From: a virus
Taxonomy: Duplodnaviria > Caudoviricetes
Reading direction: 5' to 3' (one strand)
Virus record (IMG/VR): IMGVR_UViG_3300046678_000400
Location: 5,463-69,462 of that record
Length of the DNA: 64,000 bases
This document shows positions 1 to 64,000 of the stretch, piece after piece (within the stretch, counting starts at the first letter, position 1; every line of letters starts with the position of its first letter). The position numbers and the translations under genes were made by a program. The notes beneath the pieces were generated by a model. It had not been told where the DNA came from and made no database searches. It saw nothing but the letters and a program-made list of their open reading frames with translations.

Positions 1-114
1 TTATATGGAAGAGAAAGTTGTTAAAGAAATTGTTGCTAAAGATTTTCTATCAAAAAATGATAGAGTTATTCAAGAACATATCCAGAAGTCAGGATTTCCA
101 GGCTAATAATCCAA

Positions 115-1695
115 TTAAATTTCTTTAATTTGTTCTACCACGTATTGATTATAAAGTTTGGTATCGAAACTCCAATCAAATTCATCTAATTCCACACGGA
201 AACTCATGCTTTCAAAACAGCTAGCTTCTCTTTCTTTACGATTACGATAGGAAGATGTAGTGAAACCTTCATTAATCCATAAATTAACATCGTTAGCTGA
301 AATGCAGAGTTTAAAATCTTTTGTAATGTAAAAACCATTTTCTTCTTCGCTAGTAATTTCTTTCATTAAACTTCTATGAATATCATTCATTGTTGATTCT
401 TGCTGAGCTTGAGTTGATGCATTGTGTAAAGCCTGTACTAATTCATGGTCTTCAATGGCTTCAAGAGCTTCTTCCAAATTCATATCTTCCCAATTTTTTG
501 GAACTGTGCGTACACCATTATCCCAAAAATAATAATCATCCTCAAATCTTTTATTAATAAAGTTTATAACAAACTCTTCTGTTTTATTGTCTAGATTTCC
601 TACTAAGTCTTGGATTTCAACTCTTTCATAGCTAGGCCCATCGTTAACCATGTTTTCTATTTGTTCAAGATCAACATTAATTTTATTGTTGCCTATTCTT
701 GATAATGATTTTAATGTTGCGTCTAGGTGGTCAAACTGCATAACCTCTACTACTTCTCCATTAAGTGTATATTGTTCTCCAAAAAGTGTTTCCCTAATTT
801 CGCTTGGTTCAACACCAGTACCACGTTTGATGTATTGCTCTGCCATTTGGATTTGTTGCGGCAAATAAATAACAGTACGAATTACTAGAGTCGGAATTTT
901 GGCATTCATTATAAACACAGACAATCTTTTCATTAAGTTTACATCTGGTGGCTCATCATCTGTATCTAACCAATCTGACCCTTCATGTCCTAAAATAAGG
1001 GGTTTGCCACCTTCTCTAATTAAATAGAGCGGTGATCTTGCAGTATAATCATCAAAGTATTCTTTAAACCTAATACACCAATTAGTTCCTTTAAATAGAG
1101 GATGACAGGCTTGAGCACCTTTTCTTTTGTCTATATGTTGTTCTTTACTTCCATCTTCTCTCCAAGAAGAAATTTCTATCATTTCTAAAGCGCCTTCTCT
1201 AGCAACTACTTTATCTTCGCTACTAATAGCATTCTTTTTAGAAAGATATGCATTTACGACATCATCTATTCTGGCCCCTTGTTGAACTTGTGCTATAAGT
1301 TGCTGAATAATTTCTACTGGTTCACCGGGAAGTTTTTTCATCAACTCTTGTCTATACATTAGAGCTAATTGTTCTGGTGTTTTATTTTTATTGTTGGCCT
1401 TATAAACAGCATCATTTAATTCTCTTTTAAACCTGTCTATGGTATGAGCTTCACTGTCTTGAAGATTTGGTTTGTAGTTTTTTAAAAATAGAGAAATTGT
1501 AGCGGACTTACGAATATCTTCTGTGTTTTGTATTGATTTCTCAGCATCACTAAGTATTTTAAACAACTCTACATAGAAAGTACCCAACGGAAACTTTATC
1601 ATATTCTGTGGGAAAAGTTGTTGTAGTATTCCCATAATACGATTTTTTTGTTGTTCTACGGCTTCATCAAAAGACCAGTTATAAAATGAACGCAT
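115..1695 (-). CDS. Large hypothetical protein, probable virion internal protein
   Basis: 531-aa ORF; likely start MRSFYNWSFDEA 5 nt after TAAATA; GTNWC...F..Y...PLYLI motif seen in T4-like phage hypotheticals. Confidence 0.55.
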   Translation of the reverse strand: MRSFYNWSFDEAVEQQKNRIMGILQQLFPQNMIKFPLGTFYVELFKILSDAEKSIQNTEDIRKSATISLFLKNYKPNLQDSEAHTIDRFKRELNDAVYKANNKNKTPEQLALMYRQELMKKLPGEPVEIIQQLIAQVQQGARIDDVVNAYLSKKNAISSEDKVVAREGALEMIEISSWREDGSKEQHIDKRKGAQACHPLFKGTNWCIRFKEYFDDYTARSPLYLIREGGKPLILGHEGSDWLDTDDEPPDVNLMKRLSVFIMNAKIPTLVIRTVIYLPQQIQMAEQYIKRGTGVEPSEIRETLFGEQYTLNGEVVEVMQFDHLDATLKSLSRIGNNKINVDLEQIENMVNDGPSYERVEIQDLVGNLDNKTEEFVINFINKRFEDDYYFWDNGVRTVPKNWEDMNLEEALEAIEDHELVQALHNASTQAQQESTMNDIHRSLMKEITSEEENGFYITKDFKLCISANDVNLWINEGFTTSSYRNRKEREASCFESMSFRVELDEFDWSFDTKLYNQYVVEQIKEI

Positions 1696-1703
1696 GTTAT
1701 TAT

Positions 1704-1973
1704 TTAGCACCTACTCCACAACTCTTCCCCATTTTTTACCCAATGTAAAACATGATGGCCAGCAGTTGATAAATGTTTCTTTATGAATTGAATTTCACCA
1801 GAATGTGCTCGACGATGACAGTTGGCGCATAGAGTAATAACATTGATAGGATGATATGTGCCTTGTTCAATAATTCTATGAGCATCTAAAAGATCATAAT
1901 TGTTTTCTTTACAAACAAAACATTCTTTGTCGTATTGCTTTTTGCACTGTTGTCTGGTATACTTCTTTTTCAT
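1704..1973 (-). CDS. HNH endonuclease
   Basis: CFVC...DAHRI...NVITLCANCHRRAH zinc/HNH motif. Confidence 0.8.
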   Translation of the reverse strand: MKKKYTRQQCKKQYDKECFVCKENNYDLLDAHRIIEQGTYHPINVITLCANCHRRAHSGEIQFIKKHLSTAGHHVLHWVKNGEELWSRC

Positions 1974-1997
1974 CACCTTTATCATAGGAATATAAAA

Positions 1998-2363
1998 ATG
2001 AAAACTGTTAAAAAAATTGAAATTGTGGAAAGTATGAAATCATTATCCTTCCCAGAAGTAAAAGACACTACCAGCGTTAAGAAAATAAAATCAGCCGAGG
2101 CCGCTGTATATGGTATTTTGGTTGAAATGTTGACCGAACAAGAAGCTAGTGGTAGTTCTTTTGTGATTAGTCAAGACCCAAGCAAGCAAGCCTACATTAC
2201 AAGCATTGGTTGCTTAGTTAATAAAGATTCTGGATTGGAAGTTGGACAAAGAGTATTACTTCAAGGGCAATACGTTCCAATGCCAATCAAGAGTGCATCT
2301 GGTAGGGTATTAGGCTGTATAGATATGTCTAATATTAAGGCTATTCTTCATGAAGAAAATTAA
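1998..2363 (+). CDS. groES: GroES/gp31-like co-chaperonin
   Basis: GILVEM..EQEASGSSFVI...AYITSIG...LEVGQRVL...NIKAIL follows the Cpn10 pattern (RVLV, mobile loop, VxAVG, VKVGDxV, DILA). Confidence 0.65.
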   Translation: MKTVKKIEIVESMKSLSFPEVKDTTSVKKIKSAEAAVYGILVEMLTEQEASGSSFVISQDPSKQAYITSIGCLVNKDSGLEVGQRVLLQGQYVPMPIKSASGRVLGCIDMSNIKAILHEEN

Positions 2364-2617
2364 CGTTTACGAAGTCTCTGAATAAGATTTTTACCAGGAA
2401 ACCAAGGGCGACGAACAGTTTCAGTTTCTATTCTCTGTTGTGTCTGATTTCCGTCTCTATCTATAAAGAGTGGAGCTTGTTCGCACGCCCTTAAATCCGT
2501 GTGTGAATTTATAGCAGGTACTTGAGCTACACAACCAGGACAATCTACTGGTGTCAAATAGTCGAATATACAAAAGCCACAAAACAATACGGCAATAAAC
2601 AAAATGCATGTTTTCAT
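2360..2617 (-). CDS. Small exported/membrane protein
   Basis: Hydrophobic N-terminus, CPGC, basic C-terminus. Confidence 0.5.
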   Translation of the reverse strand: MKTCILFIAVLFCGFCIFDYLTPVDCPGCVAQVPAINSHTDLRACEQAPLFIDRDGNQTQQRIETETVRRPWFPGKNLIQRLRKR

Positions 2618-2958
2618 ATTGTACTCCTTTTCAATCTATTTATGCTATTGAAATGATTTTTATATTATTGCTGCTATTAACTTCATAATTAATGGTCTTG
2701 ATTGAATGCCAGTTAAAAATGATACTATTTTATCAGTAGAATTGATTAATTTCTTTTCACGATCAATAATAGCTTCTATTACTATAACTGCATCTGTAGA
2801 TAGTGGAGTATTTAATTGCTTAATTGCTTGAACTAGAGATTCTATTTCAGTTAGTACCTCTGGCGTAACTATATTCTTATTATCTTGAAGAATAATTATA
2901 GCTTCATTAAATACAGATTTTAACTCATCACTTGTCATACATTTATGTAGGTGCAAAC

Positions 2959-3159
2959 ATGGAAATAATAACAATAAGTTATAAAAAACCAAAAGCTAAA
3001 TATTATGGATATTGGAATAATCCTGATTGGTTATGGGAAAATTGTAAATGTACAGATTTTACAGATTATTTTCGGAAGACTTGTATTGATAGATACAACG
3101 AGATAACCGGAGAAAGATTAAATCTAGCAGCTATTGATAATCAATTAGATGATTATTGA
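2959..3159 (+). CDS. Hypothetical protein with ITISYKKP N-terminal motif
   Basis: ORF; N-terminus matches a motif shared with four other genes. Confidence 0.5.
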   Translation: MEIITISYKKPKAKYYGYWNNPDWLWENCKCTDFTDYFRKTCIDRYNEITGERLNLAAIDNQLDDY

Positions 3160-3548
3160 AATGGTGGACTATAAAAATTGATTAAGATGGTTCCTTCTTT
3201 GCTTACATTGCTTATTTGATGAATGGCTTGTCCATTTAACCCAGAGATTTCATTTTTATCAATATAATGGCTGCTTACTTTTTCTAAGTAATTATCATTT
3301 TCTTTAAATAAAGTTTCTAGTATTTTTCCCTCTATTACTTTAACAACGCAATTTGATCCTTGGTGGTCATGTACTGTACTTGTTTGTCCAGGTGCAAAAC
3401 AAATAACTACAACCTCTAGATGTTCATCCTTTGAAATTACTACTCTGGTGTATTTGTTATCTTCACTGAAAAAGACCGGAAGTTCTTTTTCGTCGTAACA
3501 ATAATCTTTTGCTAATTGGATTAGTTCATCTAATGTATAATATTTCAT
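3153..3548 (-). CDS. Cysteine dioxygenase type I family (cupin)
   Basis: FAPGQTSTVHDHQGSNC..KVIEG..LE, IHQISN, FYSPP: 3-His iron site of thiol dioxygenases. Confidence 0.85.
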   Translation of the reverse strand: MKYYTLDELIQLAKDYCYDEKELPVFFSEDNKYTRVVISKDEHLEVVVICFAPGQTSTVHDHQGSNCVVKVIEGKILETLFKENDNYLEKVSSHYIDKNEISGLNGQAIHQISNVSKEGTILINFYSPPFQ

Positions 3549-3563
3549 ATAATGAAATAGTGA

Positions 3564-5249
3564 CTACCAGCCAAATTCTTTCAAGAGGCTGTCCTGGCTT
3601 CTTCTAGGTCTATCAAACATAATCTTAGGTAGCAGATCAATTTCTATGTCAATCGGTTCTTCTAAAAGGTCTACTTGAATACCAACCTCAAGTTCTTCTT
3701 TAAGTTTTTGGTATTCTTCATTATTTAAAGCCTTTGTAATTAAGTCTACATCTTCCTCTTTGTTTTTAGTTGGGATCATAGGCATTTCACGACCCATAAC
3801 GTTACAAACATAAAGAGCAGCAGAAATACAAATCACCAAGTCATCATGCTTGCCCTTCTGTGCCTCTGGACGCTGTTTGGCCTTGTTGTAAATAAAAGTT
3901 TCAAGTTCTCTAATAACTCTTACGCTCTTAATGCCAACAATTCTATTCAACATGCAGGTTTGAAGAGATTCCATACAAATAGGACGTGTAACTTTGTTCA
4001 TGTTAAGTCCTGCTTTATCTCTTGTGTTTCCTTGAGTGAAATAAAGGTTATCATATCTCAACGAGTGCTGTAATCGTTCACAAACTGCTTGTCCTGGTCC
4101 CATAGAGTTTTCAACTGCAATTAATGCAGTATTATAAAGACTTCCCACCTGGGCCAACACCTGAGAAAATTTATATGTTGGTATGGTGTTTGAATAAAAT
4201 TCAGCTACTTGTTGCAGGTTGGACATATCCATAACTACAAAGGCACAATTATCGCCTTCATCGCCAACGCCTTCTGCGGCATCAGCAGTTATAATGTATT
4301 CTTTTCCAGGTTTAGGATTATCCCATACCCACATGGCACCGGGAACATAATCTCTATTCAAGAACATGGGATTATCTGTATTGTGTATATCTTCTGGCAT
4401 TGAATCCCATTCACCTAAAGTTTTTCTTTCAGGATTAATGCAAAGTTCTTTAAATTCTTTGATAACATCTGGGGAAATATAAGTTTCGCCGGAACTCAAG
4501 AAGTTTCCATCATATTCTTGAGAAAACTTCTTAACGCTCATGTTGGCTCTAGCTCTTCGTTCCCATTCAGGATTGTTGTATTCTGGATGTTCTTGCCATT
4601 TGATATCAACAATATAAAAGTCATTTTTCTTATCTTGTGCTTCGGTATAAGTTTGATAATACCATCCACCAGTACCACCGACGCCATTAACAGTAGAGAC
4701 AACAATACAATTTCCACCAGTAGATAGGGTTGGATAAATAGCGGCCCATGCTTCGTCCATTTTTGGAATGAATGCCGCTTCATCTATAACAAGATAAGTC
4801 AAAGAACGGGAACGGGCAGCACTAGGAGTAAAGAACCACATCACTGAATCTGTATCAGCAAATTCCTTTTCGTGATCGTTGTCATTATTCATTGTTGGCT
4901 TTAGAAACTCTGGTAGTTTCTCTTTGGCATTAGCAACCATTTTTCCAACATAGCGAGCTTCACGGTCGGTTTTGGAAAGAAACATAATGCGTTGATCGTT
5001 ATAGAAGAGACATTTCCACAATAACCACATAACAGTCGTGGTTGTAGCACCCGCTTGACGAAATTTCTTTAGAATACAATATGTGTGAACCTCAAACTCT
5101 TTAACCATGCGCTCTTGGAAAGGATATAGTTTGAATGGTAACAAACCCAGCTTTGGATGCATGATTTGTAAATACTTCTCAGCAAAGTATCGAAAGGATT
5201 TTCTACACTTTTTAACTTCTTCAAATTGTTCGGGTGTCCAGTTTGCCAT
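3564..5249 (-). CDS. terL: Terminase large subunit (T4 gp17-like)
   Basis: LYPFQ, FRQAGATT (Walker A region), LVIDEAAF (Walker B), STVNG, nuclease DAAEGVG and HDDLVI. Confidence 0.95.
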   Translation of the reverse strand: MANWTPEQFEEVKKCRKSFRYFAEKYLQIMHPKLGLLPFKLYPFQERMVKEFEVHTYCILKKFRQAGATTTTVMWLLWKCLFYNDQRIMFLSKTDREARYVGKMVANAKEKLPEFLKPTMNNDNDHEKEFADTDSVMWFFTPSAARSRSLTYLVIDEAAFIPKMDEAWAAIYPTLSTGGNCIVVSTVNGVGGTGGWYYQTYTEAQDKKNDFYIVDIKWQEHPEYNNPEWERRARANMSVKKFSQEYDGNFLSSGETYISPDVIKEFKELCINPERKTLGEWDSMPEDIHNTDNPMFLNRDYVPGAMWVWDNPKPGKEYIITADAAEGVGDEGDNCAFVVMDMSNLQQVAEFYSNTIPTYKFSQVLAQVGSLYNTALIAVENSMGPGQAVCERLQHSLRYDNLYFTQGNTRDKAGLNMNKVTRPICMESLQTCMLNRIVGIKSVRVIRELETFIYNKAKQRPEAQKGKHDDLVICISAALYVCNVMGREMPMIPTKNKEEDVDLITKALNNEEYQKLKEELEVGIQVDLLEEPIDIEIDLLPKIMFDRPRRSQDSLLKEFGW

Positions 5250-5340
5250 ATACTATATATGCCTAAAAAAAATAAAAATGGTATTGCCTTTGTATATGGA
5301 TTATGATATGATATGAAAATGAAATACAAAGGAGGTAACG

Positions 5341-5733
5341 ATGACCACGCAAGCGAAGTTCCGCAAAGTGTTACATGCGATTCTGAATGCCAATGTCACG
5401 GATCAACTTGTTGTACTGTGGGCAGAGTACAGGGATAATCTTCGTGAAATCGACCCGATGGAGATTCCAGAAAAGTTGCGGCCAAAGTTTATCAAGATGA
5501 AAGCCATCTTGGAGAGTCGCATGGAAGAAAACGTAGATACGTCTCTTTACTTCACTAAGTATCGCAGGCCAAGTATCTACACCACCGAAGAGCGGGCCGA
5601 AGAACGTCAGAAGGTTATCGCTGGTGATGCTTGGCAGCGTGCTTTGCATAACTTTGGCAACAAACCCGCAAAGTTCGTTCGCACTACGTTGCTTGAAATG
5701 GTAGAAAAACTTCCCAAAAGGGAGAAAAAATGA
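5341..5733 (+). CDS. Hypothetical protein
   Basis: GGAGG RBS; first of three overlapping ORFs ending at a terminator. Confidence 0.6.
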   Translation: MTTQAKFRKVLHAILNANVTDQLVVLWAEYRDNLREIDPMEIPEKLRPKFIKMKAILESRMEENVDTSLYFTKYRRPSIYTTEERAEERQKVIAGDAWQRALHNFGNKPAKFVRTTLLEMVEKLPKREKK

Positions 5734-6014
5734 TCCTTGTAACTGATTTTGCTGCTGATGGTTTTTATTGTCGTCTCAAGGCTAAACGACTTCATGTAGA
5801 TTATACTTTTCAGGTTTGGTATCCATATTCTGACCTAAAAGTTAAACATAATTGGAATCGTATTGCGTTTCCATCTCCTGCCAGTTTGGATTCAGTAGAA
5901 TTAGAATTTTATGATCTAATGTATCAAACATTTATGCGTGTTTTGAGAAATCCTCCCACATACGCAAAGGGTAATGGTCCTCTGGCTCCACGAAAAATCG
6001 AGGAAATACCATGA
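5730..6014 (+). CDS. Hypothetical protein
   Basis: ATGA overlap with the upstream ORF. Confidence 0.55.
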   Translation: MILVTDFAADGFYCRLKAKRLHVDYTFQVWYPYSDLKVKHNWNRIAFPSPASLDSVELEFYDLMYQTFMRVLRNPPTYAKGNGPLAPRKIEEIP

Positions 6015-6259
6015 CACCAGCCAGAAAACTCACTTACATGTTTTTGACGTTGCCTTATGTTCATCAATTAGAAGTTGCTAAAGAACTTGGCTTTGAAGTT
6101 AAAGGCAACACATGGATGGATAACTGGATTCCTGTTTTCACCCAAGCCAGAGAACAAAAGAAACTGGAATTGATGTGGGATAAAGTCGTTTGTCTTCTTG
6201 ATGAACCTTTCCACGGGCAGATAATGAAACTTCAAGCAAATCCATTTGTTGGTCGATAA
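6011..6259 (+). CDS. Hypothetical protein
   Basis: ATGA overlap, followed by a terminator. Confidence 0.55.
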   Translation: MTPARKLTYMFLTLPYVHQLEVAKELGFEVKGNTWMDNWIPVFTQAREQKKLELMWDKVVCLLDEPFHGQIMKLQANPFVGR

Positions 6260-6278
6260 ACTTTTGAACTCCAGGTTG

Positions 6279-6317
6279 AGGGGGAAGTGGCAAATGAATT
6301 GCTCTTCCCCCTTTTTT
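6279..6317 (+). terminator. Intrinsic terminator
   Basis: AGGGGGAAG / CTTCCCCCT stem followed by a T-run. Confidence 0.75.
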
Positions 6318-6338
6318 GTTTATTTGATATAATGTGAT

Positions 6339-6809
6339 ATGCATTTTAAAACCTTTATGGAAGCTATGAGCAATCAAAGAATTAAAACTTGCGCATGGTG
6401 CTACCAAGATATGCCTACGGGAGAATGGCGTAGTGGTGAATGGGTATGTCATGGATGTTTTCCCGAACACACTGGCAAACGGGAAGAAAAAGACGGCAGA
6501 CCATTTAAAAAGAGAAAGAAAAACGTTCAGGAAGTAATATTCAAACGTTGCTGTCATTGTGGCAGTTCATCCAATGAAGGTGGTTTTGTTGGTAATATGT
6601 GGGTTTGCTCTGGTTGTGATCCATCACTGAAACCAACAAGGAAGAAAAACAAATACGCAAAACATTCTAAAGTTGACCACAATGACTGGTACGATCAAAG
6701 TCCAAGAAAAAATAAGAAAAACAAAAATAAAAAACACAAAAATGGACTAATTCAAGTTGAGTATTGGAAAGTTGTAATCACAGAAATAAGCAATGGAAAT
6801 AAATTATAA
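6339..6809 (+). CDS. Double C4 zinc-finger protein with Lys-rich linkers
   Basis: Two CxxC-x13-WVCxxC modules. Confidence 0.6.
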   Translation: MHFKTFMEAMSNQRIKTCAWCYQDMPTGEWRSGEWVCHGCFPEHTGKREEKDGRPFKKRKKNVQEVIFKRCCHCGSSSNEGGFVGNMWVCSGCDPSLKPTRKKNKYAKHSKVDHNDWYDQSPRKNKKNKNKKHKNGLIQVEYWKVVITEISNGNKL

Positions 6810-7606
6810 TGAGAAAATTTAGACCGATATTTAAGTGTCACGGTGGCAAATATTATTTAGTTGATTTTATAATTAAGTTTTTCCCAAAAAATTATACTCA
6901 ATTAACTTACGTTGAGGGTTGCGGTGGTGCGGCATCAATACTGCTCAATAAACTAAAATCTGTCAAAGAAGTTTATAATGACATTGATCCAAAAATAGTT
7001 TCAATCGTTAGAGAGCTTGCATCCAAAGAACCTAAAGAGTTTATCGACTTAGTTATAAAAACAGAATATAAATATGATTCGTTTCAGTGGGCAATAAATC
7101 AACAAGGTGAAGATGCCAAAATTAATGCTGTAGCCGAACTTGTAAGACGCAGAATGAGTCGTGGTGGCTTAGGGAAAGCATTCAGCTGGAGCAATAGACA
7201 ACGTGGTGGAAGACCAGGAGAAATTAACTCTTGGGAAACATACAAAGAACAAATGTGGGAAGTTGCCGAAAGATTAAAAGACGTAGAAGTTTGTTGTAAA
7301 TCAGTCAATGATCTAATTGATTCATTTGAAAATGAAAATACTTTGTTCTATATTGATCCACCATACCTCCCTGAAACTAGACAATCTAAAAAAGTTTATG
7401 ATTTTGAAATGACGGAAGAAGAACATATTACACTGGCAGAGAAATTAAATAAGACGCCAGCTAAAGTTATATTAAGTGGTTATCAATCTCAACTTTATGC
7501 AAAACTTTATAAAAATTGGAATATGCAATGTATTTCAGTCGCCAATCATTCTGGACAAACAGAGATTAAGCAAAAGAGGATTGAATGCGTATGGACGAAC
7601 TACTAG
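6809..7606 (+). CDS. dam: DNA adenine methyltransferase (Dam/D12 class)
   Basis: GGKYYL, YVEGCGGAAS, YNDID, FYIDPPY, ILSGY. Confidence 0.92.
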   Translation: MRKFRPIFKCHGGKYYLVDFIIKFFPKNYTQLTYVEGCGGAASILLNKLKSVKEVYNDIDPKIVSIVRELASKEPKEFIDLVIKTEYKYDSFQWAINQQGEDAKINAVAELVRRRMSRGGLGKAFSWSNRQRGGRPGEINSWETYKEQMWEVAERLKDVEVCCKSVNDLIDSFENENTLFYIDPPYLPETRQSKKVYDFEMTEEEHITLAEKLNKTPAKVILSGYQSQLYAKLYKNWNMQCISVANHSGQTEIKQKRIECVWTNY

Positions 7607-7800
7607 AATTTAGATACAAAAAACCCACTAGACATCCATATCCAATAGGATCATCAGTAGTTTTTTCTGTTGAAGATATAAGAGAAGTAATAGGACATCG
7701 TGGTAAAAGAATGGTTTATCTTAGACATAAAGATGGTGCTGAGGTGCTTTACAATATTGAAGAATTAAAATACAGACCCATAATTAAACTAAAATCATGA
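7591..7800 (+). CDS. Small SH3/KOW-like protein with LEFRYKKP motif
   Basis: YPIGSSVVF beta-barrel-like start after the shared motif. Confidence 0.45.
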   Translation: MDELLEFRYKKPTRHPYPIGSSVVFSVEDIREVIGHRGKRMVYLRHKDGAEVLYNIEELKYRPIIKLKS

Positions 7801-8297
7801 AACGAATAGGAATTTACTCTGGTTCATTCGATCCTTTGACACATGGCCACCTTTGGGTCATGAGCCAAGGTGTTAAACTTTTTGATGAATTGTATATTGC
7901 TGTTGGAACAAATGTTTTAAAGAAACATATTTTTGAATGGGATTATCGCATTCAGATGGTTAAAGATAATGTAAAGTTTAAAAATGTAAAAATTGACAAA
8001 CTGCCCGGAACTATTATTGATTTTGCTAAGAATATATTGAAAGAAGAAACAAACGCCACAACTACACTTCTTAGAGGTATCCGTAACGCAAAAGATATTA
8101 GTTATGAATCTAATTTATGCGACCAGATAAGAGAAATAGATGATGGACTACAGACGGTATTTGTTATTCCGCCAGCTGAATATATTGACGTTAGTTCAAC
8201 TAATATAAGAGAAGCAGCAGAACAAAAGTATTGGGATTACGTGATGAATAGAGTTCCACCTAAGATTTTCAAAATCATAATGGAGAAGTACAAATGA
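7797..8297 (+). CDS. coaD: Phosphopantetheine adenylyltransferase-like nucleotidyltransferase
   Basis: YSGSFDPLTHGH (HxGH), NVLKKHIF, LLRGIR..D..YE, VSSTNIRE. Confidence 0.85.
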   Translation: MKRIGIYSGSFDPLTHGHLWVMSQGVKLFDELYIAVGTNVLKKHIFEWDYRIQMVKDNVKFKNVKIDKLPGTIIDFAKNILKEETNATTTLLRGIRNAKDISYESNLCDQIREIDDGLQTVFVIPPAEYIDVSSTNIREAAEQKYWDYVMNRVPPKIFKIIMEKYK

Positions 8298-8836
8298 AAG
8301 AAGATGAAATACTTGAATTTAATTATAAGAATCCAAATAAACCAACAGTAGCAGAATATACAGGTGGGCCAAGATTTTATGGCAAGCATCGCCATCGCAA
8401 ATACCCCAGCGGCCAGGACAATAGTAAACCGAACCTGGAATCGCCCGCCTTCCCTAGTGATGATGCCAATGCTCTACAGCAAGTTGCCTCTGGAGATTAT
8501 TGTTATTATTATGGAGCCGAGTTCCATCAAAATGAAACACTTCCAGCAGTAGCGGGTGGGGTTGCTGTTGGGAAAAAACACTTCTTTGGACCAACAAAAC
8601 ATACACCAACGAAAGGTACTTTAACAGGCATAGTTTATTATAATAATGAAGCCATACAGACATTCGTATTTTCTGGTGTTGGGGTTTGTGCCATTACAAA
8701 AATAGGCAAATCTAATAGTTTTGTTGTACTTATGGAGATAAGCTGGCAGTTAGGACAAATTGTATCTATTTGGAATAATCCAGTAAATATGGCAGACATT
8801 AAACTTATTGTATCTTATGAATCCGAAAGGCAATAA
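8294..8836 (+). CDS. Hypothetical protein, possible virion beta-domain
   Basis: ILEFNYKNP motif, then a beta-rich C-terminal half ending IVSYE. Confidence 0.45.
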   Translation: MKEDEILEFNYKNPNKPTVAEYTGGPRFYGKHRHRKYPSGQDNSKPNLESPAFPSDDANALQQVASGDYCYYYGAEFHQNETLPAVAGGVAVGKKHFFGPTKHTPTKGTLTGIVYYNNEAIQTFVFSGVGVCAITKIGKSNSFVVLMEISWQLGQIVSIWNNPVNMADIKLIVSYESERQ

Positions 8837-9033
8837 TGGAAATAGAAATATTAGAATTGAGTTATAAAGCACCACAAAAATTAATTGGCATTAATCCTGA
8901 TAGCTTTAATCCACGTAAAGGAATAATGACTAAATATGGCAAAAAACTAATAGAATATGGTGCTAAGTATTACAAAGGCATGAATATTAACAATAGCCTG
9001 CCAGATAGGTCAGAGGGAGTTACATATAGATAG
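8836..9033 (+). CDS. Small protein with ILELSYKAP motif
   Basis: ORF abutting the upstream gene; shared N-terminal motif. Confidence 0.5.
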   Translation: MEIEILELSYKAPQKLIGINPDSFNPRKGIMTKYGKKLIEYGAKYYKGMNINNSLPDRSEGVTYR

Positions 9034-9883
9034 GCAACATTCTCTTCTTGGCTAGCTGTCTCTTCTTTTTGTGTTGTTTTCTGATTTCGTTATAATCTTT
9101 AACTGGATGAATAATACTAGTTCTAGAATTAATGTCTATTATGGTAATTTCAGGTGCGTTACGAATTGGGTACTTTTCAAAATTTCCTCTCCATAATTCT
9201 GATTTATCACCACATATCAATTTTGGGTTATTTAGGTCTTGCCAATCTCCCTTATCTGCGCCTTGCCAACATGACAATTCTGCAAGGGAACCACCGAAAT
9301 GATATGCTAGTGTTGGCCAAAGTTCCTCTTCAAATGCCCACCTGTTATAACCAGGAAAATATCCCTTTTCAAAATCCTTAGTTTCTTCTAGAAATAAATC
9401 TATAAAGTTTATTATTTTAGATACAAAATTGCGATGTAGAAAATGGCAACACCCTAGAAAGTAGTAGGAATTGGCTATCTTGTCACCAACTAATTCTTCT
9501 AAGAATGATATAGTTTCATATTGCCGCAAGTCCACTCCCGCCATCCATACATTATGCCTTTCTAACCTCTCCAGATCAATTTTAAATGACCCGGAAGTGA
9601 ATAAGCAGTCATACTCCGCATAAACGAACCAATCACTATCAGGAAAGTAATTATATGCTTTTTTAAGACCCAAAGCGTAATTTCGGTAAGGACTTTTGTT
9701 GTGTGCGTGTAGAAAGCCCTCTTCTATTATAGAGTTTCCAATTTTAAGGTCTTTGAATAATGGCCAACCGATTTTATCTACTAGAAGAAGTGTTTGATTA
9801 CCTACCCAAGTTTCTGCGCTATCTACAGTATCACTTGTCAGTTGGGGATTTGTGTGAGTCAGAATTATTGTTGTTAGCTTCAT
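9020..9883 (-). CDS. GT-A fold glycosyltransferase-like protein
   Basis: TIILTH start, NYALGL, FVYAEYDCL (DxD-like), IIHPVK. Confidence 0.55.
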   Translation of the reverse strand: MKLTTIILTHTNPQLTSDTVDSAETWVGNQTLLLVDKIGWPLFKDLKIGNSIIEEGFLHAHNKSPYRNYALGLKKAYNYFPDSDWFVYAEYDCLFTSGSFKIDLERLERHNVWMAGVDLRQYETISFLEELVGDKIANSYYFLGCCHFLHRNFVSKIINFIDLFLEETKDFEKGYFPGYNRWAFEEELWPTLAYHFGGSLAELSCWQGADKGDWQDLNNPKLICGDKSELWRGNFEKYPIRNAPEITIIDINSRTSIIHPVKDYNEIRKQHKKKRQLAKKRMLPIYM

Positions 9884-10095
9884 AAATTAACTTATCACAT
9901 TTATGGCATCTAATAGTATATGGTCCATAGCCTCTTGTCCACAACCAAGCACCGTCATGTTTTTTACCGTGTTCTAGACAGAGTGGCCAAATTCTGCCGT
10001 CTCCTTGCTTCTTGGCTCCAGTGTAATCTATATAAAAATAGCAATGTTCCATAAAACTCCTTATAATTAAAATTAGTAATACACTTAAATAGTAT

Positions 10096-10359
10096 ATGAA
10101 AAATAATCACCTAAAAGTTGAAGCGTTCATAAAACAGGCGATCACTGCATGTAGTTATGATGCCGCACTTGTAGAAACTAGAAATTATTTGCAAAATGCT
10201 TTAATTTCATTATCTAAGACTGCCAACAAGAGAGCTAAGAATCAAAAAACTCAGAAAGCCAATGAAGAAGCAATTCAAGCTGCAAAAACTGCACAACAAC
10301 AATGGTGGGAAATGTTGATGAAAAATGCGGCTAAATTTAAGATTGACATTAAAGAGTAG
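10096..10359 (+). CDS. Hypothetical helical protein
   Basis: ORF 4 nt after TAAATA. Confidence 0.55.
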   Translation: MKNNHLKVEAFIKQAITACSYDAALVETRNYLQNALISLSKTANKRAKNQKTQKANEEAIQAAKTAQQQWWEMLMKNAAKFKIDIKE

Positions 10360-10370
10360 TACGCTATAAT
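10343..10370 (+). promoter_or_regulatory. Sigma70-type promoter
   Basis: TTGACA-16 nt-TATAAT, 6 nt before the ferritin ATG. Confidence 0.7.
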
Positions 10371-10376
10371 ATACAA

Positions 10377-10817
10377 ATGGAGAATAGTATGACATTAGAA
10401 AATATTATAGAATTAATGAATCAAGATTTAGCAAACGAATTGAAACACTTTAACTTTTACCTCAATGCTTATTTCAGCTTACGTGGCTTTGATAGGTTAC
10501 ATTTTGGCAGTTGGTTAGAGAAGCACGCCGATGAAGAATTAGCCCATGTTAAGATGTTTGCTAACAAAATTGTTGCTCTAGGTGGAATACCTGTTACAGA
10601 GTCAAATTCATACTCTATAGGTATTGAAAACTCAAAAGATATCTTGAAATTTGCCATTAGTATGGAAACAGAAGTTATACAAAACTATCACACTAGACTA
10701 AAAATAATGCAAGATTTTAATACCAAGACAGGCAAATATTATGATTTGGTCTTATTCTATGAAGAACAATTAGAAGATTCTCAAAATGATCTTGATGAAA
10801 TGAATAAAATGTTATAA
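10377..10817 (+). CDS. Ferritin-like protein (bacterioferritin/Dps-like four-helix bundle)
   Basis: DLANEL, ADEELAH, IVALGGIP, METEVIQNY, EEQLED ferroxidase-type residues. Confidence 0.85.
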   Translation: MENSMTLENIIELMNQDLANELKHFNFYLNAYFSLRGFDRLHFGSWLEKHADEELAHVKMFANKIVALGGIPVTESNSYSIGIENSKDILKFAISMETEVIQNYHTRLKIMQDFNTKTGKYYDLVLFYEEQLEDSQNDLDEMNKML

Positions 10818-11026
10818 ATATATTATGGTAACTAACATTGAACGCAGGAAGCCTTCGTCAATCATCTATAATAACAAACTTTTAGATAGACTAATAGAGC
10901 CATATGGTATTAATATGGCTGCTAAAGATAGTTTTGACGTAGAAACTGATGAATCATTTATTCCTAGATGGCAAGGAAATGCTAACGGTATAGCAAATGC
11001 AACTGCCGTGGGAACACATTTATAAT

Positions 11027-11061
11027 AAAAAAGACCACAAATTTGTGGTCTTTATTTTTTA
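11027..11061. terminator. Bidirectional intrinsic terminator
   Basis: AAAGACCACA / TGTGGTCTTT with A- and T-runs between convergent genes. Confidence 0.8.
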
Positions 11062-11064
11062 TCT

Positions 11065-11553
11065 TTATCTTATAAACAGTTGCCAAGAAATTACCGCTAC
11101 ACCGACTGCCAAAAGTGTAACTAAAATATATCCTACATAATCAACTGATGGCGTATCAGATGCCTTAAACCAACTGAAAAATGATGGCTTAGTTAAAGAA
11201 GGTACTTCTTGTGGAACTTCTTGTACATTCGAGTCATTAATAATCCTACGAATGATTCCTTCAATAGATTCCACATCTAAAGAGGTTAATGTTGATTTTG
11301 GTTGCGACGGAACTAATTGAGATTGATCTAGCATCTCTACCGTCTTTACTACTTGACCATCTACTATTTTTTCTACAACCCTTTGCGTGACCACAGGAAC
11401 AACATCTTCAACTACTCTCATTTTCTTTTCAAAAGGAATGATTTCTTCAAAGTGTTCAGTTATTCTCTGAGTTCCGTTATTAATGGGCTGCTCAAAGGAA
11501 TGTACTTCTGCTCTGCGCCCATCCACGGTTGTTTTGTTGATTTTTTTATCCAT
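11065..11553 (-). CDS. C-terminally anchored membrane protein
   Basis: GGAG RBS; C-terminal hydrophobic helix. Confidence 0.6.
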   Translation of the reverse strand: MDKKINKTTVDGRRAEVHSFEQPINNGTQRITEHFEEIIPFEKKMRVVEDVVPVVTQRVVEKIVDGQVVKTVEMLDQSQLVPSQPKSTLTSLDVESIEGIIRRIINDSNVQEVPQEVPSLTKPSFFSWFKASDTPSVDYVGYILVTLLAVGVAVISWQLFIR

Positions 11554-11644
11554 AAAAGCTCCCTGGTTGGTAAATGTCCTATATTATATAGTTTCCACCC
11601 CTTCAAATGTAGTGTATATTGTGGTAATTCTTTTAGCAAATTAA

Positions 11645-12658
11645 TTATGGAACTACAAGATCAGTGCTTGCTAGTGTGTAAGGCTCTTCTGTAATTGTAG
11701 TAGGATGCGTATTTCCACCTGTATAAGTATATTTAATTTTTCTTGCCAAATCTCCTGTAAGAGCTCCAGCAGGATATTCTATAATTTGGGTAATTCTATC
11801 CGATCCATCTACAGTTATTTTCTGGAAATTAAATATGCCAGAACGTCCACGTAGTAATTGATAGTCAGCATGAACCACAACAATGTCTGCTGTTCCTGTA
11901 GAGCCAACCCATGTATTTCCTAGGGTTAGAGATGTATTAGTAGTAACGGTACTGATGGTTGTTGATAGTGTTGTAGTTCCATTAAATACAACTACACTAT
12001 CTCCCACAACAAACCCAGCTGTATTTGGTAATGTTACTATTGCAGAAGTATTTGTGACTCCTACAACATGAGTGAAACCGGCATCTTTTACTATTACTTG
12101 ATCTCTAGTTGTTGTTAAGTCCATTTGCTGTAACATACCAACACTATCAGGATAAAGTGATTTGTTAGCTATTGTGTGTCTGGCAAAATAAGTTGGAAAC
12201 TCCGCAACACCCGCACGCTTATTGAATCTAAGTGCTATTTCTGCACTGGTATTTGAAACATATACCTTGAATTTTTCACGACTACGGGCTGACTTAATAG
12301 TAACATAACTTGTAGGCGAACCAGAGTAAGTCTGTACGCTAGCCGTAAACAGCGCTTGGAATGTAGAATTGGCGTTAAGAGCGCTAACAATTTCAGAAGC
12401 CAAAGCGGCGCTAGTAGATATAGCTGTAGTAGATACATCAATAGCTAAAGCTGTCCAGCTGTTTCCAGAATCAAAAGAATAATTTAATGTTAGTGTGTTA
12501 TTAGTGCTAACATCATATGGTTCTGGATTCCAACACATGAATAATTGTGATGAGTTTGGAGAATTGCCTTTTGCCTTAAAAGTCATATTAAACTGGCGAT
12601 CTGACAATAACAAACTACCTTGAAATTCAGCATCAAATACATTTTGAAAGAATGGCAT
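11645..12658 (-). CDS. Probable virion structural protein
   Basis: Thr/Ser/Gly-rich beta-strand composition typical of tail/head proteins. Confidence 0.5.
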   Translation of the reverse strand: MPFFQNVFDAEFQGSLLLSDRQFNMTFKAKGNSPNSSQLFMCWNPEPYDVSTNNTLTLNYSFDSGNSWTALAIDVSTTAISTSAALASEIVSALNANSTFQALFTASVQTYSGSPTSYVTIKSARSREKFKVYVSNTSAEIALRFNKRAGVAEFPTYFARHTIANKSLYPDSVGMLQQMDLTTTRDQVIVKDAGFTHVVGVTNTSAIVTLPNTAGFVVGDSVVVFNGTTTLSTTISTVTTNTSLTLGNTWVGSTGTADIVVVHADYQLLRGRSGIFNFQKITVDGSDRITQIIEYPAGALTGDLARKIKYTYTGGNTHPTTITEEPYTLASTDLVVP

Positions 12659-12660
12659 AA

Positions 12661-13185
12661 TTATTTTTTTCCTATATCAATTCCCCAGAGCGTCTTCAAA
12701 GTATCTAAAAGCGACATTACTTGCTTCTGGGTTTTTGCTTTTTGCTTAGCTTTTTCTTCTTTTGCTTTTTCCTCAGAAGTAGGCTTTGCGTAATTATATA
12801 GTCGCTCGACTGCATCTTCCCATGAATCAAATGGCACATAAGATTTCAATTCTCCATCACTTTCTAGAAAAACCTGATAACCATTATAAGTAACCCTTAT
12901 TTCTGATAAATGATTCTCATAAATGACTGTTTTAATACAGATATTTATTCCTCTACTTAATCCATCAAAGTAATAGCCACGCAAATAAACATTCTCGTCA
13001 GAAGTTTCCATAATTTCAGGTGCTTCTACTTCCCAAAAATCAGGTAAAGAGTTGTAAGGAATGGTTTGTTCTATGATTGGTCTTCCAAATGCTTTGACAA
13101 TTACTTGGAACTTTCTAGACAAATCTTTCTTAGCAGCCTTACTAATGCGACCATCAATTAATGATTGCAGTCTTTGATTTAGCAT
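12661..13185 (-). CDS. Hypothetical protein
   Basis: ORF 5 nt after TATATA. Confidence 0.55.
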   Translation of the reverse strand: MLNQRLQSLIDGRISKAAKKDLSRKFQVIVKAFGRPIIEQTIPYNSLPDFWEVEAPEIMETSDENVYLRGYYFDGLSRGINICIKTVIYENHLSEIRVTYNGYQVFLESDGELKSYVPFDSWEDAVERLYNYAKPTSEEKAKEEKAKQKAKTQKQVMSLLDTLKTLWGIDIGKK

Positions 13186-13248
13186 AATGATATATATGAG
13201 TAATTTTTATTTAACTTATCTATAAATAAGATATAACAAGGAGAAAAT

Positions 13249-14625
13249 ATGAGCCTATGGACTTGGTTAAAACATAAAATACATCCAACAGTAAAAGCCA
13301 TTACAAGTTTAGGTGGTTTAATAAACTATCAAGAAAACGACCCCAGTACACCGGAATTAGATATAGTTAAGAATATTCCTGCATTACCTAATCCATGTCC
13401 TCCATTTTCTGTCCTTAGCTTTACTGGTGGTGATGGAATAAAAGGAAGTGTTGAAAATCAAGCCGCAAACGTTTACTGCACAATAGCTTTTTCATTGGGA
13501 TACATCCAGACAAAAATAGAAAGTCCTATTATTAAATGGGCGGCTATGAATAAACTTATAGCAAATCCACGATCTGGTAAAATGTTTAATGCTTATTATG
13601 ACAGATATTACCTTAATTTTTTTTATGATAACGATCCAAAAACTAATCAAATAATTTATACTTGCGATTCCACAGATGTAGTGGCTCACGAACTAGGTCA
13701 TGCTATATTAGATTCCATACGTCCTGATTTGTGGTCCGTGCAATGTGTAGAAATACAAGCATTCCATGAAGCATTTGGTGATATTAATGCCATATTAACA
13801 GCATTAACATTTCCAGAAATGATTAATAAAGCCCTATCTGAAACCAACAATGATTTAAGCAAAGAAAATACAATATCTAAACTTGCAGAGCAGATGGGTG
13901 TTGCCATTGGTCACGCTATGGGTAATGAATCTAAATCACTTAGAAATGCAGTTAATAATTTGCAATACGCACCACCAGAGACACTACCACTCTTTGCTCC
14001 AAACGATGCTTTATCTGGTGAACCTCATAATTTTAGTAGAGTTTTTGTGGGAGCTTGGTATGATTCATTTGTTAATGTTTATAATTATGAAAAGACTAGA
14101 GTAAGTCCAGAAGATGCAGTAATAAATGCTCGTGACAAAATGGCTAAAATAACGTATAATGCTATAAGGTTTGCAAACAAAACAGCAAAATTCTTTAATG
14201 CAGTTTTAGAAGCCATGTTGGTATATGATACATCACGCAATTTAGGATGTAGTCAAGCAATTCGTGATGGTTTTGCAAAACACAATATGACTACGGCCAA
14301 AAAATTAAATGTGAATATGGTCGAACAGGATAATCAACCAATTCATGCTGAGCTAAATCTTGTTAATTTTGAAGGTTTTTCTATGATAGAAAACATTGAG
14401 CGGGTTGTAGTTGAATTAGCAAACCATCCAGCCGCAGAGTTCGTTAAAGGCAAAAATGAAATTGAAGACGCTCTACATGCTGCTCATCATTCTCTAAAAA
14501 TTTTACACTCACATGATAGAATTGGTCATGGTCCGTCTGTAGGCAAAATTCACGATAAAGAGTTTTCATTTATTGACGGAAAAGTGGTAAGAAATTTTTA
14601 TTGTTGCCATTTTCACAAAAAATGA
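13249..14625 (+). CDS. Thermolysin/fungalysin-like zinc metallopeptidase (M4/M36-like)
   Basis: FNAYYD, VVAHELGHAILD (HExxH), AFHEAFGD (third ligand E), EPHNFSRVF. Confidence 0.85.
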   Translation: MSLWTWLKHKIHPTVKAITSLGGLINYQENDPSTPELDIVKNIPALPNPCPPFSVLSFTGGDGIKGSVENQAANVYCTIAFSLGYIQTKIESPIIKWAAMNKLIANPRSGKMFNAYYDRYYLNFFYDNDPKTNQIIYTCDSTDVVAHELGHAILDSIRPDLWSVQCVEIQAFHEAFGDINAILTALTFPEMINKALSETNNDLSKENTISKLAEQMGVAIGHAMGNESKSLRNAVNNLQYAPPETLPLFAPNDALSGEPHNFSRVFVGAWYDSFVNVYNYEKTRVSPEDAVINARDKMAKITYNAIRFANKTAKFFNAVLEAMLVYDTSRNLGCSQAIRDGFAKHNMTTAKKLNVNMVEQDNQPIHAELNLVNFEGFSMIENIERVVVELANHPAAEFVKGKNEIEDALHAAHHSLKILHSHDRIGHGPSVGKIHDKEFSFIDGKVVRNFYCCHFHKK

Positions 14626-14638
14626 TATAATTCATTTT

Positions 14639-15370
14639 ATGAATATCGCTATCGAATATCTGTTGCGGCAAGACAGAGCGGAAAAGATGCTAACTCTTCC
14701 AGCGTCTTTGTTGTTAAACAGCATTAACGATGAACACAAGTTGGTTGTTGTATTAAGACAATCGCCGGAAGGTATTCATGTCCTTCATTTTAGGCCAAAC
14801 CAAAAGGTACTTGCCCCGGAGAAAGATTTTTTAGTTTCTCAAAAAGAAATCTTTGATTCTCCGCACGTTATTGTTCAGGGATATAAACTTTTGGAATTTA
14901 ATGAAGCTACTTTCGATCACGAAACGAAACAAGTCGCAGAACTCCCGCTTGCTGCAATACAAGAAAAACAATATACCGATTTTATTGAGCGATTTTTTAC
15001 TCCAAAAACTATTCAAAAAAGTCGTGAAAACTGGCTTTGGGTTGCCTTTGAAGAACAATTCATCCCGAAGGCTTTACTCAATAAGTTATATTACGAAAAA
15101 TTAGATACCCGTCGAAGTTTCCTGTTGTCAGAGCATAAGGATGTTAAAAAAATATGGGATTATTGGAAAAGTCAGCTACTCCCAGTTTCCAACCCGTCCG
15201 CTGAGTTGGTCTTCAAAAATAAATACGACAAACTACCAAAGGGCAAGAGTGAAGAAGACAAGCTTAATGAATACAAGGCTCTTTTTGATAAATTTGGCAA
15301 TTTAGGATATATTTCTCATCCTATTTTTCCTCCTAAGAAAACTAGGAAGAAAAAGAAGAAAGCCGGATGA
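14639..15370 (+). CDS. Hypothetical protein
   Basis: 243-aa ORF after TGATATAAT. Confidence 0.55.
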   Translation: MNIAIEYLLRQDRAEKMLTLPASLLLNSINDEHKLVVVLRQSPEGIHVLHFRPNQKVLAPEKDFLVSQKEIFDSPHVIVQGYKLLEFNEATFDHETKQVAELPLAAIQEKQYTDFIERFFTPKTIQKSRENWLWVAFEEQFIPKALLNKLYYEKLDTRRSFLLSEHKDVKKIWDYWKSQLLPVSNPSAELVFKNKYDKLPKGKSEEDKLNEYKALFDKFGNLGYISHPIFPPKKTRKKKKKAG

Positions 15371-15381
15371 TATATAATTGA

Positions 15382-16200
15382 ATGGAAGTCTGTAATTTTA
15401 ATCACTGGTTAAACAATAGAGAGAATAAAGTCAATGAAGGTTTAGGAGACTGGATTAGCTCTTGGTGGAACGGTAAACCATCTCAATCTAGTAAAATACC
15501 TACACCTAGCGATATTGATAGTGAGCTTTACAGCAATGATGTAAAGCAATATGCAGATAAAATTATTGATGATCTGGGTATATCTTCTGGCACTAAACTA
15601 GTCCAGATAGATTCTCACAACGTACCAGTAAAAGGCTCTGCTTTTGTAGTTGGCGATTGGTCAACACAAAACCCAAATTTCTACAAGGCTTTACAGAGAT
15701 TTGTTGCTGCTCATGTTCTAGGAAAAGGTCAAGAAAAAGCATATCTTAGAGTTAGTCAACATGATGCTGGCATTATTATAAATACACTAGATCAATACGC
15801 AATCTACAACAAAAATATACGTGGGTCTATCGTTGATGAGTTTCAAATCAACACTCCAGTAGCACTTTCTCATTTCATTCAAGCAAAACTGCCGATTGCT
15901 AAAGATGCTGTCGTTAGCCCAGGTTTTGATAAGGCCAGTGATGAATTTGCTGGTCATCGTGCGGTTAGAACTGGTAAGGGGAATCCACTAACTATTCCAA
16001 GCGTTAAGAAACTTGCAGATATTGGAGCAGCAGTCATACAAAGTGCCAATAGCAAAAGTCCGACTAGTCGTGTAGGTAATCCTTTAAGAAATGCAATAAA
16101 TCAACTTGATGCAACATTGAAGTCTATGGGCGTAAAAACATCAGTAATACCAAATATAACTGGTAGAAGACGCACTGGTAAAACCGGCAAAACTCCATAA
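15382..16200 (+). CDS. Probable virion internal protein
   Basis: N-terminus FNHWLNNRE; ATG 5 nt after TATATA. Confidence 0.5.
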   Translation: MEVCNFNHWLNNRENKVNEGLGDWISSWWNGKPSQSSKIPTPSDIDSELYSNDVKQYADKIIDDLGISSGTKLVQIDSHNVPVKGSAFVVGDWSTQNPNFYKALQRFVAAHVLGKGQEKAYLRVSQHDAGIIINTLDQYAIYNKNIRGSIVDEFQINTPVALSHFIQAKLPIAKDAVVSPGFDKASDEFAGHRAVRTGKGNPLTIPSVKKLADIGAAVIQSANSKSPTSRVGNPLRNAINQLDATLKSMGVKTSVIPNITGRRRTGKTGKTP

Positions 16201-16437
16201 TTATTTTTTCATAGTCTTCTTATTGCCTGGAAGTGGATCGCCGCCATAAGTTGGAAAGGCGGATGTTGGATTGTCTACACGTTTCATTGGATTATTCATA
16301 TCTCTTTTTCTTTTAATACTACCATCCCCCAATCCTGCGTTTACAAGATGCGGCTGTCTAGCTTGATCTACTGTGCCCGGAATTGGCATTATTTCTGCTT
16401 CTTGTATTTTCATCCATTTTGAAAAATTGTCAATCAT
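16201..16437 (-). CDS. Small probable virion internal protein
   Basis: N-terminus FSKWMKIQEA; ATG 4 nt after TATATA. Confidence 0.5.
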   Translation of the reverse strand: MIDNFSKWMKIQEAEIMPIPGTVDQARQPHLVNAGLGDGSIKRKRDMNNPMKRVDNPTSAFPTYGGDPLPGNKKTMKK

Positions 16438-16470
16438 GTTTTATATATTGTTTTCGCTGATATATATTGT

Positions 16471-16944
16471 ATGAACCTGATGACGATAGATGAAGTTAAA
16501 TATTGTGATTTTAATAATGAAACTATATGGATAGCCACAAATCTAAAAAATACACTGCACTTAGAGGGCCAAGAGTTTATCAATCAAGTATTGTTTAATG
16601 GACTTGCTGTACCTTCTAATTATTACGTTGGTTTAGATAATAGGACCACTGTTAATGTTGGTGATGTGCTAGCAAGTATAGTAAGTGAACCTTCTACAAA
16701 TGGCTATTCTAGAAAGGCATTAAATGCTCAGTCAGGCTTTACGGTATCTTATTCTACTGGTCATTGGAGAGCACTATCAATTAATATAGTGTTTAATGCT
16801 ACTGGTGGAAGTTGGGGTCCAGTAAAGAATGCCTTTTTAACTGGTGGTGGATTTTTAATTTCTACTGTAGTTTTACCTACTGAAACAACATTAACAAATG
16901 GACAATATTTTTCATTCAGAATGCGATTTTCTCTAGGAGATTGA
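16471..16944 (+). CDS. Probable tail/baseplate protein
   Basis: EPSTNGYSR...VFNATGGSWGPV..AFL pattern of phage minor tail proteins. Confidence 0.6.
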   Translation: MNLMTIDEVKYCDFNNETIWIATNLKNTLHLEGQEFINQVLFNGLAVPSNYYVGLDNRTTVNVGDVLASIVSEPSTNGYSRKALNAQSGFTVSYSTGHWRALSINIVFNATGGSWGPVKNAFLTGGGFLISTVVLPTETTLTNGQYFSFRMRFSLGD

Positions 16945-16945
16945 G

Positions 16946-17296
16946 ATGGAAATATGGATAGAATATTTTAAGAGACACGGATTTCCAATAGTAAGACCCT
17001 TTGAACCATTTAATAACAATTTGGAAACGCCACATATTTTTATTAGAGAAACACCACCAATAGAACATACTTTATGGTCACAATTTGTGGTTTCTAATAG
17101 ACAACTCATTACAACTTATAATCCAAATATAGAGTCTTTAATTAGGACATGGTACAATGGAAATTTAATTCCACACAATACCCCAACTATGAGAGAACAA
17201 ATATCTTTATTATTCACTAATGTTCCCGGTTTAGAAAGAATGTGGAATAATTACACAAATACAAATAGAGTTCCAGTTGTTCGTAGGAGAAACTAA
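16946..17296 (+). CDS. Hypothetical protein
   Basis: ORF co-oriented with the tail gene. Confidence 0.5.
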   Translation: MEIWIEYFKRHGFPIVRPFEPFNNNLETPHIFIRETPPIEHTLWSQFVVSNRQLITTYNPNIESLIRTWYNGNLIPHNTPTMREQISLLFTNVPGLERMWNNYTNTNRVPVVRRRN

Positions 17297-17331
17297 GTCA
17301 CGTCCATAAATATATAAAGCCCGGAGGTATT

Positions 17332-18192
17332 ATGCTTAACAAATTATTGGGAATTATAGGAATATTTTTAATTGCTATTGCTGGATTTGCGATAACACCG
17401 CAAGAGAAGATGATCCCAGTGATGCCAACTCATAAAACATCTATGGTTGTTGATGGGGCTGCACCACAAGAACTTAGGGATGAAAGCGTGCATCGTTGGC
17501 TTAGTGGGTCTTTTCGCATTGAAAACAAAGTTGGCAGAGGATCAATATTCGGTTCTGGTACAATGTGTTATTATGATCGTCAAACAAACACAGCCTACAT
17601 AATTTCTTGTGGTCACTTGTTTAATGGTGGCGAAAAGACCATGTTTATAGACACATGGTATAAGAATGGTGTTAAACTATCAACACCAGCAAGATATACA
17701 GCAGATGTTATAGGCTATGATGCTATAGAAGATATAGCATTCTTTAAATTTACTCCCGACTGGATTCCTAATGAATATTTCCCAATAGCTCCATTGAATT
17801 TAAAAGTAGATGGTTATTTGTGGTCTGCTGGATGTGATGGAGGAAGGGAAGTTGCTGCCTATAAAGTTAAAGTTAGTGGAATAGAAGGTAAAGGTTCTGA
17901 CAGTTTTCTAATAACCCGTGAGAACAGTCCAAGACATGGCAGATCAGGTGGCGGACTAATGACATCAGAGGGTTGGTATGTCGGAATATGTGTTCGCTCT
18001 TCCGATCCATTTAACGGTACAGGTATTGGATTATTTGTTCCTTTAAATAGAATACACGCTTATTGCAACAGTCATAATTTAGGTTTTCTTCTAGGAAGAC
18101 AACCAGGAAATAATCGCTTGTTAGAACTCCCGATTATAGATCGTCAAGGACAGCAGGGAAATTATCCAAGAGACTATATTCCTCTTCCATAA
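17332..18192 (+). CDS. Exported trypsin-like serine protease
   Basis: Signal peptide; SCGHLF (His), EDIAF (Asp), GRSGGGL (Ser) triad order; GGAGG RBS. Confidence 0.85.
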   Translation: MLNKLLGIIGIFLIAIAGFAITPQEKMIPVMPTHKTSMVVDGAAPQELRDESVHRWLSGSFRIENKVGRGSIFGSGTMCYYDRQTNTAYIISCGHLFNGGEKTMFIDTWYKNGVKLSTPARYTADVIGYDAIEDIAFFKFTPDWIPNEYFPIAPLNLKVDGYLWSAGCDGGREVAAYKVKVSGIEGKGSDSFLITRENSPRHGRSGGGLMTSEGWYVGICVRSSDPFNGTGIGLFVPLNRIHAYCNSHNLGFLLGRQPGNNRLLELPIIDRQGQQGNYPRDYIPLP

Positions 18193-18234
18193 AAATAAAC
18201 ACAGACAATATATAAAGAACTAGGAGATTACACA

Positions 18235-18870
18235 ATGTATGAATTTGATAAGTTTGTTGAAACCAGAGATTATATCAAGTCCTTTCGTAAAGACGCAATA
18301 ACCTTTTTGTCTGAACAAGAATCAGCTTTTCTTAATACTCTAAGCGATGAAGAAGTTAGAGAACTAGTTGAGGCATGGTACAATCCAGCAGATTGGGCTA
18401 GAGCAGGATTAAGAGGTGTAGGTCAACTTGGCCGTGGTATTTCTAACATTCCTAGTCACATTCGAGCCGGTTATCATGGTATTGATACTACTGCCACTGG
18501 CGGCGTAAATACTCAAGATTTTAAAAACCAACTAGCAGCAAAACAATATGGTGTTGATCCTACTCAATACAATGGTAAAAAAGGATTTGACCAAGCCGCA
18601 TTTGATAAAGCTGTTCAGGATAAGCAAGTTTCGCAAATGGACCCTGCTCAACAAAGACAATATTATCAAACACAAACAGCCGGTGTTCAAGATCAAATAG
18701 GTGTACAAAAGGCTAAAAATGACTTGCAAGCTGCTCAACAAGGCGCACAACCAAAAGCTCCACAAGCTAATGTTAAAACAATTATGGCAGGATTGAGCAA
18801 GATAAAAGGAATGACCCCACAAATGGCAAAGTCTATTGCAGCAGCGCTAAACGGAATGGGTATTAAATAA
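18235..18870 (+). CDS. Gln/Ala/Gly-rich probable virion internal protein
   Basis: N-terminus FDKFVE; AGGAG RBS; ATATATAAAG upstream. Confidence 0.5.
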   Translation: MYEFDKFVETRDYIKSFRKDAITFLSEQESAFLNTLSDEEVRELVEAWYNPADWARAGLRGVGQLGRGISNIPSHIRAGYHGIDTTATGGVNTQDFKNQLAAKQYGVDPTQYNGKKGFDQAAFDKAVQDKQVSQMDPAQQRQYYQTQTAGVQDQIGVQKAKNDLQAAQQGAQPKAPQANVKTIMAGLSKIKGMTPQMAKSIAAALNGMGIK

Positions 18871-19456
18871 TAGAACTGTTCCATATTTCAAGATCATAAG
18901 TGGCTGGGTCTTTACCAGCTTCATCACATAATCTCAAAAATTCTTTCTCTAGAATTTTATACCTTTTACCAGTAGGTGTTGCCTCTGGTGCGTCTATACC
19001 TTTTTCTCTAAGAAATCTAAGTACGTGGCGATCTAAACCAGCAACACGAGCGCCTTTTCTACTATGCATTAAAAAACATCTAGCTGTTTTAGGACCAATA
19101 CCGTGAATTGCTTCAAGATCATCTATAGAGCAAGTATGAAGGTCTATATTTGAATAAACTAAAGCCTGAAATGTTTTAGCCTTATTATTATAACAACCAA
19201 TGCCATGCTTTCTAAGTTGTTCTGGTAGACCAGAAACAAGTTCATCCAGTGAAATATCAATATCTCTGATTATTCTAAAAGGCGATGGGTTTGGTTCATA
19301 TAATGACGAAAATGGTCGCCAAGCACTTAGTAGATTATCTAAGCACCTTGCGGCAGTCTTTCCATTCTTACCAGCAGCACAAACCCAAAAAAGAATATGT
19401 TCTTCAAGTCCGCTATATGAAAGATTATAATTAGTAATATTGGTAGGATCAATCAT
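18863..19456 (-). CDS. HhH-GPD DNA glycosylase/lyase (8-oxoG glycosylase-like)
   Basis: LEAIHGIGPKTARCFL helix-hairpin-helix with catalytic K; LDRHVLR catalytic D. Confidence 0.8.
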   Translation of the reverse strand: MIDPTNITNYNLSYSGLEEHILFWVCAAGKNGKTAARCLDNLLSAWRPFSSLYEPNPSPFRIIRDIDISLDELVSGLPEQLRKHGIGCYNNKAKTFQALVYSNIDLHTCSIDDLEAIHGIGPKTARCFLMHSRKGARVAGLDRHVLRFLREKGIDAPEATPTGKRYKILEKEFLRLCDEAGKDPATYDLEIWNSSII

Positions 19457-20562
19457 AGGTAAAACTCTTTTGTTTCATTAACCAAATCTGATAACCACTT
19501 AATATATGGAGTACCACCAGTACCCTTCGGATCGGCGACTTTCTTTTGGATGTAATTAACGGCATATTCTAAATGTTTGTTTCGGAAATCAAATAATCTA
19601 CTTACGCATTGGTTGTATATCTCTGTCAATTCTAACTTTATGGCATAATCTCTAAAGTTCTTTCCTTCGGCTATAGTATCAAGCCAATTACGATGTGTAA
19701 CTGGCATATAGTTTCTCATATCTTTGAGATGATGAGTTAACATGCTATCTTTATGCTTAATGCCTAGTGCTGTTTGAATTGCAGGAATACAGGAACTTTG
19801 CGCACCTGTTTCCCCCCTATAGGTGAATGGCTCTGTACTAACGCCTTCAAAAATAATATTTTCATAGCTGAAAATATATGGACGAACTTTGCTGTAATAT
19901 ACGTCTGTACTGCACTCTTCTTCCATTCGGCAGAGAGTTTTATACATGCCAGTAATGCCATCATATAAATCTTGCAATAATCCACGAATAGATTCTTCTG
20001 TTGGTTCATTTATCATTTTCTGAATGGCGTCTACTGCTAATGCTGCTTTTGATTCGATATCAACATGCACCAAAATGAACCAATTTTCATCCCGTCTTCC
20101 ATCTGATAATGTGAAGTTCTGTAATAATTTAATATTCCCCAATTCAATCGGTTTTAATACGTCAATCCTTTCCCAGTTATACAGGCAGTAAGAAGCGTAA
20201 GATAGAATTGGTGGACGTGATACCATGTTTCCTAATTTTGTTAATGGTATAGCAATTTCCTTCGGCAAAATATAAACTTTTTGTTCTCCTGGAGCATGAA
20301 TAAAAGAACTTGCAAAATAAGAAAACAGCATCATTGCTCTTTCGGCCTGTTCTGGTCTTGAAATGGCATCCAAAAAATTATCAATGCTTTTTATTTGGCT
20401 CAAGCCACCCGTTAATTCCTGCCTGATGGTATGGTCAGATACATACTTTGGTAAATTAAATGCTAAGTTTTCTATCAAAGAAGATTCTGGTAAGTCAAGT
20501 TTCTTGATAGGGTCAGCGCCCGGAAGAAAGCCATTATCTTTTATTTTCCAAAGAGTTGACAT
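19453..20562 (-). CDS. Indoleamine 2,3-dioxygenase family heme protein
   Basis: GFLP..DP, YRGETGAQSS, MRNYMP..HR, FR.KHL (proximal His), KGTGGTPYIKWL. Confidence 0.9.
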   Translation of the reverse strand: MSTLWKIKDNGFLPGADPIKKLDLPESSLIENLAFNLPKYVSDHTIRQELTGGLSQIKSIDNFLDAISRPEQAERAMMLFSYFASSFIHAPGEQKVYILPKEIAIPLTKLGNMVSRPPILSYASYCLYNWERIDVLKPIELGNIKLLQNFTLSDGRRDENWFILVHVDIESKAALAVDAIQKMINEPTEESIRGLLQDLYDGITGMYKTLCRMEEECSTDVYYSKVRPYIFSYENIIFEGVSTEPFTYRGETGAQSSCIPAIQTALGIKHKDSMLTHHLKDMRNYMPVTHRNWLDTIAEGKNFRDYAIKLELTEIYNQCVSRLFDFRNKHLEYAVNYIQKKVADPKGTGGTPYIKWLSDLVNETKEFYL

Positions 20563-20580
20563 TGTTTTGTTCCTAAATGG

Positions 20581-21345
20581 TCAAAGTTGATTGTAGAACG
20601 GACATAATCGCATATAATCGCATCTTTTGCAATGCGGACCTATATTTGGAATTGCCTTATCTGGATTAGTTTCTTCAATTTCTTTATGAACTTGGAGCAT
20701 CCGCACAGGCACAGAATCCAAAGTTTTTTCTGAAAATCTTACTGGATATAATTTGTTATCATCTAAGAAAAATAGTGCAGCTTCGATATTGGCTGCTGGA
20801 ACCTTAAATTTTTCTCTTACTACATAGCAATAACATTGCAATTGTAGATCAGTTGTTATAGTTCTGCTATCTTTTCTCCATTGGCTGGGCTTAGTTGTTT
20901 TCCAATCAAGTAAGAAAAAATTATCTTTCTTGCGTATTACACGATCTATAAAGCCAGTTAGAATCCTTCCCTTGCCGTCCATATCCATATCGAATTTCCA
21001 CTCTATATCTCCATCAAAGCCAATCTTATCAACAAGCCGCTTATAATGTCCAAGTTGTCTTATTAAAGCCTGTTTATATTCTGGGGTTATATCAATAGGC
21101 GCTGGTTTTTGTCCATGTTGTAATTCTATCTTGCCAGTAATTAAATCAGAAGCAATTTTTTCTACTTCTTCACTACCCCTATTTTTTGTATGAAGCTCTA
21201 TTGCCCTATGAACAATTTTGCCATATGTAAAGTAAAACTGTTCAGGTTCAGGAGATTTAATATTTAAATGATATCTAAATTTATACTTTACTTGACACTC
21301 TTTATAACATTGGTCACGAGATACTGATATGTGATTTATTTTCAT
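20581..21345 (-). CDS. PD-(D/E)XK exonuclease (AddB/Cas4-like)
   Basis: CQVKY, YGKIVH, GFIDRV, LLDWKT, LQLQCY, C-terminal HCKRCDYMRLC. Confidence 0.9.
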   Translation of the reverse strand: MKINHISVSRDQCYKECQVKYKFRYHLNIKSPEPEQFYFTYGKIVHRAIELHTKNRGSEEVEKIASDLITGKIELQHGQKPAPIDITPEYKQALIRQLGHYKRLVDKIGFDGDIEWKFDMDMDGKGRILTGFIDRVIRKKDNFFLLDWKTTKPSQWRKDSRTITTDLQLQCYCYVVREKFKVPAANIEAALFFLDDNKLYPVRFSEKTLDSVPVRMLQVHKEIEETNPDKAIPNIGPHCKRCDYMRLCPFYNQL

Positions 21346-21395
21346 AGTATGGTAATATAATTAAGTATCGTCCTATTGTAATTAAATTAAAACTT

Positions 21396-22445
21396 ATGTC
21401 AACAGAAATTTCTTTCGATATTTTTTGGGAATGGGCAATAACCAAGTTTGGCGAAGAGAATTGCGAACAAAGAGGAGAAGAGGTTTGTATTAATTCTCCC
21501 TTTGTGCCAGAACATTCGCCCGACCGAGGCCAACATCTCTGGTGTAATCCATCCAAAGGCGTTTATCACTGCTGGAAAAGTGATAAATCTGGAACACTCC
21601 ACAATCTTGTCATGTTTAAAGAAGGCTGTGATTTCTTAGAAGCCCAAGAAATATTAGGCGGTGACCGAGCACTTTATAAGTTAAATGATAAAATCACAGA
21701 ATTTTTCAAAAATAAAAAACACCAAAAAGAATCAGAAAACAAAATTACAACTAAAAAGGATAATCTATTAGAACTTCCGCCTGGCGCTGTTAGAATATCT
21801 GATTTAAAACCGGATGATAGACTTAGAATTATAGCAGAAAGTTATCTAAAGTCAAGATCACTTTCGATTGGAAATTTGTATATTTGCGGTAATGGCAGAT
21901 ATGCAATGAGAATTATTATTCCATATTACGGTCCAAATAATCAATTAATCTATTTTAATTCTCGTGACATTACTGGCCAATCCAAACTACGTTATAAGGG
22001 ACCGCCCAAAGAAGTAGGTATTGGAAAAGGTGACGTAGTTTGGATGAATAGTTGGCCAGCAGAAGGATCGACTGTACATCTAGCAGAAGGTGAGTTTGAT
22101 GCAATGGCTTTGTGTCAAATAGGTTTTAACGGTGGAGCAGCAGGGGGTAAAAACTTTAGTGATAAGCAACTACAACTATTAAAACCGTATAATATAACAA
22201 TTTGTTTTGACTTAGATAAATCAGGGACAGAAGCACTAAATAAGGTTGGAGCTTTTCTAAGGGCTAAACCTTTTGTTAGAGGTAACAATAATAGAATAGG
22301 CTACGTTAAGCCAGCACAAGGCTACAAGGACTGGAACGATATGCTAATCAAACTTGGAACAAACATTCTTCAATCTTACATAAAGGACCGTGAAAAACTT
22401 CTATCTTGGGATGAACTAGAAAAGCTACAGTTGAAATCTATTTGA
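21396..22445 (-). other. Minus-strand overlap check for the primase locus: no credible antisense gene
   Basis: Only short antisense ORFs overlap the primase. Confidence 0.2.
21396..22445 (+). CDS. dnaG: DNA primase (zinc-binding + TOPRIM)
   Basis: SPF...YHCWKS zinc-ribbon region, RIIIPY, YFNSR, LAEGEFDA, CFDLDKSG, KDWND. Confidence 0.92.
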   Translation: MSTEISFDIFWEWAITKFGEENCEQRGEEVCINSPFVPEHSPDRGQHLWCNPSKGVYHCWKSDKSGTLHNLVMFKEGCDFLEAQEILGGDRALYKLNDKITEFFKNKKHQKESENKITTKKDNLLELPPGAVRISDLKPDDRLRIIAESYLKSRSLSIGNLYICGNGRYAMRIIIPYYGPNNQLIYFNSRDITGQSKLRYKGPPKEVGIGKGDVVWMNSWPAEGSTVHLAEGEFDAMALCQIGFNGGAAGGKNFSDKQLQLLKPYNITICFDLDKSGTEALNKVGAFLRAKPFVRGNNNRIGYVKPAQGYKDWNDMLIKLGTNILQSYIKDREKLLSWDELEKLQLKSI

Positions 22446-22945
22446 GAGCCTACATGAAAAATCGAATTACTAACGGCCATAAAGATGATATCACGGAATT
22501 GAGAACATTTTTTTTGGCTTGTGAATTTAAACCAAATTCCCCCCTTTTTTCCATAATTGACCCATTTGCATACAATATACAACCTGCCTTTATAAATGGA
22601 TCATTGGGAATTATTTCTTACGATCCAGAAACTTATTCTATAATAGATATTGATGACGCTGCTGCTCCATTATTGGGTTATATATTAACCATTACAGAAC
22701 CAGACACGCTAACAATGTTAGATAAGATCAAGGGATATTATGGACCAGAAGCATTTAATACTCATCAAAAAAAAATAATAAGAGCATTTACTGAAATTGA
22801 TGTTTATCAAAGTGCTTGGATTTATCAACTAAGCGAAACTGTATTAGAAAAGTATGAACAAATAGAACAAGTAGAATTAGGAATATGGGATGAACTAGAT
22901 GAAACTCAAGTGAAGTTTCTAGAAAAAATTGGTGAAAGCCTATGA
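22442..22945 (+). CDS. Divergent gamma-glutamylcyclotransferase (AIG2)-fold protein
   Basis: FF..CEFKP, A.INGSL, LLGYIL, LDKIKGY, AWIYQL; catalytic Glu position is K. Confidence 0.45.
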   Translation: MRAYMKNRITNGHKDDITELRTFFLACEFKPNSPLFSIIDPFAYNIQPAFINGSLGIISYDPETYSIIDIDDAAAPLLGYILTITEPDTLTMLDKIKGYYGPEAFNTHQKKIIRAFTEIDVYQSAWIYQLSETVLEKYEQIEQVELGIWDELDETQVKFLEKIGESL

Positions 22946-23331
22946 TAATTGACGGTGTTGATTTTTGGAAAGAAAACAATCACACACTAAGAATGTGGGA
23001 CGAGCAATATAAAATTGGTCCATTAAATACCCGCATCTCTGAAAAAGTTAGAGTAGGAGAAGAATTTACAATTTCATTAGCAACAGAAGATTTTTCATTA
23101 GTTAAACTACTACAAAAACAAGCCAGTATGCACCATGAATGTAGTATGTTAATAACTGTAGAAAATCCAACAACACGAAAAGAAATGTATCAAGTTTTTT
23201 TTACAATACAACTTACAACCATTGAAATAGCTGACTTCTTAGAAGATGTAATAGAAATAAGCGTACATTATATGTGTAAATCAGCAGAGGACGTAACATA
23301 TTATGATTCACAAGCAATACGAGAAATTTAA
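22942..23331 (+). CDS. Hypothetical protein
   Basis: ORF in an overlapping operon. Confidence 0.5.
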   Translation: MIIDGVDFWKENNHTLRMWDEQYKIGPLNTRISEKVRVGEEFTISLATEDFSLVKLLQKQASMHHECSMLITVENPTTRKEMYQVFFTIQLTTIEIADFLEDVIEISVHYMCKSAEDVTYYDSQAIREI

Positions 23332-23668
23332 AGGTAAAATCTGCACCATCCTAACAGCACCTACTAGCTTTCCTTTTCGTGATCCAAAACAACATGCAGA
23401 GTTTTTCACTGGTGAAGTTGTTGAGGTAGATGCCTATGGAGTTAAGATTAAGAATCTTAATAACAATACATTCGGATTCTTCTCATATCCTTTAATTGGA
23501 ATAGTTGAAGAACAAACTGTATCTAAGTCTGATCCTAATTACCAAAAAATTAAAGATGAACTCGAAAAGAAAGAGCCAAAAAAGCCCATCCTTAGTACAG
23601 GGGGTTCAACAACCTTTATGCCCATAGAAGAAATGACCAAGATGGCTAAGAAAATTAAAGAACGTTAA
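23303..23668 (+). CDS. Sm/LSm-like small beta-barrel protein
   Basis: KGKICTIL...FFTGEVVEVDAYGVKI pattern. Confidence 0.4.
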   Translation: MIHKQYEKFKGKICTILTAPTSFPFRDPKQHAEFFTGEVVEVDAYGVKIKNLNNNTFGFFSYPLIGIVEEQTVSKSDPNYQKIKDELEKKEPKKPILSTGGSTTFMPIEEMTKMAKKIKER

Positions 23669-24126
23669 TCAGCGACATACTCACCGATTTTCTTTAGACA
23701 CATAATAGCAGAATCAAAATTATGATATTCACTATTAATGTATTCCAAACTTAACATGTCGAACTTCTCTAAATTCTCATCAGAAATTTCAAAATAGAAA
23801 TTCCTGTGATGTCTACCAGCGCACTTAAATCCATGCATCTTCAAATAAGCCGCTGCGCCTAAATCGGAGATACCCTTCTTTGTATTTGCTGTAGAAGCTA
23901 ATCGCTCGGATACCTTTTTTAAACTCATTATACAAGCATCAAAATCATGATATGGCGAATTGATATATTCTAAATTTAGTGCCTCAAAAGGCTCTATTTC
24001 ATCTTGACTAACATCAAAGTAAAATGTGCGACCTTTTCTGCCAACACACTTAAACCCTTTCATTCTTACATACGCTGCCTCTCCCAAATCATCAGATGAC
24101 TTGCGGAGTTTTTTGTTATCTTTCAT
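23665..24126 (-). CDS. Tandem-repeat small-domain protein (DUF5659-like), possible DNA-binding adaptor
   Basis: Two ~70-aa repeats: DLGEAAYVRMKGFKCVG / DLGAAAYLKMHGFKCAG. Confidence 0.55.
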   Translation of the reverse strand: MKDNKKLRKSSDDLGEAAYVRMKGFKCVGRKGRTFYFDVSQDEIEPFEALNLEYINSPYHDFDACIMSLKKVSERLASTANTKKGISDLGAAAYLKMHGFKCAGRHHRNFYFEISDENLEKFDMLSLEYINSEYHNFDSAIMCLKKIGEYVAD

Positions 24127-24269
24127 GTCTTTCCTTCTTTCTTATAGTTCTTATTGCACTCATTACATAGATAACAAAACATTAATATTGGATGGCAAAA
24201 GAATTTGTTTCCATCCGTTTGTGTCTTATTACATTTACAACAATGCAATTTCTTATTTGATTTATTCAT
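24123..24269 (-). CDS. 48-aa C4 zinc-finger microprotein (below the ORF-track cutoff)
   Basis: Manual translation MNKSNKKLHCCKCNKTQTDGNKFFCHPILMFCYLCNECNKNYKKEGKT; stop overlaps the next ATG. Confidence 0.6.
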   Translation of the reverse strand: MNKSNKKLHCCKCNKTQTDGNKFFCHPILMFCYLCNECNKNYKKEGKT

Positions 24270-24270
24270 A

Positions 24271-25284
24271 TTAATTAACCGAATGATTCTCTGCTGCTAC
24301 TAATGCTCCACGGGATACAGCATACAAATGGTCTGCTGGTTTTCTAATTTCCCCAACTGGAATACTCCATTGTGATTCCTTCACCATTTCCGTAAACAAT
24401 TCAACGAAGCCCGGCGGAGATGAAGTGCCACCTGCTACAATAACATCAAGAGGATTTTCTGTAACTGCTCTAGCTCCAGCTTCAATAATTCCCTTCTTGA
24501 TAGAAACTACCGTCTTTTGAATCAGTAATTCATACTGAGTCTTAATAGCTCTTTCCAACAATGTTGATGGAGCCTTAGTTAAATCAATCTTGGTTTTTTC
24601 TTTATTAATGACTGTTGGAGTTTCACCACAAGCCTTTGCTGCCATCTTATCTATCCAGTCACCAGCATTAACAAGCGACATCTGAAATATTGGCTGACTG
24701 TAAATAGAATAACACAAGTTAACCATACCAGAACCAAATGAAATACCGATTCCTGTGTATTGTTTTGATAATAATTCAGCTAGGACCAAACATAAGCCTT
24801 CATTGATTGAAAATGCTTGTACCGTTTTATTGTTGATGTTATATGCTTTGAATATTGACTTTAAAACTGCATTGTGATAATCTGCGTCGGTATCTTGATT
24901 AATTGCATTAGCTGGAACTGAGTAATATAGAACTTCCTTATCTTTATCTACTTCGCCCATAAGAGAATGAATCATAATAGAAAGTGTGCGAAAGGCATCT
25001 TTTTCTTGTGGGTTCAAACAGCCATCTTTCATGGGTCTATGCAAAACAATGCCCGGCAAAGTATAAGCCATATCAATAGCAGCTTGCCCCACGATATAAG
25101 CAAATTTTTCACGCTCAATAATAGGAATAGGTGGCTTAATTGACTTCATAGCGTTTAGTGTAGTTTTATTTTCGTCAACTAAAAATTCTATAAAACAATT
25201 AACCTGTTTGCGATTTTTAACTTCTCCATCTGTTCTTTTACTACAAATTAAGTTGTATGTTCCAACGTCAAAACCTATTGGCAT
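24271..25284 (-). CDS. Actin-superfamily ATPase (ParM/MamK/MreB-like)
   Basis: Phosphate-1 GFDVGTYN, connect INEGL, phosphate-2 GISFGSGMVN, AGDWID, adenosine VAGGTS. Confidence 0.85.
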   Translation of the reverse strand: MPIGFDVGTYNLICSKRTDGEVKNRKQVNCFIEFLVDENKTTLNAMKSIKPPIPIIEREKFAYIVGQAAIDMAYTLPGIVLHRPMKDGCLNPQEKDAFRTLSIMIHSLMGEVDKDKEVLYYSVPANAINQDTDADYHNAVLKSIFKAYNINNKTVQAFSINEGLCLVLAELLSKQYTGIGISFGSGMVNLCYSIYSQPIFQMSLVNAGDWIDKMAAKACGETPTVINKEKTKIDLTKAPSTLLERAIKTQYELLIQKTVVSIKKGIIEAGARAVTENPLDVIVAGGTSSPPGFVELFTEMVKESQWSIPVGEIRKPADHLYAVSRGALVAAENHSVN

Positions 25285-25413
25285 AAAATCTCCTAAATAA
25301 TTCTGATAATAATATAGTCAGTCTTGAAAGTTTATTTTTTGCATTTCCTATATAATTTGTCTGATTCTTTACTCATGATATGTTATATACTTTTTTAATA
25401 TTAAGGAGTTATC

Positions 25414-25755
25414 ATGAGTGGAGTTACAGCAAACTTTATATACTGGTGGAACATAATCAGGGGAATTTTCCGCATTGGAGAATTTAATATTACGGGTTCA
25501 ATTACTCTTGGCCCAGGAGATCACGAAATAGTTATAGATACTACTTTCCCAAATCCATCAGTAATATTGTTGCAATGCGAAGAACCAGATAATGGTGGCA
25601 TCACTACTTGTATGGGTAATTTAAATTGGGTTGCCGCAAGAACAATGGAGCAAGGTTTCATACTTTACGCAAGAATAGTTACAGACAGCTGTGATATTAA
25701 TTGGGTAGTTAAATATGATGCCTCTACTCCTATAAAACCAACTGATAAAATTTAA
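25414..25755 (+). CDS. Hypothetical beta-rich protein
   Basis: AAGGAG RBS. Confidence 0.55.
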   Translation: MSGVTANFIYWWNIIRGIFRIGEFNITGSITLGPGDHEIVIDTTFPNPSVILLQCEEPDNGGITTCMGNLNWVAARTMEQGFILYARIVTDSCDINWVVKYDASTPIKPTDKI

Positions 25756-25764
25756 GGGAGTCAA

Positions 25765-26763
25765 ATGAAGGTTGTTACTGCTCTTGGCTGGTATGGAAAA
25801 GATAACTGTGGAGATGAAAGTTATAAATTAGCCTTCCCTACAGTATTTCCAGATTATGAGTGGAGGTTTACAGATTTTTTAACGCCGGAAAAACTTAGTC
25901 AAACAGACGCAGTTGTTCTTGGTGGCGGAGATGTTATGTCTGATCCTTTTCTTAATCAACTAGCATTCGTCTCAAAACCTAAACATATTATTTCTACTTC
26001 TGCCACAATTTCAACAGACCCAGATAAACTAGTTGGGTTTAAAAACATTATTGTTAGAGATACTAGTTCAGTAGAAATATTAAAGAAAAAAGGCATTCAG
26101 GCAAAATATAAGCCAGATGTAGCGTTTTCATTAACAGCAGATAAAATGAACGGAAGAAAACTTATTCGTAAAGAATTTGTTGCTCAAAAGAGAGATTTGT
26201 ATGAGAAGATAGTAGTAATAGTTATGAATGGCTATTTGGCTGATGCTGAATCCAATTCATACGATGTTCGTAAGTTTATTAACTTTCACAAATTGGCTTA
26301 CGATATGGGTCATGTAATGGATTTCACACCAGCAAGTTTTATATTCATTCCATTTGGTCAAAGACTGCCTTGGGATGATCGTGTACCTAATATGTGGGTT
26401 GCGCAAAAGGCTAAATTCTGGCAGAAAAATGTTACAGTTCTTAATGAATTAAGTGTTCAAAATATTTTAGATATTATCAGTGCAGCAAATGCGGTAATTA
26501 GTACAAGATTACACTCTACTATTTTTAGCATTACTACTAATACTCCATTTATTGATATTATTCATAATCATAAAAACTCGGCGTTACTTGATACGATAGA
26601 TAGAAAACAGTATTCTATTCCTTACGAAGCATTTGACGCTGAAAAAGTTAAAAAAATGCTCAAACATCTTTTGTGGACACCAGACACAGAGAAAGATTTA
26701 CAAGCAATCTCAGATAAGCAAAAAACCTTATTGAAAAGCGCAAGAGAAATATGTTTGGTATGA
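25765..26763 (+). CDS. Polysaccharide pyruvyl transferase family protein
   Basis: GWYGKDNCGDE, VVLGGGD, VRD, PDVAF, ISTRLHSTI. Confidence 0.8.
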   Translation: MKVVTALGWYGKDNCGDESYKLAFPTVFPDYEWRFTDFLTPEKLSQTDAVVLGGGDVMSDPFLNQLAFVSKPKHIISTSATISTDPDKLVGFKNIIVRDTSSVEILKKKGIQAKYKPDVAFSLTADKMNGRKLIRKEFVAQKRDLYEKIVVIVMNGYLADAESNSYDVRKFINFHKLAYDMGHVMDFTPASFIFIPFGQRLPWDDRVPNMWVAQKAKFWQKNVTVLNELSVQNILDIISAANAVISTRLHSTIFSITTNTPFIDIIHNHKNSALLDTIDRKQYSIPYEAFDAEKVKKMLKHLLWTPDTEKDLQAISDKQKTLLKSAREICLV

Positions 26764-26781
26764 GAATAGGAGAAGCACAAG

Positions 26782-28056
26782 ATGTATGTAAGTTACGATA
26801 AGAATAATGTCATCACAGCAATATCAAAACTGCCATTTAAAATTAAAGGGCAAATTGTAAAACAAACTAACATCCAAGTAGACAATGCCCATGCGCTTAT
26901 TGGAAAACAAATAGTTAAAGGCAAAAAGCCGATTAAAGAACTCAAGGTTGCTGCTATCTGTAACTGGGGAGATAATTGCGGTATAGCAACTTATAGCAAA
27001 TTCTTATTTGATGAAATTAAAAATAAAGTTGCTGACCTTCGCATATTCGCAGAACATATACCTAATAAAATCAAAGACGAACCAAATGTTGTAAGATGCT
27101 GGCAACGAGGCCATCCAACTCAAGAATTAATTAATGAATTGGAAAATTACAATCCAGATTTCATTATAATACAACACGAATTTGGCATTTTCCCAAAAGC
27201 TACCTACTTCCTACAGCTACTCCAAGCTATAGAGAACTATCCATATGTTTTAACACTACACTCCGTCTACGAACATCTAGATAAAGCAGTTTGTACATCA
27301 GCCATTAAAAACATTGTAGTTCACACCAATGAAGGTAAGGAAATTTTAATAGCAACCGGAAATACTAATAACATCCACATAATACCTCATGGCTGTGTTA
27401 AATTTTCAGAGGATCAAAGAAAAGAACTTTGGAATATCTTTCAGACACCTTACGCCATAGTCCAATTTGGATTTGGTTTTTACTATAAAGGTGTAGATAC
27501 GGCCATCGAAGCTGTAGCCATTCTTAAAAAAGAAAAACCAGATAAATATAAAGAAATTTTCTATTGCTACCTATGCAGCGAAAGCCCTCACTCAAATAAC
27601 GTTCATACTAATTATTATAATTTTTTAATGGATAAAGTAAAAGAATTAGGCGTAGAAAACAATGTTGTCATTATAAGAAAATTCCAAAGCGAACAAACAA
27701 TAAACAATTATCTTAGAACTGCCAAATTAGCATTATTTCCATATAGAAGTGATCCAAATAACACAGTATATGGCGCTTCTGGCGCTGTAAGGATTGCTAT
27801 GGCTAATGGTTGTCCTATTGTCGCTGGTGGAAATCATCAATTTGATGATCTAGAAGGTATTTTGCCTAGAGCAACTACAGCCGAGGAATTAGCCTTTGAA
27901 ATTGATAAGATTTTTTCTAGCGAAACTCATCGTAATAACATTATAGCAAAGAGCCAAAAATATATCAATGAAAATACTTGGGACATATGTGCTGATAAGT
28001 ATTTAGCATTATATGAAAAGACATTACCTAGTGGTGTCGATGCCAAAACCCTCTAA
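26782..28056 (+). CDS. GT4 glycosyltransferase
   Basis: CGIATYS, IQHEFGIF, IPHG, FGFGFYYKG, FPY, ASGAVRIAMA. Confidence 0.85.
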   Translation: MYVSYDKNNVITAISKLPFKIKGQIVKQTNIQVDNAHALIGKQIVKGKKPIKELKVAAICNWGDNCGIATYSKFLFDEIKNKVADLRIFAEHIPNKIKDEPNVVRCWQRGHPTQELINELENYNPDFIIIQHEFGIFPKATYFLQLLQAIENYPYVLTLHSVYEHLDKAVCTSAIKNIVVHTNEGKEILIATGNTNNIHIIPHGCVKFSEDQRKELWNIFQTPYAIVQFGFGFYYKGVDTAIEAVAILKKEKPDKYKEIFYCYLCSESPHSNNVHTNYYNFLMDKVKELGVENNVVIIRKFQSEQTINNYLRTAKLALFPYRSDPNNTVYGASGAVRIAMANGCPIVAGGNHQFDDLEGILPRATTAEELAFEIDKIFSSETHRNNIIAKSQKYINENTWDICADKYLALYEKTLPSGVDAKTL

Positions 28057-28251
28057 TGGTTTTTCTGATTGAAATTCTGGAATTGCAAACAGAGAATCAG
28101 GTATTTCTATGTCTACATCTTTCTTAACTGGCTTAGCGTCTGCACTAACAGAAAAACCATCTTGATTTAACGTTAATGTTATATTCAGATTAATGGTTAT
28201 TTCACCATTTGCAGTTTGTGTAACAATTTGTGGTTGAGTCAAGACTTTCAT
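28024..28251 (-). CDS. Hypothetical protein
   Basis: ATG 4 nt after TATATA. Confidence 0.5.
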   Translation of the reverse strand: MKVLTQPQIVTQTANGEITINLNITLTLNQDGFSVSADAKPVKKDVDIEIPDSLFAIPEFQSEKPLEGFGIDTTR

Positions 28252-28324
28252 ACTTTATATATATCATTAAAAATATTTTCATATTGACTTATTTGCAATC
28301 TTATGATTGCATCATTGGCCACTA

Positions 28325-28427
28325 TAATGCAAAAGGCCAGAATAAAGTGTGGTTAGGTCAAGAATACGCCAGCTATCACCATTGCCCAAGTGTCTTAATG
28401 CAAAAGGCCAGAATAAAGTGTGGTTAG
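28325..28427. repeat. Two perfect 32-bp direct repeats separated by 39 bp
   Basis: TAATGCAAAAGGCCAGAATAAAGTGTGGTTAG at 28325-28356 and 28396-28427. Confidence 0.9.
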
Positions 28428-28454
28428 TCAGGTCGAGATACTATTATATATCTA

Positions 28455-29090
28455 ATGCGACCAAAAACAATTCTAAATGGGTATGATAATGAAGCAATAA
28501 AAACTTTAATAACTATTCATTCTTCTGTTGAAAAACCTAAAATATTAGATTGCACTTATAACAAGGGTGTAATGTGGAAAAACACGGATTATAAGCCAAT
28601 TCGTATGGATATTGACCCATCTTTGCCAAATATTGATGTGGTTGCTGACTTTAAGAAAATGCCTTTTGAAGATAAATCCTTTGATATTATAGTATTCGAC
28701 CCACCACACCTGCCATCTGACATTGGTTGCAGTTCTGTTTATAAAGAGATGTATAACACTGACAAATTCGATGAAGGAAGAGAAAGATATAACATATCAG
28801 CAATATTTAAACCATTCTTGATGGAAGCTAAAAGAGTATTGGTTAAACATGGCATTATCCTAGCTAAACTTGCCGATTTGGTTCATTCTCATATCTACCA
28901 GTGGCAAATGGTGGATTTTATCAACGCTGTGAGAGAAGCTAACATGATGCCTTGCGATATGCTTATAAAATGCGATCCAAGAGCCGGAAGAATGGAATCC
29001 GGCGTATGGAAGAATGTCTATCATCTAAGAAAGGCACATTGCTACTGGCTAGTAGTTCGCAATTCAAAAAGATGTGAAAGGGTTCATTGA
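28455..29090 (+). CDS. SAM-dependent (probably DNA amino-) methyltransferase
   Basis: ILDCTY..G, DF..MPF.D.SFDIIVFDPPHL. Confidence 0.75.
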   Translation: MRPKTILNGYDNEAIKTLITIHSSVEKPKILDCTYNKGVMWKNTDYKPIRMDIDPSLPNIDVVADFKKMPFEDKSFDIIVFDPPHLPSDIGCSSVYKEMYNTDKFDEGRERYNISAIFKPFLMEAKRVLVKHGIILAKLADLVHSHIYQWQMVDFINAVREANMMPCDMLIKCDPRAGRMESGVWKNVYHLRKAHCYWLVVRNSKRCERVH

Positions 29091-29091
29091 G

Positions 29092-29679
29092 TCAGGAACC
29101 AGCAATGGCAAAACACCCTCTAGAAATAGCAGTCGGTTTATCGACAATATTAATAACTTTAAAGTATTTTGCAATAGATTCTTTCAACCAATTATTATAA
29201 GTAATTTGGTCTACATCACCATCAATAATGAAAACGTTTTTGCAATTAGGCAATACATTATTAAAAATGTCTTCTCTATAGTAATTTGGAACTTCTGAAA
29301 GACACATATTGGATACAAATAAATCATATGATTTATTGAAGGTTTGTTTGTAGTTTTTTGACTCAATGAACGTACCAGATAAATTATTTTCTTGGAGCAA
29401 TCTCATTGAATCTCCCATATTTTTCTTTAGGTCTAAAATAGTATATTCTTTAATGGAAAAAGATCGCATTAACATTAGAGCAAAATTTCCAGTTCCAGGC
29501 CCAACTTCTAAAACAGTACCACCTTTAAAGTTAAGCATTCTTTTAAAATATTCAAAATATACTTTTTCTTTTTGAGTATAACAACCTTTTCCTTCTAAGC
29601 CGGGTTTTATTGATCCTGCACCGTTTCCCCATAGATTGGTAATGTGGTTAATTTTATCTTCTACATCGTATTTTGTCAT
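29092..29679 (-). CDS. Class I SAM-dependent methyltransferase (sugar O-methyltransferase-like)
   Basis: VLEVGPGTG, YTILDL, DLFVSNMCLSEV. Confidence 0.75.
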   Translation of the reverse strand: MTKYDVEDKINHITNLWGNGAGSIKPGLEGKGCYTQKEKVYFEYFKRMLNFKGGTVLEVGPGTGNFALMLMRSFSIKEYTILDLKKNMGDSMRLLQENNLSGTFIESKNYKQTFNKSYDLFVSNMCLSEVPNYYREDIFNNVLPNCKNVFIIDGDVDQITYNNWLKESIAKYFKVINIVDKPTAISRGCFAIAGS

Positions 29680-29682
29680 AAT

Positions 29683-30630
29683 CTATATAGGAAATCTTTT
29701 TCGTAGTTTATCAAATGCCTTCACTATTTCCTCCCCTGTAATCTCCGTCATACAAGGCTTTCTTCGCTCTTTACTCTTAGGACATTGCCCCCAGGTATAG
29801 CAAGGTCCGCAATCCCATCCTGGTGTGTAATTTCTATGCTTCTGTATAAGTTCCCAACTTTTATAATATTTGCCATAAGTAAGCCCACACGACCAAGCAA
29901 AGATTCCAACTTGAGGTTTTCCTAAACCACCAGCAACATGAAAAGCTGCACTATCCACTGTTATAACGTAATCAGCAGCATCTATAATTGCCATAAAACT
30001 TCTAATGTCTTTCCCTGCTAAATAAGGAGCATCAAATTCTTTTGGCTTATAAGAATGTATTCCAAATATAAAACAACCCATATTGCGAACTTCGTTAATG
30101 ACTACATTCCATTGAATCGCATCTAAGTTCTTGCTATAAATGGCTGACATTGGTGCAAATGCTACAACAGGTCCAGCACGATCCCTAATTTCTTCTATAT
30201 TGTTTTTGGCTTCTAATTTTTCTGCGTCTGTAATTTTTAGATACATTTCGTGTTTAGTTAATTTTATACCGCAACTCTCTGCCCATATGTCTGCCCTATG
30301 CGGAGAAGAGAAGGGTGCATTCTTTGTTTCAGTAGCGCCGCATATATGACTAGTATCATAAACAGTCAGAAAATCGTTGTGGTCTACTTTATCAACAACA
30401 TGGTCAACAAATGGATGATATAATAAAGCCTGATGAAAGTTGGATGGACAAGCGAATGTGATCTTGACTTCTGGACATAAAATCTTAAAATCTTCAAATA
30501 TCATTCTATGCATTAGAATATCGCCAAGCCCACCAGAACTTCGATTAATAAGAATATGGTTCTTCCTATCAAAGAATTTTCTTAAACTCCAAGGCTCTAC
30601 TTTCGACGGCGACTTTAGTATTTTACCCAT
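29683..30630 (-). CDS. GT9 heptosyltransferase-like glycosyltransferase
   Basis: GGLGDILM, ITVDSAAFHVAGGLGKP. Confidence 0.85.
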   Translation of the reverse strand: MGKILKSPSKVEPWSLRKFFDRKNHILINRSSGGLGDILMHRMIFEDFKILCPEVKITFACPSNFHQALLYHPFVDHVVDKVDHNDFLTVYDTSHICGATETKNAPFSSPHRADIWAESCGIKLTKHEMYLKITDAEKLEAKNNIEEIRDRAGPVVAFAPMSAIYSKNLDAIQWNVVINEVRNMGCFIFGIHSYKPKEFDAPYLAGKDIRSFMAIIDAADYVITVDSAAFHVAGGLGKPQVGIFAWSCGLTYGKYYKSWELIQKHRNYTPGWDCGPCYTWGQCPKSKERRKPCMTEITGEEIVKAFDKLRKRFPI

Positions 30631-30647
30631 TTTTACTCCAATAGTAT

Positions 30648-31304
30648 ATGACCGCTTTTAATTACTACATGAAAATCAAAGACAGAGTATGTATCTCTTA
30701 TATGGGATACTCACCTGAATACCTTATTCAACTCAGAATGCTCCGCAAAGATATTGAAAGGGAATTTCCAGGTGTTTTGTTTCACTTTGTATGCAAAGAA
30801 CAATACTTGCCATATCTGCAAGGAGATAAAAGTTACTCATCTTCTATAATAGAAAGTGATTATTCATATACAATAAGGATATCATATGATGGCAACAAGT
30901 CAATACATCCTATTCTGAATTTAATACAAGAATCAAGAATCAATGTAGAGAAAAGACCAAGCACAAAATCTGTAACTACAAACGGTATAATATGTCCAGA
31001 AGGAAACTTTCCTATAAACTCATTATCAGTTGATTCTATTCCTAAATTGAAAAGATGGATGTTTGGTAGAGGTTTTAAGCCTATTGTTGTTGGAACTTCT
31101 ATTAATGAAACAAAATTACCTATAGATAGAAGACCATCAATACCAGAACGTATTCAAATGGCTAGAAGTGCAGGATTTGTTATAGGAGTGGAATGTGATA
31201 TGCTCTATGAAGCTATAGACGCTGGCATACCAACTGCGATTATAGGAGATGCTGAACTTTATAAACTCTTCTGCGAAAAGCCTCTATCTATATCACCAAG
31301 TTAA
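30648..31304 (+). CDS. Degenerate GT9-like protein
   Basis: IICPEG, GFVIGVECDMLYEAIDAGIPT resembles the GT9 C-domain. Confidence 0.4.
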   Translation: MTAFNYYMKIKDRVCISYMGYSPEYLIQLRMLRKDIEREFPGVLFHFVCKEQYLPYLQGDKSYSSSIIESDYSYTIRISYDGNKSIHPILNLIQESRINVEKRPSTKSVTTNGIICPEGNFPINSLSVDSIPKLKRWMFGRGFKPIVVGTSINETKLPIDRRPSIPERIQMARSAGFVIGVECDMLYEAIDAGIPTAIIGDAELYKLFCEKPLSISPS

Positions 31305-31402
31305 CCAAAAGCACTATCTAATGTCATATTGCTCCTTGAAAATAAGCTGTAGGTACATAAATAAAATGAGAGCTTATAACTTATCTCAAGGAGAAAATTA
31401 AA

Positions 31403-32008
31403 ATGAGTGTATTTCAAGTAAATTTGACTCAAGGCGTTGGCCGCACGGCACAGGGCGCTCTTGATCCTTCGGTTGTCAATGGTGCATCTATTCAACGTAG
31501 CGTTTGGGTTGCCGGTCCTAATAAGACGAACCGCCAGCTATTCGATGGTGCAACTTTCACTGACGTAAACTATTGGAAGCGTTTTAGTTACGCTGTTACT
31601 GGTAATTATGATACGGCCTTCATCAATGTTTTGACGGATGATGGAAGCACATGGAATGATTTCAGCGATGATAACACATTCCCATACAGCTATTCAACAG
31701 TTCTTCAAGCTGGTGATACCTATACGACACATACTAGTGGTATTCACAGAACACAGTTCAATATTCTAGCCGACACTGGTTCGCCAGCTGTCTTCACGCA
31801 GATTTACAATGCAACGGCTAGCACAGTTGTAAACGTTCGTGTTAATGGTTCGGCTACTGCAATCTTCCCATTGGTTGGTGGAACGACACAGGTATTCGAC
31901 AAGGGTGATTTGCTAATCAATATGTTGGAGTTTGACAACACCAACTCTGGTGCAGTTAACACCACAGTCTATATCTTCTTGGCAGTTCAACAGTCGCCAC
32001 AGTCGTAA
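31403..32008 (+). CDS. Probable highly expressed virion protein
   Basis: AAGGAG RBS, TACATAAATA upstream, Thr/Asn/Gly-rich, own terminator. Confidence 0.55.
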   Translation: MSVFQVNLTQGVGRTAQGALDPSVVNGASIQRSVWVAGPNKTNRQLFDGATFTDVNYWKRFSYAVTGNYDTAFINVLTDDGSTWNDFSDDNTFPYSYSTVLQAGDTYTTHTSGIHRTQFNILADTGSPAVFTQIYNATASTVVNVRVNGSATAIFPLVGGTTQVFDKGDLLINMLEFDNTNSGAVNTTVYIFLAVQQSPQS

Positions 32009-32030
32009 TATAACAACAAACAAAGATTTT

Positions 32031-32061
32031 AAAAGGGTGTATGAAAATACGCCCTTTTTTT
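32031..32061 (+). terminator. Intrinsic terminator
   Basis: AAAAGGGTGTAT-GAAA-ATACGCCCTTTT. Confidence 0.85.
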
Positions 32062-32075
32062 GTCTACATATCTTT

Positions 32076-32975
32076 ATGAACTTCAAAAAGTTTTATATTG
32101 AGGCTATAAATTTCAACTCTAGAGAAGTTATTGTTGCTAAAGGCGAAGTTCTTTATCATGGCACTATAGAATCTTTTGATACTAGAAAAGCACGTCCAAG
32201 TGCATATGATGATATCTTTTGGACATCTGATGATATGAAAATAGCTAGAACATACATTCCAGCTAAAAGCAGTTATATGAACACGTCTCTATCTTCAATT
32301 TTAAGAGACAAAGAGCATGAAGGCATAAGAAAATCATTAGGAATTACACCACAAATAATAAAACATTCTTGGCTAAAACAAGAAGAAGGTTATAATAAAT
32401 TGAAGTATTGGGAAGAAAAATATAAAGAGTTTAATGTAAGATATAAAGAGTTAGAAAGAACTAAATTTGATGACCTAACAGATGAGTTCTTTTCCCAATG
32501 GGCAGAAGCAGAAAAAAACTATAAAAATGCAGAAAAGGAAATGAGATGGCACGATCACTATTTAAAGATATTTGTCATTCATAAAATGAAGGCTTTTGGG
32601 TATGAGCCAACTGGTTATTCTAAGGATTACTTTACAAAGATAATGACTGATGATAAGGGAAATCTTCTTCCAATGACCAATAGGAGCATTGGTAAGGTTC
32701 TAAAAGTTATATGTAATAGAGACTTTAAGTTCTATAACATGGCTTATGGTAAAGAAGGCGACTTAATGGATGTTGATTATCATAAGTTGGATATTTTTAG
32801 GAAAATAGAAGAAAAAGGATATGATGGAGTAATTATAAACGACTTCGCCCAGTCAGAATATCATGGAAACTATGGGCATCTTTCTGTAGGATTCTTCAAG
32901 AGTGCTATGAAGGATTTAACTATCAAACAAATAAGAAATCAGACACACCCTACAGAGAAAGATTGGAAAGATTAA
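32076..32975 (+). CDS. ADP-ribosyltransferase-fold protein (polyvalent ART-like)
   Basis: LYHGT...F...IFWTS....ARTY, and GYDGVIIND; start 5 nt after TACATA. Confidence 0.6.
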   Translation: MNFKKFYIEAINFNSREVIVAKGEVLYHGTIESFDTRKARPSAYDDIFWTSDDMKIARTYIPAKSSYMNTSLSSILRDKEHEGIRKSLGITPQIIKHSWLKQEEGYNKLKYWEEKYKEFNVRYKELERTKFDDLTDEFFSQWAEAEKNYKNAEKEMRWHDHYLKIFVIHKMKAFGYEPTGYSKDYFTKIMTDDKGNLLPMTNRSIGKVLKVICNRDFKFYNMAYGKEGDLMDVDYHKLDIFRKIEEKGYDGVIINDFAQSEYHGNYGHLSVGFFKSAMKDLTIKQIRNQTHPTEKDWKD

Positions 32976-33676
32976 ACTTTCCAATGACGTAAATCTTTAC
33001 CAGTCATTTCTTCTAAGTCTTCAATGTATGGCAAATAATATTCAATCCATTTCTCTCTGTCTTCTTTGCTAAGTTTGAGATTGTTTATTTCTTCGCTTGA
33101 ATGATAGTTAAATTCAAATTTCTTGTTATAGTCATCTGGAATAAATAAATCATCTACTTCTAGGAATTGATACATTTCTTTAATAAATTTAAGTGGGTCT
33201 TTCTTAATATCTTCGTACCATAAAATCTTAATTTGTTCTTTTGGAAAAAGATCATACCACCTACTCAAATGAACCGAATAGATGCTTCTATATCTTACTC
33301 TCCAAAAATTGAAAGCATTATTAAAATCTCCTTTGGTTCTTTTTTCAAATAAAGCATGTTTGTAATTAGAAAAAGCTCTTTCCACTGGATGCCTAAAGAT
33401 TGTTATCATTTTAACCCAAGGGCAAATACTTTTGATATTGCTCATGGCTTCGTAATGATGAAAATAATCAGGTGTCCATTCTCCTATTAATTGTCCATCA
33501 TCTGCTCCTTCAAAGAAAGATTCGTAGGTTTTTTGTTTGAAAAGTGGACTAAAATTGAAATAGTTTAATTCTTTATAGGGGCAATAGATTTGCGGATGTG
33601 CTTTTAGTTGTTCACAAGCCCAACTAGTTCCACATTTAACACAACCAATTCCAAGCCAATCTGGGAGCCGACGCAT
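32972..33676 (-). CDS. Sulfotransferase
   Basis: GCVKCGTSW (5'-PSB loop), KELNYF, GEWTPDY, RHPVERAFSNY (3'-PB). Confidence 0.9.
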   Translation of the reverse strand: MRRLPDWLGIGCVKCGTSWACEQLKAHPQIYCPYKELNYFNFSPLFKQKTYESFFEGADDGQLIGEWTPDYFHHYEAMSNIKSICPWVKMITIFRHPVERAFSNYKHALFEKRTKGDFNNAFNFWRVRYRSIYSVHLSRWYDLFPKEQIKILWYEDIKKDPLKFIKEMYQFLEVDDLFIPDDYNKKFEFNYHSSEEINNLKLSKEDREKWIEYYLPYIEDLEEMTGKDLRHWKV

Positions 33677-33687
33677 AAATAACTTCT

Positions 33688-35547
33688 ATGAGTTTGTTGT
33701 TTCTATCAAATCGTGATGACTTTATTTTATCCTCAGCATATGACTATTTTTCTGAGAGATATGATGGATGCCAATATAATAAAGCTATTTCCAACCAATC
33801 TATTATAATTACAAATTATCCAATAACTACAAACAATAAAATTATTTTTTATGCCACAAACATTTCCAACGTTAATAGCAGACAAATGAGGTCATGGATA
33901 GCTAGCTGTACCTATGTTTTATGTTCATCTTTAGCTATAGCAAAACATTATTTTGACCAATATAGAATGCAATTACCAATTCAATATCCTTATATTAGAG
34001 ATAAAAGTGTTTCTCAATCTAGCATTGTTTACTCTAATAATTTTAAGAATATAGCTGAAATCAAAAAAGAGCTTAAAGAAAATTTTACTGATGATTTGAC
34101 GACGGCTAAAATTTACTTATTATCCTCTAATTTTGATATAGATATAGGATTATGTAAAGCAGCAGTATATGGAGTTCCGGCAGCAGTTGAATATAATCCA
34201 AAATTAAAGGAGTTCATGGAGAATGGAGATGTGTTTATATCTGCGGACTTACCAGTACAGCAAAAAATATCAGTTATTAAAAATTTGATAAAAGAAAATA
34301 AGAAAGCTAAATCTATAAGATATAATAACATGAACACTATGGAAGATAAAATAAAACAAGCTCTCTCAAAAAAGCCAACTACACTGCAACAGGCACAACA
34401 ATTACAAAAATTAAAAGAGAACCAAAAAGAACCAAAAGTTATGAGCAGAACAAGAGAAAGATTGTTGATTCAAAAAAATAGACCATTGGCAAGCATGGAG
34501 CTTCCAGACAAATTAGTAACTGCGAATACATTGTTTGTTAGTGGTGGCATTGTAGGCATTTCTGGATATGATAATTTAGTATATGAAATTGTTAAAGGCA
34601 TGTATTCTTTAAATCTAGATGTTTGCATTAATTATAACAATAATGTTCGTTACGAATATTGTCCTGCTTACTTTAAAAGTATTCACCGACCTAAGCCACC
34701 AGAGGCTAAAGACATTATAATTATTCCTCCATGTTCTTTAAGTGGATTTACTCCCACAAAAAATTCAGTAATTTTAACAATGTGGGAAACAGATTATCTT
34801 GAACAACCTTGGGTTAAAAACTTAAATAAAGCAGCTTTTATAATAGTTCCTAGTCAGTGGGCAGTTGATACCTTTAAGGCTTCTGGAGTTACTGTACCAA
34901 TCTACAAAGTGCCTCTTGGTTACGACCCACTTGTTTTTCACCCAAACAGCAACGTCTCTACAAAAGTTTGCACGTTTGGAACAGCGGCAGCATTAACTTC
35001 TGGAGGACTAAGAAAAAATACTAAACATATTATTAAATTGTTTCAAAAGGCATTTCCAACAGAACAAGATGTGAGATTGAAAATTAAGATAACTCCAAAT
35101 TGTCCTTGGGAACAAGTAGGAGATACTAGAATAGAAGTTAAGAAAATGTTCTTACCACCAATGGATTTGGCAAATTGGTATAGGGGGACTACTGCTTTTG
35201 TTAATTGTTCTTATGCAGAAGGATTTGGATTGCATTTGATAGAATCAATGGCGTGCGGAAGGCCAGTAATAGGTACAAAATATAGCGCAGTTACAGAGTA
35301 TTTCGATGATGAAGTTGGATACCCTGTTAGTCATGAAATTGTAAAAGCATCTGGTGGGGTTTATAGTGGCCATTGGGCAAACCCAGATGATGAATCTGTT
35401 ATTGAACAAATGAGAAGAGTTTATGAAAACATGGACGAGGCTAAAGAAAAAGGTAAAAAGTCATTTTTAAGAGCCAAAAACTTTACTTGGAAAGATACAG
35501 GTTCAAAACTACTAACGATATTAAACAATAATGGTATAATAAAATGA
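33688..35547 (+). CDS. GT4 glycosyltransferase with N-terminal extension
   Basis: TMWETD, IIVPSQW, VPLGYD, EGFGLHLIESMACG. Confidence 0.85.
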   Translation: MSLLFLSNRDDFILSSAYDYFSERYDGCQYNKAISNQSIIITNYPITTNNKIIFYATNISNVNSRQMRSWIASCTYVLCSSLAIAKHYFDQYRMQLPIQYPYIRDKSVSQSSIVYSNNFKNIAEIKKELKENFTDDLTTAKIYLLSSNFDIDIGLCKAAVYGVPAAVEYNPKLKEFMENGDVFISADLPVQQKISVIKNLIKENKKAKSIRYNNMNTMEDKIKQALSKKPTTLQQAQQLQKLKENQKEPKVMSRTRERLLIQKNRPLASMELPDKLVTANTLFVSGGIVGISGYDNLVYEIVKGMYSLNLDVCINYNNNVRYEYCPAYFKSIHRPKPPEAKDIIIIPPCSLSGFTPTKNSVILTMWETDYLEQPWVKNLNKAAFIIVPSQWAVDTFKASGVTVPIYKVPLGYDPLVFHPNSNVSTKVCTFGTAAALTSGGLRKNTKHIIKLFQKAFPTEQDVRLKIKITPNCPWEQVGDTRIEVKKMFLPPMDLANWYRGTTAFVNCSYAEGFGLHLIESMACGRPVIGTKYSAVTEYFDDEVGYPVSHEIVKASGGVYSGHWANPDDESVIEQMRRVYENMDEAKEKGKKSFLRAKNFTWKDTGSKLLTILNNNGIIK

Positions 35548-36554
35548 AAATAGGTATAGCAACTCCAACATTAGTAGAAGGTGATGCAGTTGGCAATGAT
35601 GTAATTGGTATGTATATGACCATTAAAAAAATGGGTCATAATCCAATTCTTTATGCTCATGTCAGCAAGGTTATTCATCCAGTGAAAGACATGCATGATA
35701 TTGAAGATGATCTAGATGTTTTCATCTATCATCATTCTATAGCTTGTGATGTGGGCGTAGAGGCATTTGTTGATTTAGAGTGTCGCAAAATTCTTAAATA
35801 TCATAATATAACTCCACCAGAGTTCTTTAATGATCCTTACATGCAAATGAAGTGTCAATTAGGATTGAATCAATTATCGCAATTATTAGACACTGATTGT
35901 GAGATATGGGTAGACTCTGAGTTTAATGGTTTGGATTTATTTAAAATAAAGCAGTGCAGTTATAAAATCATTCCACCGTTTAATCAGGTTGACATGTTGG
36001 TTGCCGCTGATGCTGATGCTAGAGTAGTTTTGCCTTACAATGATTGGCATAGAAACATTTTGGTTGTAGGAAGAATTGCCCCTAACAAAAATGTAGAAGT
36101 GGCTGTCGATGCTGTCGCAAGATGCAAAAACACCAGACTAATTTTTGTTGGAGATTCAACTGGTGGATATGCTGATAACATTAGAAAAAAAGCTGCTAAT
36201 ATGAAAAATGTTGTTATAACAGATAAGATTGGCATTCCTGCTTTAAAGGCTTTCTATTTAACAGCAGATGTTTTATTAACAACAAGTAAGCACGAAGGAT
36301 TCTGTATACCAGCAGTAGAAGCAATGGCACTAAGCGTTCCTGTTATAGCAAACAACAACTGCGCTTTGCCATACACTTGTGGTGATGCGGCATATTACGC
36401 AAATACGGTAGAAGAAATTGTAAGTGGTATAGATTACGTTATGGAGAATAAATCATCTTTAATTCAAAAAGGACAAGAAAGATTTAGGTCTATGTATCAT
36501 AATCCTTTGATTGAATCCAAGATAGCTTCGGCGTTTAATGATAACTTACCATAA
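35544..36554 (+). CDS. GT4 glycosyltransferase
   Basis: GDAVGND, YHNITPPEFF, VGRIAPNK, SKHEGFCIPAVEAM. Confidence 0.9.
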   Translation: MKIGIATPTLVEGDAVGNDVIGMYMTIKKMGHNPILYAHVSKVIHPVKDMHDIEDDLDVFIYHHSIACDVGVEAFVDLECRKILKYHNITPPEFFNDPYMQMKCQLGLNQLSQLLDTDCEIWVDSEFNGLDLFKIKQCSYKIIPPFNQVDMLVAADADARVVLPYNDWHRNILVVGRIAPNKNVEVAVDAVARCKNTRLIFVGDSTGGYADNIRKKAANMKNVVITDKIGIPALKAFYLTADVLLTTSKHEGFCIPAVEAMALSVPVIANNNCALPYTCGDAAYYANTVEEIVSGIDYVMENKSSLIQKGQERFRSMYHNPLIESKIASAFNDNLP

Positions 36555-37432
36555 AAATTACCATCAGCAACATACAGATTTGAATTTTGTGCTACAATAA
36601 GTTTTCCAAGTTCTTTTTTGTGACTATGGAACATTGCTTTTAGATGATAGACATATCCACTGTCTAGTGGATGTATGCCCTGATAACCTATAACTATATC
36701 AATACCTGGATAGTTATTAATATAAACAATCCATTTATTTCTCAATAAACCAATACGACGAATATCCGTTTGCGGAACATCGAAGCTATGGTCAGGAACT
36801 ATTTCATCTTTAAGTATTTTAGCGATTGGAAGCGGTAAAATGACAAATGTTCCGCTCTTTCCTATTTTGTTTTTAATGCCATCGTTTACACTTGTCACAC
36901 CTGCGATTATTGCGTTTGTAGTAATTTCATTTAAAGATAATTTAGTTTTGGCAGATTGTCCCATTTCTTTGATAATACCACGAGAAAGGGTATCTGAAAG
37001 GTTTAAACTGAGTTCGTTAGAATCTATATCTAAGTTTTTTTCATCATATTTAAAATCATTTCCAAGGTCTTGCATGTGAAGAATGGGCATTGTTTTAAGA
37101 AGTGATTTTCTGGAAAACAATGAATCAATATCGCCAGCCTTACCAAATCTGTAAATTTCATCAACTGCCCCAGTCTGAATGCTAATAATGTTTGGGAGCG
37201 TAAGTAATGTGCGCAATGTTACTGCCAAACTTAACTTTTTTAGATAGTTTGGCATTGCATAAGTTGCACTACCTACAGTGTTATTAGCTACATTTTGCTG
37301 TTTGATAATAATTGCAAATGTGTTTTTCATGTGAGGGTCTAGATCAAAATCCAGAAATTCCCCGGTTTCTTTGGTGATTTTTGTGCCAACATCTGTAATG
37401 TTTTTGTTGTAATCTTTCAAAGCATTGCTCAT
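36497..37432 (-). CDS. Degenerate T4 gp23/gp24-like capsid protein paralog
   Basis: GTFVILP..IAKIL, IGLLRNKWIVYINNY, IVIGYQG..PLDSGYVY match the gp23 C-terminal pattern. Confidence 0.6.
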   Translation of the reverse strand: MSNALKDYNKNITDVGTKITKETGEFLDFDLDPHMKNTFAIIIKQQNVANNTVGSATYAMPNYLKKLSLAVTLRTLLTLPNIISIQTGAVDEIYRFGKAGDIDSLFSRKSLLKTMPILHMQDLGNDFKYDEKNLDIDSNELSLNLSDTLSRGIIKEMGQSAKTKLSLNEITTNAIIAGVTSVNDGIKNKIGKSGTFVILPLPIAKILKDEIVPDHSFDVPQTDIRRIGLLRNKWIVYINNYPGIDIVIGYQGIHPLDSGYVYHLKAMFHSHKKELGKLIVAQNSNLYVADGNFYGKLSLNAEAILDSIKGL

Positions 37433-37451
37433 GGCATTTCACCTATATTTT

Positions 37452-38495
37452 CTAAACCAAAACGTGGTCAATATCGTATTTTACCATAATCTCAGTCAAC
37501 TTTTCAATACCAGTTTTTGCTTCCCATCCAAATTTTTGTTTTGCCTTATTTGAATGGCCAAGCAATAAATCTACTTCTGCTGGACGATAAAATTCAGGAT
37601 TGATTTTGACTAAAAGATTTCCGGTCTTTGCATTATATCCTTTTTCATCCACGCCTTCGCCAACCCAAATTATTTCCATATCAATATGTCTAAATGCTGA
37701 TTCGACAAAAGACCTAACACTTGTTGTCCTGCCAGTTGACAGAATATAAGTATCAGGAGTTGATTGCTGCATCATCTGAAACATACCTTCACAATATTCC
37801 TTAGCGTATCCCCAATCTCTCATAGAATCAAGATTGCCTAATTCAAGTATTGTTGCAAAATCATTTCCTGGTATACAATAGCGGTGAGCAACATTCTTCG
37901 TAATCTTACGTGTTACAAACTCTGGACCACGTAATTCACTTTCATGATTAAACAATATTCCAGAGCAACAAAACATTTTATAACTTTCACGATAATTAAC
38001 TGTCATCCAGTGAGATGCTAGCTTAGCTATTCCATAAGGGGACCGTGGATAGAATGGGCAATTTTCATCATATGGCAATAAGTCTTTATCTACTTTGCCA
38101 AACATTTCACTAGAGCTTGCTTGATAAAATTTTGTTTCTGGAGATATTGTTTTGAGAATGTCTAAAATGTAAGCAACACCCATCAAGTCAATCTGATATG
38201 TTGATATGGGTTGCTTGAATGAAATACCGACAAAAGATTGCGCTGCTAGATTGTAAAATTCATCTGGTTTTATCTCTTTAACAATATTAAAGATATTAGA
38301 ATAATCAAGTAGATCAAAATCTACAAATTCTATTTTAGAGGTAATGCCAAGATAGTTCAATCTGTCAAAATTACGAATAGAATTTCTTCGTATGCCGCCG
38401 TAAACTTTATATCCATTTTCTATAAGACATTTGGATAACCATGCGCCATCCTGCCCAGAAATCCCCGACACGAAACTAGTCTTTTGTTTAGACAT
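37452..38495 (-). CDS. gmd: GDP-mannose 4,6-dehydratase
   Basis: GISGQDG, YNLAAQSFV, YQASSSEMFG, PRSPYGIAK, FNHESELRG.EFVTRK. Confidence 0.95.
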   Translation of the reverse strand: MSKQKTSFVSGISGQDGAWLSKCLIENGYKVYGGIRRNSIRNFDRLNYLGITSKIEFVDFDLLDYSNIFNIVKEIKPDEFYNLAAQSFVGISFKQPISTYQIDLMGVAYILDILKTISPETKFYQASSSEMFGKVDKDLLPYDENCPFYPRSPYGIAKLASHWMTVNYRESYKMFCCSGILFNHESELRGPEFVTRKITKNVAHRYCIPGNDFATILELGNLDSMRDWGYAKEYCEGMFQMMQQSTPDTYILSTGRTTSVRSFVESAFRHIDMEIIWVGEGVDEKGYNAKTGNLLVKINPEFYRPAEVDLLLGHSNKAKQKFGWEAKTGIEKLTEIMVKYDIDHVLV

Positions 38496-38716
38496 TGTTT
38501 AGCCTTTCAATGTATCCATTACACATATGTTTCTCATTATATAACTTGATTGCATCATGCCATTTATTAGTTAATATTAGAAAATTTATTGACTTATAAT
38601 CTTCTTCTTTAAAAAATGAAATATTTTCATCAATTACTTCTTGTACAGCTACTCTCCAGTCAGATACACTATAATCATCGTGATTGCCAGTGAAATCAGT
38701 TATGCGAAGCCAAACT

Positions 38717-39631
38717 TCATTTTTCATGTAATCTTTTCTCCAATTCTTTTGCAATAGCATTTCTTAAATTGCAATAATAAATATGTTTATAAGACTTCTC
38801 GAAATAATCCTTAGCTTTCTTTTTCTGTTTTCCTTTTATAGTTTTAAGTCTTTTAGCCTTAATTGGAATTAAATGAGTAACGTTATCACACAAATCATAA
38901 AAATTTACTGGATGGTGTCCGTGCCAAATACCTAAAGCTGGCGTATTGGTACAACCTGCTGTATGAAGTGGCCCAGAATCAACGCCAATATATAATTTGG
39001 CTTTACTTATAAGCGCTGCTATAGTCCCAGCGCTAGATAATTTCTCACCCTTCCAAATAGGATTATCTACATCTGGGTTGAATATAGTTTTATTATCTGG
39101 TAGTGGAGATTCCCTTTTCCAATCTAATATTACAGGCGTAAATCCATACTTAATAATCCTATTGCATATAAACTCTGCATCTTTATGAGTTAAACTTTTT
39201 GCGTGTTTAAGAGTTTTGGCAAGATAGTGAACTATAATGAATGGTTTTGGTAAAGTAGAAATATAATTAGAAGCTAGAGTTTCTTCTTCTTGGGTTATTG
39301 TAACATTATATCCTTTATAAAGTTCTTCAATAGGTTCTACATGAAAGTAGTTTTGCAAGAATCTTGTTGGTTTAGAAGACGGGAGATTAATGCTGCAAAA
39401 CTCTGGTGGAGGCCAATCAACATCTAATAAATTATCATATTCTCTATAGTCGTATTTGTCTTGTTTTCTTATAAAGATTTTCTTAGCAAAATCTTTAAAA
39501 TAAGATTCCTTTCCTTTACCAACCTCCATGTCTACAGACCAGTCGGGGAAGTAGTGTTTTATGTGTCTTGTTACAATAGTAAATTGGGCATTGTCCCCCA
39601 ACCCGTGCCTCATTCTTAATAACACTTTCAT
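38717..39631 (-). CDS. GT9 heptosyltransferase-like glycosyltransferase
   Basis: HGLGDNAQ, LYIGVDSGPLHTAG. Confidence 0.85.
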   Translation of the reverse strand: MKVLLRMRHGLGDNAQFTIVTRHIKHYFPDWSVDMEVGKGKESYFKDFAKKIFIRKQDKYDYREYDNLLDVDWPPPEFCSINLPSSKPTRFLQNYFHVEPIEELYKGYNVTITQEEETLASNYISTLPKPFIIVHYLAKTLKHAKSLTHKDAEFICNRIIKYGFTPVILDWKRESPLPDNKTIFNPDVDNPIWKGEKLSSAGTIAALISKAKLYIGVDSGPLHTAGCTNTPALGIWHGHHPVNFYDLCDNVTHLIPIKAKRLKTIKGKQKKKAKDYFEKSYKHIYYCNLRNAIAKELEKRLHEK

Positions 39632-39933
39632 ATTATTTTTTTGATGTTTTTTATCTCATCAAATCTTCCTTCTAATGCTAAGTTAATTATCTTTTCTTCT
39701 AACTTTTTACTTATAGTGTGTTTTTTCGGATATTTACCACAATGTTTGTCTTTTAACTGAGGAACAAGTGATTCTAGTGTTGGTTTAAAAGTCGTATAGC
39801 ACTTTGAACAACCAACCCTGCCAATCTCTAATACATATTGCAACAAAGTTCCACATTCACATTTAGTATACTTTGATTGACTTTTAATTTGAAATTGTTG
39901 CTTTAAATCCGATAATAATTTTTCATAATTCAT
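39628..39933 (-). CDS. McsA-like zinc protein (truncated)
   Basis: CECG...GRVGCSKCYTTF...HCGKYPK and a UVR-like tail. Confidence 0.7.
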   Translation of the reverse strand: MNYEKLLSDLKQQFQIKSQSKYTKCECGTLLQYVLEIGRVGCSKCYTTFKPTLESLVPQLKDKHCGKYPKKHTISKKLEEKIINLALEGRFDEIKNIKKII

Positions 39934-40973
39934 TACATCATCCCAGGAAGGACGCCATTACCAAAACCAATACCACCAATTTTAAATGGTCTAATCCCCA
40001 ATCCGTGACTACAACTACCTGCTAAAACATCTTCCCAAAAATCAGGAAATCTAGCGTCATTTGTTGAGGAATTGGAATTATAGATAAGGGGCACATGTGT
40101 TGAGTTTTTGACTATTATATTTGTAGGATAAGTTTTTTCATTAGACAATAGGGCATTTCCCTCAAAAATAAGTTCTATCTGAGTTTTAACTCTGATTGGT
40201 TTAATTTCTTCGATAGAAATAGGACGACTTCGACTTCTTCTTCGGTCGTCATACAAACTTGGTATTTCATATTTTGCAGGAACACCAAGAAGAAAAGGTC
40301 TTTCTTGTTCCCAAAAATTAATGTTGTAATTTCTTTGGTCAATGCGGTAATCGTTGTTAAACAATTCAAAAAACTCAGCAGCACCATCAGGTCCGCAATT
40401 TTGAATAATATCATAGGTCAACAGAATAGCAACAGCCATCCAATAATTTGCAGAACAATATGGTTGCCTTTGGAACTTATTGGCAATTTTCTTTGCCCAT
40501 TCTGATCCAATACGAAAATGAATTTCTATTGGATAACAGATTCCGTGGAGTTGATTATGATAATGTTTTTGAAAATCCAATATGTTTTTGAAGTGATGAC
40601 GAGCAATTCTTTGTGATCGCCCAAAAATAGCCCAAGCTACAGGACTTACATATTCGCTCCCAGCTAAAATAGTCTGATCCTTTGCCATACTATGAAAGAT
40701 TCTTGAAAGCATTAACATGGAGGTTTCTGCATATTCTATCCAATGTTTATGCTTGCGGTGCTCCAGAGGAGTGCCATCATTTACCAAGTTTTCAAAATAC
40801 CACTTGAGCCATTTGATCTTTTTTGCGATAATGACTGGCACATAATATTTGTGAACTTCATAGATTTCGCCCGTGCCCTCGATATGTTCGTAATGAAGTT
40901 TGGTTGTGAAGCCTCTTTCAAATGCTTCTTTGGCATTTTTCTGGTAATATGATAATTGTGAGTTTTGGTACAT
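39933..40973 (-). CDS. Hypothetical protein
   Basis: 346-aa ORF, no recognised motif. Confidence 0.55.
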   Translation of the reverse strand: MYQNSQLSYYQKNAKEAFERGFTTKLHYEHIEGTGEIYEVHKYYVPVIIAKKIKWLKWYFENLVNDGTPLEHRKHKHWIEYAETSMLMLSRIFHSMAKDQTILAGSEYVSPVAWAIFGRSQRIARHHFKNILDFQKHYHNQLHGICYPIEIHFRIGSEWAKKIANKFQRQPYCSANYWMAVAILLTYDIIQNCGPDGAAEFFELFNNDYRIDQRNYNINFWEQERPFLLGVPAKYEIPSLYDDRRRSRSRPISIEEIKPIRVKTQIELIFEGNALLSNEKTYPTNIIVKNSTHVPLIYNSNSSTNDARFPDFWEDVLAGSCSHGLGIRPFKIGGIGFGNGVLPGMM

Positions 40974-41013
40974 AGATAACCCCGTTAACTAACTTAATAA
41001 GCAGAGGTAAAAT

Positions 41014-41982
41014 ATGCCAAGAATTTTGGTCACTGGTGGTACTGGTTTCATTGGAAGTCAATTAGTCAAAAGGCTTGTTGCTGATGGTAATGATGTTATT
41101 ATAACAGGAAAAGGTACAGAACAAAAGACCAAAATCCCATGTATTTCATATTCTTTTCACGATCTAAATTGGAATGAAATACACCCCATCGACATTATTT
41201 TTCATCAAGCAGCAATCAGCGACACCACCCACAAACCAGAAGAAGATTACCATAAGGTAAATGTGGAACAGAATCAAATATTATTTAACGATGCAGTAAA
41301 TCACGGATGCAAAAAGATTGTTTATGCTTCATCTTGCGCTGTTTATGGCGATGTTGGCAATTACAAAGATGCGTATTATGACTTGGTTCTTCCTAATGAG
41401 AAGCCAAAATTTCGTAAACCATTTAGCGAAAACGATGCAACTCTCAATACGCCGCTCAATGCTTACGGGCGATCAAAAATATTATTTGACCAATGGGCTA
41501 TGGAGTTTGGCAAAAAGGAAGATGTTACAGTTATTGGATTAAGATATAGTAATGTTTATGGTCCTGGCGAAACGCACAAAGGCAAAAGTTCTTCAATGAT
41601 TTGGCAGCTTATTCAACAAATGACAATAGGTAAACCAAAATTATTTAAGTGGGGCGAACAGAGAAGAGATTTTGTTTATATTGATGACGTTATAGAAGCA
41701 AATTTATTAGCTACAAAACAAAAAATAAGTGATGTGTTCAATGTTGGGAGCGGAATTGCCAGCAGCTTTAATTCTATAGTGAAAACAATTAACGAAGAAT
41801 TAAAGACAAAACATGCCATAGAGTATATTGAAAATCCATATAAAGATGTATATCAAGATTTTACTCAGTGTGATTTAACTAAAGCAAATAAAATACTTCA
41901 ATATTATCCAAAATACAACATCATGAAAGGCGTTAAAGAATATCTTAAAAAAATATCGTCTAATGCTTTATACGGGGTGTAA
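41014..41982 (+). CDS. hldD: ADP-L-glycero-D-manno-heptose 6-epimerase-like SDR
   Basis: VTGGTGFIG, HQAAISDT, YASSCAVYG, PLNAYGRSK, LRYSNVYGP.E.HKG, RDFVYI. Confidence 0.85.
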   Translation: MPRILVTGGTGFIGSQLVKRLVADGNDVIITGKGTEQKTKIPCISYSFHDLNWNEIHPIDIIFHQAAISDTTHKPEEDYHKVNVEQNQILFNDAVNHGCKKIVYASSCAVYGDVGNYKDAYYDLVLPNEKPKFRKPFSENDATLNTPLNAYGRSKILFDQWAMEFGKKEDVTVIGLRYSNVYGPGETHKGKSSSMIWQLIQQMTIGKPKLFKWGEQRRDFVYIDDVIEANLLATKQKISDVFNVGSGIASSFNSIVKTINEELKTKHAIEYIENPYKDVYQDFTQCDLTKANKILQYYPKYNIMKGVKEYLKKISSNALYGV

Positions 41983-42814
41983 TGTCTACTGAATGAGGCT
42001 TATTGGAAATTAATGTAAAGTCTCCAAGTATATTAAAACTAAATGTTACGTGATGACTTTTGGCATTTTCAGATATAGTTCTTCTAAACCAAATCGGCAT
42101 TGTATCATTTGGATGAAGATTTCCTATAATTAAAGGATCACTACTAGAAGTTTTATAAAACTTAACTCCATTTGGTGTATTGTTTTCAAAGCCTATATTC
42201 GGAGCAACTGTATTAATAGGTCCACCTTCTTGAACCCTTACAGTAGACATATCTACACCTTCACTTACTATGCCTATTACTTCTTGTTGTCTTCCTGGTT
42301 TGAAAGTAACTATAAAATCAAATCCACTAGTTGATTCATTGCCAATACACTTAACTCCTTGAAAATGGTCAGATGAGTTTAAAGCTGCTGCTATATTATC
42401 AGCAACTTGCTCTGCATTTGTACTCCAATTTATTTGACGTGTTATATTGGTATGAACTATGCCATTTTGTTTCAATCCGTAAACTATCTGAAAAAAACCT
42501 CTAGTTGGTTTGCTGTTTGTTATTATAGCTTGAATTTCACTACGAAGCATTACTCCTAATTCAATTACCGTATCGGAACTTCTTTGATCTATAGATAAAA
42601 TTAGGTCTTTTAATATTTCTTCTTCATTATCATTTTTGATATAAAAACAACGATTACTAATACTGCCAGTTAAAGCCTCTTGGAATGTTACATCGTCAAA
42701 CAAATTTACATTATCATCAATTTGATGGATTGAAATTGATCCTCCAATAGATTTATTTGCTTTTGAGTTATTTTTACCACCAGACAACCAGAAAGAAATA
42801 TCATTTTTAATCAT
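41960..42814 (-). CDS. Probable virion structural protein
   Basis: LSGG.NN...NKSIGG.IS start typical of phage tail-associated proteins. Confidence 0.5.
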   Translation of the reverse strand: MIKNDISFWLSGGKNNSKANKSIGGSISIHQIDDNVNLFDDVTFQEALTGSISNRCFYIKNDNEEEILKDLILSIDQRSSDTVIELGVMLRSEIQAIITNSKPTRGFFQIVYGLKQNGIVHTNITRQINWSTNAEQVADNIAAALNSSDHFQGVKCIGNESTSGFDFIVTFKPGRQQEVIGIVSEGVDMSTVRVQEGGPINTVAPNIGFENNTPNGVKFYKTSSSDPLIIGNLHPNDTMPIWFRRTISENAKSHHVTFSFNILGDFTLISNKPHSVDITPRIKH

Positions 42815-42891
42815 AAACTGCCTTATTTAGATTTCTTTTAATTAAAAATATTTACAAGAATCATATATAAAGCAAGGATAGGAGATAAAAA

Positions 42892-43953
42892 ATGATTGAT
42901 TTTCAGACTTACCGCATTGTTAATAATCTACTTAATGAATCCGTTATGGGGATGCACAGCCTTGGTGTTGTTAGTCCTCAAGTTCTAGGTATGGCAAGTA
43001 ACATGCCTCTAACAAATGAAGCACCTATGAAGTTAAAACTTAAAGGTATTCCACACGGCGACGAAGAGGGTGGTCCTCCTGCTCCTATGGGTGATGAAAT
43101 GGGTGGAGAGATGGGCAGCGAAATGGGTGGTGAAATGGGTCCAGAAGGTCCAGGCGGCGAAGGCATGGATGATATGGGCGATGACCACGGCGACGAAATG
43201 GGCGATCCTGATATGGATGGCGACGGTGATGTTCATGCTAAAATTGCTGAACTAGAGGCCGAACTAGAAAAACTAAAAGCTCAAATTGGCGATGATGAAG
43301 ACGCCGAACTAGATCACGAAGACGACCTTAGCGAACCAGAGATGGACGGTGATGAAGATATGGCCGGTGATGATCTAGGTGATGAAGAAGGTGGCGACGA
43401 AAAGCCAGAACTTCCTTTCAAAAAAGGCAAGAACGCTCCTTTTATGAAGAAGGAATGTGGCGAAGATATGGGTGCAAAAGGTGGAGATGGAGAATTGGTC
43501 AATAAGAAAGATGGACCTACCTTTATGATGAAAAAAGCCAAGAAGATGAAGGGCGATGTTTCTATCGGTAAAGGTAAGAAATGCTCTGATGGCAAAATGT
43601 GCAAAAAATGTGATAACAATATGGATAAAAAAATGAAGAAAAATATTAAAGAAGAAAACGTTAAAGTTTCCGATTATGCAAGACCAAAGACACTTGATAA
43701 TTCTCAAGAGGCTTGGGAACAGAGAGTTTTCAATCAAATCGCATCTTCGGATGTTCGCAAGAAACACTCTAATGGTATGAGAGCATTTACAAATGAAGAT
43801 TTGCTATTGCCTCCAAATCCACTAGAATCTGTACCTCCTCCTAGCCCAGGCCAAGTAGGATTTGCTCCAAACCAACCAGTAGGTGGAGATTTGGGATTCA
43901 CAACAGAAGCCATTTCTGACATCATGCAAAGATTAGCAAGACTAGAAAAGTAA
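42892..43953 (+). CDS. Low-complexity acidic/basic protein (scaffold or internal head-like)
   Basis: GGEMG repeats, Asp/Glu tract, short coiled coil, Lys/Met-rich tract; AGGAG RBS. Confidence 0.55.
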   Translation: MIDFQTYRIVNNLLNESVMGMHSLGVVSPQVLGMASNMPLTNEAPMKLKLKGIPHGDEEGGPPAPMGDEMGGEMGSEMGGEMGPEGPGGEGMDDMGDDHGDEMGDPDMDGDGDVHAKIAELEAELEKLKAQIGDDEDAELDHEDDLSEPEMDGDEDMAGDDLGDEEGGDEKPELPFKKGKNAPFMKKECGEDMGAKGGDGELVNKKDGPTFMMKKAKKMKGDVSIGKGKKCSDGKMCKKCDNNMDKKMKKNIKEENVKVSDYARPKTLDNSQEAWEQRVFNQIASSDVRKKHSNGMRAFTNEDLLLPPNPLESVPPPSPGQVGFAPNQPVGGDLGFTTEAISDIMQRLARLEK

Positions 43954-43971
43954 TTTATCACTGTATATAAC

Positions 43972-43998
43972 AAAAGCCCATTTTAATGGGCTTTTTTT
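43972..43998. terminator. Bidirectional intrinsic terminator
   Basis: AAAAGCCCAT-TTTA-ATGGGCTTTT. Confidence 0.85.
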
Positions 43999-44055
43999 AT
44001 TGGTTTATAATTACACTTTACCACGCTAACAACTGCTAGCGAATAAGCTCTATGG

Positions 44056-44274
44056 TCAGCAACTTCCACCACGCCTTGGATTTTGTCTTTGTGGCGGTAC
44101 AGGTGGAGTTGGCTGTGGTTGTGGTTCAACTTTTGGTTGAGGAGCTTCTATCCGTGGCGCAACAGGATTTATTGGTTGTGCTGATTCTAGTATAGGATAT
44201 TGCTTGTTATATTCAATTCCTCCTATTGCTAGTCCTAGTATAAGAACCAATAAAGCCAAAATTTTATTACTCAT
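44056..44274 (-). CDS. Small Pro-rich membrane-anchored protein
   Basis: N-terminal TM helix; PQP repeats; GGAGG RBS. Confidence 0.6.
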   Translation of the reverse strand: MSNKILALLVLILGLAIGGIEYNKQYPILESAQPINPVAPRIEAPQPKVEPQPQPTPPVPPQRQNPRRGGSC

Positions 44275-44498
44275 ACTTCCTCCTTGTATAATATTTATAC
44301 ACGAACACTATAATAAAATAAGGAGAAATTTATGAAGAAGAAAGTCAAAAATTTTTGGTTGAATAGAATTGAATACCAAAAGAAATTAATTAGTGAACCC
44401 AAAAAGCCAGTGGTAATTCCTTCTATCTACAACACTAAGGCAGACAAAAAAATTGAAAAACTAGTAAAAAAATTGGATTATCAAATATAAATAAAAAC

Positions 44499-44792
44499 AT
44501 GAAAAAGATAATATTAATACTATTGGCATTACCACTCTTTGCTATGATTGGATGCAATAATCAACCACAGGTACAACCACAACCAGAACGTAAAATAGAG
44601 ATTGAAATTAAGCCGCAACCACAGCCACAACCTGGACCTCCACAAGTTATTAGTCCAATGTATATGAGTGGTTATTGGGATGGTTATTTTGGTAGATATG
44701 TAAGTGCTAGATGGGCATTTTTCGATTATAGAGAAGGTTGGACACTAGGCAATTTTGACCGTCAACACAATATTAAGAGATTTCCACATTAA
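44499..44792 (+). CDS. Pro/Gln-rich lipoprotein
   Basis: Signal peptide with lipobox MIGC. Confidence 0.65.
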   Translation: MKKIILILLALPLFAMIGCNNQPQVQPQPERKIEIEIKPQPQPQPGPPQVISPMYMSGYWDGYFGRYVSARWAFFDYREGWTLGNFDRQHNIKRFPH

Positions 44793-45715
44793 GGAAATGG
44801 AACGTAATCATCTGGGTATTTCTTTTGAGGATTATTTTTATCAACAACTGGAATATCCAAACTTCGTCTTCCAAATATAGCAAAATTAATATTAACAGCT
44901 ATAACTCTGCTGCTAATGTCTTGCGCAGCTCTATATTCGCAATTTTTAAGGAAATTAGTTAATTCTTCTGCTGTTATAACACTGTCCTGGTTTGGATCAA
45001 TACTTTTATTTTTTTCTGCTAATGCATTAAAGACTTTTTCCATTATTCTTCCTTGAACACCAACAGCACTTTCTGTTGTAGCATCAGAACTAGCAATCAT
45101 ACTAAGTAACTTCTGTTGACTTTCTGGAAGAGAATTAATAGCAGGCAAACTGGCAGAAGCAAAACAACTTAACTGCCACCACAAAACCTTTTGATTATTT
45201 TCCTCAGCCGCACCAGCAATAGCATTCATTAAAATTGAACGCTGTCCTATATTGTGAAGTTGACCATTAGCAGAACCATGACCGATTGTAAAGACAATTA
45301 CAGTATCTCCTGCCTCAGCATCTATCTTCATTTGTTGACTAATAAACTCTTGAAGTTTTGTTTGTTCTTGAACTTCAATGCCCTCACGCAAATCAATTCT
45401 ATTTGTGCTTATTAATGAGTTGAGGAATAGAACCTGAAATCTTCCATCTTTGTTTATGAAGTGATTTCCAATGCCTTTTATTTCAAGACCCTTACTTTTA
45501 GCCCCCTGGACAGAAGACATAGCCAAATTAGCATCAATGTCTGCAATGTTTTCTTTTGAATGCTTGAGTGCCAATAGTCTAATTTTAATAACTTTACTAT
45601 TGCTTGAAATTGTTACTTGTTCACTACTTTGGTCTTTAACGTCTTCTATAACAGATAATGAAAAGGTGAAAGTGGCTAAACTAATTACTAATAAGATGGA
45701 TAATATTCTCTTCAT
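44789..45715 (-). CDS. Exported clan CD (caspase/legumain-like) cysteine peptidase
   Basis: Signal peptide; IVFTIGHGS (His-Gly) and WWQLSCFAS (Cys) dyad spacing; IASSD. Confidence 0.7.
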   Translation of the reverse strand: MKRILSILLVISLATFTFSLSVIEDVKDQSSEQVTISSNSKVIKIRLLALKHSKENIADIDANLAMSSVQGAKSKGLEIKGIGNHFINKDGRFQVLFLNSLISTNRIDLREGIEVQEQTKLQEFISQQMKIDAEAGDTVIVFTIGHGSANGQLHNIGQRSILMNAIAGAAEENNQKVLWWQLSCFASASLPAINSLPESQQKLLSMIASSDATTESAVGVQGRIMEKVFNALAEKNKSIDPNQDSVITAEELTNFLKNCEYRAAQDISSRVIAVNINFAIFGRRSLDIPVVDKNNPQKKYPDDYVPFP

Positions 45716-45727
45716 AAAGAATATTTA

Positions 45728-46354
45728 TTAATAAACTTTATTATTTATGCAATATATTATTTTCTTCTTTTTTTGTTTTATTTCATGTATGTAAAATCTA
45801 AACAGACTTTGTGGCATCTCTGGAATGAAAAGCTCACCAGGAAGCCAATCATACCTAATACCAGCTACAATACTGGGCGGCAACACAGAATGACCGCCAT
45901 AACCACGAAATTCTATGCCCTGCTGAAATCTATTACAGTTTATTCTTTTCCCATGTCGAATTTTTGGATGCCTAAAGAGATGATGAATTGACTTGTTAGA
46001 TTTCCACTTTGGGTGTGGATAATCTCTGAGAATTTGGTCATTTAAATATTTGTTTCCACATTCTTTATCTGCCTCAACGTCTATAATTTCTCCTAAAAGC
46101 AATCCCATATTGGCTTTAGGATTTGCTTCAAAATAACTTTTTATAGCTTCTGGATTGTGATGTGTAGTCCAATCTGCAAAGGCTGGACGTTTTGAATCTT
46201 CAAGAACAGGAATAATCTTCAATTTGTGTTTTTGTGTGTATATTTTATAAGTTTCAAGAAGTATGCTCATAAATATAAATATGTCCTTTAAAAAATGGCT
46301 AGAAAACATGGAACACGAAAGACAACTGAGCCAAAGCGCAGTTGTCTCTATCAA
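45728..46354 (-). CDS. Bifunctional primase/polymerase N-terminal domain protein
   Basis: IIPV..SKRP..W, NMGLLLG.IIDVEAD, HHLF, IEFRG.GG..VLPPS. Confidence 0.8.
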   Translation of the reverse strand: MIETTALWLSCLSCSMFSSHFLKDIFIFMSILLETYKIYTQKHKLKIIPVLEDSKRPAFADWTTHHNPEAIKSYFEANPKANMGLLLGEIIDVEADKECGNKYLNDQILRDYPHPKWKSNKSIHHLFRHPKIRHGKRINCNRFQQGIEFRGYGGHSVLPPSIVAGIRYDWLPGELFIPEMPQSLFRFYIHEIKQKKKKIIYCINNKVY

Positions 46355-46496
46355 ATCAAACCCGAAAGAACCACAACTTTCCAGATATGGTTATATGAAG
46401 AAACTCAAAGCAGATAATAAGAAATACAAAAGCCAATAATAAAGCCAATAATTATAAGAGGAATGTCTAGCCGCCGTATAAATTTCATAGTTTTCA

Positions 46497-47255
46497 TTAT
46501 TCCTCTTCTTCGTGATGACAGCCGCAACCTTCTTCACATTCTTCTTCCTTTTCGGCTTCTTCTTTTCTTCGCTCTGTCATCATCTTATCAAAGATATCAT
46601 AGTCACTCTTGTAATCAAAGATACCAGAAATGAAGGCTCTTGTCAAGTCACATTCTTCCCCTGTAAGGTTATGACCACCTTCATCAGACTCGATAAATTT
46701 AGCATTGTAGCCATTTTCTGTCAGCACTTTCTTCATTGGTAAATAACGTTCATCCCACTTAAAACAATCGTCATCCATGTTGTGTTGAACGCAGAGCGGG
46801 GTATTGTGTTTTGACTTCGGCAACTTTTCAGGTTCAAGAATAGCACCTGCCAACGACAAAACACCAGCATAAGGTTCATCAGAGTGAGCAAGCATCTGAA
46901 TAGCCATTACAGAACCGGCAGAAAAACCGACAATTACCATTTCCTTTTTCTTGAATCCAAACGCTCTTTCGATGCGCTTAATTTCATTTTCTAGCACGCC
47001 CCTTGCCTTTTCTAGGCCATTGGCAGCAGCTACTTGGTCTTCTGGACCATTTGGGGCTGGATACCATTCTAGATTACGGGGTTCTAATATAAATTTGAAA
47101 GAACGCCATAAGCCAACATGAAGCATGAATCGTTCCATAAGATTGCCAGAAACACCACGTCCAGGCAACACAAGAACACATCCCCTTTGCTCAATAGGGA
47201 AGTCTGTGCCTGGAATGAAGTCATCCGCCCGCATAATAATGTCTTTGTCGATCAT
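46497..47255 (-). CDS. Phospholipase/carboxylesterase (alpha/beta hydrolase)
   Basis: LPGRG, GFSAG nucleophile elbow, D and GGHNL. Confidence 0.85.
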   Translation of the reverse strand: MIDKDIIMRADDFIPGTDFPIEQRGCVLVLPGRGVSGNLMERFMLHVGLWRSFKFILEPRNLEWYPAPNGPEDQVAAANGLEKARGVLENEIKRIERAFGFKKKEMVIVGFSAGSVMAIQMLAHSDEPYAGVLSLAGAILEPEKLPKSKHNTPLCVQHNMDDDCFKWDERYLPMKKVLTENGYNAKFIESDEGGHNLTGEECDLTRAFISGIFDYKSDYDIFDKMMTERRKEEAEKEEECEEGCGCHHEEEE

Positions 47256-47431
47256 TTTTTGCCTTTCGATAAAAGTTGTAATACTGCGTCTAATTTTTCT
47301 TGTTCATTATAAAGCCAAGTTATGGCATCACCAGCAGTCGTATTTTCGTCTTCAAAAACATCTTTTAGGACTTGTTTAATATCCTTGATAAAGTTAATAG
47401 CTTCTTTTTCTTTAGTCATTAGATACTCCCT

Positions 47432-47469
47432 AAAAAAAAGGCGAGGCATCTCTTATGAGACGCCCCGCC
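47432..47469 (-). terminator. Intrinsic terminator after the ligase gene
   Basis: GC-rich stem followed by T8 on the minus strand. Confidence 0.75.
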
Positions 47470-47486
47470 AACCACGCCGCCGACGA

Positions 47487-48431
47487 TTACAGACTCCATG
47501 CTTGAACCAAATTGACCTGCACGGGTTCGCTATGGTGCAGGATTTGAGCATACAAGTCGTTTGGCATGTATTTCTTGACAAAGTTGTTCAAGAAATCCTT
47601 TGCCAGCTTCTTGTCGCTTTCGTTGATGGCCTTCTGCAAGGTTTCAGCGTTATATGCCTTGCAGGTTTGTTCGTCTTCCCACAACTCCAGATGGCGGTTT
47701 TCACGAACGAAATCAACAACAAAATCACAAATGTTATAGACCAATTTCACCGTTTCAGGCGAACGCAACCAGAAGTTGCTTGTTGCACGATATTCGACGC
47801 CGTAATCGTTTTCTGGCTTGCTGGGTCGGTGATAGCCAGCCTTGCCATAAAGTTTACGGCGTGCAGGCGAATGCGGGTCTTGGTCGATCCAGAGCGAAGG
47901 AATGCCCAGGAACAGATCAAGCATACGGACAACCCAAACACGACCCCACGCACGGGCAACGCCGCCGTCTTCCTCGTTCGGAGCCATTAGTGGCCATTCC
48001 TCGACGCCATAGCCAAGGTGGACGTGACCACCGGCACTACGGAAAGTGGTTTTGCATTCAGGAGCCTGAACAATGCCCATTTTATAGGCATCGAACTCAG
48101 GATCACAACCAAACACCAAAGCATCGGGGTGCTTACACTCAGCAAGCGGATATGTCGCCGACGCTTGAAGGCGAAGCTGGTACGGAGAAATGGCACGGGA
48201 AAGCCGACTTAGGCAGTTAGCGAAACTCTGCACCAAGCCATCAGCGCTATTTGCTGGGTTGATATTGACCTCGGCCAAAACGTTATCGTAAAATAACTTG
48301 TTGCCGCCGCCCAAGTCAACTTTCTCGTCCTTCGTTCCTTTGACAATGCCAATGGCACTCTTGAGGTTGCCATGAATATCAACCAACATGAACTCAGGAT
48401 CGCTACCAACACTCAATTTCGATTTCGGCAT
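47487..48431 (-). CDS. phiEco32-like COOH.NH2 ligase type 2
   Basis: VGSDPEF, DNVLAE.N, FGCDPEF, RSAGGHVH, LYGKAG..R, GVEYRATSNFW. Confidence 0.9.
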   Translation of the reverse strand: MPKSKLSVGSDPEFMLVDIHGNLKSAIGIVKGTKDEKVDLGGGNKLFYDNVLAEVNINPANSADGLVQSFANCLSRLSRAISPYQLRLQASATYPLAECKHPDALVFGCDPEFDAYKMGIVQAPECKTTFRSAGGHVHLGYGVEEWPLMAPNEEDGGVARAWGRVWVVRMLDLFLGIPSLWIDQDPHSPARRKLYGKAGYHRPSKPENDYGVEYRATSNFWLRSPETVKLVYNICDFVVDFVRENRHLELWEDEQTCKAYNAETLQKAINESDKKLAKDFLNNFVKKYMPNDLYAQILHHSEPVQVNLVQAWSL

Positions 48432-48686
48432 GGTTTTAACTCCCTTAGAAACAGGTTTAATTGCCTTGATGGTTAAATCTTACACGATTGAATTAATTAA
48501 GTCAATATTATTTGGATTCTATTTCTTTGGTTTTAACAGAAACAATCTCGGCATCTTCTTGACCATCGCTCACACCATAGAAAAAATTGTACAAATCCCC
48601 CGCATTGGTGTCTTCGAGATTCGGGTCTTCTTCGCTCATAATCACGATTGTTGTCTTGAACATCACTTAACTCCCTAAAAATGAGG

Positions 48687-49691
48687 TTAGTACCACTTCT
48701 TTTTCTTCAATTTGGCTTCTTTCGCAGCCTTCTTTTCGGCCTTTTCCTTTTCTTTGGCTTCTTTCTCTGCGGCCCTTTTAGCCTCTAATTCTTTAGCAAA
48801 TTCAGGATCAATAGCCGCTCTATCATTATCGGCCTTTTCTTGAGCCTTTCTTTCTGCGTACTGTTTAGCAAATTCAGGATCAGTAAGAGAACGACGATGC
48901 CAATATTTGCACACACTCTTGGATTGTTCGCCAGCAAATGCAACAATGCCAGTTTGATTGTGCATTGTTCCAATCTGTGTTCCTTTAGGATAATTCTTAG
49001 CGGTATCAATATAGAATATCTTTCGATATCCCAATTTGAGGATTAATTCAATTCCCTTCATGCCCTGCTGAACGTAACTCTTGTCATTACTTTGGTAAGG
49101 TTTAACTTTGCCTTCCAAAAGTTTATTAATTGTATCCATGCAATCATCGCCGGTCTTATGGATAAATCCAACACGCAACAATAGGGTATACATGGAGACA
49201 AAAACCGGCGCATTTTGCCACATACCACTGGACTCAATGATCCAGCAGCCATTCTTGTATTTGGCAGGTGGGTTTGAGACTTTATATGCAACACTTTTCT
49301 TGAGATGCAATTTGACGCAAAATTGGTTCAAGAAATCTATAACGTGGGGAATTTTATCATTTAATGACTTGTCTGAGGAATTGACTACGATAAGACGAAG
49401 TTTGTCAAGGCTGAGTTTTGGTTGAGTATCTGGATTATATGTGAAACCATAAATGGAAGCTATGCCGCCGTGCAAATGAGACATAATGGCATCTTGAATG
49501 AAATCTTTACAAAACACAAAATCGTGGCATTGTTCCAAGTTTTCATTTGCCAAAGCGTATTCCAATCCAGAGGAATAAATTTGAGCAATGCTACTAGCTT
49601 TTTTTGGAAGCCACTTAACATCTACACTATCTGCACTTTCCTTTGGCTTTACATCAACTGTGGGCTTAGGAGCGAAGAAGCTAAAACTCAT
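48687..49691 (-). CDS. Conserved hypothetical partner of the COOH.NH2 ligase
   Basis: CKDFIQD, IYGFTY, SMYTLLLR; duplicated DPEFAK C-terminal repeat. Confidence 0.5.
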   Translation of the reverse strand: MSFSFFAPKPTVDVKPKESADSVDVKWLPKKASSIAQIYSSGLEYALANENLEQCHDFVFCKDFIQDAIMSHLHGGIASIYGFTYNPDTQPKLSLDKLRLIVVNSSDKSLNDKIPHVIDFLNQFCVKLHLKKSVAYKVSNPPAKYKNGCWIIESSGMWQNAPVFVSMYTLLLRVGFIHKTGDDCMDTINKLLEGKVKPYQSNDKSYVQQGMKGIELILKLGYRKIFYIDTAKNYPKGTQIGTMHNQTGIVAFAGEQSKSVCKYWHRRSLTDPEFAKQYAERKAQEKADNDRAAIDPEFAKELEAKRAAEKEAKEKEKAEKKAAKEAKLKKKKWY

Positions 49692-49733
49692 TGTTTATCC
49701 TTTTACTTTTTGAGTTTTGACAATACATACTGT

Positions 49734-50090
49734 ATGGAAAGTTTCAAACAGTACATATTGTCCGAAACGGTTGATTTAAACACCGAACACGAAATCATGA
49801 ATATGTACTATGACAGACACGGCTTCAAAATATCTGATATCAGCGATGCTACTGGCGTATCTCCCGCTGGAATATATCGTATTCTTCAAAGACATTCAAT
49901 ATCACCAAGTAGACGAAAAGCCGATATGAATTACGAAACCATTTATCACTATCATGACTCTGGTTTTACTGTACGTAAAATCTCAGAGTTAACAGGCTAT
50001 TCATTGAGACAAGTATATAATATTTTGGAAAAACGCCAAGATTCATTTAATAAAAATTGGCATGGTGATTTCTCTGGCCAAATTAGCTAA
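49734..50090 (+). CDS. Tandem helix-turn-helix protein
   Basis: Two HTH repeats (ISDATGVSPAGIYRIL, ISELTGYSLRQVYNIL); start 4 nt after TACATA. Confidence 0.7.
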   Translation: MESFKQYILSETVDLNTEHEIMNMYYDRHGFKISDISDATGVSPAGIYRILQRHSISPSRRKADMNYETIYHYHDSGFTVRKISELTGYSLRQVYNILEKRQDSFNKNWHGDFSGQIS

Positions 50091-50582
50091 ATCACTATTA
50101 AATGACTCCGCAACCTCATTCATACCCAACACCAAACAAGAATCTCTCATTTGCTTAGCAAAATCAAATTCGTCTAAATAATAAGGATTATCTCTCAATA
50201 AGCGAATAATTTCCTTGTGAAGATTCCTTTTCTTCATATCTTTATAGTCACCATCAACCGTTTGCCAATAAGATTTCTTTTTGCGATTGGTTGAATCCTT
50301 CATTAATTCAACAGCAATACCCAAGTGGCGTGTGTCTAAAAAAATTGTTCCCCTTGTTAATTTTGTTGCTACATTTGCTGCTTCTTGGTAATTTCCGGCA
50401 GAATAATAACATATACCAACATTTAGTTGGCACATATCAGCTAACTCTTTTTCTTTATTCTTCTTTAGATTGTATAAATGACTATATGCGTTTCCGGCTT
50501 CTATAAACAGCCGTTTGGCATACTTAAATCGGCATTTACAGAAGGCAGAAATCGCACTGTCATACTTTTGACGTGCATCCAT
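50043..50582 (-). CDS. TPR-like helical protein
   Basis: A...F..A....., LNVGICYYSAGNYQEA. Confidence 0.55.
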   Translation of the reverse strand: MDARQKYDSAISAFCKCRFKYAKRLFIEAGNAYSHLYNLKKNKEKELADMCQLNVGICYYSAGNYQEAANVATKLTRGTIFLDTRHLGIAVELMKDSTNRKKKSYWQTVDGDYKDMKKRNLHKEIIRLLRDNPYYLDEFDFAKQMRDSCLVLGMNEVAESFNSDLANLAREITMPIFIK

Positions 50583-50593
50583 CTACCCACCCT

Positions 50594-50827
50594 TTAGTCA
50601 TTAATTTTGAAATTGATACTTCCGGCATTAGCCTCAGTTAAGATATCCTTTGTCTTGTCTTCGTTTTTGTTTGTTGTCAAATGAATACCATTTCTACGTT
50701 GCTCAAGTGTGTAACTGAGCAAGTTCAATGCCATGATGACAACTTCTGCCTTGGTAATGTTTAATGTTTTGGACATTTGGCCAATAGCGCCATCTTCTTC
50801 GTTAATAGCCATCATGAATTTTGACAT
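50594..50827 (-). CDS. Ribbon-helix-helix-like regulator
   Basis: MSKFMMAI...LNITKAEVVIMAL pattern. Confidence 0.5.
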   Translation of the reverse strand: MSKFMMAINEEDGAIGQMSKTLNITKAEVVIMALNLLSYTLEQRRNGIHLTTNKNEDKTKDILTEANAGSINFKIND

Positions 50828-50938
50828 GTGTTTTCTCCAAAAAGATTCGGTGCAAGGATTGTATGATAACAAATTTTTTCATTGCGTCAACATCATTTAA
50901 ATTTATTTTCTAAATCATACATATAACTTGGAGGCAAA

Positions 50939-51170
50939 TATGAAATCATTAAATGAATGGGCAAGAGATAACGACCTTAATTTGGGAACAATCGACGATA
51001 TCGGATACCAATCTCCTGAAATGGAAGTTCTTTACGACGAAGATCACGTAACCGCACAAGTCAATGATTGGATTCATAAACTAATCGGTTTATGCTCTCC
51101 TGTACCAAAAGAAGATCGTGCAGAACTAACTGAACAAATTGTCAAAGCTATTCGTCAGCATTTACAGTAA
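50939..51170 (+). CDS. Small hypothetical protein
   Basis: GGAGG RBS; MKSLNEW start. Confidence 0.55.
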
Positions 51171-51178
51171 AGGAACTT

Positions 51179-51424
51179 ATGCTTACTTGGAAAAAATATC
51201 TTGAACAGAGGGAAACTCTTAACCCAAAAATGATTGCTGCTTTGCGTCATACAGCAGCAGCATATAAAAAAATGGGTCAAACAATGTTCCTCAGTGATGT
51301 TATTAACTTAGTCAAACACGGCTCTCAAAGTTACGTGCCTTTTATTTCATGGGCACAACAATTTAATTTTTTGCCTAATCACCCAATAGATTATATTTTG
51401 AACATTTACGCTCAAAAAGCGTAA
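51179..51424 (+). CDS. Small probable virion internal protein
   Basis: AAGGA RBS; MLTWKKYLEQRE start. Confidence 0.5.
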   Translation: MLTWKKYLEQRETLNPKMIAALRHTAAAYKKMGQTMFLSDVINLVKHGSQSYVPFISWAQQFNFLPNHPIDYILNIYAQKA

Positions 51425-51469
51425 ATTTTTCGATCAACTACTCTCTTAATTCTTTAAGAGGGTACTTCA

Positions 51470-52009
51470 TTGAAAATAGCATACTTTGTAATGGGTCCAG
51501 AATCAAGTGGAACCAGAATGTTAACAAAATCATTTTGCGCTTTAGGCATTTATGGCGATTACAAGCATAAGCAACGTATGGACGATAACGATTTCTCCAA
51601 AACGCCGGATAAAATAGTTATCCGTAAAAGTTTGCCACATGGCGACGTTTGGCCAGCTATTGCTGACTTAATTAAAATAATGAAATCGGCAGGATACGAA
51701 ATAATCGTACCAATAATGATTATCCGTGATAAAGAGGCAACAATCAAAAGCCAATTACGCCACGCTCATGCCGCAACTGTTCCAGAAGCAAGAGCCAATA
51801 TCCAATTCTCAGTTGATTTTATGTTCAAACAATTATCAGAAGTTGGTTTATATCCAAAAATAGTAGCATATGAACCATTCGTAAAACATGAAAAAGTCAG
51901 AGAAGCATTTTACAGCAGTTTGGGACTATCTGTGCCAGTAATGTCATTCTACGATGCAAATGAAAAATACAATAATGAACCTAATGAGGAAGGGACTGAA
52001 TCTGAATAA
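51470..52009 (+). CDS. Sulfotransferase-fold protein, paralog 1
   Basis: FVMGPESSGTRMLT loop; IIRD..ATIKSQ. Confidence 0.6.
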   Translation: MKIAYFVMGPESSGTRMLTKSFCALGIYGDYKHKQRMDDNDFSKTPDKIVIRKSLPHGDVWPAIADLIKIMKSAGYEIIVPIMIIRDKEATIKSQLRHAHAATVPEARANIQFSVDFMFKQLSEVGLYPKIVAYEPFVKHEKVREAFYSSLGLSVPVMSFYDANEKYNNEPNEEGTESE

Positions 52010-52016
52010 TAGTATT

Positions 52017-52535
52017 ATGTCAACAAGAAAAAAGCAGGCATTTTTTATCATTGGACCAGAAAGTAGTGGTACGAGAATGATGACCCAAGCATTTATTGCT
52101 TTAGGCGCTTATGGCGATGGTGGTCATGCTCAAAAATTAACCAGGGAAGGTTATGGTGGCGGTCATCCTTTAATCGCTGTTAGACGGAGTGTGCCGCATG
52201 GTATAAAGATGCCTGATATTACGCAAGTCATCAGAGAAATCAAGAAACATGACTATCAGGTTATTCCCATTGTTATCGTAAGAGATAAAGACAAATGTGC
52301 AGCTTCTCAAGTCAAAAATGGACATGCTAAAACTTTACAGGAAGCAAAAGATAGCATCAAAAGGTCCGTAAACTTTATTCATATGCATTTGTCAAATTTT
52401 CCAAACATTTGGCCTTATTTTGTTCAATACGAGCCTTTTGTTAAGAAAAAGAAAGTAAGGGATTGTTTTTTCAGAAGATTTGGATTTGAACATCCTAATA
52501 TGGAATTTTACGATGGCAATGCAAAATACAAATGA
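52017..52535 (+). CDS. Sulfotransferase-fold protein, paralog 2
   Basis: FIIGPESSGTRMMT; similar to paralog 1 along its whole length (YEPFVK, FYD.N.KY). Confidence 0.6.
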   Translation: MSTRKKQAFFIIGPESSGTRMMTQAFIALGAYGDGGHAQKLTREGYGGGHPLIAVRRSVPHGIKMPDITQVIREIKKHDYQVIPIVIVRDKDKCAASQVKNGHAKTLQEAKDSIKRSVNFIHMHLSNFPNIWPYFVQYEPFVKKKKVRDCFFRRFGFEHPNMEFYDGNAKYK

Positions 52536-53002
52536 TTATCCTTGATGGAATAATTGTACCATTTTCCATCTATTAATGTTTGATGTGAAAAATCACTTTT
52601 GGCAAATCTCAAAATAACATGATAATCATCTCTGTATAAAACGTCTGTTAGTGTTCCATCCGTATAAAGTTTCTTTTTATTTACAAATCCTGAATTTGTA
52701 CAGATTATCATTTCTCCATTTGCTTCTATGTGATCTATGCACTTATCAATTTTGTTGCATGGAACTACGCCAATAACTGTTTTAAACTTATATTCAGTTG
52801 GAAAATTTAAAAAGTCTGGGCACTTTACAGATTTTAGAATGGCCACATCAAACAATTCTGGAAGTGGAATTAATGTTTTGTTATTAAATCTTTTCAGTAG
52901 AAGCATCAGGCTTATTTCGGTATCGGTCATAACTTTAGATATAGTGGTCTGAAAAAAATATTTTACACTATATTATTGCATAAAGATTTTTTTAGGAGTT
53001 TT

Positions 53003-53779
53003 ATGGCTAAAAAGTTACACGTTCATGCATCTTTGAGTAAAGGTTATGGTTGGAGGCGTCCAAGTTTGCCTCGCCGTCGTTCAATGTTTTCAGCAACCTT
53101 TGATGGACCGCTACCTTCATCAGTGGATTTACGTCCAGGCTGTCCAGCAATATACGATCAAGCAGATTTAGGTTCTTGTACTGCTAATGCTTTAGGAGCT
53201 TTAGCTGAATTTATTATGATTAAGGAAGGCAAGCCTGCCTTTGTTCCAAGTCGTTTATTCATCTATTATAACGAAAGAGCAATGGAAGGTTCTGTTAGTC
53301 AAGACGCTGGTGCTGCCATTAGTGATGGCGCTCAAGTCCTTGCTGTAAAGGGTTGTCCACATGAATCAATTTGGTGGTATAACACAGCTAAATTTGCAGT
53401 AAAACCAAATAAAAAGGTTTTCGCTGATGGATTACAGCATTTGGTTGATGGAGTTTCAGGTGTAGAGCAAGATTTGACAGAAATGCGCAAAACTTTAGCT
53501 GCTGGTTATCCAATCGTAGGTGGTTTTACCGTATATGATAGTTTTGAAAGTGACGCAGCTGCCGCAACTGGTATTATTCCAATGCCGAAACATTCTGAAA
53601 ATGTTCTCGGTGGTCACGCTGTTATGCTTGTAGGATACGATGATTCAAAGCAGTGGTTTATTGTTCGCAACAGCTGGGGAACAGGATGGGGTGATAAAGG
53701 TTATTGCTATATGCCATACGCTTATTGGACAGATTCTCAACTATCTGATGATTTCTGGACTGCCTTAGCTATCGCATAA
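53003..53779 (+). CDS. Papain-like (C1A) cysteine peptidase
   Basis: DQADLGSCTANA, SRLFIYYN, GGHAV, RNSWG..WG..GY; AGGAG RBS. Confidence 0.92.
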   Translation: MAKKLHVHASLSKGYGWRRPSLPRRRSMFSATFDGPLPSSVDLRPGCPAIYDQADLGSCTANALGALAEFIMIKEGKPAFVPSRLFIYYNERAMEGSVSQDAGAAISDGAQVLAVKGCPHESIWWYNTAKFAVKPNKKVFADGLQHLVDGVSGVEQDLTEMRKTLAAGYPIVGGFTVYDSFESDAAAATGIIPMPKHSENVLGGHAVMLVGYDDSKQWFIVRNSWGTGWGDKGYCYMPYAYWTDSQLSDDFWTALAIA

Positions 53780-54063
53780 ATATTATCCATTTCGTTTTGA
53801 AAACCCTCTTTATCGAGGGTTTTTTCATTTTCTGGAAGGAAATCTATGTTCTCTTCTGCTACCCAAGTATTACCGCCAGCATCTTCCTTTATATGATATT
53901 GATTTCTATCGGATATAACACGAATTTCGGTAACAACACCACTCCAATATTGATATGAACTTGTAGGTATTTCTAAATCCAATACGTGAACTTTATCACC
54001 AATTTTAAAGTTTTTGGTTCTTTTTGGTTTTCGATATGAAAGTTCAAGATCACAATTTTCCAT
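53737..54063 (-). CDS. SH3/KOW-like protein with LELSYRKP motif
   Basis: FKIGDKVHV...GVVTEI...Y.I. Confidence 0.55.
   Translation of the reverse strand: MENCDLELSYRKPKRTKNFKIGDKVHVLDLEIPTSSYQYWSGVVTEIRVISDRNQYHIKEDAGGNTWVAEENIDFLPENEKTLDKEGFQNEMDNIYAIAKAVQKSSDS
53800..53825. terminator. Intrinsic terminator
   Basis: AAAACCCTC-TTTATC-GAGGGTTTT. Confidence 0.75.
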
Positions 54064-54261
54064 CGCTAACATCCTCTACTTTAACAATATACTTTGTTTT
54101 TGATTTTTTATAAATGTAAGAAGTTTCTGGATAATTCTTAGCTCCCTTTTTCGCCTTATCCCAAGCCGCACTATCTCTCATGCTACCAATAACAGCCAAT
54201 ACGGTAATAATGATAAAGAATGCTACTGGCAAGATACAACAAAGTCCAGCACAAATGTCCA

Positions 54262-54504
54262 TCATAATTTCCCACCACAATCAATCTCTTCTATCTTAAC
54301 TGTTTGTCTGATATTAGACATTTTATGAAGTGTTGAAATTTCTTCAATCGGCGGCGGATTTCTTTCTACCAGTCGATGACACCAAAAGCATACCCAATGA
54401 CCCTTATAGAAATGGCCAACTGGCAATGAGCGAAAACAGAATGAACAAATAAAACTGGTTTTCTGCATACGAACTATCTTACATGATGAAACCAAAGAAA
54501 TCAA
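54262..54504 (-). CDS. Small C4 zinc-finger protein
   Basis: CSFC...WVCFWC, same module as in 6339-6809. Confidence 0.55.
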   Translation of the reverse strand: MISLVSSCKIVRMQKTSFICSFCFRSLPVGHFYKGHWVCFWCHRLVERNPPPIEEISTLHKMSNIRQTVKIEEIDCGGKL

Positions 54505-55007
54505 TCTTCATTATCTTCTTCATCTTCTTCGTCTTCAATTTGATTTGCTAAACTGATATAATCCTTGTATTGTGGCACAGATTTGGTCTTGAGCCAATCA
54601 CTAAGCACCAAGAGGAAATTGCGCCAAATAAGCTGTGTCATTTCGTAACATAAATCAGATACGATAATGAGATTCATTGCGCTGTATCTTTCTTCTTCAT
54701 CGTCATTTAGCCCGAATGGACAAAAAATGCCGCCATAGACAGAAGCAGTAATATTTGGTAGATTGACATCCTTAATGACTACCCAAGGAAAGAACCACGT
54801 AGCATCGCCATTAGTTTCTAATCGTGCGACATAGGATTCTTCCGAGAAGTCTGGTGTTTCGGACGTGAAAATTAACTCTACAGTATGACAGAGATTGGAA
54901 TTGTCCGTAACCTTATAATAACTGACATCGTATCTTTGCTCTCCATCAAGTATAAGTGTTGCATGAGTGCCTTCGTTCATATGAATCTCCCTTTGAGATA
55001 AGATAGT

Positions 55008-55862
55008 ATGAAAAAACTAACATTTGAACAAGCCATGCGATTGACTTTAGGAAATTTAAACATCACCAAGGTCATTGACGAAGAATTACCAACCGAACTT
55101 TGGAGCGGTGCTTATTTGGCCGACAAAAAAAATGTTGATAAGTTTCTTGATGCTTTCTGCGAAGACATGGCATTTTTATCAAACAGGCCAATAAGCAGAC
55201 AATCTTATCTTGATGCTACTTTTAATTTATTTGGAAGATTAAGAATACCTTACGATACATTGCAAAAAGTGGTGAAAGATTATTACGCAAAAACTATAAA
55301 AGGTATAGACAGATATATCAATGAAGTTATTGACAACTTACAGTGCAAAAAAACATATGACATAAGCTCAAAACCTTTTCCATTCTCAAAAATAAGAAGA
55401 TTCGACAAAAAGATTATTTCAGCATACTTCTCAACAGCAAACGAAGAAGTGAAGCAAGTTTTATTGAAAGACCCCACAAGGAAAAATATAGATGAAGTTC
55501 AAAAGCCAAAGCACATTGTAGAATTACTTGACAAACTTGGACAAACACACTATGATTACCAACCATATATTCTTGACGATGGAGATGAAAAATTATTAGT
55601 AATTAGTTTAGGTAATGATTGGAGCGACATAGCTATCGCTAGCTGGAAACCAGCCTCAATTATGAAAATAGATAATCTCCTCAAGTTTTTTTCCTTTTTG
55701 TTTTTATTTTTTGGGGCGTGTGGACTTTGGTTTAATGGACTTCTATTGTCCGGTAGTATTTTAGAAATAGCTATAACGATTTTTAGTATTGTTTCTTGTG
55801 TTCTTTCGTTAGTTCTCGCAGGTTTACTATTTGTGAGAAATAACAAATCATTTAAGGTGTAA
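55008..55862 (+). CDS. Membrane protein (two C-terminal TM helices)
   Basis: Hydrophobic C-terminus. Confidence 0.55.
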   Translation: MKKLTFEQAMRLTLGNLNITKVIDEELPTELWSGAYLADKKNVDKFLDAFCEDMAFLSNRPISRQSYLDATFNLFGRLRIPYDTLQKVVKDYYAKTIKGIDRYINEVIDNLQCKKTYDISSKPFPFSKIRRFDKKIISAYFSTANEEVKQVLLKDPTRKNIDEVQKPKHIVELLDKLGQTHYDYQPYILDDGDEKLLVISLGNDWSDIAIASWKPASIMKIDNLLKFFSFLFLFFGACGLWFNGLLLSGSILEIAITIFSIVSCVLSLVLAGLLFVRNNKSFKV

Positions 55863-55866
55863 AACT

Positions 55867-56664
55867 ATGTTTGATGGAATTAAAAATTGGTTAGCTTCTT
55901 TTAACCATGAAAAAATAATTAAAAACATCTTTAGCGTCTGTCGATGGTTTAATATCAAACTCACTACGGCGTTTGATATCACCACGACTGTACACTGGTC
56001 TGTTGCTGCCTTTATCCTAGCGGCGCTTTTTATTGCTGGACCCATGTATTGTGGAATAATGTTGTTGGTTTTTATGTGTGTTGTTCCACATGAGTATGGT
56101 CATGCCTTGGCCGCTCGTATGTTTGGGATTAAAACAAGAAGCATAGTTCTATATCCTCTTGGCGGTGTTGCCCTACTTGAACCAAATCCAGAAATCCAAA
56201 TGATAAGAATGAAAGAGTTTGTAGTTGCCATAGCTGGACCCATTGTGACATTAGCATTATCAATGATCGGTCTTGGTGCAATGTTACTTGGTAGTTTGTT
56301 TGAAGAAAATTTCCAAACATCTTTTTCGGCTTATCAAGGTGGTTTTTGGTTCTATTTATTCATTATTAATTTGTCTCTATTCATATTCAATATGATCCCA
56401 GCGTTTCCAATGGACGGTGGTAGAGTATTACGATCTATCCTGTCATGCTTTATGAATCATGCTCTAAGTACGAAAATAGCATTCTATATCTCAATGTGTT
56501 TTTGTATCCTATTTGTCATCGGCGGTATCTTTGCAGGAAACTTCATGTTGCTAATTATTGCTGCGTTTATTTACATGGTTGGCAAGCAAGAAGTTCAACA
56601 AGCCCAACTAATGGGGCAAATGCAGGAAGAAATGCAAGCCGCAAAAAAAATTGAAAAAAGTTAA
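55867..56664 (+). CDS. Site-2 (M50) intramembrane metalloprotease
   Basis: HEYGH, LYPLGG, AIAGP, NMIPAFPMDGGR. Confidence 0.92.
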   Translation: MFDGIKNWLASFNHEKIIKNIFSVCRWFNIKLTTAFDITTTVHWSVAAFILAALFIAGPMYCGIMLLVFMCVVPHEYGHALAARMFGIKTRSIVLYPLGGVALLEPNPEIQMIRMKEFVVAIAGPIVTLALSMIGLGAMLLGSLFEENFQTSFSAYQGGFWFYLFIINLSLFIFNMIPAFPMDGGRVLRSILSCFMNHALSTKIAFYISMCFCILFVIGGIFAGNFMLLIIAAFIYMVGKQEVQQAQLMGQMQEEMQAAKKIEKS

Positions 56665-56674
56665 AAAACTGCTA

Positions 56675-56703
56675 TTGTTTTTCTAAATGAGATACTATAT
56701 AAT
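56675..56703 (+). promoter_or_regulatory. Sigma70-type promoter of the RNA-operon leader
   Basis: TTGTTT-17 nt-TATAAT. Confidence 0.55.
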
Positions 56704-56740
56704 ATTCGTAGTGACAGAAATAGTCATTTAGGAAATCAAA

Positions 56741-56842
56741 ATGAGTTACTTACAAATATCATGGTTGTCGCATAAAGATGGAAATAATTCCGTTGTGCGC
56801 CCATGTTATCTACCTAATATTGAAGGTACAGCCACAACGTAA
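56741..56842 (+). CDS. 33-aa putative leader peptide
   Basis: AGGA RBS; MSYLQISWLSHKDGNNSVVRPCYLPNIEGTATT; stop abuts a hairpin. Confidence 0.4.
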   Translation: MSYLQISWLSHKDGNNSVVRPCYLPNIEGTATT

Positions 56843-56932
56843 CTCAGATCAAATATAAGCCGATCTGAGATTTATTCTTGGGTCGGGATGTGATACAATA
56901 AACCCACCAAGAATATCTTCGGTGGGTTTTTT
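56843..56932 (+). promoter_or_regulatory. Putative attenuator (competing antiterminator/terminator)
   Basis: TATTCTTGG (56873-81) is complementary to CCAAGAATA (56907-15), which lies inside the terminator AAACCCACC...GGTGGGTTTTTT. Confidence 0.6.
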
Positions 56933-56952
56933 AGTTGATTAAGGTGAAACAA

Positions 56953-58704
56953 ATGCCTTCTGTGAGCGCACCAGACCTAAATGTTATCAACGTCATTGAT
57001 CCAGAAGATTATGATGTTGAAATTCGCCCGCAAGAATTATTGCAGGTGGTTTTGGTGGATAAAGGTAATGATATTGAATGGCGATATATTGAGTATTCGC
57101 CACAAATTGGGTTTAAAGTCCTTAGAACAGAAACTTTATACACCGATAGCATTGAAAGAATGACAGAAGGGAATTTTCAGGTAATTCCCTATACGAAAAA
57201 ACTTGGGAAACTACAACACCATTTTTGGTTTCGTATTAATCCTGATGACGCTAAAGAAGTAATCGACCTTGAGGAACGATACTTTGAATTAGCCACGATT
57301 GGCTTTTACGATGTAGAAACACAAGCCGAAGTAGGCAGAGTAAAAGTTAATATGATTATGGAAGCAGCCGATAAAAGTGATTTTATCGACTTAATGACAG
57401 AAACAACATTTGCTGCCCGTGACCTTGTAAAACAGGAAGCGCAAACGTTAGGACTGTCCAATAATTATACGAATGAAAAAGAAGGCTATATCCTCAATCC
57501 ATGCTCAGAAGAAAGAGTGAGTTTGGAATGCCGTCAAAGAATAGCCATTATTGAAATAGCGCAGCCACCAAAGACAAAAACTATTAAGAAATGGAAAATG
57601 TCAGGTGAAAGTGCTGTGGCATGGGCAAAGAATGATAACTTTTTATCAGTTGTCGAAGTTGCTCCAAGATACGTTAATGGCGTAAGAGTGCAAAGATTCC
57701 TTGCTAGAAATGAATTGCACAGTTTGCCTGACGGAATAGATAAAATAAGATTAGGAGAAGTTAGCTTCTCCCTAGAATCAACAGTAATTGGCGGAAGTTG
57801 GCATAAAAAAGTAATTTTTTCTGCGGTTAGAGAAAGAGAAAAATCCAGAAAAGATTTCATAATACATGAGTATAATAAAGAAAACGATGAAGACCTTTAT
57901 GATATTGATGCCTACGGTAGAAGATGTGACGTAGATAGTTGGCTTACTTGCGTCGTTCGGCGTCCAAATACGGAAGATTACATTGTCAGGAAACCAAGAA
58001 AAGTTCCTGTCAAAATTGAAGAAATTGATGGTACGTTAACGGCTGGCGTAAAACTGATAAAGGTTTTTTTGCCACCTACTGAATACAAACATTATGTTTG
58101 TGACCATCCGAAAAAGAAGTTTGCCACTGGAGAAATTGTAGAAATAGCTGACCCTGCTGGCAACACTATGGTTGAATTGAATAAAGACCAGAAGTTGATT
58201 GTAATGTTATACAAGGATGTTAGTGGTCGCAAGAATGGTTCTTGGGAACTAGTAAATGTCTCTGGTGGTGTTTTAGAAAGTAGAGGAACCACAGAAGATT
58301 TGCATAGAATCCAGTTTTGGTTCGAGCAAAACGATAAACAAGCACATGAAGTGAGTATTATTGTTTTCAAAAGAGGCGATGAGCGAAGATTGCTCCATGT
58401 GTTTCTAACCGGAAGAAGAGTTAAGGAAATAAAAACTGAGGTTGTAACTTTTGAAGAAGAGAATAAAATACTACAAGAGTTACTGATGAGAGAAAGTGAT
58501 TACCGAACAGTGACTTCTTTGAGAGTTGAAACAGAAATTTCCGAAGAAAAGTTGCAAGAAGCACTTGAAAAATTGGAAAAAGATGATAGAGTAGTGAGAC
58601 ACCCAGATCAATTTGGCTTATGGGGTCACAAAAATAGAATTGCTTTCGGTAAGCAAGGAGCAATAGAATTACACGATGCTCTTGAAAAGTGTAGATGCCT
58701 TTAG
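56953..58704 (+). CDS. Large hypothetical protein
   Basis: ~583-aa ORF, AAGGTG RBS, no recognised motif. Confidence 0.65.
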   Translation: MPSVSAPDLNVINVIDPEDYDVEIRPQELLQVVLVDKGNDIEWRYIEYSPQIGFKVLRTETLYTDSIERMTEGNFQVIPYTKKLGKLQHHFWFRINPDDAKEVIDLEERYFELATIGFYDVETQAEVGRVKVNMIMEAADKSDFIDLMTETTFAARDLVKQEAQTLGLSNNYTNEKEGYILNPCSEERVSLECRQRIAIIEIAQPPKTKTIKKWKMSGESAVAWAKNDNFLSVVEVAPRYVNGVRVQRFLARNELHSLPDGIDKIRLGEVSFSLESTVIGGSWHKKVIFSAVREREKSRKDFIIHEYNKENDEDLYDIDAYGRRCDVDSWLTCVVRRPNTEDYIVRKPRKVPVKIEEIDGTLTAGVKLIKVFLPPTEYKHYVCDHPKKKFATGEIVEIADPAGNTMVELNKDQKLIVMLYKDVSGRKNGSWELVNVSGGVLESRGTTEDLHRIQFWFEQNDKQAHEVSIIVFKRGDERRLLHVFLTGRRVKEIKTEVVTFEEENKILQELLMRESDYRTVTSLRVETEISEEKLQEALEKLEKDDRVVRHPDQFGLWGHKNRIAFGKQGAIELHDALEKCRCL

Positions 58705-58868
58705 TTGTTTGACCGAAAGGTAACTAGGGCGTTAAGTGTTAGTAAGTTGGTGAGCCGCAGGAAAACGTAACTGGCCTTTATAATCCAAAGGTCGTGTTTT
58801 CGGGATGACTATCGAAAGATAGTGGCATTACAGCAAACCAAATACTGAGAAAGCACTTCAAACAACTT
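58703..58868 (+). ncRNA. Unknown structured RNA
   Basis: Closing 10-bp helix AGTTGTTTGA/TCAAACAACT; nested AAGTGTT/AGCACTT, AGTA/TACT, TTGGT/ACCAA; two GAAA-capped hairpins. Confidence 0.65.
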
Positions 58869-58870
58869 AT

Positions 58871-58942
58871 GCGGGTGTAGCTTAATGGCGAAGCGTAACG
58901 TTGCCAACGTTAAGACTGTCGGTTCGAGTCCGATCACCCGCT
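58871..58942 (+). tRNA. tRNA-Gly(GCC)
   Basis: Full cloverleaf, loop TT-GCC-AA. Confidence 0.95.
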
Positions 58943-58943
58943 C

Positions 58944-59197
58944 TTTCGTTCCGAGTCGTCGCTGTAACCCAAAAGGTTATAGAGGAAGTTCACGACGATA
59001 CTGCTTGTAGGCAGGAGAAAAAGCTCTTTGCGAAAGCATAAAGCAAGTATCGAATGCACTGCCGAGTTCGCAAGCCAAACAGACCTAGCCGGTGAGCAGG
59101 GCTTTGACGGTCGGGTTGGTGCAGCCGAAAGGCAACAAGCTGGATGCTTGTTAGATAAATGACGACATAGAACAGAATCGTGGCTACGGGAACGAAA
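58944..59197 (+). ncRNA. rnpB: RNase P RNA, minimal (S-domain truncated)
   Basis: GAGGAAGTTCACGA / ACAGAATCGTGGCT P4 with bulged U; P1; P2 GTCGTC/GACGAC; P3; P6 CTGCT/AGCAG; P15-P18; AGATAAAT. Confidence 0.9.
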
Positions 59198-59201
59198 ATT
59201 C

Positions 59202-59274
59202 GGGCCAGAATGTACCAAGGCGGCGAAGAGCGCTTGCAACGCACTTGTGAAGAGTTCGATTCTCTTCTGGTCCA
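59202..59274 (+). tRNA. tRNA-Ala(TGC)
   Basis: Cloverleaf, G3-U70. Confidence 0.9.
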
Positions 59275-59289
59275 CTTAGGAGGTAGTGA

Positions 59290-59625
59290 ATGTACCTGTT
59301 TGTTTACGGCACTTTGAAAGAAGGGCTACATAACAATCACTACTTGGAAGATCAGGAATTAATAGGAAATGCAGAAACAAAACCTTATTATCGTTTGTTC
59401 TGCAATGAAACTTTCCCGATGATGATAAAAGACAGAGAATTAGGTTATTCTGTGTCTGGCGAAATATGGGAAGTTGACGAAGACATTATTGATGAAATCG
59501 ACCGACATGAAGTTCTTTATGAACGTCGATTAATCAGAGTGAAGGACTTTAAGGAAGAAGTTTGGGCTTACATCTATCAGGGAAATTTGGATGAAAGCCA
59601 AGAGTGCTATGGAGAGTGGCCGTGA
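59290..59625 (+). CDS. Gamma-glutamylcyclotransferase (AIG2/YtfP-like)
   Basis: LFVYGTLKEG, VSGEIWEV, IDRHE, VWAYIY; GGAGG RBS. Confidence 0.9.
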   Translation: MYLFVYGTLKEGLHNNHYLEDQELIGNAETKPYYRLFCNETFPMMIKDRELGYSVSGEIWEVDEDIIDEIDRHEVLYERRLIRVKDFKEEVWAYIYQGNLDESQECYGEWP

Positions 59626-59629
59626 AATT

Positions 59630-59701
59630 GGGGTCGTAGCTCAATGGGAGAGCAGAGCCTTTGCAAGGCTAAGGTTGAGGGTTCAAGTCCCTCCGATTCC
59701 A
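59630..59701 (+). tRNA. tRNA-Ala(TGC) 2
   Basis: Cloverleaf, G3-U70. Confidence 0.92.
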
Positions 59702-59703
59702 CT

Positions 59704-59943
59704 ATGAGTAAGATATGGTCGAATAAGAATGAGCGGACTCTAGCAAACCTAGAAAAAAGTCTAGTATTTCTAGAACATGAAATTGACACTTGGAAACATC
59801 CTACCGTATGGGAAGCTGCAAACCATAGGATGCTAAAAAGGACAAAGATTAGAAGGAATGAAGTAGAAGCAGCAATAAGAAAGTTAAAGGATCGAAAGAA
59901 GGAACTAAGATATGAAGAAGTTAGGGAAACAGAAACAGATTGA
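59704..59943 (+). CDS. Small coiled-coil hypothetical protein
   Basis: ORF immediately after the tRNA. Confidence 0.5.
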   Translation: MSKIWSNKNERTLANLEKSLVFLEHEIDTWKHPTVWEAANHRMLKRTKIRRNEVEAAIRKLKDRKKELRYEEVRETETD

Positions 59944-60070
59944 ACACGAAGAAAAGTATGTTGAGTTTCTAAAAAAAGCCTTGACTTCTGAGAGATTTAA
60001 GAGTAATGTAAGTGAAGAAGAGTTTGAGAAGACGAAAGCAAAGTTTCGTCTCAAAACGTTAAAGATGTAA
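59912..60070 (+). CDS. 52-aa basic helical protein
   Basis: Manual translation MKKLGKQKQIEHEEKYVEFLKKALTSERFK...; partially duplicated at 60620. Confidence 0.5.
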   Translation: MKKLGKQKQIEHEEKYVEFLKKALTSERFKSNVSEEEFEKTKAKFRLKTLKM

Positions 60071-60071
60071 T

Positions 60072-60156
60072 GCATTGGTTGAGCAGGTGGTGGGCTTCAC
60101 TGGCTGTAAACCAGTCCCCTTAATTGGGCTTGTAGGTTCGATTCCTACCCAATGCA
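60072..60156 (+). tRNA. tRNA-Tyr(GTA)
   Basis: Cloverleaf with long variable arm. Confidence 0.88.
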
Positions 60157-60252
60157 CTCAGTAGGTTTCTTGGCGTAATAACGGTCTTTGACCCGTTTCC
60201 TGAAAAGGTTGCTAAAGTTTAATGAAATGCAGCGCATTTCCCCTACTTGTAT

Positions 60253-60323
60253 AGGCGGTTATTTCAATGGTAGAATGTATGTGTGACACGCATACGACAT
60301 AGGTTCGATTCCTATACTGCCTA
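60253..60323 (+). tRNA. tRNA-Val(GAC)
   Basis: Cloverleaf, loop GT-GAC-AC. Confidence 0.85.
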
Positions 60324-60334
60324 CTGTAAGTTTT

Positions 60335-60406
60335 GAGCATGTGGTCGAGAGGCGAGGCGGTTGCCTGCAAAGCAACATTACGGGGGTTCAAATCCCTCCA
60401 TGCTCT
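60335..60406 (+). tRNA. tRNA-Cys(GCA)
   Basis: Cloverleaf, U73. Confidence 0.92.
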
Positions 60407-60407
60407 C

Positions 60408-60622
60408 TTATGAGAAAAAGAAAAAGATTTAATGAGTTTAATAAAGATAGAGAACAACAAAGGATTTCACAGCTTGATAATAGGTTTCTTTACGAAGAAA
60501 CACTTGAATTAGCTGGCGGTGATGACTACGATGGTTGTTTTACTGCCGAAGGTTTAATAAAGTTTGAGATGTTAAAAAAGGAATTAAGAGATAGATTGCA
60601 AGAATGGTTTGGTGATGAGTAG
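60408..60622 (+). CDS. Small hypothetical protein
   Basis: MRKRKRF...LAGGDDYDGCFT ORF after the tRNA. Confidence 0.55.
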
Positions 60623-60770
60623 GGAAACAGAAACAGATTGAACACGAAGAAAAGTATGTTGAGTTTCTAAAAAAAGCCTTGACTTCTGAAAGATTTAAGA
60701 GTAATGTAAGTGAAGAAGAGTTTGAGAAGACGAAAGAAAAGTATGACAAGGCAAAGTTTCGTCTCAAAAG

Positions 60771-60848
60771 TTGAGCAGGTGGTGTGCTCCGCTGGCTGTA
60801 ACCCAGCCCCCTTAATTGGGATTGTAGGTTCGATTCCTACCCGATGCA
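60771..60848 (+). pseudogene. 5'-truncated tRNA-Tyr(GTA)
   Basis: 5' acceptor strand deleted; D, anticodon, variable and T arms intact. Confidence 0.8.
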
Positions 60849-60852
60849 CTTT

Positions 60853-60923
60853 AGGCGGTTATTTCAATGGTAGAATGTATGTGTGACACGCATACGACAT
60901 AGGTTCGATTCCTATACTGCCTA
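60853..60923 (+). tRNA. tRNA-Val(GAC), identical copy
   Basis: Identical to 60253-60323. Confidence 0.85.
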
Positions 60924-60985
60924 CTTTTGGCGAAAGCCTAGAATATAACTCCGGTGAAAAACGGCTGGGTTATTCGCCAAAATTT

Positions 60986-61057
60986 GAGTCCGTAGCCAAG
61001 CGGTAAGGCAATAGTCTGCAAAACTATTCATCGTGGGTTCGATTCCCACCGGACTCT
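60986..61057 (+). tRNA. tRNA-Cys(GCA) 2
   Basis: Cloverleaf, U73. Confidence 0.95.
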
Positions 61058-61067
61058 CTGTTAGTAT

Positions 61068-61140
61068 GCCGGGTTCGTCTAGTGGTTTAGGACGGAACCC
61101 TTTCAAGGTTCAGACAGGAGTTCGATTCTCCTACCCGGTA
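61068..61140 (+). tRNA. tRNA-Glu(TTC)
   Basis: Cloverleaf. Confidence 0.92.
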
Positions 61141-61151
61141 CTGTTAGTTAT

Positions 61152-61222
61152 GCCACGGTCGTCTAATGGTAGGACATTTGGCTTTCAACCAAAAAAAGGG
61201 AGTTCGATTCTCCTTCGTGGTA
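61152..61222 (+). tRNA. tRNA-Glu(TTC) 2
   Basis: Cloverleaf. Confidence 0.9.
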
Positions 61223-61228
61223 CTGAAA

Positions 61229-61260
61229 TCAATCTCTCTGAGATTGAAGTTCTTTGACAA
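61229..61260 (+). promoter_or_regulatory. Hairpin plus boxA-like antitermination site
   Basis: TCAATCTC-TCT-GAGATTGA followed by AGTTCTTTGACAA. Confidence 0.5.
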
Positions 61261-61272
61261 TTAGGAAATTAT

Positions 61273-61344
61273 TGCTTCGTCTTTCAACTGGTAGGAAGAA
61301 TGGCTGTTAACCATTTAATCTAGGTTCGACCCCTAGCGAAGCAG
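61273..61344 (+). tRNA. tRNA-Asn(GTT)
   Basis: Cloverleaf, G73. Confidence 0.92.
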
Positions 61345-61349
61345 CTTAT

Positions 61350-61423
61350 GGTCCTGTAGCCCAACTGGTAGAGGCGTTGGTTTTAGAAGCCAATTTGTGT
61401 AGGTTCGACTCCTATCAGGACTA
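61350..61423 (+). tRNA. tRNA-Leu(TAG), short variable loop
   Basis: Cloverleaf, loop TT-TAG-AA. Confidence 0.88.
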
Positions 61424-61460
61424 CTGGCATATGCCCAAACTGTCATAGTCAAGAAAAAAT

Positions 61461-61535
61461 AGCACAGTGATGCAACTGGATAGACATCTTTGGTCGAGAA
61501 CCAAGGTCATATGGGTTCGAGTCCCATCTGTGCTA
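61461..61535 (+). tRNA. tRNA-Leu(GAG), short variable loop, C33
   Basis: Cloverleaf, loop TC-GAG-AA. Confidence 0.82.
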
Positions 61536-61544
61536 CTGAAATAT

Positions 61545-61620
61545 GGCGCTGTGATGCAATTTGGCTAGACATCTACCGCTTAAAACGGTGGTTTTGTGGG
61601 TTCGAGTCCCACCGGCGCTA
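61545..61620 (+). tRNA. tRNA-Leu(TAA), short variable loop
   Basis: Cloverleaf, loop CT-TAA-AA. Confidence 0.9.
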
Positions 61621-61710
61621 CTAGCCAGAAGTATTAGTGTAATCAGGTACGGCAAATTCAGACTTTCTCACGAAAGCGCATAAGACCCGAAGATAGCACG
61701 CTGGGATTTA

Positions 61711-61784
61711 GCGGTATACGCATTATGGCTGTTGCGCCTGTCTTCCAAGCAGGATTTAAGGGGGTTCGATTCCCCCATACCGCA
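61711..61784 (+). tRNA. tRNA-Gly(TCC)
   Basis: Cloverleaf. Confidence 0.88.
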
Positions 61785-61788
61785 CTGT

Positions 61789-61868
61789 TAGAGTGTAGTT
61801 TAATGTAGAAATATTCGAGTTACATGGATGCGTCGAGAAAGGTAAAGGTTCACTACCTTTCACTCTGA
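61789..61868 (+). ncRNA. tRNA-like RNA with 14-nt anticodon loop
   Basis: AGAGTG/CACTCT acceptor, AAAGG-TTCACTA-CCTTT T-arm, TCGA/TCGA stem. Confidence 0.55.
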
Positions 61869-61870
61869 CA

Positions 61871-61899
61871 TTGACTTTCTAAAACTAAAACGTTATAGT
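61871..61899 (+). promoter_or_regulatory. Sigma70-type promoter inside the tRNA array
   Basis: TTGACT-17 nt-TATAGT. Confidence 0.75.
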
Positions 61900-61911
61900 T
61901 AAGTCATACTT

Positions 61912-61982
61912 GCCTCTGTCGTATAACGGCATTACCCCTGTTTTGTAATCAGGTGACGAGGGTTCGACTCCTTCTAGAGGCT
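61912..61982 (+). tRNA. tRNA-Thr(TGT)
   Basis: Cloverleaf. Confidence 0.9.
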
Positions 61983-61991
61983 CTGAAATAT

Positions 61992-62067
61992 GGCACAGTG
62001 ATGCAATCTTGGCAGACATCAATCACTCAAAATGATTGTCTTGTGGGTTCGAGTCCCACCTGTGCTA
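61992..62067 (+). tRNA. tRNA-Leu(CAA), short variable loop
   Basis: Cloverleaf, loop CT-CAA-AA. Confidence 0.9.
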
Positions 62068-62070
62068 CTT

Positions 62071-62132
62071 GGGCTTAATGGTGAACGGTTATGCTAGCGC
62101 CGTTGGATAGGGTTCGAGTCCCGTCAAGTCCA
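62071..62132 (+). ncRNA. 62-nt D-armless tRNA-like RNA with G3-U70
   Basis: GGGCTT/AAGTCC-A acceptor, GGG-TTCGAGT-CCC T-arm, single AACGG/CCGTT hairpin. Confidence 0.6.
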
Positions 62133-62144
62133 CTATAAAGTTTA

Positions 62145-62230
62145 GGGCATTGTTCCGCACGGCTGTCTGTAAAACAGTTGCCTTTAATATGTGTGGTGGA
62201 AGGCGAGAGGTTCGATTCCTCCATAGCCCA
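62145..62230 (+). pseudogene. Aberrant tRNA-Tyr(GTA), D-arm lost
   Basis: Anticodon arm CTGT-CTGTAAA-ACAG, very long GCCTT/AAGGC variable arm, T-arm, imperfect acceptor. Confidence 0.6.
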
Positions 62231-62245
62231 TTTTGATAAAGTTTA

Positions 62246-62320
<75 letters not shown>

Positions 62321-62384
62321 CTTAATTGGGAAAAGTGTTTAGGATGAAACAACAAATATTCTAGATGGATTTCTCAATGTTTAT

Positions 62385-62455
62385 CGGCCTGTGGTCCAAC
62401 GGCAGGGCGCTTCTCTGATACGGAAGAAACGAAGGTTCGACTCCTTCCTGGCCGA
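62385..62455 (+). tRNA. tRNA-Ile(GAT), atypical body
   Basis: Cloverleaf, loop CT-GAT-AC, C1-G72, one U-U acceptor mismatch. Confidence 0.8.
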
Positions 62456-62458
62456 CTT

Positions 62459-62582
62459 TTCTGAGACTTTATGTGACAAGGCTTCCGGTCCTTATGGGAT
62501 GACAGTAGCTTCTATCATGGGTACGGTAGTAACGTTGATGTGTGAGTGACCGCAAGGTAAACGCACAAAACCCATCTCAGAA
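62459..62582 (+). ncRNA. Unknown structured RNA between tRNA-Ile and tRNA-Pro
   Basis: TTCTGAGA/TCTCAGAA closing helix, TGGGT/ACCCA, ACC-GCAA-GGT tetraloop. Confidence 0.55.
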
Positions 62583-62586
62583 TTAT

Positions 62587-62662
62587 CAGGGTGTAGCTCA
62601 GCTTGGTCTAGAGCGCTCGTTTTGGAAGCGAGAGGTCGGAGGTTCAACTCCTCTCACCCTGA
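62587..62662 (+). tRNA. tRNA-Pro(TGG) 2
   Basis: Cloverleaf. Confidence 0.95.
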
Positions 62663-62677
62663 CTTTAGCGGAAATAT

Positions 62678-62747
62678 AGGTTGGACTGCCTGGGAGTAGC
62701 TTTGGCCTCCAAAACCAAAAGACATGGTTCGACTCCATGCCAACCTG
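62678..62747 (+). tRNA. tRNA-Trp(CCA)
   Basis: AGGTTGG/CCAACCT-G, loop CT-CCA-AA, C31-A39 mismatch. Confidence 0.78.
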
Positions 62748-62780
62748 CTTGAACTTTATTCTCCAAACAGAGGGAAAACA

Positions 62781-63080
62781 ATGTTTACGAACTTCGTTAG
62801 AAGATTTTTCAGCATTGGAATGATGATTGGGGATGAAATTGCAGCAACGTTTTTCTTTTGTTTGATGGCCTTACCTCATGTGTTGCTTTTTATTGTAACC
62901 TTGGGATTAAGCAAAGCAATTATGGATACAATTCAAGAACGCACAGAGAAAAAGGCTCTTGTTGCAAGGTTAACAGAGAGACAAAGGATTGAAACAGAGT
63001 CCACGAAAAGATGGATGGCATTACGTGAAAAAGTTAATGTTTACGATCCGATTGCAATGAAAGCATATATGAAAGTATGA
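62781..63080 (+). CDS. Small membrane protein
   Basis: GAGGG RBS, central hydrophobic helix. Confidence 0.6.
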   Translation: MFTNFVRRFFSIGMMIGDEIAATFFFCLMALPHVLLFIVTLGLSKAIMDTIQERTEKKALVARLTERQRIETESTKRWMALREKVNVYDPIAMKAYMKV

Positions 63081-63151
63081 CCCCATCGTTCTAATGGATA
63101 AGACACTAGTCTTCTAAACTGGGGATGCAGGTTCGATTCCTGCTGGGGTTA
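63079..63151 (+). tRNA. tRNA-Arg(TCT)
   Basis: Cloverleaf. Confidence 0.92.
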
Positions 63152-63160
63152 TTTGAAGTT

Positions 63161-63229
63161 TTGTGTGGTGTAACGGTGAGCATAGCATGTCATTGTACAT
63201 GTGAATGGGTTCGACTCCCATCATATAAC
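63161..63229 (+). pseudogene. Degenerate tRNA (Met-like, CAT in a distorted loop)
   Basis: Intact T-arm ATGGG-TTCGACT-CCCAT; weak acceptor; positions 8-9 missing. Confidence 0.45.
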
Positions 63230-63236
63230 TTCATAT

Positions 63237-63320
63237 GGAAGTGAACCGAATGGCTAGGGGGCTGCTTGGAAAGCAGTTGGGGCAGAAATGCCTTTGCAGG
63301 TTCGAGTCCTGTCGCTTCCG
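63237..63320 (+). tRNA. tRNA-Ser(GGA)
   Basis: Long variable arm, G73. Confidence 0.92.
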
Positions 63321-63429
63321 CTCGCTCAGCAAGGGGCATCCCAGTAATAGTCGCCTATTATATGGGAACAAAGAATACAAAGTCGGCCCTCACAATAAGT
63401 AAGATTTAAACGATCTTCGCTGACCTAAT

Positions 63430-63515
63430 GGAAAGTAGCCGGATATGGTTGGCCGGACCAGTTTGCTAAACTGTGTGCCCGAAAGGGCGTGAGGGTTCAA
63501 ATCCCTTGCTTTCCG
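63430..63515 (+). tRNA. tRNA-Ser(GCT)
   Basis: Long variable arm, G73. Confidence 0.92.
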
Positions 63516-63601
63516 CTTGCAATACACCCATTGGCAGGATGGGAGTGAAAATAAATCCATAGGTTTCCGGGAGTGGAATAAATAAACTTTGGTATTGCTT
63601 T

Positions 63602-63688
63602 GGAAGGTTTGGCACATTGGCAAGTCCGGTCGTCTACTAAACGATTAAACCTGAAAGGGTTTTGTTGATTCGACTTCAACACCTTCCG
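63602..63688 (+). tRNA. tRNA-Ser(ACT), rare A34 anticodon
   Basis: GTCGT-CT-ACT-AA-ACGAT, long variable arm, G73. Confidence 0.82.
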
Positions 63689-63754
63689 CTTGTATGAAAA
63701 ATGCAGGGTAATTTCGCTTCATGAGCGGAATTGGGATGCATCCACCTGCAACCA

Positions 63755-63827
63755 CGATTCCTAGCACAACTGGCAGTGCATCAGTCTTATATACTGACGG
63801 TTCTGGGTTCGAGTCCCAGGGAATCGA
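63755..63827 (+). tRNA. tRNA-Ile(TAT), rare UAU anticodon
   Basis: TCAGT-CT-TAT-AT-ACTGA, full cloverleaf. Confidence 0.85.
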
Positions 63828-63841
63828 CATTGTTAGTTTTT

Positions 63842-63924
63842 GGAAAGGGTCCGGTTGGTCGAGGACACCGCCTTGAAAGCGGCTGGGGGTAGCACCTTCG
63901 CAGGTTCGATTCCTGTCCTTTCCG
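63842..63924 (+). tRNA. tRNA-Ser(TGA)
   Basis: Long variable arm, G73. Confidence 0.92.
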
Positions 63925-64000
63925 CTTGTATGAAAGTTAACCCCATGTTTACGGACTTGGGGAAACTCGCTGGTATGCCGGGCCGAGAGGTTGCATACCG

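Follow-up and report, generated by a model that had tools for sequence, protein, structure and literature searches.

The 64,000-nucleotide stretch of viral DNA analysed here (the window) is part of a huge phage, known from a 69-kb record that is about 14% complete. It encodes two predicted exported proteases with unrelated folds, an HtrA/DegS-like serine protease and a legumain/caspase-like cysteine protease, which end in the same C-terminal tail. The original prediction had noted this likeness, and the observation is confirmed: both open reading frames exist as described, although the positions it had assigned to the two motifs included the stop codons. The ungapped alignment of the two 25-residue ends gives 11 identities, and a six-frame search of the 69-kb record with the first tail finds the second at E = 8e-6. 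No third copy lies in the window or in the record.

Two predicted proteases with one C-terminal tail

Table 1. Features of the two tagged genes (positions in the window; residue numbers refer to the respective protein).
Positions	Strand	Feature	Observations
17332-18192	+	Family 1: HtrA/DegS-like serine protease, 286 aa; N-terminal anchor, protease domain, no PDZ domain, C-terminal tail	Pfam Trypsin_2, E 3e-9; AF2 model pLDDT 85; Foldseek top hits HtrA, DegS, DegP and DegQ at E about 1e-9; 142 homologues, all from metagenomic contigs up to 691 kb
17332-17400	+	Signal peptide or signal anchor of family 1, residues 1-23 (inferred from sequence)	MLNK followed by 17 hydrophobic residues
17509-18081	+	Protease domain of family 1; predicted catalytic His95 (17614-17616), Asp134 (17731-17733), Ser205 (17944-17946)	All three residues invariant in the family alignment
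18106-18189	+	C-terminal tail of family 1, residues 259-286; ends RLLELPIIDRQGQQGNYPRDYIPLP at 18115-18189, stop at 18190-18192	Tail HMM E 3e-12; pLDDT 50-54
44789-45715	-	Family 2: legumain/caspase-like (clan CD) cysteine protease, 308 aa; signal peptide, EF-hand-like loop, C-terminal tail	No Pfam match; AF2 model pLDDT 82; Foldseek top hits legumain, caspases and GPI transamidase subunit K; 56 homologues
45653-45715	-	Signal peptide of family 2, residues 1-21 (inferred from sequence)	MKR followed by a hydrophobic stretch ending SLS
44873-45586	-	Caspase/legumain-like domain of family 2; His146 (45278-45280), Cys184 (45164-45166)	Both residues invariant in the family alignment, in the clan-CD order His then Cys
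44960-44998	-	EF-hand-like loop of family 2, DPNQDSVITAEEL	One homologue carries Pfam EF-hand_5
44792-44872	-	C-terminal tail of family 2, residues 282-308; ends RSLDIPVVDKNNPQKKYPDDYVPFP at 44792-44866, stop at 44789-44791	Tail HMM E 2e-11; pLDDT 52-60

The folds of the two enzymes are unrelated. Family 1 has the chymotrypsin fold with a His-Asp-Ser triad, as supported by a Trypsin_2 match of 38 bits against a cut-off of 27.6, but neither Pfam nor NCBIfam detects a PDZ domain, and its model ends in a helix followed by the disordered tail. Family 2 matches legumain, caspase and the GPI transamidase subunit PIGK at E 2e-5 to 1e-3 with probability 1.0, but with TM values of only 0.3-0.45, and it contains a (K/R)-H pair in addition to the His-Cys dyad. 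Both proteins start with a basic n-region followed by a hydrophobic stretch of 15-17 residues. Such an N-terminal segment is found in 110/120 homologues of family 1 and in 46/56 of family 2, and 11 and 9 members, respectively, carry lipobox-like sequences; export is inferred from sequence alone. In both AF2 models the catalytic domains exceed a pLDDT of 90, whereas the tail is disordered and without secondary structure.

Distribution and variation of the tail

The tail has the consensus LA(R/N)xIPI(I/V)DRNNPQGxYPxDYIPLP and is present in 117 of 120 homologues of family 1 and in 47 of 56 homologues of family 2, which excludes chance as the cause of the likeness. Most of its conserved columns are at 80-100%, and the others listed here are at 70% or above: over 205 tails, the values in percent are P98, I87, D94, R70, N75, P80, Q78, Y82, P79, D73, Y91, I84, P90 and P100. 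The same tail also ends a Pfam Peptidase_C14 caspase lipoprotein, a natural fusion of M14 and Trypsin_2, and a third family (family 3) with C39-like features. In the alignment of family 3, Cys78, His158 and Asn177/Asp179 are invariant, whereas the resemblance to a papain fold rests only on leads (ESM Atlas features 0.94, and TM 0.52-0.55 to C39_2/C70 clusters), with no Pfam or PDB sequence match and nothing found in a PDB profile search.

An HMM search of 1.84 billion representative proteins gave 61 hits at E <= 1e-3, and all the real ones belong to these families. The exceptions are translated CRISPR arrays and two unverified single records, namely P0185, which combines a weak ParB_N match with the tail, and P0209, which combines LysM, the end of family 3 and the tail. 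In four complete related genomes of 459-572 kb (G001-G004), only these peptidases score significantly. A match to a known sorting domain, which had been named beforehand as grounds for rejecting the idea, was not found: 42 tails scanned against NCBIfam at E <= 10 gave no family, Pfam gave only two chance rows, and no PDB sequence matched. A scan of 185,579 bacterial species genomes with a tightened tail alignment found only an internal chance match in a Bacteroidota lipoprotein, so that the consensus form is not seen there, although this was one pattern only. The literature searches that we ran did not turn up a description of the tail.

The phages themselves are known from metagenomes only. 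A tblastn search of both proteases against 50,697 GenBank phage records found nothing, and the nearest terminase, in the uncultured phage LR756511, is 40% identical. In IMG/VR, a search with a single protein found nothing, whereas searches with alignments found 111 family 1 loci and 15 family 2 loci, although the detection patterns differ. Family 1 is a core gene of the clade in conserved synteny, while the other tagged families are accessory, and no conserved neighbours of family 2 were found. The only BLAST-detectable anchored families shared by G001-G004 are family 1, an M28 aminopeptidase, an M14 carboxypeptidase and one unknown family. The membrane-anchored M28 and M14 exopeptidases carry no tail, and M28 lies within 10 kb of family 1 in 34/80 loci. 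In a fifth large relative, G005, which is 85% complete, no family 1 gene was found, and family 2 is a pseudogene with two stops.

Tails of different families in one genome are more alike than tails from different genomes. Cross-family tails of the same genome score 3.04 BLOSUM per column, against 2.56 for different genomes (permutation p = 1e-4, also without a near-duplicate lineage). This rests on 15-16 same-genome pairs from related phages. The excess is position-specific, with 0.49 in register against 0.04 +/- 0.09 with columns permuted, which rules out amino-acid composition as its cause. Gene conversion is likewise rejected, as identical codons at identical residues amount to 2/11 in the window and to 0.45 against 0.36 overall. 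A concerted change is seen in G003, in which families 1 and 3 both changed DYIPLP to KIPMP, and these are the only two open reading frames in 572 kb with IPMP near the C-terminal end.

Possible roles of the tail

The original prediction had proposed an undescribed C-terminal sorting or docking signal that targets phage proteases to a common periplasmic, membrane or virion site, and this interpretation is partly supported. The motif is a real, portable module kept by selection at the protein level on exported proteases of unrelated folds, and its disorder and its co-variation within a genome are both expected of a docking signal read in trans. However, it is not a general sorting signal, because apart from the two unverified records it was found only on peptidases. 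A virion site is unlikely, because many members are lipoproteins or signal-anchored. The lipoprotein at 44499, which had been suggested as receptor, is not conserved beside the protease; among five large relatives it has a homologue only in G002, about 170 kb or more from any tagged gene.

We think that the tail is most likely a linear docking peptide of about 24 residues that this clade of huge phages attaches to its exported endopeptidases, although our confidence in this reading is no more than even. In this view, the enzymes would be sent across the inner membrane by an N-terminal signal peptide, signal anchor or lipobox, and in the envelope the tail would be bound in trans by one shared, co-evolving partner that brings all the proteases to the same site, substrate or complex. 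The analysis itself establishes that the module is shared by unrelated folds and nearly restricted to peptidases, that it is conserved at the protein level, that it does not pack on its own catalytic domain in the models, and that it changes in concert in different families of one genome. Export, binding in trans and the identity of the partner are, in contrast, inferred, and the type of envelope is deduced from lipoboxes and signal anchors only. As putative partner we would favor a phage-encoded member of the same exported peptidase set, that is the HtrA-like hub or the M14 carboxypeptidase, and after these a conserved host envelope protein that is their common substrate. The restriction to peptidases is unusual for a general address label, and the co-variation could also arise if the tails bind each other, or if one enzyme processes them all.

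As an alternative, the tails may assemble the proteases with one another, with the HtrA-like protease or a tail-tail contact as hub, which would result in a mixed protease complex or an activation cascade in the envelope. The co-variation is what mutual binding predicts, and the core status of family 1, the fusion of M14 with family 1 and the G005 case are compatible with this, but G005 is one incomplete genome. A complex prediction for family 1 with family 2 gave weak support, both for this view and for the docking peptide, with a score of 0.56 and 0.00 for the best of 3 controls. That mark was reached by 58 of 80 solved complexes and 2 of 110 mismatched pairs, but at 0.60 or under by only 7 of the 80 solved complexes and by both mismatches that passed. 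The runs agree in at least 78% of contacts and partner pLDDT is at least 81, but no interface was reported, so that the model does not say whether the tail is involved, and it used the proteins' own alignments and not the calibration alignments. The AF2 monomer models give no sign that the tail docks on family 1's own domain, and five prolines in 22 residues make a self-pairing beta structure unlikely. Overall, we consider this possibility unlikely, though not negligible.

More doubtful is a processing or sorting signal that would be cut by the clan-CD enzyme (family 2 or the C14 caspase) after the nearly invariant Asp/Asn in IPI(I/V)D|RNN, either for pro-peptide removal or in a sortase-like transpeptidation, as by PorU in type IX secretion and PIGK in GPI anchoring. 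The fold of family 2 would fit, and the position before R is D in 94% and N in 5% of 205 tails, residues that Asx-specific clan-CD peptidases accept. Also, both known clan-CD "sortases" act on C-terminal signals of exported proteins. The three complete relatives with canonical tails, G001, G002 and G004, each carry a clan-CD enzyme, whereas G003 lacks one and has lost or moved this Asp in family 1; however, this comparison comprises four genomes only, and family 3 of G003 keeps LPIID without a clan-CD gene. Conservation runs through all 24 residues and is highest at the very end, while cleaved signals are usually loosely conserved downstream of the cut. Further, no hydrophobic helix follows the motif, and family 1 loci outnumber family 2 loci in IMG/VR.

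Very unlikely, in our view, is a protective cap or a stalling and docking site for the phage's own M14 carboxypeptidase, in which the proline-rich end would stop C-terminal trimming, just as the N-terminal anchor would shield the other end from the M28 aminopeptidase. Of the 1-5-residue extensions after the last Pro, 61% end in Arg or Lys, which basic-specific M14 enzymes would remove before stopping at Pro, and the M14 and M28 enzymes are core genes of the clade, with one natural fusion joining M14, Trypsin_2 and the tail. A cap, however, needs only a few prolines and not 24 conserved residues that co-vary between families, and the exopeptidases themselves lack the tail. Finally, chance, recent duplication, gene conversion or membership in each catalytic fold is refuted by the hundreds of homologues that keep the tail, by the differing codons and by the disorder in both models, even though only two copies lie in the window.

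A more far-reaching reading is tentative and rather doubtful on present evidence. The tail could be the assembly or sorting code of a phage-built proteolytic machine in the host envelope, in which endopeptidases of different catalytic classes would be docked onto a common hub or substrate, possibly with the legumain-like member as a sortase-type processing enzyme, and would work with the untagged M28 and M14 exopeptidases as a complete digestion line. Such a system would have no described counterpart in phages. Huge phages carry many exported proteins whose roles are unknown, and here one short peptide ties together proteases of three or four catalytic families across a whole clade. It marks them as parts of one system and gives a direct handle for finding what that system attacks or builds in the host envelope, with lysis, receptor removal, superinfection exclusion and nutrient scavenging among the options. 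If its reader is found, the tag would also be a compact, portable docking peptide for periplasmic proteins, and its concerted change in different genes of one genome is a clean natural experiment for identifying the partner by co-evolution.

Relation to known systems

Small C-terminal tags on exported proteins are established in the LPXTG/sortase, PEP-CTERM/exosortase and GlyGly-CTERM/rhombosortase systems, the latter for example on the Vibrio cholerae serine protease VesB (PMC13393428). As here, a short conserved tag is shared by otherwise unrelated proteins with N-terminal signal peptides, proteases among them. Those tags are tripartite, with a motif, a hydrophobic helix and a basic cluster, whereas nothing hydrophobic follows the present motif: usually only 0-5 residues follow it, with a median of 2 after the last Pro, 35 of 162 tails end exactly at it, and the extensions are rich in G, R and K.

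The clan-CD transpeptidases PorU, acting on the type IX secretion CTD, and PIGK/GPI8, acting on the GPI signal, likewise combine exported cargo carrying a C-terminal signal with a clan-CD peptidase of the same system. The type IX CTD, however, is a folded beta-sandwich domain of about 80 residues, within a range of about 70-100, for which no Pfam or TIGRFAM-type model matched here, and the GPI signal ends in a hydrophobic stretch, whereas this tail has 24 residues, is polar and disordered and sits on the clan-CD enzyme itself; its cleavage is hypothetical.

A four-residue likeness exists to the SurA-binding aromatic peptides (Ar-X-Ar-X-Pro), since (D/E)-Y-I-P, the most conserved end of the tail, equals the core E-Y-I-P of the selected ligand WEYIPNV, which binds the P1 domain (PMC11401910). 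The first aromatic residue of that motif is missing, and we regard SurA mimicry only as a lead.

In the dockerin-cohesin assembly of cellulosomes and the cargo-loading peptides of encapsulins, enzymes of unrelated families carry one common C-terminal docking module that binds one scaffold and co-evolves with its receptor. Dockerin is a folded calcium-binding domain of about 70 residues and encapsulin peptides act in the cytoplasm, whereas here the cargo is peptidases only and a scaffold is hypothetical.

With HtrA, DegS and DegP, family 1 shares the protease fold and the DegS-like layout of an N-terminal anchor followed by a periplasmic protease, and envelope proteolysis in those systems is steered by short C-terminal peptides recognized by PDZ domains. 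In family 1 the tail stands where the PDZ domain would be, and it is on the enzyme and not on the substrate. Unlike PDZ ligands, which are fixed at the free carboxy-terminus, its distance from the end varies from 0 to 21 residues in family 1 and from 0 to 44 in family 2.

Two predicted exported proteases with the same tail

The 69,462-base IMG/VR virus record, of which the window covers 64 kb, is rated 14% complete by CheckV. The window has 36% G+C and an array of 24 tRNA genes, and relatives of its genes lie on contigs of 430-690 kb, so that it is a piece of an uncultured huge phage. No cultured or GenBank phage was found to carry either protease, and the nearest terminase, with 40% identity, is found in an uncultured 595-kb phage.

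The original prediction held that two unrelated proteases of the window end in the same C-terminal motif, and this observation is confirmed, as both ORFs and both tails are present at the predicted positions. The ungapped alignment of the tails has 11 identities in 25 residues, and no further copy was found in the record. The first protein (family 1) matches Pfam Trypsin_2, and its model (pLDDT 85) superposes on the protease domains of HtrA, DegS, DegP and DegQ at E values of about 1e-9. His95, Asp134 and Ser205 are invariant among 30 relatives, and a PDZ domain is lacking. The second protein (family 2) has no Pfam match, but its model (pLDDT 82) hits legumain, caspases and the GPI transamidase subunit K, and His146 and Cys184 are invariant in the clan-CD order. 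The two folds are unrelated. A canonical EF-hand-like calcium loop (DPNQDSVITAEEL) is conserved in the clan-CD family about 30 residues before the tail, which hints at calcium control. Both proteins begin with a basic n-region and a hydrophobic stretch of 15-17 residues, as do 110 of 120 and 46 of 56 members of the respective families, and a fifth of the members that were inspected closely have clear lipoboxes.

Positions of features in the window and in related records (G002, G003 and G005 are large related phage genomes; L190, L191 and L122 are related loci)
Feature	Record and position	Strand
EF-hand-like loop of the clan-CD protease	window 44960-44998	-
Proline-rich lipoprotein	window 44499-44792	+
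Protein with one transmembrane helix	window 44056-44274	-
Region with three inserted genes	window 18235-20562	
Co-oriented 116-aa ORF upstream of the serine protease	window 16946-17296	+
M28 aminopeptidase and M14 carboxypeptidase genes	L190:18776-19918, L191:9221-10306	+, +
Family 3 ORF with a tail-like segment at residues 21-37	G002:C1:327338-328108	+
Broken clan-CD gene	G005:C1:313700-314383 (locus L122)	
ORF resembling TnpB	G003:C1:491830-492924	-

Distribution and conservation of the tail

The tail is a family-wide module. Of 120 listed homologues of the serine protease, 117 carry it, and so do 47 of 56 homologues of the clan-CD protease, most of the rest of which look truncated. Aligned over 205 tails, the consensus is (S)(L)A-R-x-I-P-I-(I/V)-D-R-N-N-P-Q-G-x-Y-P-x-D-Y-I-P-L-P, with 70-100% conservation at fourteen positions. 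The last proline is followed by a median of two residues (range 0 to 44), and the tail is therefore near the carboxy-terminus but not fixed at it. When 1-5 residues follow, 61% of these extensions end in Arg or Lys. A conserved N-terminal segment of the serine protease (MP-x-V-x-DDP, residues about 28-45 in the alignment of this family) resembles the first half of the tail (IPIIDRNNP), as does the segment AAQVPVVENNQPP after the anchor of one papain-like member in G002. This may be a second, weaker copy of the motif, or chance.

A third family with the same tail lies beside the serine protease in three related loci and elsewhere in other genomes. Its members have about 250 aa and a signal anchor or lipobox, with invariant Cys (GIQC), His (PGHAM) and Asn/Asp (DNSD) residues. 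ESM Atlas features (0.94) and structure (TM 0.52-0.55) point to C39-like papain-fold peptidases, but only as leads, and Pfam and PDB sequence searches with this family returned nothing; we refer to it as papain-like in this tentative sense. One complete genome also encodes a member of a fourth family, a lipoprotein with a Pfam Peptidase_C14 caspase domain (E 3e-9) and the tail, and one metagenomic protein fuses an M14 carboxypeptidase, a Trypsin_2 domain and the tail.

The tail is nearly restricted to peptidases and to these phages. A profile of 42 tails was run with HMMER against 1.84 billion representative proteins and gave 61 hits at E <= 1e-3. About fourteen of these are translated CRISPR arrays with repeats reading ...IPIRDWN... 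(among them the hits P0178, P0217, P0219-P0221, P0223-P0225, P0227, P0228 and P0231-P0233), which are a source of false positives for any search with this motif. The others are members or fragments of these families, except for two unverified single records, namely a weak ParB_N plus tail and a LysM plus the end of family 3. In the fifteen large related records first scanned, each has 0-3 tagged genes and every tagged ORF that was translated fell into these families, and nine more records gave 1-2. When every ORF of four complete genomes (459-572 kb; G001-G004) was scored, only these peptidases were significant. The tails match nothing in Pfam, NCBIfam or the PDB, and a scan of 185,579 species genomes with one pattern gave a single internal chance match. 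Our literature searches found no description of the tail; a recent preprint on envelope proteins of huge phages reports sortase B substrates with classical PXTG signals, but not this motif.

In both AlphaFold models the catalytic domains are confident and the tails are not (pLDDT 50-60, no secondary structure), so that in these models the tail does not pack on its own enzyme. Tails of different families are as alike as tails within one family across genomes (2.56 against 2.54 BLOSUM units per column), whereas tails of different families in the same genome are more alike still (3.04). Shuffling tails among genomes within each family reached that value in 1 of 10,000 trials, and the result holds when a near-duplicate lineage is dropped. 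The excess disappears when the columns are permuted (0.04 +/- 0.09 against 0.49), so it is position-specific and not a matter of composition. It is also not recent gene conversion, as only 2 of 11 identical residues in the window share a codon, and overall the share is 0.45 against 0.36 between genomes. The clearest single case is the complete 572-kb genome G003, in which the serine protease and the papain-like protease have both replaced ...DYIPLP by ...KIPMP and are the only two ORFs with IPMP near the C-end. Such concerted, position-specific change in non-homologous genes of one genome is what a shared, co-evolving binding partner predicts.

Genomic context and candidate partners

The serine protease is a core gene in fixed synteny, with a Gp80-like gene upstream and a PD-(D/E)XK exonuclease and a primase downstream, and with terminase, ferritin and an actin-like gene nearby. 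None of these suggests a reader of the tail. In 75 of 86 related loci the exonuclease gene directly follows the serine protease, whereas in the window a lineage-specific insertion separates them, which consists of a gene for a 211-aa Q-rich protein and two genes previously read as an HhH-GPD glycosylase and an IDO-like protein. In 81 of 86 related loci a conserved gene of about 150 aa with no known family is transcribed divergently just upstream of the serine protease, but in the window this slot holds an unrelated ORF. In G003, a 364-aa ORF that looks like an IS200/IS605-type TnpB lies between the papain-like and serine protease genes, and no Gp80-like neighbour was detected by BLAST.

The clan-CD gene has no conserved neighbours. 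In the 436-kb relative G005 (85% complete) it is broken by one TAG and one TAA, and no family 1 gene was found in that genome. In the window, a 97-aa proline-rich lipoprotein (lipobox MIGC) overlaps the stop of the clan-CD gene convergently by 4 bases, and nearby is a 72-aa protein with one transmembrane helix and a proline-rich tail that ends in Cys; the pair may be lysis-related. The lipoprotein had been put forward in the original prediction as a candidate receptor, but this is rejected, as among five large relatives it has a homologue only in G002, far from the tagged genes.

Clustering of the ORFs of the four complete genomes showed that only 103 families are shared by the three with canonical tails. 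Among the BLAST-detectable families shared by all four genomes, only four have an N-terminal anchor: the serine protease, an M28 aminopeptidase (Pfam E 3e-41), an M14 carboxypeptidase (E 2e-31) and one family of about 300 aa without assignment. The membrane-anchored M28 and M14 enzymes do not carry the tail. The M28 gene lies within 10 kb of the serine protease in 34 of 80 loci, and in G002 the serine protease, M28, the papain-like protease and M14 all sit within 18 kb. The clade is thus inferred to export a set of tagged endopeptidases together with untagged exopeptidases, and together these look like a complete exported set. This makes the M14 enzyme or the HtrA-like enzyme natural candidates for the reader, although on present evidence they are no more than candidates. 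A complex prediction for mature family 1 with mature family 2 gave only weak support, with a score of 0.56 against 0.00 for the best of 3 controls. That mark was reached by 58 of 80 solved complexes and 2 of 110 mismatched pairs, but at 0.60 or under it was reached by only 7 of the 80 solved complexes and by both mismatches that passed. The runs agree in at least 78% of contacts and partner pLDDT is at least 81, but no interface was reported.

Interpretation and comparison with known systems

The best-supported account is a disordered docking peptide read in trans by one co-evolving partner, which would bring the exported endopeptidases of the phage to one place. The presence of the tail on unrelated folds, its conservation, its near-restriction to peptidases and its concerted change within genomes are results of this analysis, whereas export, binding in trans and the identity of the partner are inferred. 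The original prediction of an undescribed sorting or docking signal that targets the proteases to a common site is therefore partly supported. Conservation across all 24 residues, strongest at the far end, argues for a long binding epitope and not only a cleavage site.

Three rival readings are retained. The tails could mediate a mutual assembly of the proteases. Alternatively, the clan-CD member could carry out a cleavage or transpeptidation after the nearly invariant Asp/Asn; the presence and absence of clan-CD genes in the complete genomes fit this reading, but with only four genomes. Finally, the tail could be a cap or docking site for the M14 carboxypeptidase. The (D/E)-Y-I-P core of the tail equals that of the SurA P1 ligand WEYIPNV, which we keep only as a lead.

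The tag does not show the defining features of the tripartite sortase-type signals, nor those of the T9SS CTD or of PDZ ligands. In its proposed function it most resembles common docking modules such as dockerins or cargo-loading peptides, but it is much shorter than the former and, with export as inferred here, extracytoplasmic unlike the latter.

Follow-up and report, generated by a model that had tools for sequence, protein, structure and literature searches.

Bacterial RNase P RNA is about 350-400 nt long, and its specificity domain (S-domain; P8-P14 with CR-II/III) binds the T-stem-loop of the tRNA. The RNA is commonly considered a universal ribozyme of cells. The locus described here, in which a 254-nt stretch between phage tRNA genes can be folded into the catalytic domain (C-domain) of such an RNA, raises the question whether a phage can carry an RNase P RNA that has dispensed with the S-domain, and what such an RNA would do.

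A short RNase P RNA gene in a phage tRNA array

The gene is located at positions 58944-59197 (+) of the window, by which we mean the whole 64-kb stretch of DNA that was analysed. The window belongs to a 69.5-kb IMG/VR virus record with a completeness estimate of ~14%, and codes for a large terminase, a primase and a glycosyltransferase, based on PHROG matches. The viral record, the terminase and the primase bear out the preliminary description, which had called the RNA phage-encoded. From these three genes and the low completeness it follows that the record is a fragment of a large phage, probably a huge one. A blastn comparison with GenBank phages did not reveal a close relative of this phage.

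The mini RNase P RNA gene occupies an intergenic slot inside a tRNA array (Table 1), and 23 further tRNA genes lie on the same strand beyond the tRNA-like element at its 3' side. None of the open reading frames within 58944-59197 resembles a gene, a promoter and terminator scan around the RNA gene gave nothing above chance, and there were no tRNA-maturation enzymes among the neighbouring proteins.

The tRNA-like element, which has a counterpart at L002:1501-1589, combines a good acceptor stem and T-arm with an aberrant D-arm, and is not called by ARAGORN. It directly precedes the ribosome binding site (RBS) and ATG of the next gene, and is 81.5% identical to a stretch of the huge phage LR756511.1 that is likewise situated ahead of an RBS and ATG. 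Its role might be that of a processing signal that defines both the 3' end of the RNA and the 5' end of the mRNA.

The array contains the pair tRNA-Val(GAC)/tRNA-Cys(GCA) twice (60253-60407 and 60853-61058), with identical D- and T-arm segments in the two Val genes, and tRNA-Glu(UUC) and tRNA-Pro(UGG) are duplicated as well, which suggests local duplications. The tRNA-Ser at 63602-63689 has a rare anticodon, ACU, and its T-arm (GATTCGACTTC) is variant, and two low-scoring Rfam tRNA matches (63237-63320 and 63842-63924) were not called by ARAGORN. Near the array are also a GGACT gamma-glutamyl cyclotransferase (59290-59625, +), a phiEco32-like COOH-NH2 ligase (47487-48431, -), a papain-family C1 peptidase (52976-53779, +) and an M50 peptidase (55867-56664, +), which look like a peptide-ligation or modification set.

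Table 1. Coordinates of the mini RNase P RNA elements and of the adjacent tRNA features in the window
Feature	Position	Strand	Remarks
tRNA-Gly(GCC)	58871-58943	+	Abuts the RNA 5' end directly; ARAGORN and Rfam, 67.6 bits
P1, 5' strand	58944-58952	+	Pairs with 59189-59197; 9 bp; 9/9 pairs covary in A1
P2, 5' strand GTCGTC	58955-58960	+	Pairs with 59161-59166 GACGAC; 100% paired, 5/6 double changes
P3 hairpin, 7 bp and 5-nt loop	58963-58981	+	Pairs in sequence; closing pair covaries
CR-I and P4, 5' strand (GAGGAAGUUCACGA)	58982-58995	+	Bulged U at 58990; P4 partner 59178-59185
P5, 5' strand	58996-58998	+	Pairs with 59068-59070; 100% paired, 2/3 pairs covary
P6 pseudoknot, 5' strand CUGCU	59001-59005	+	Pairs with 59095-59099 AGCAG in the P17 loop
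P7, 5' strand GGCAG	59010-59014	+	Pairs with 59059-59063 CUGCC in sequence
Specificity-domain remnant, 44 nt, replacing P8-P14	59015-59058	+	Constrained fold
GCAA (J5/15), P15, P16, P17, L15 GGGUU loop	59070-59122	+	GGU at 59114-59116
Two hairpins at the P18 position	59124-59151	+	Both in MFE and constrained fold
CR-IV (AGAUAAAUG), P2 3' strand, J2/4, CR-V (AUAGAACAGAA)	59153-59177	+	Near-invariant family-wide
tRNA-like element	59202-59273	+	4 nt downstream of the RNA; RF01852, 16.8 bits only

Detection with Rfam models and a phage-specific model

At the gathering threshold, Rfam found only tRNAs in the window. The bacterial type A model RF00010 gave no match to the window copy even at E<=10, either with loose filters or on a 271-nt slice, nor did the type T model RF02357 at E<=10. 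The single RNase P match that Rfam provided was a global alignment of the 271-nt slice to the archaeal model RF00373, with 7.4 bits and E=4. Rfam alone is not sufficient to identify the window copy, and the C-domain-only matches to RNase P models that had been anticipated were not obtained in usable form.

A blastn search against GenBank phages yielded a 40-nt match (92.5%) between the 3' end of the RNA and an unannotated intergenic region of Stenotrophomonas phage DLP_6 (also written DLP6). At this locus, approximately 105774-106018 of KU682439.2 and adjacent to a tRNA-Arg, lies a homolog of full length that shares the conserved blocks and differs in a compensatory way in P1, P2 and P4. Well over a hundred loci were then obtained by scanning IMG/VR with sequence patterns. 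Five of the IMG/VR homologs aligned to RF00010 globally (model positions 1-367), with 54-67 bits and E values of 1e-14 to 1e-20, all of them below the gathering cut-off of 100 bits. In these alignments P1, P2, P3, CR-I, P5, P15-P17, CR-IV and CR-V were matched, and 105-154 model positions of the S-domain were reduced to 2-8 nt.

A covariance model, named R1, was made from 14 other phage members, leaving out the window. As a result of writing its structure line with a single bracket type, P2 and P4 were mis-nested, and 14 of the 45 pairs were assigned wrongly because P4 crosses P2. These wrongly assigned P2/P4 pairs served as an unplanned negative control, with 34-51% of the cells paired compared to 73-98% for the helices that were written correctly. 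When applied to the 64-kb window, R1 gave exactly one match, at 58946-59195, with 75.9 bits and an E value of 9.5e-19, covering the full model (positions 1-183). The model also recognizes bona fide cellular rnpB genes (with 199-275 bits for RF00010, and one archaeal gene with 217 bits for RF00373), which, together with the global alignments of the homologs to RF00010, supports the derivation from type A that had been put forward. The extra hairpins that the window copy has at P18 caused R1 to misplace its P15-P17, and the pair counts given below were therefore taken from MAFFT alignments.

Architecture of the window RNA

As shown in Table 1, the elements of a bacterial C-domain can be laid out over the whole RNA, and the 254-nt stretch is more stable than shuffled sequences (MFE z-score -4.2). 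The 5' strand of CR-I/P4 matches GAGGAAAGUCC of RF00010 when aligned via the homologs, and CR-IV, which occupies 59153-59161, and CR-V align to AGAUgAAUG and ACAGAA of this model, respectively. The core that is kept comprises GAGGAA, the bulged U of P4, the GCAA of J5/15, which is the equivalent of E. coli A248/A249, the GGU of L15, AGAUAAAUG and ACAGAA. In alignment A1 (see below), G127 C128 A129 A130 and G171 G172 U173 are invariant.

Since only 44 nt separate the two strands of P7, P10-P14 and CR-II/III are absent, and this, with the collapse of the same region to a few nucleotides in the homologs, upholds the loss of the S-domain that had been proposed from the window alone. In the constrained fold, the remnant forms an irregular hairpin with a GAAA cap and a second, small one. 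At the P18 position there are two hairpins, GCC-GAAA-GGC, located at 59124-59133, and a stem of 5-7 bp with a UGGAU loop; such hairpins are optional in the family, and are missing from approximately two-thirds of the members. The inserts that the window copy has inside P7 and at P18 are found in no close homolog, and their hairpins can be drawn in the constrained fold, so that the labels of the preliminary description for these hairpins (P8, P9 and a ~16-nt hairpin inside P7, and two helices at P18) are tentative.

We noticed that the RNA contains a perfect 7-bp complement, CGAUACU/AGUAUCG (58996-59002 with 59046-59052; RNA positions 53-59/103-109), that rivals P5 and P6. The unconstrained MFE structure uses this helix and reaches -87.6 kcal/mol, versus -69.5 kcal/mol for the family fold calculated without P4 and P6. 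Conservation of AGUAUCG extends to L003, L007 and L083, in which the segment has no complementarity to P5. Going by these folding calculations, the complement may act as a folding trap or as a switch, or may be coincidental.

Covariation of the core helices

Two MAFFT alignments, neither of them fitted to a structure, were used to count base pairs. A1 contains 17 sequences including the window, with helices in window numbering, and A4 contains 20 sequences without the window. P4 and P6 were written as pseudoknots in both. In A1, 95.0% of the cells were paired, against 62.0% in shuffles (0 of 500 reached the observed value) and 31-41% when the partners were slid by 1-3 columns, and 38 of 42 pairs showed changes on both sides. 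The corresponding values for A4 were 92.8%, 63.5% and 31-43%, with changes on both sides in 39 of 46 pairs. Among the individual helices in A1, P1 was paired in 91.5% of the cells, with changes on both sides in each of its nine pairs, and P15, P16 and P17 were paired in 98%, 98.5% and 90%. The P6 pseudoknot (CTGCT/AGCAG in the window) was paired in 81%, with double changes in 5 of 5 pairs, and examples of its alternative forms are AGCUCAC/GUGAGCU in L006 and GUGAGAA/UUCUCAC in DLP_6. For P7 (helix 7), the model-based alignment gave 88.7% paired cells and double changes in 4 of 5 pairs.

The core helices are real and under selection. The pairings of P1, P2, P4, P5, P6, P7 and P15-P17 in the preliminary description are backed by this covariation, and the GGU and the CR-I, CR-IV and CR-V blocks are in place. 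For P3, the pairing in the window stands and its closing pair covaries, but the length of this helix varies among the homologs.

The P4 helix deserves separate mention, since it had been described as deviating at positions that are normally conserved. Its sequence in the window is GAGGAAGUUC, compared to GAGGAAAGUC in bacteria, and an ungapped comparison with E. coli shows that A67-U359 has become G-C and G68-C358 has become U.G, whereas the bulged U and the length of the helix are unchanged. The deviation is not specific to this copy: the G-C/U.G form is shared by ~55 of 78 candidates and is compensated. P4 (AGU-U-CACGA/UCGUGGCU in A1) consists of 8 bp and a bulged U, and is 100% paired in 17 of 17 sequences in A1, with double changes in 6 of 8 pairs, and in 20 of 20 sequences in A4. 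The 'odd' P4 is therefore a compensated subfamily signature and not decay. Aside from the canonical form (GAAAGUC) and that of the window (GAAGUUC), a third variant, GAAACUC, occurs in L078, L068, L065, L060 and L031 (alignment A3, columns 90-98).

A family of short RNase P RNAs in phages

The survey for similar short RNase P RNAs in phages that had been suggested was productive: among 100 sources, R1 identified 64 members with E<=1e-5. Their size ranges from ~147 to 440 nt, with some members of just 147-162 nt, and the window copy is among the more divergent ones. Same-strand tRNAs are present within 3 kb of 52 of the 64 members. In 30 cases a tRNA is adjacent, at a distance of no more than 30 nt, and in 22 of these it lies 2-14 nt downstream; 12 of the 64 members have no tRNA gene within 3 kb. 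There is one copy per complete genome, as seen in DLP6, a cultured Stenotrophomonas phage in which the homolog is unannotated, in the 595-kb LR756511.1, and in two IMG/VR records that are 100% complete (527 and 533 kb).

Some of the shortest forms are preceded by a near-consensus promoter. In the ultra-minimal members of 147-156 nt (L014:9729-9875, L016:8985-9132, L011:1548-1703 and L005:7655-7807), P7-P9 and P18 are entirely gone, and a covarying loop-loop pairing takes the place of P6 (GUUGAG/CUCAAC, GGUAG/CUACC, GGCAG/CUGCC). L005 has a TTGACA-17-TACAAT promoter immediately upstream.

A scan of 185,579 cellular genomes for the CR-V signature returned mostly chance matches or ordinary rnpB. 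When R1 was run on 100 of the cellular loci, it found one strong mini form, and also gave weak matches to RNAs that are ordinary full-length RNase P RNAs according to Rfam. The strong mini form (L201:178-392, +) is 215 nt long, scores 102.5 bits on the phage model, has a tRNA alongside and has no Rfam match at gathering. The contig of 2.3 kb on which it lies was binned with an Actinomycetes MAG, and the locus is probably a phage fragment that was mis-binned into a bacterial genome. Another locus (L224:4170-4453, -), from a Muribaculaceae MAG, is situated close to tRNAs on a contig of 6.7 kb. Its RNase P RNA of 284 nt, with a size between those of the cellular and phage forms, reaches 199 bits with RF00010 and 49 bits with the phage model.

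The family belongs to phages. Judged by its sequence and by the pairings that it shares, the window RNA is a divergent member of this large family of C-domain-only RNase P RNAs, which descends from type A. That it might instead be a functionless piece of decaying host rnpB, or a chimeric assembly, would fit with a family that scores below the Rfam gathering cut-off, a window copy that RF00010 fails to match, and a record that is only ~14% complete, yet we hold this to be extremely improbable. The 64 members show compensatory changes in nearly every helix, which in our view refutes decay, precisely the same domain is deleted in all of them, complete phage genomes including that of a cultured phage keep one copy each, and cellular genomes provided a single strong mini form in 100 loci, on a very short contig. 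The covariation extends over more than 60 phage contigs, which means that the window RNA is not a decaying pseudogene, the explanation against which the preliminary description had asked for covariation among homologs.

Putative function and protein partner

The protein subunit RnpA binds to a site in the C-domain. The earlier remark that the window has no rnpA proved to be valid for the whole record, in which PF00825 was not found, and the same search was also negative for ten further carriers of the RNA, whose genomes are 98-100% complete in at least six cases. A phage-encoded RnpA was thus rejected for all 11 records, and a protein partner, if there is one, would have to be supplied by the host.

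We consider it reasonably probable that the RNA is a mini RNase P ribozyme that is transcribed within the tRNA array and cuts phage pre-tRNAs, probably together with host RnpA. Since no promoter stands out and the gene touches tRNA-Gly, the simplest inference is that it would be transcribed polycistronically with the phage tRNA array, and that its ends would be released by the same processing as those of the neighbouring tRNAs. The folded RNA would then act as a ribozyme that removes the 5' leaders of the phage's own pre-tRNAs, presumably borrowing host RnpA as protein partner. The gain for the phage could be extra tRNA-maturation capacity in infection, or independence from the host. The elements that are known to touch substrate or metal ions are all conserved, namely P4 with its bulged U, GCAA in J5/15, the GGU loop, CR-IV and CR-V. 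In bacterial RNase P, the GGU loop pairs with the 3'-CCA of the tRNA and A248 contacts residue -1. The window tRNAs do not encode CCA, so that the conserved GGU-CCA contact would need prior CCA addition.

The preliminary description had linked the RNA to partly aberrant tRNAs of the phage. This link was dropped, since all 24 of the 24 window tRNAs have the GG of the D-loop and a canonical T-loop, and with it the notion that the RNA serves aberrant tRNAs.

The RNA could also be a non-catalytic mimic, which would bind host RnpA or another factor by way of its conserved C-domain surface and thereby titrate or redirect host RNase P. The lack of RnpA genes in the 11 records would fit with this, as would the changes in the window subfamily at positions 67 and 68 of P4, which are highly conserved in bacteria. 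However, these changes are compensated, with the helix and the bulged U retained in 100% of the sequences, and substrate elements for which a sponge has no need (GGU, GCAA, P15-P17 and P6) are either invariant or covarying. Moreover, a phage with 24+ tRNAs of its own to mature would defeat itself by blocking RNase P. We therefore regard a mimic as quite improbable.

Assuming that the RNA is an active ribozyme, the question becomes what it cleaves. We incline, with limited confidence, to a natural C-domain-only phage RNase P that would mature tRNAs without reading their elbow, using either host RnpA or no protein at all. E. coli RNase P RNA from which the S-domain was deleted is ~500 times less efficient towards a model substrate (PMC5839562), and a C-domain-only enzyme may for this reason be a poor general tRNA processor. 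An RNase P RNA that consists of only the C-domain does cleave simple hairpin substrates (PMC5839562), and with the elbow-measuring S-domain gone, the ribozyme might be directed at non-standard substrates, either tRNA-like or hairpin signals in phage mRNAs or host RNAs, and function as a processing or takeover nuclease. The conserved aberrant tRNA-like element that follows the RNA, ahead of an RBS and ATG, could be such a substrate, and the members without a tRNA gene in their vicinity fit with this as well. Nevertheless, this seems unlikely to us, as most members are situated inside same-strand tRNA arrays, and the invariant GGU loop and A248-equivalent point to tRNA-type substrates. Maturation of the phage's own tRNAs is thus the function that we favour.

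Implications

We found no description of a phage- or virus-encoded RNase P RNA in full-text searches of a literature collection with few subscription journals, and there is no mention of one in a 2024 RNase P review, the P Finder paper or the DLP6 genome paper. If our interpretation is true, viruses would have their first known RNase P RNA, archaeal type T would be joined by a second, independent natural loss of the S-domain, and the tRNA supply of these phages would be independent of host RNase P. A natural C-domain form of bacterial type that is under selection would show that the catalytic domain suffices in vivo, and would make it possible to test directly what share of substrate recognition is really due to the S-domain. 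It would also add a putative ribozyme to the translation-related genes of huge and T4-like phages. The fact that the whole family falls below the Rfam cut-off constitutes a blind spot in annotation, and the homolog in the cultured phage DLP6 offers a ready experimental system.

Comparison with known systems

One of the closest known systems is type A RNase P RNA, represented by E. coli M1 (rnpB, RF00010). They have in common P1-P5 with the bulged U in P4, P6, P15-P17 with the GGU, the GCAA of J5/15, and CR-I, CR-IV and CR-V, which in type A read GAGGAAAGUCC, AGAUGAAUG and ACAGAAnCCGGCUUA, respectively, and the homologs align over the whole of RF00010. In contrast to type A, the phage RNA is without the S-domain (P8, P10-P14 and CR-II/III) and measures 254 nt instead of ~350-400 nt, P18, whose GNRA loop docks into P8 in type A, is optional and J2/4 is AUAGAACAGAA in the phage family, and the P4 pairs 67/359 and 68/358 are G-C and U.G in the subfamily of the window. 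The phage RNAs also differ in being phage-encoded, usually within tRNA arrays, and in scoring under the Rfam cut-off.

Small stable RNAs are known from the tRNA cluster of phage T4, where species 1 and 2 (rnaC and rnaD) are co-transcribed with the tRNAs and freed by tRNA-processing enzymes. To our knowledge, their function is unknown and a similarity to RNase P RNA has not been reported.

With regard to domain content, the phage family is the same as an engineered E. coli C-domain ribozyme (Eco CP RPR), which is active without the S-domain, with or without the protein C5, and which requires P15-17 and the P6 interaction and can do without P18 (PMC5839562). The phage RNAs likewise keep P15-17 and P6, and have an optional P18. 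The difference is that Eco CP RPR is a laboratory deletion, whereas the phage RNAs are natural, under selection, and contain a P7 stub and a capped hairpin.

The closest natural analogue is the archaeal type T RNase P RNA of the Thermoproteaceae (RF02357), which has kept the C-domain, is modelled with P6 and has lost most of the S-domain (PMC3579882). Its C-domain is of the archaeal type and works with archaeal proteins, P2 has only 3 bp, P15 is shorter and P18 is absent (PMC3579882). Like type T, the phage RNA is a natural C-domain RNase P RNA with a P6 that was missed by older Rfam models. Unlike type T, it has a P2 of 6 bp, a bacterial type A core with the GGU, hairpins at the P18 position and no match to RF02357. 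Type T and the phage RNA are independent, convergent reductions of RNase P RNA.
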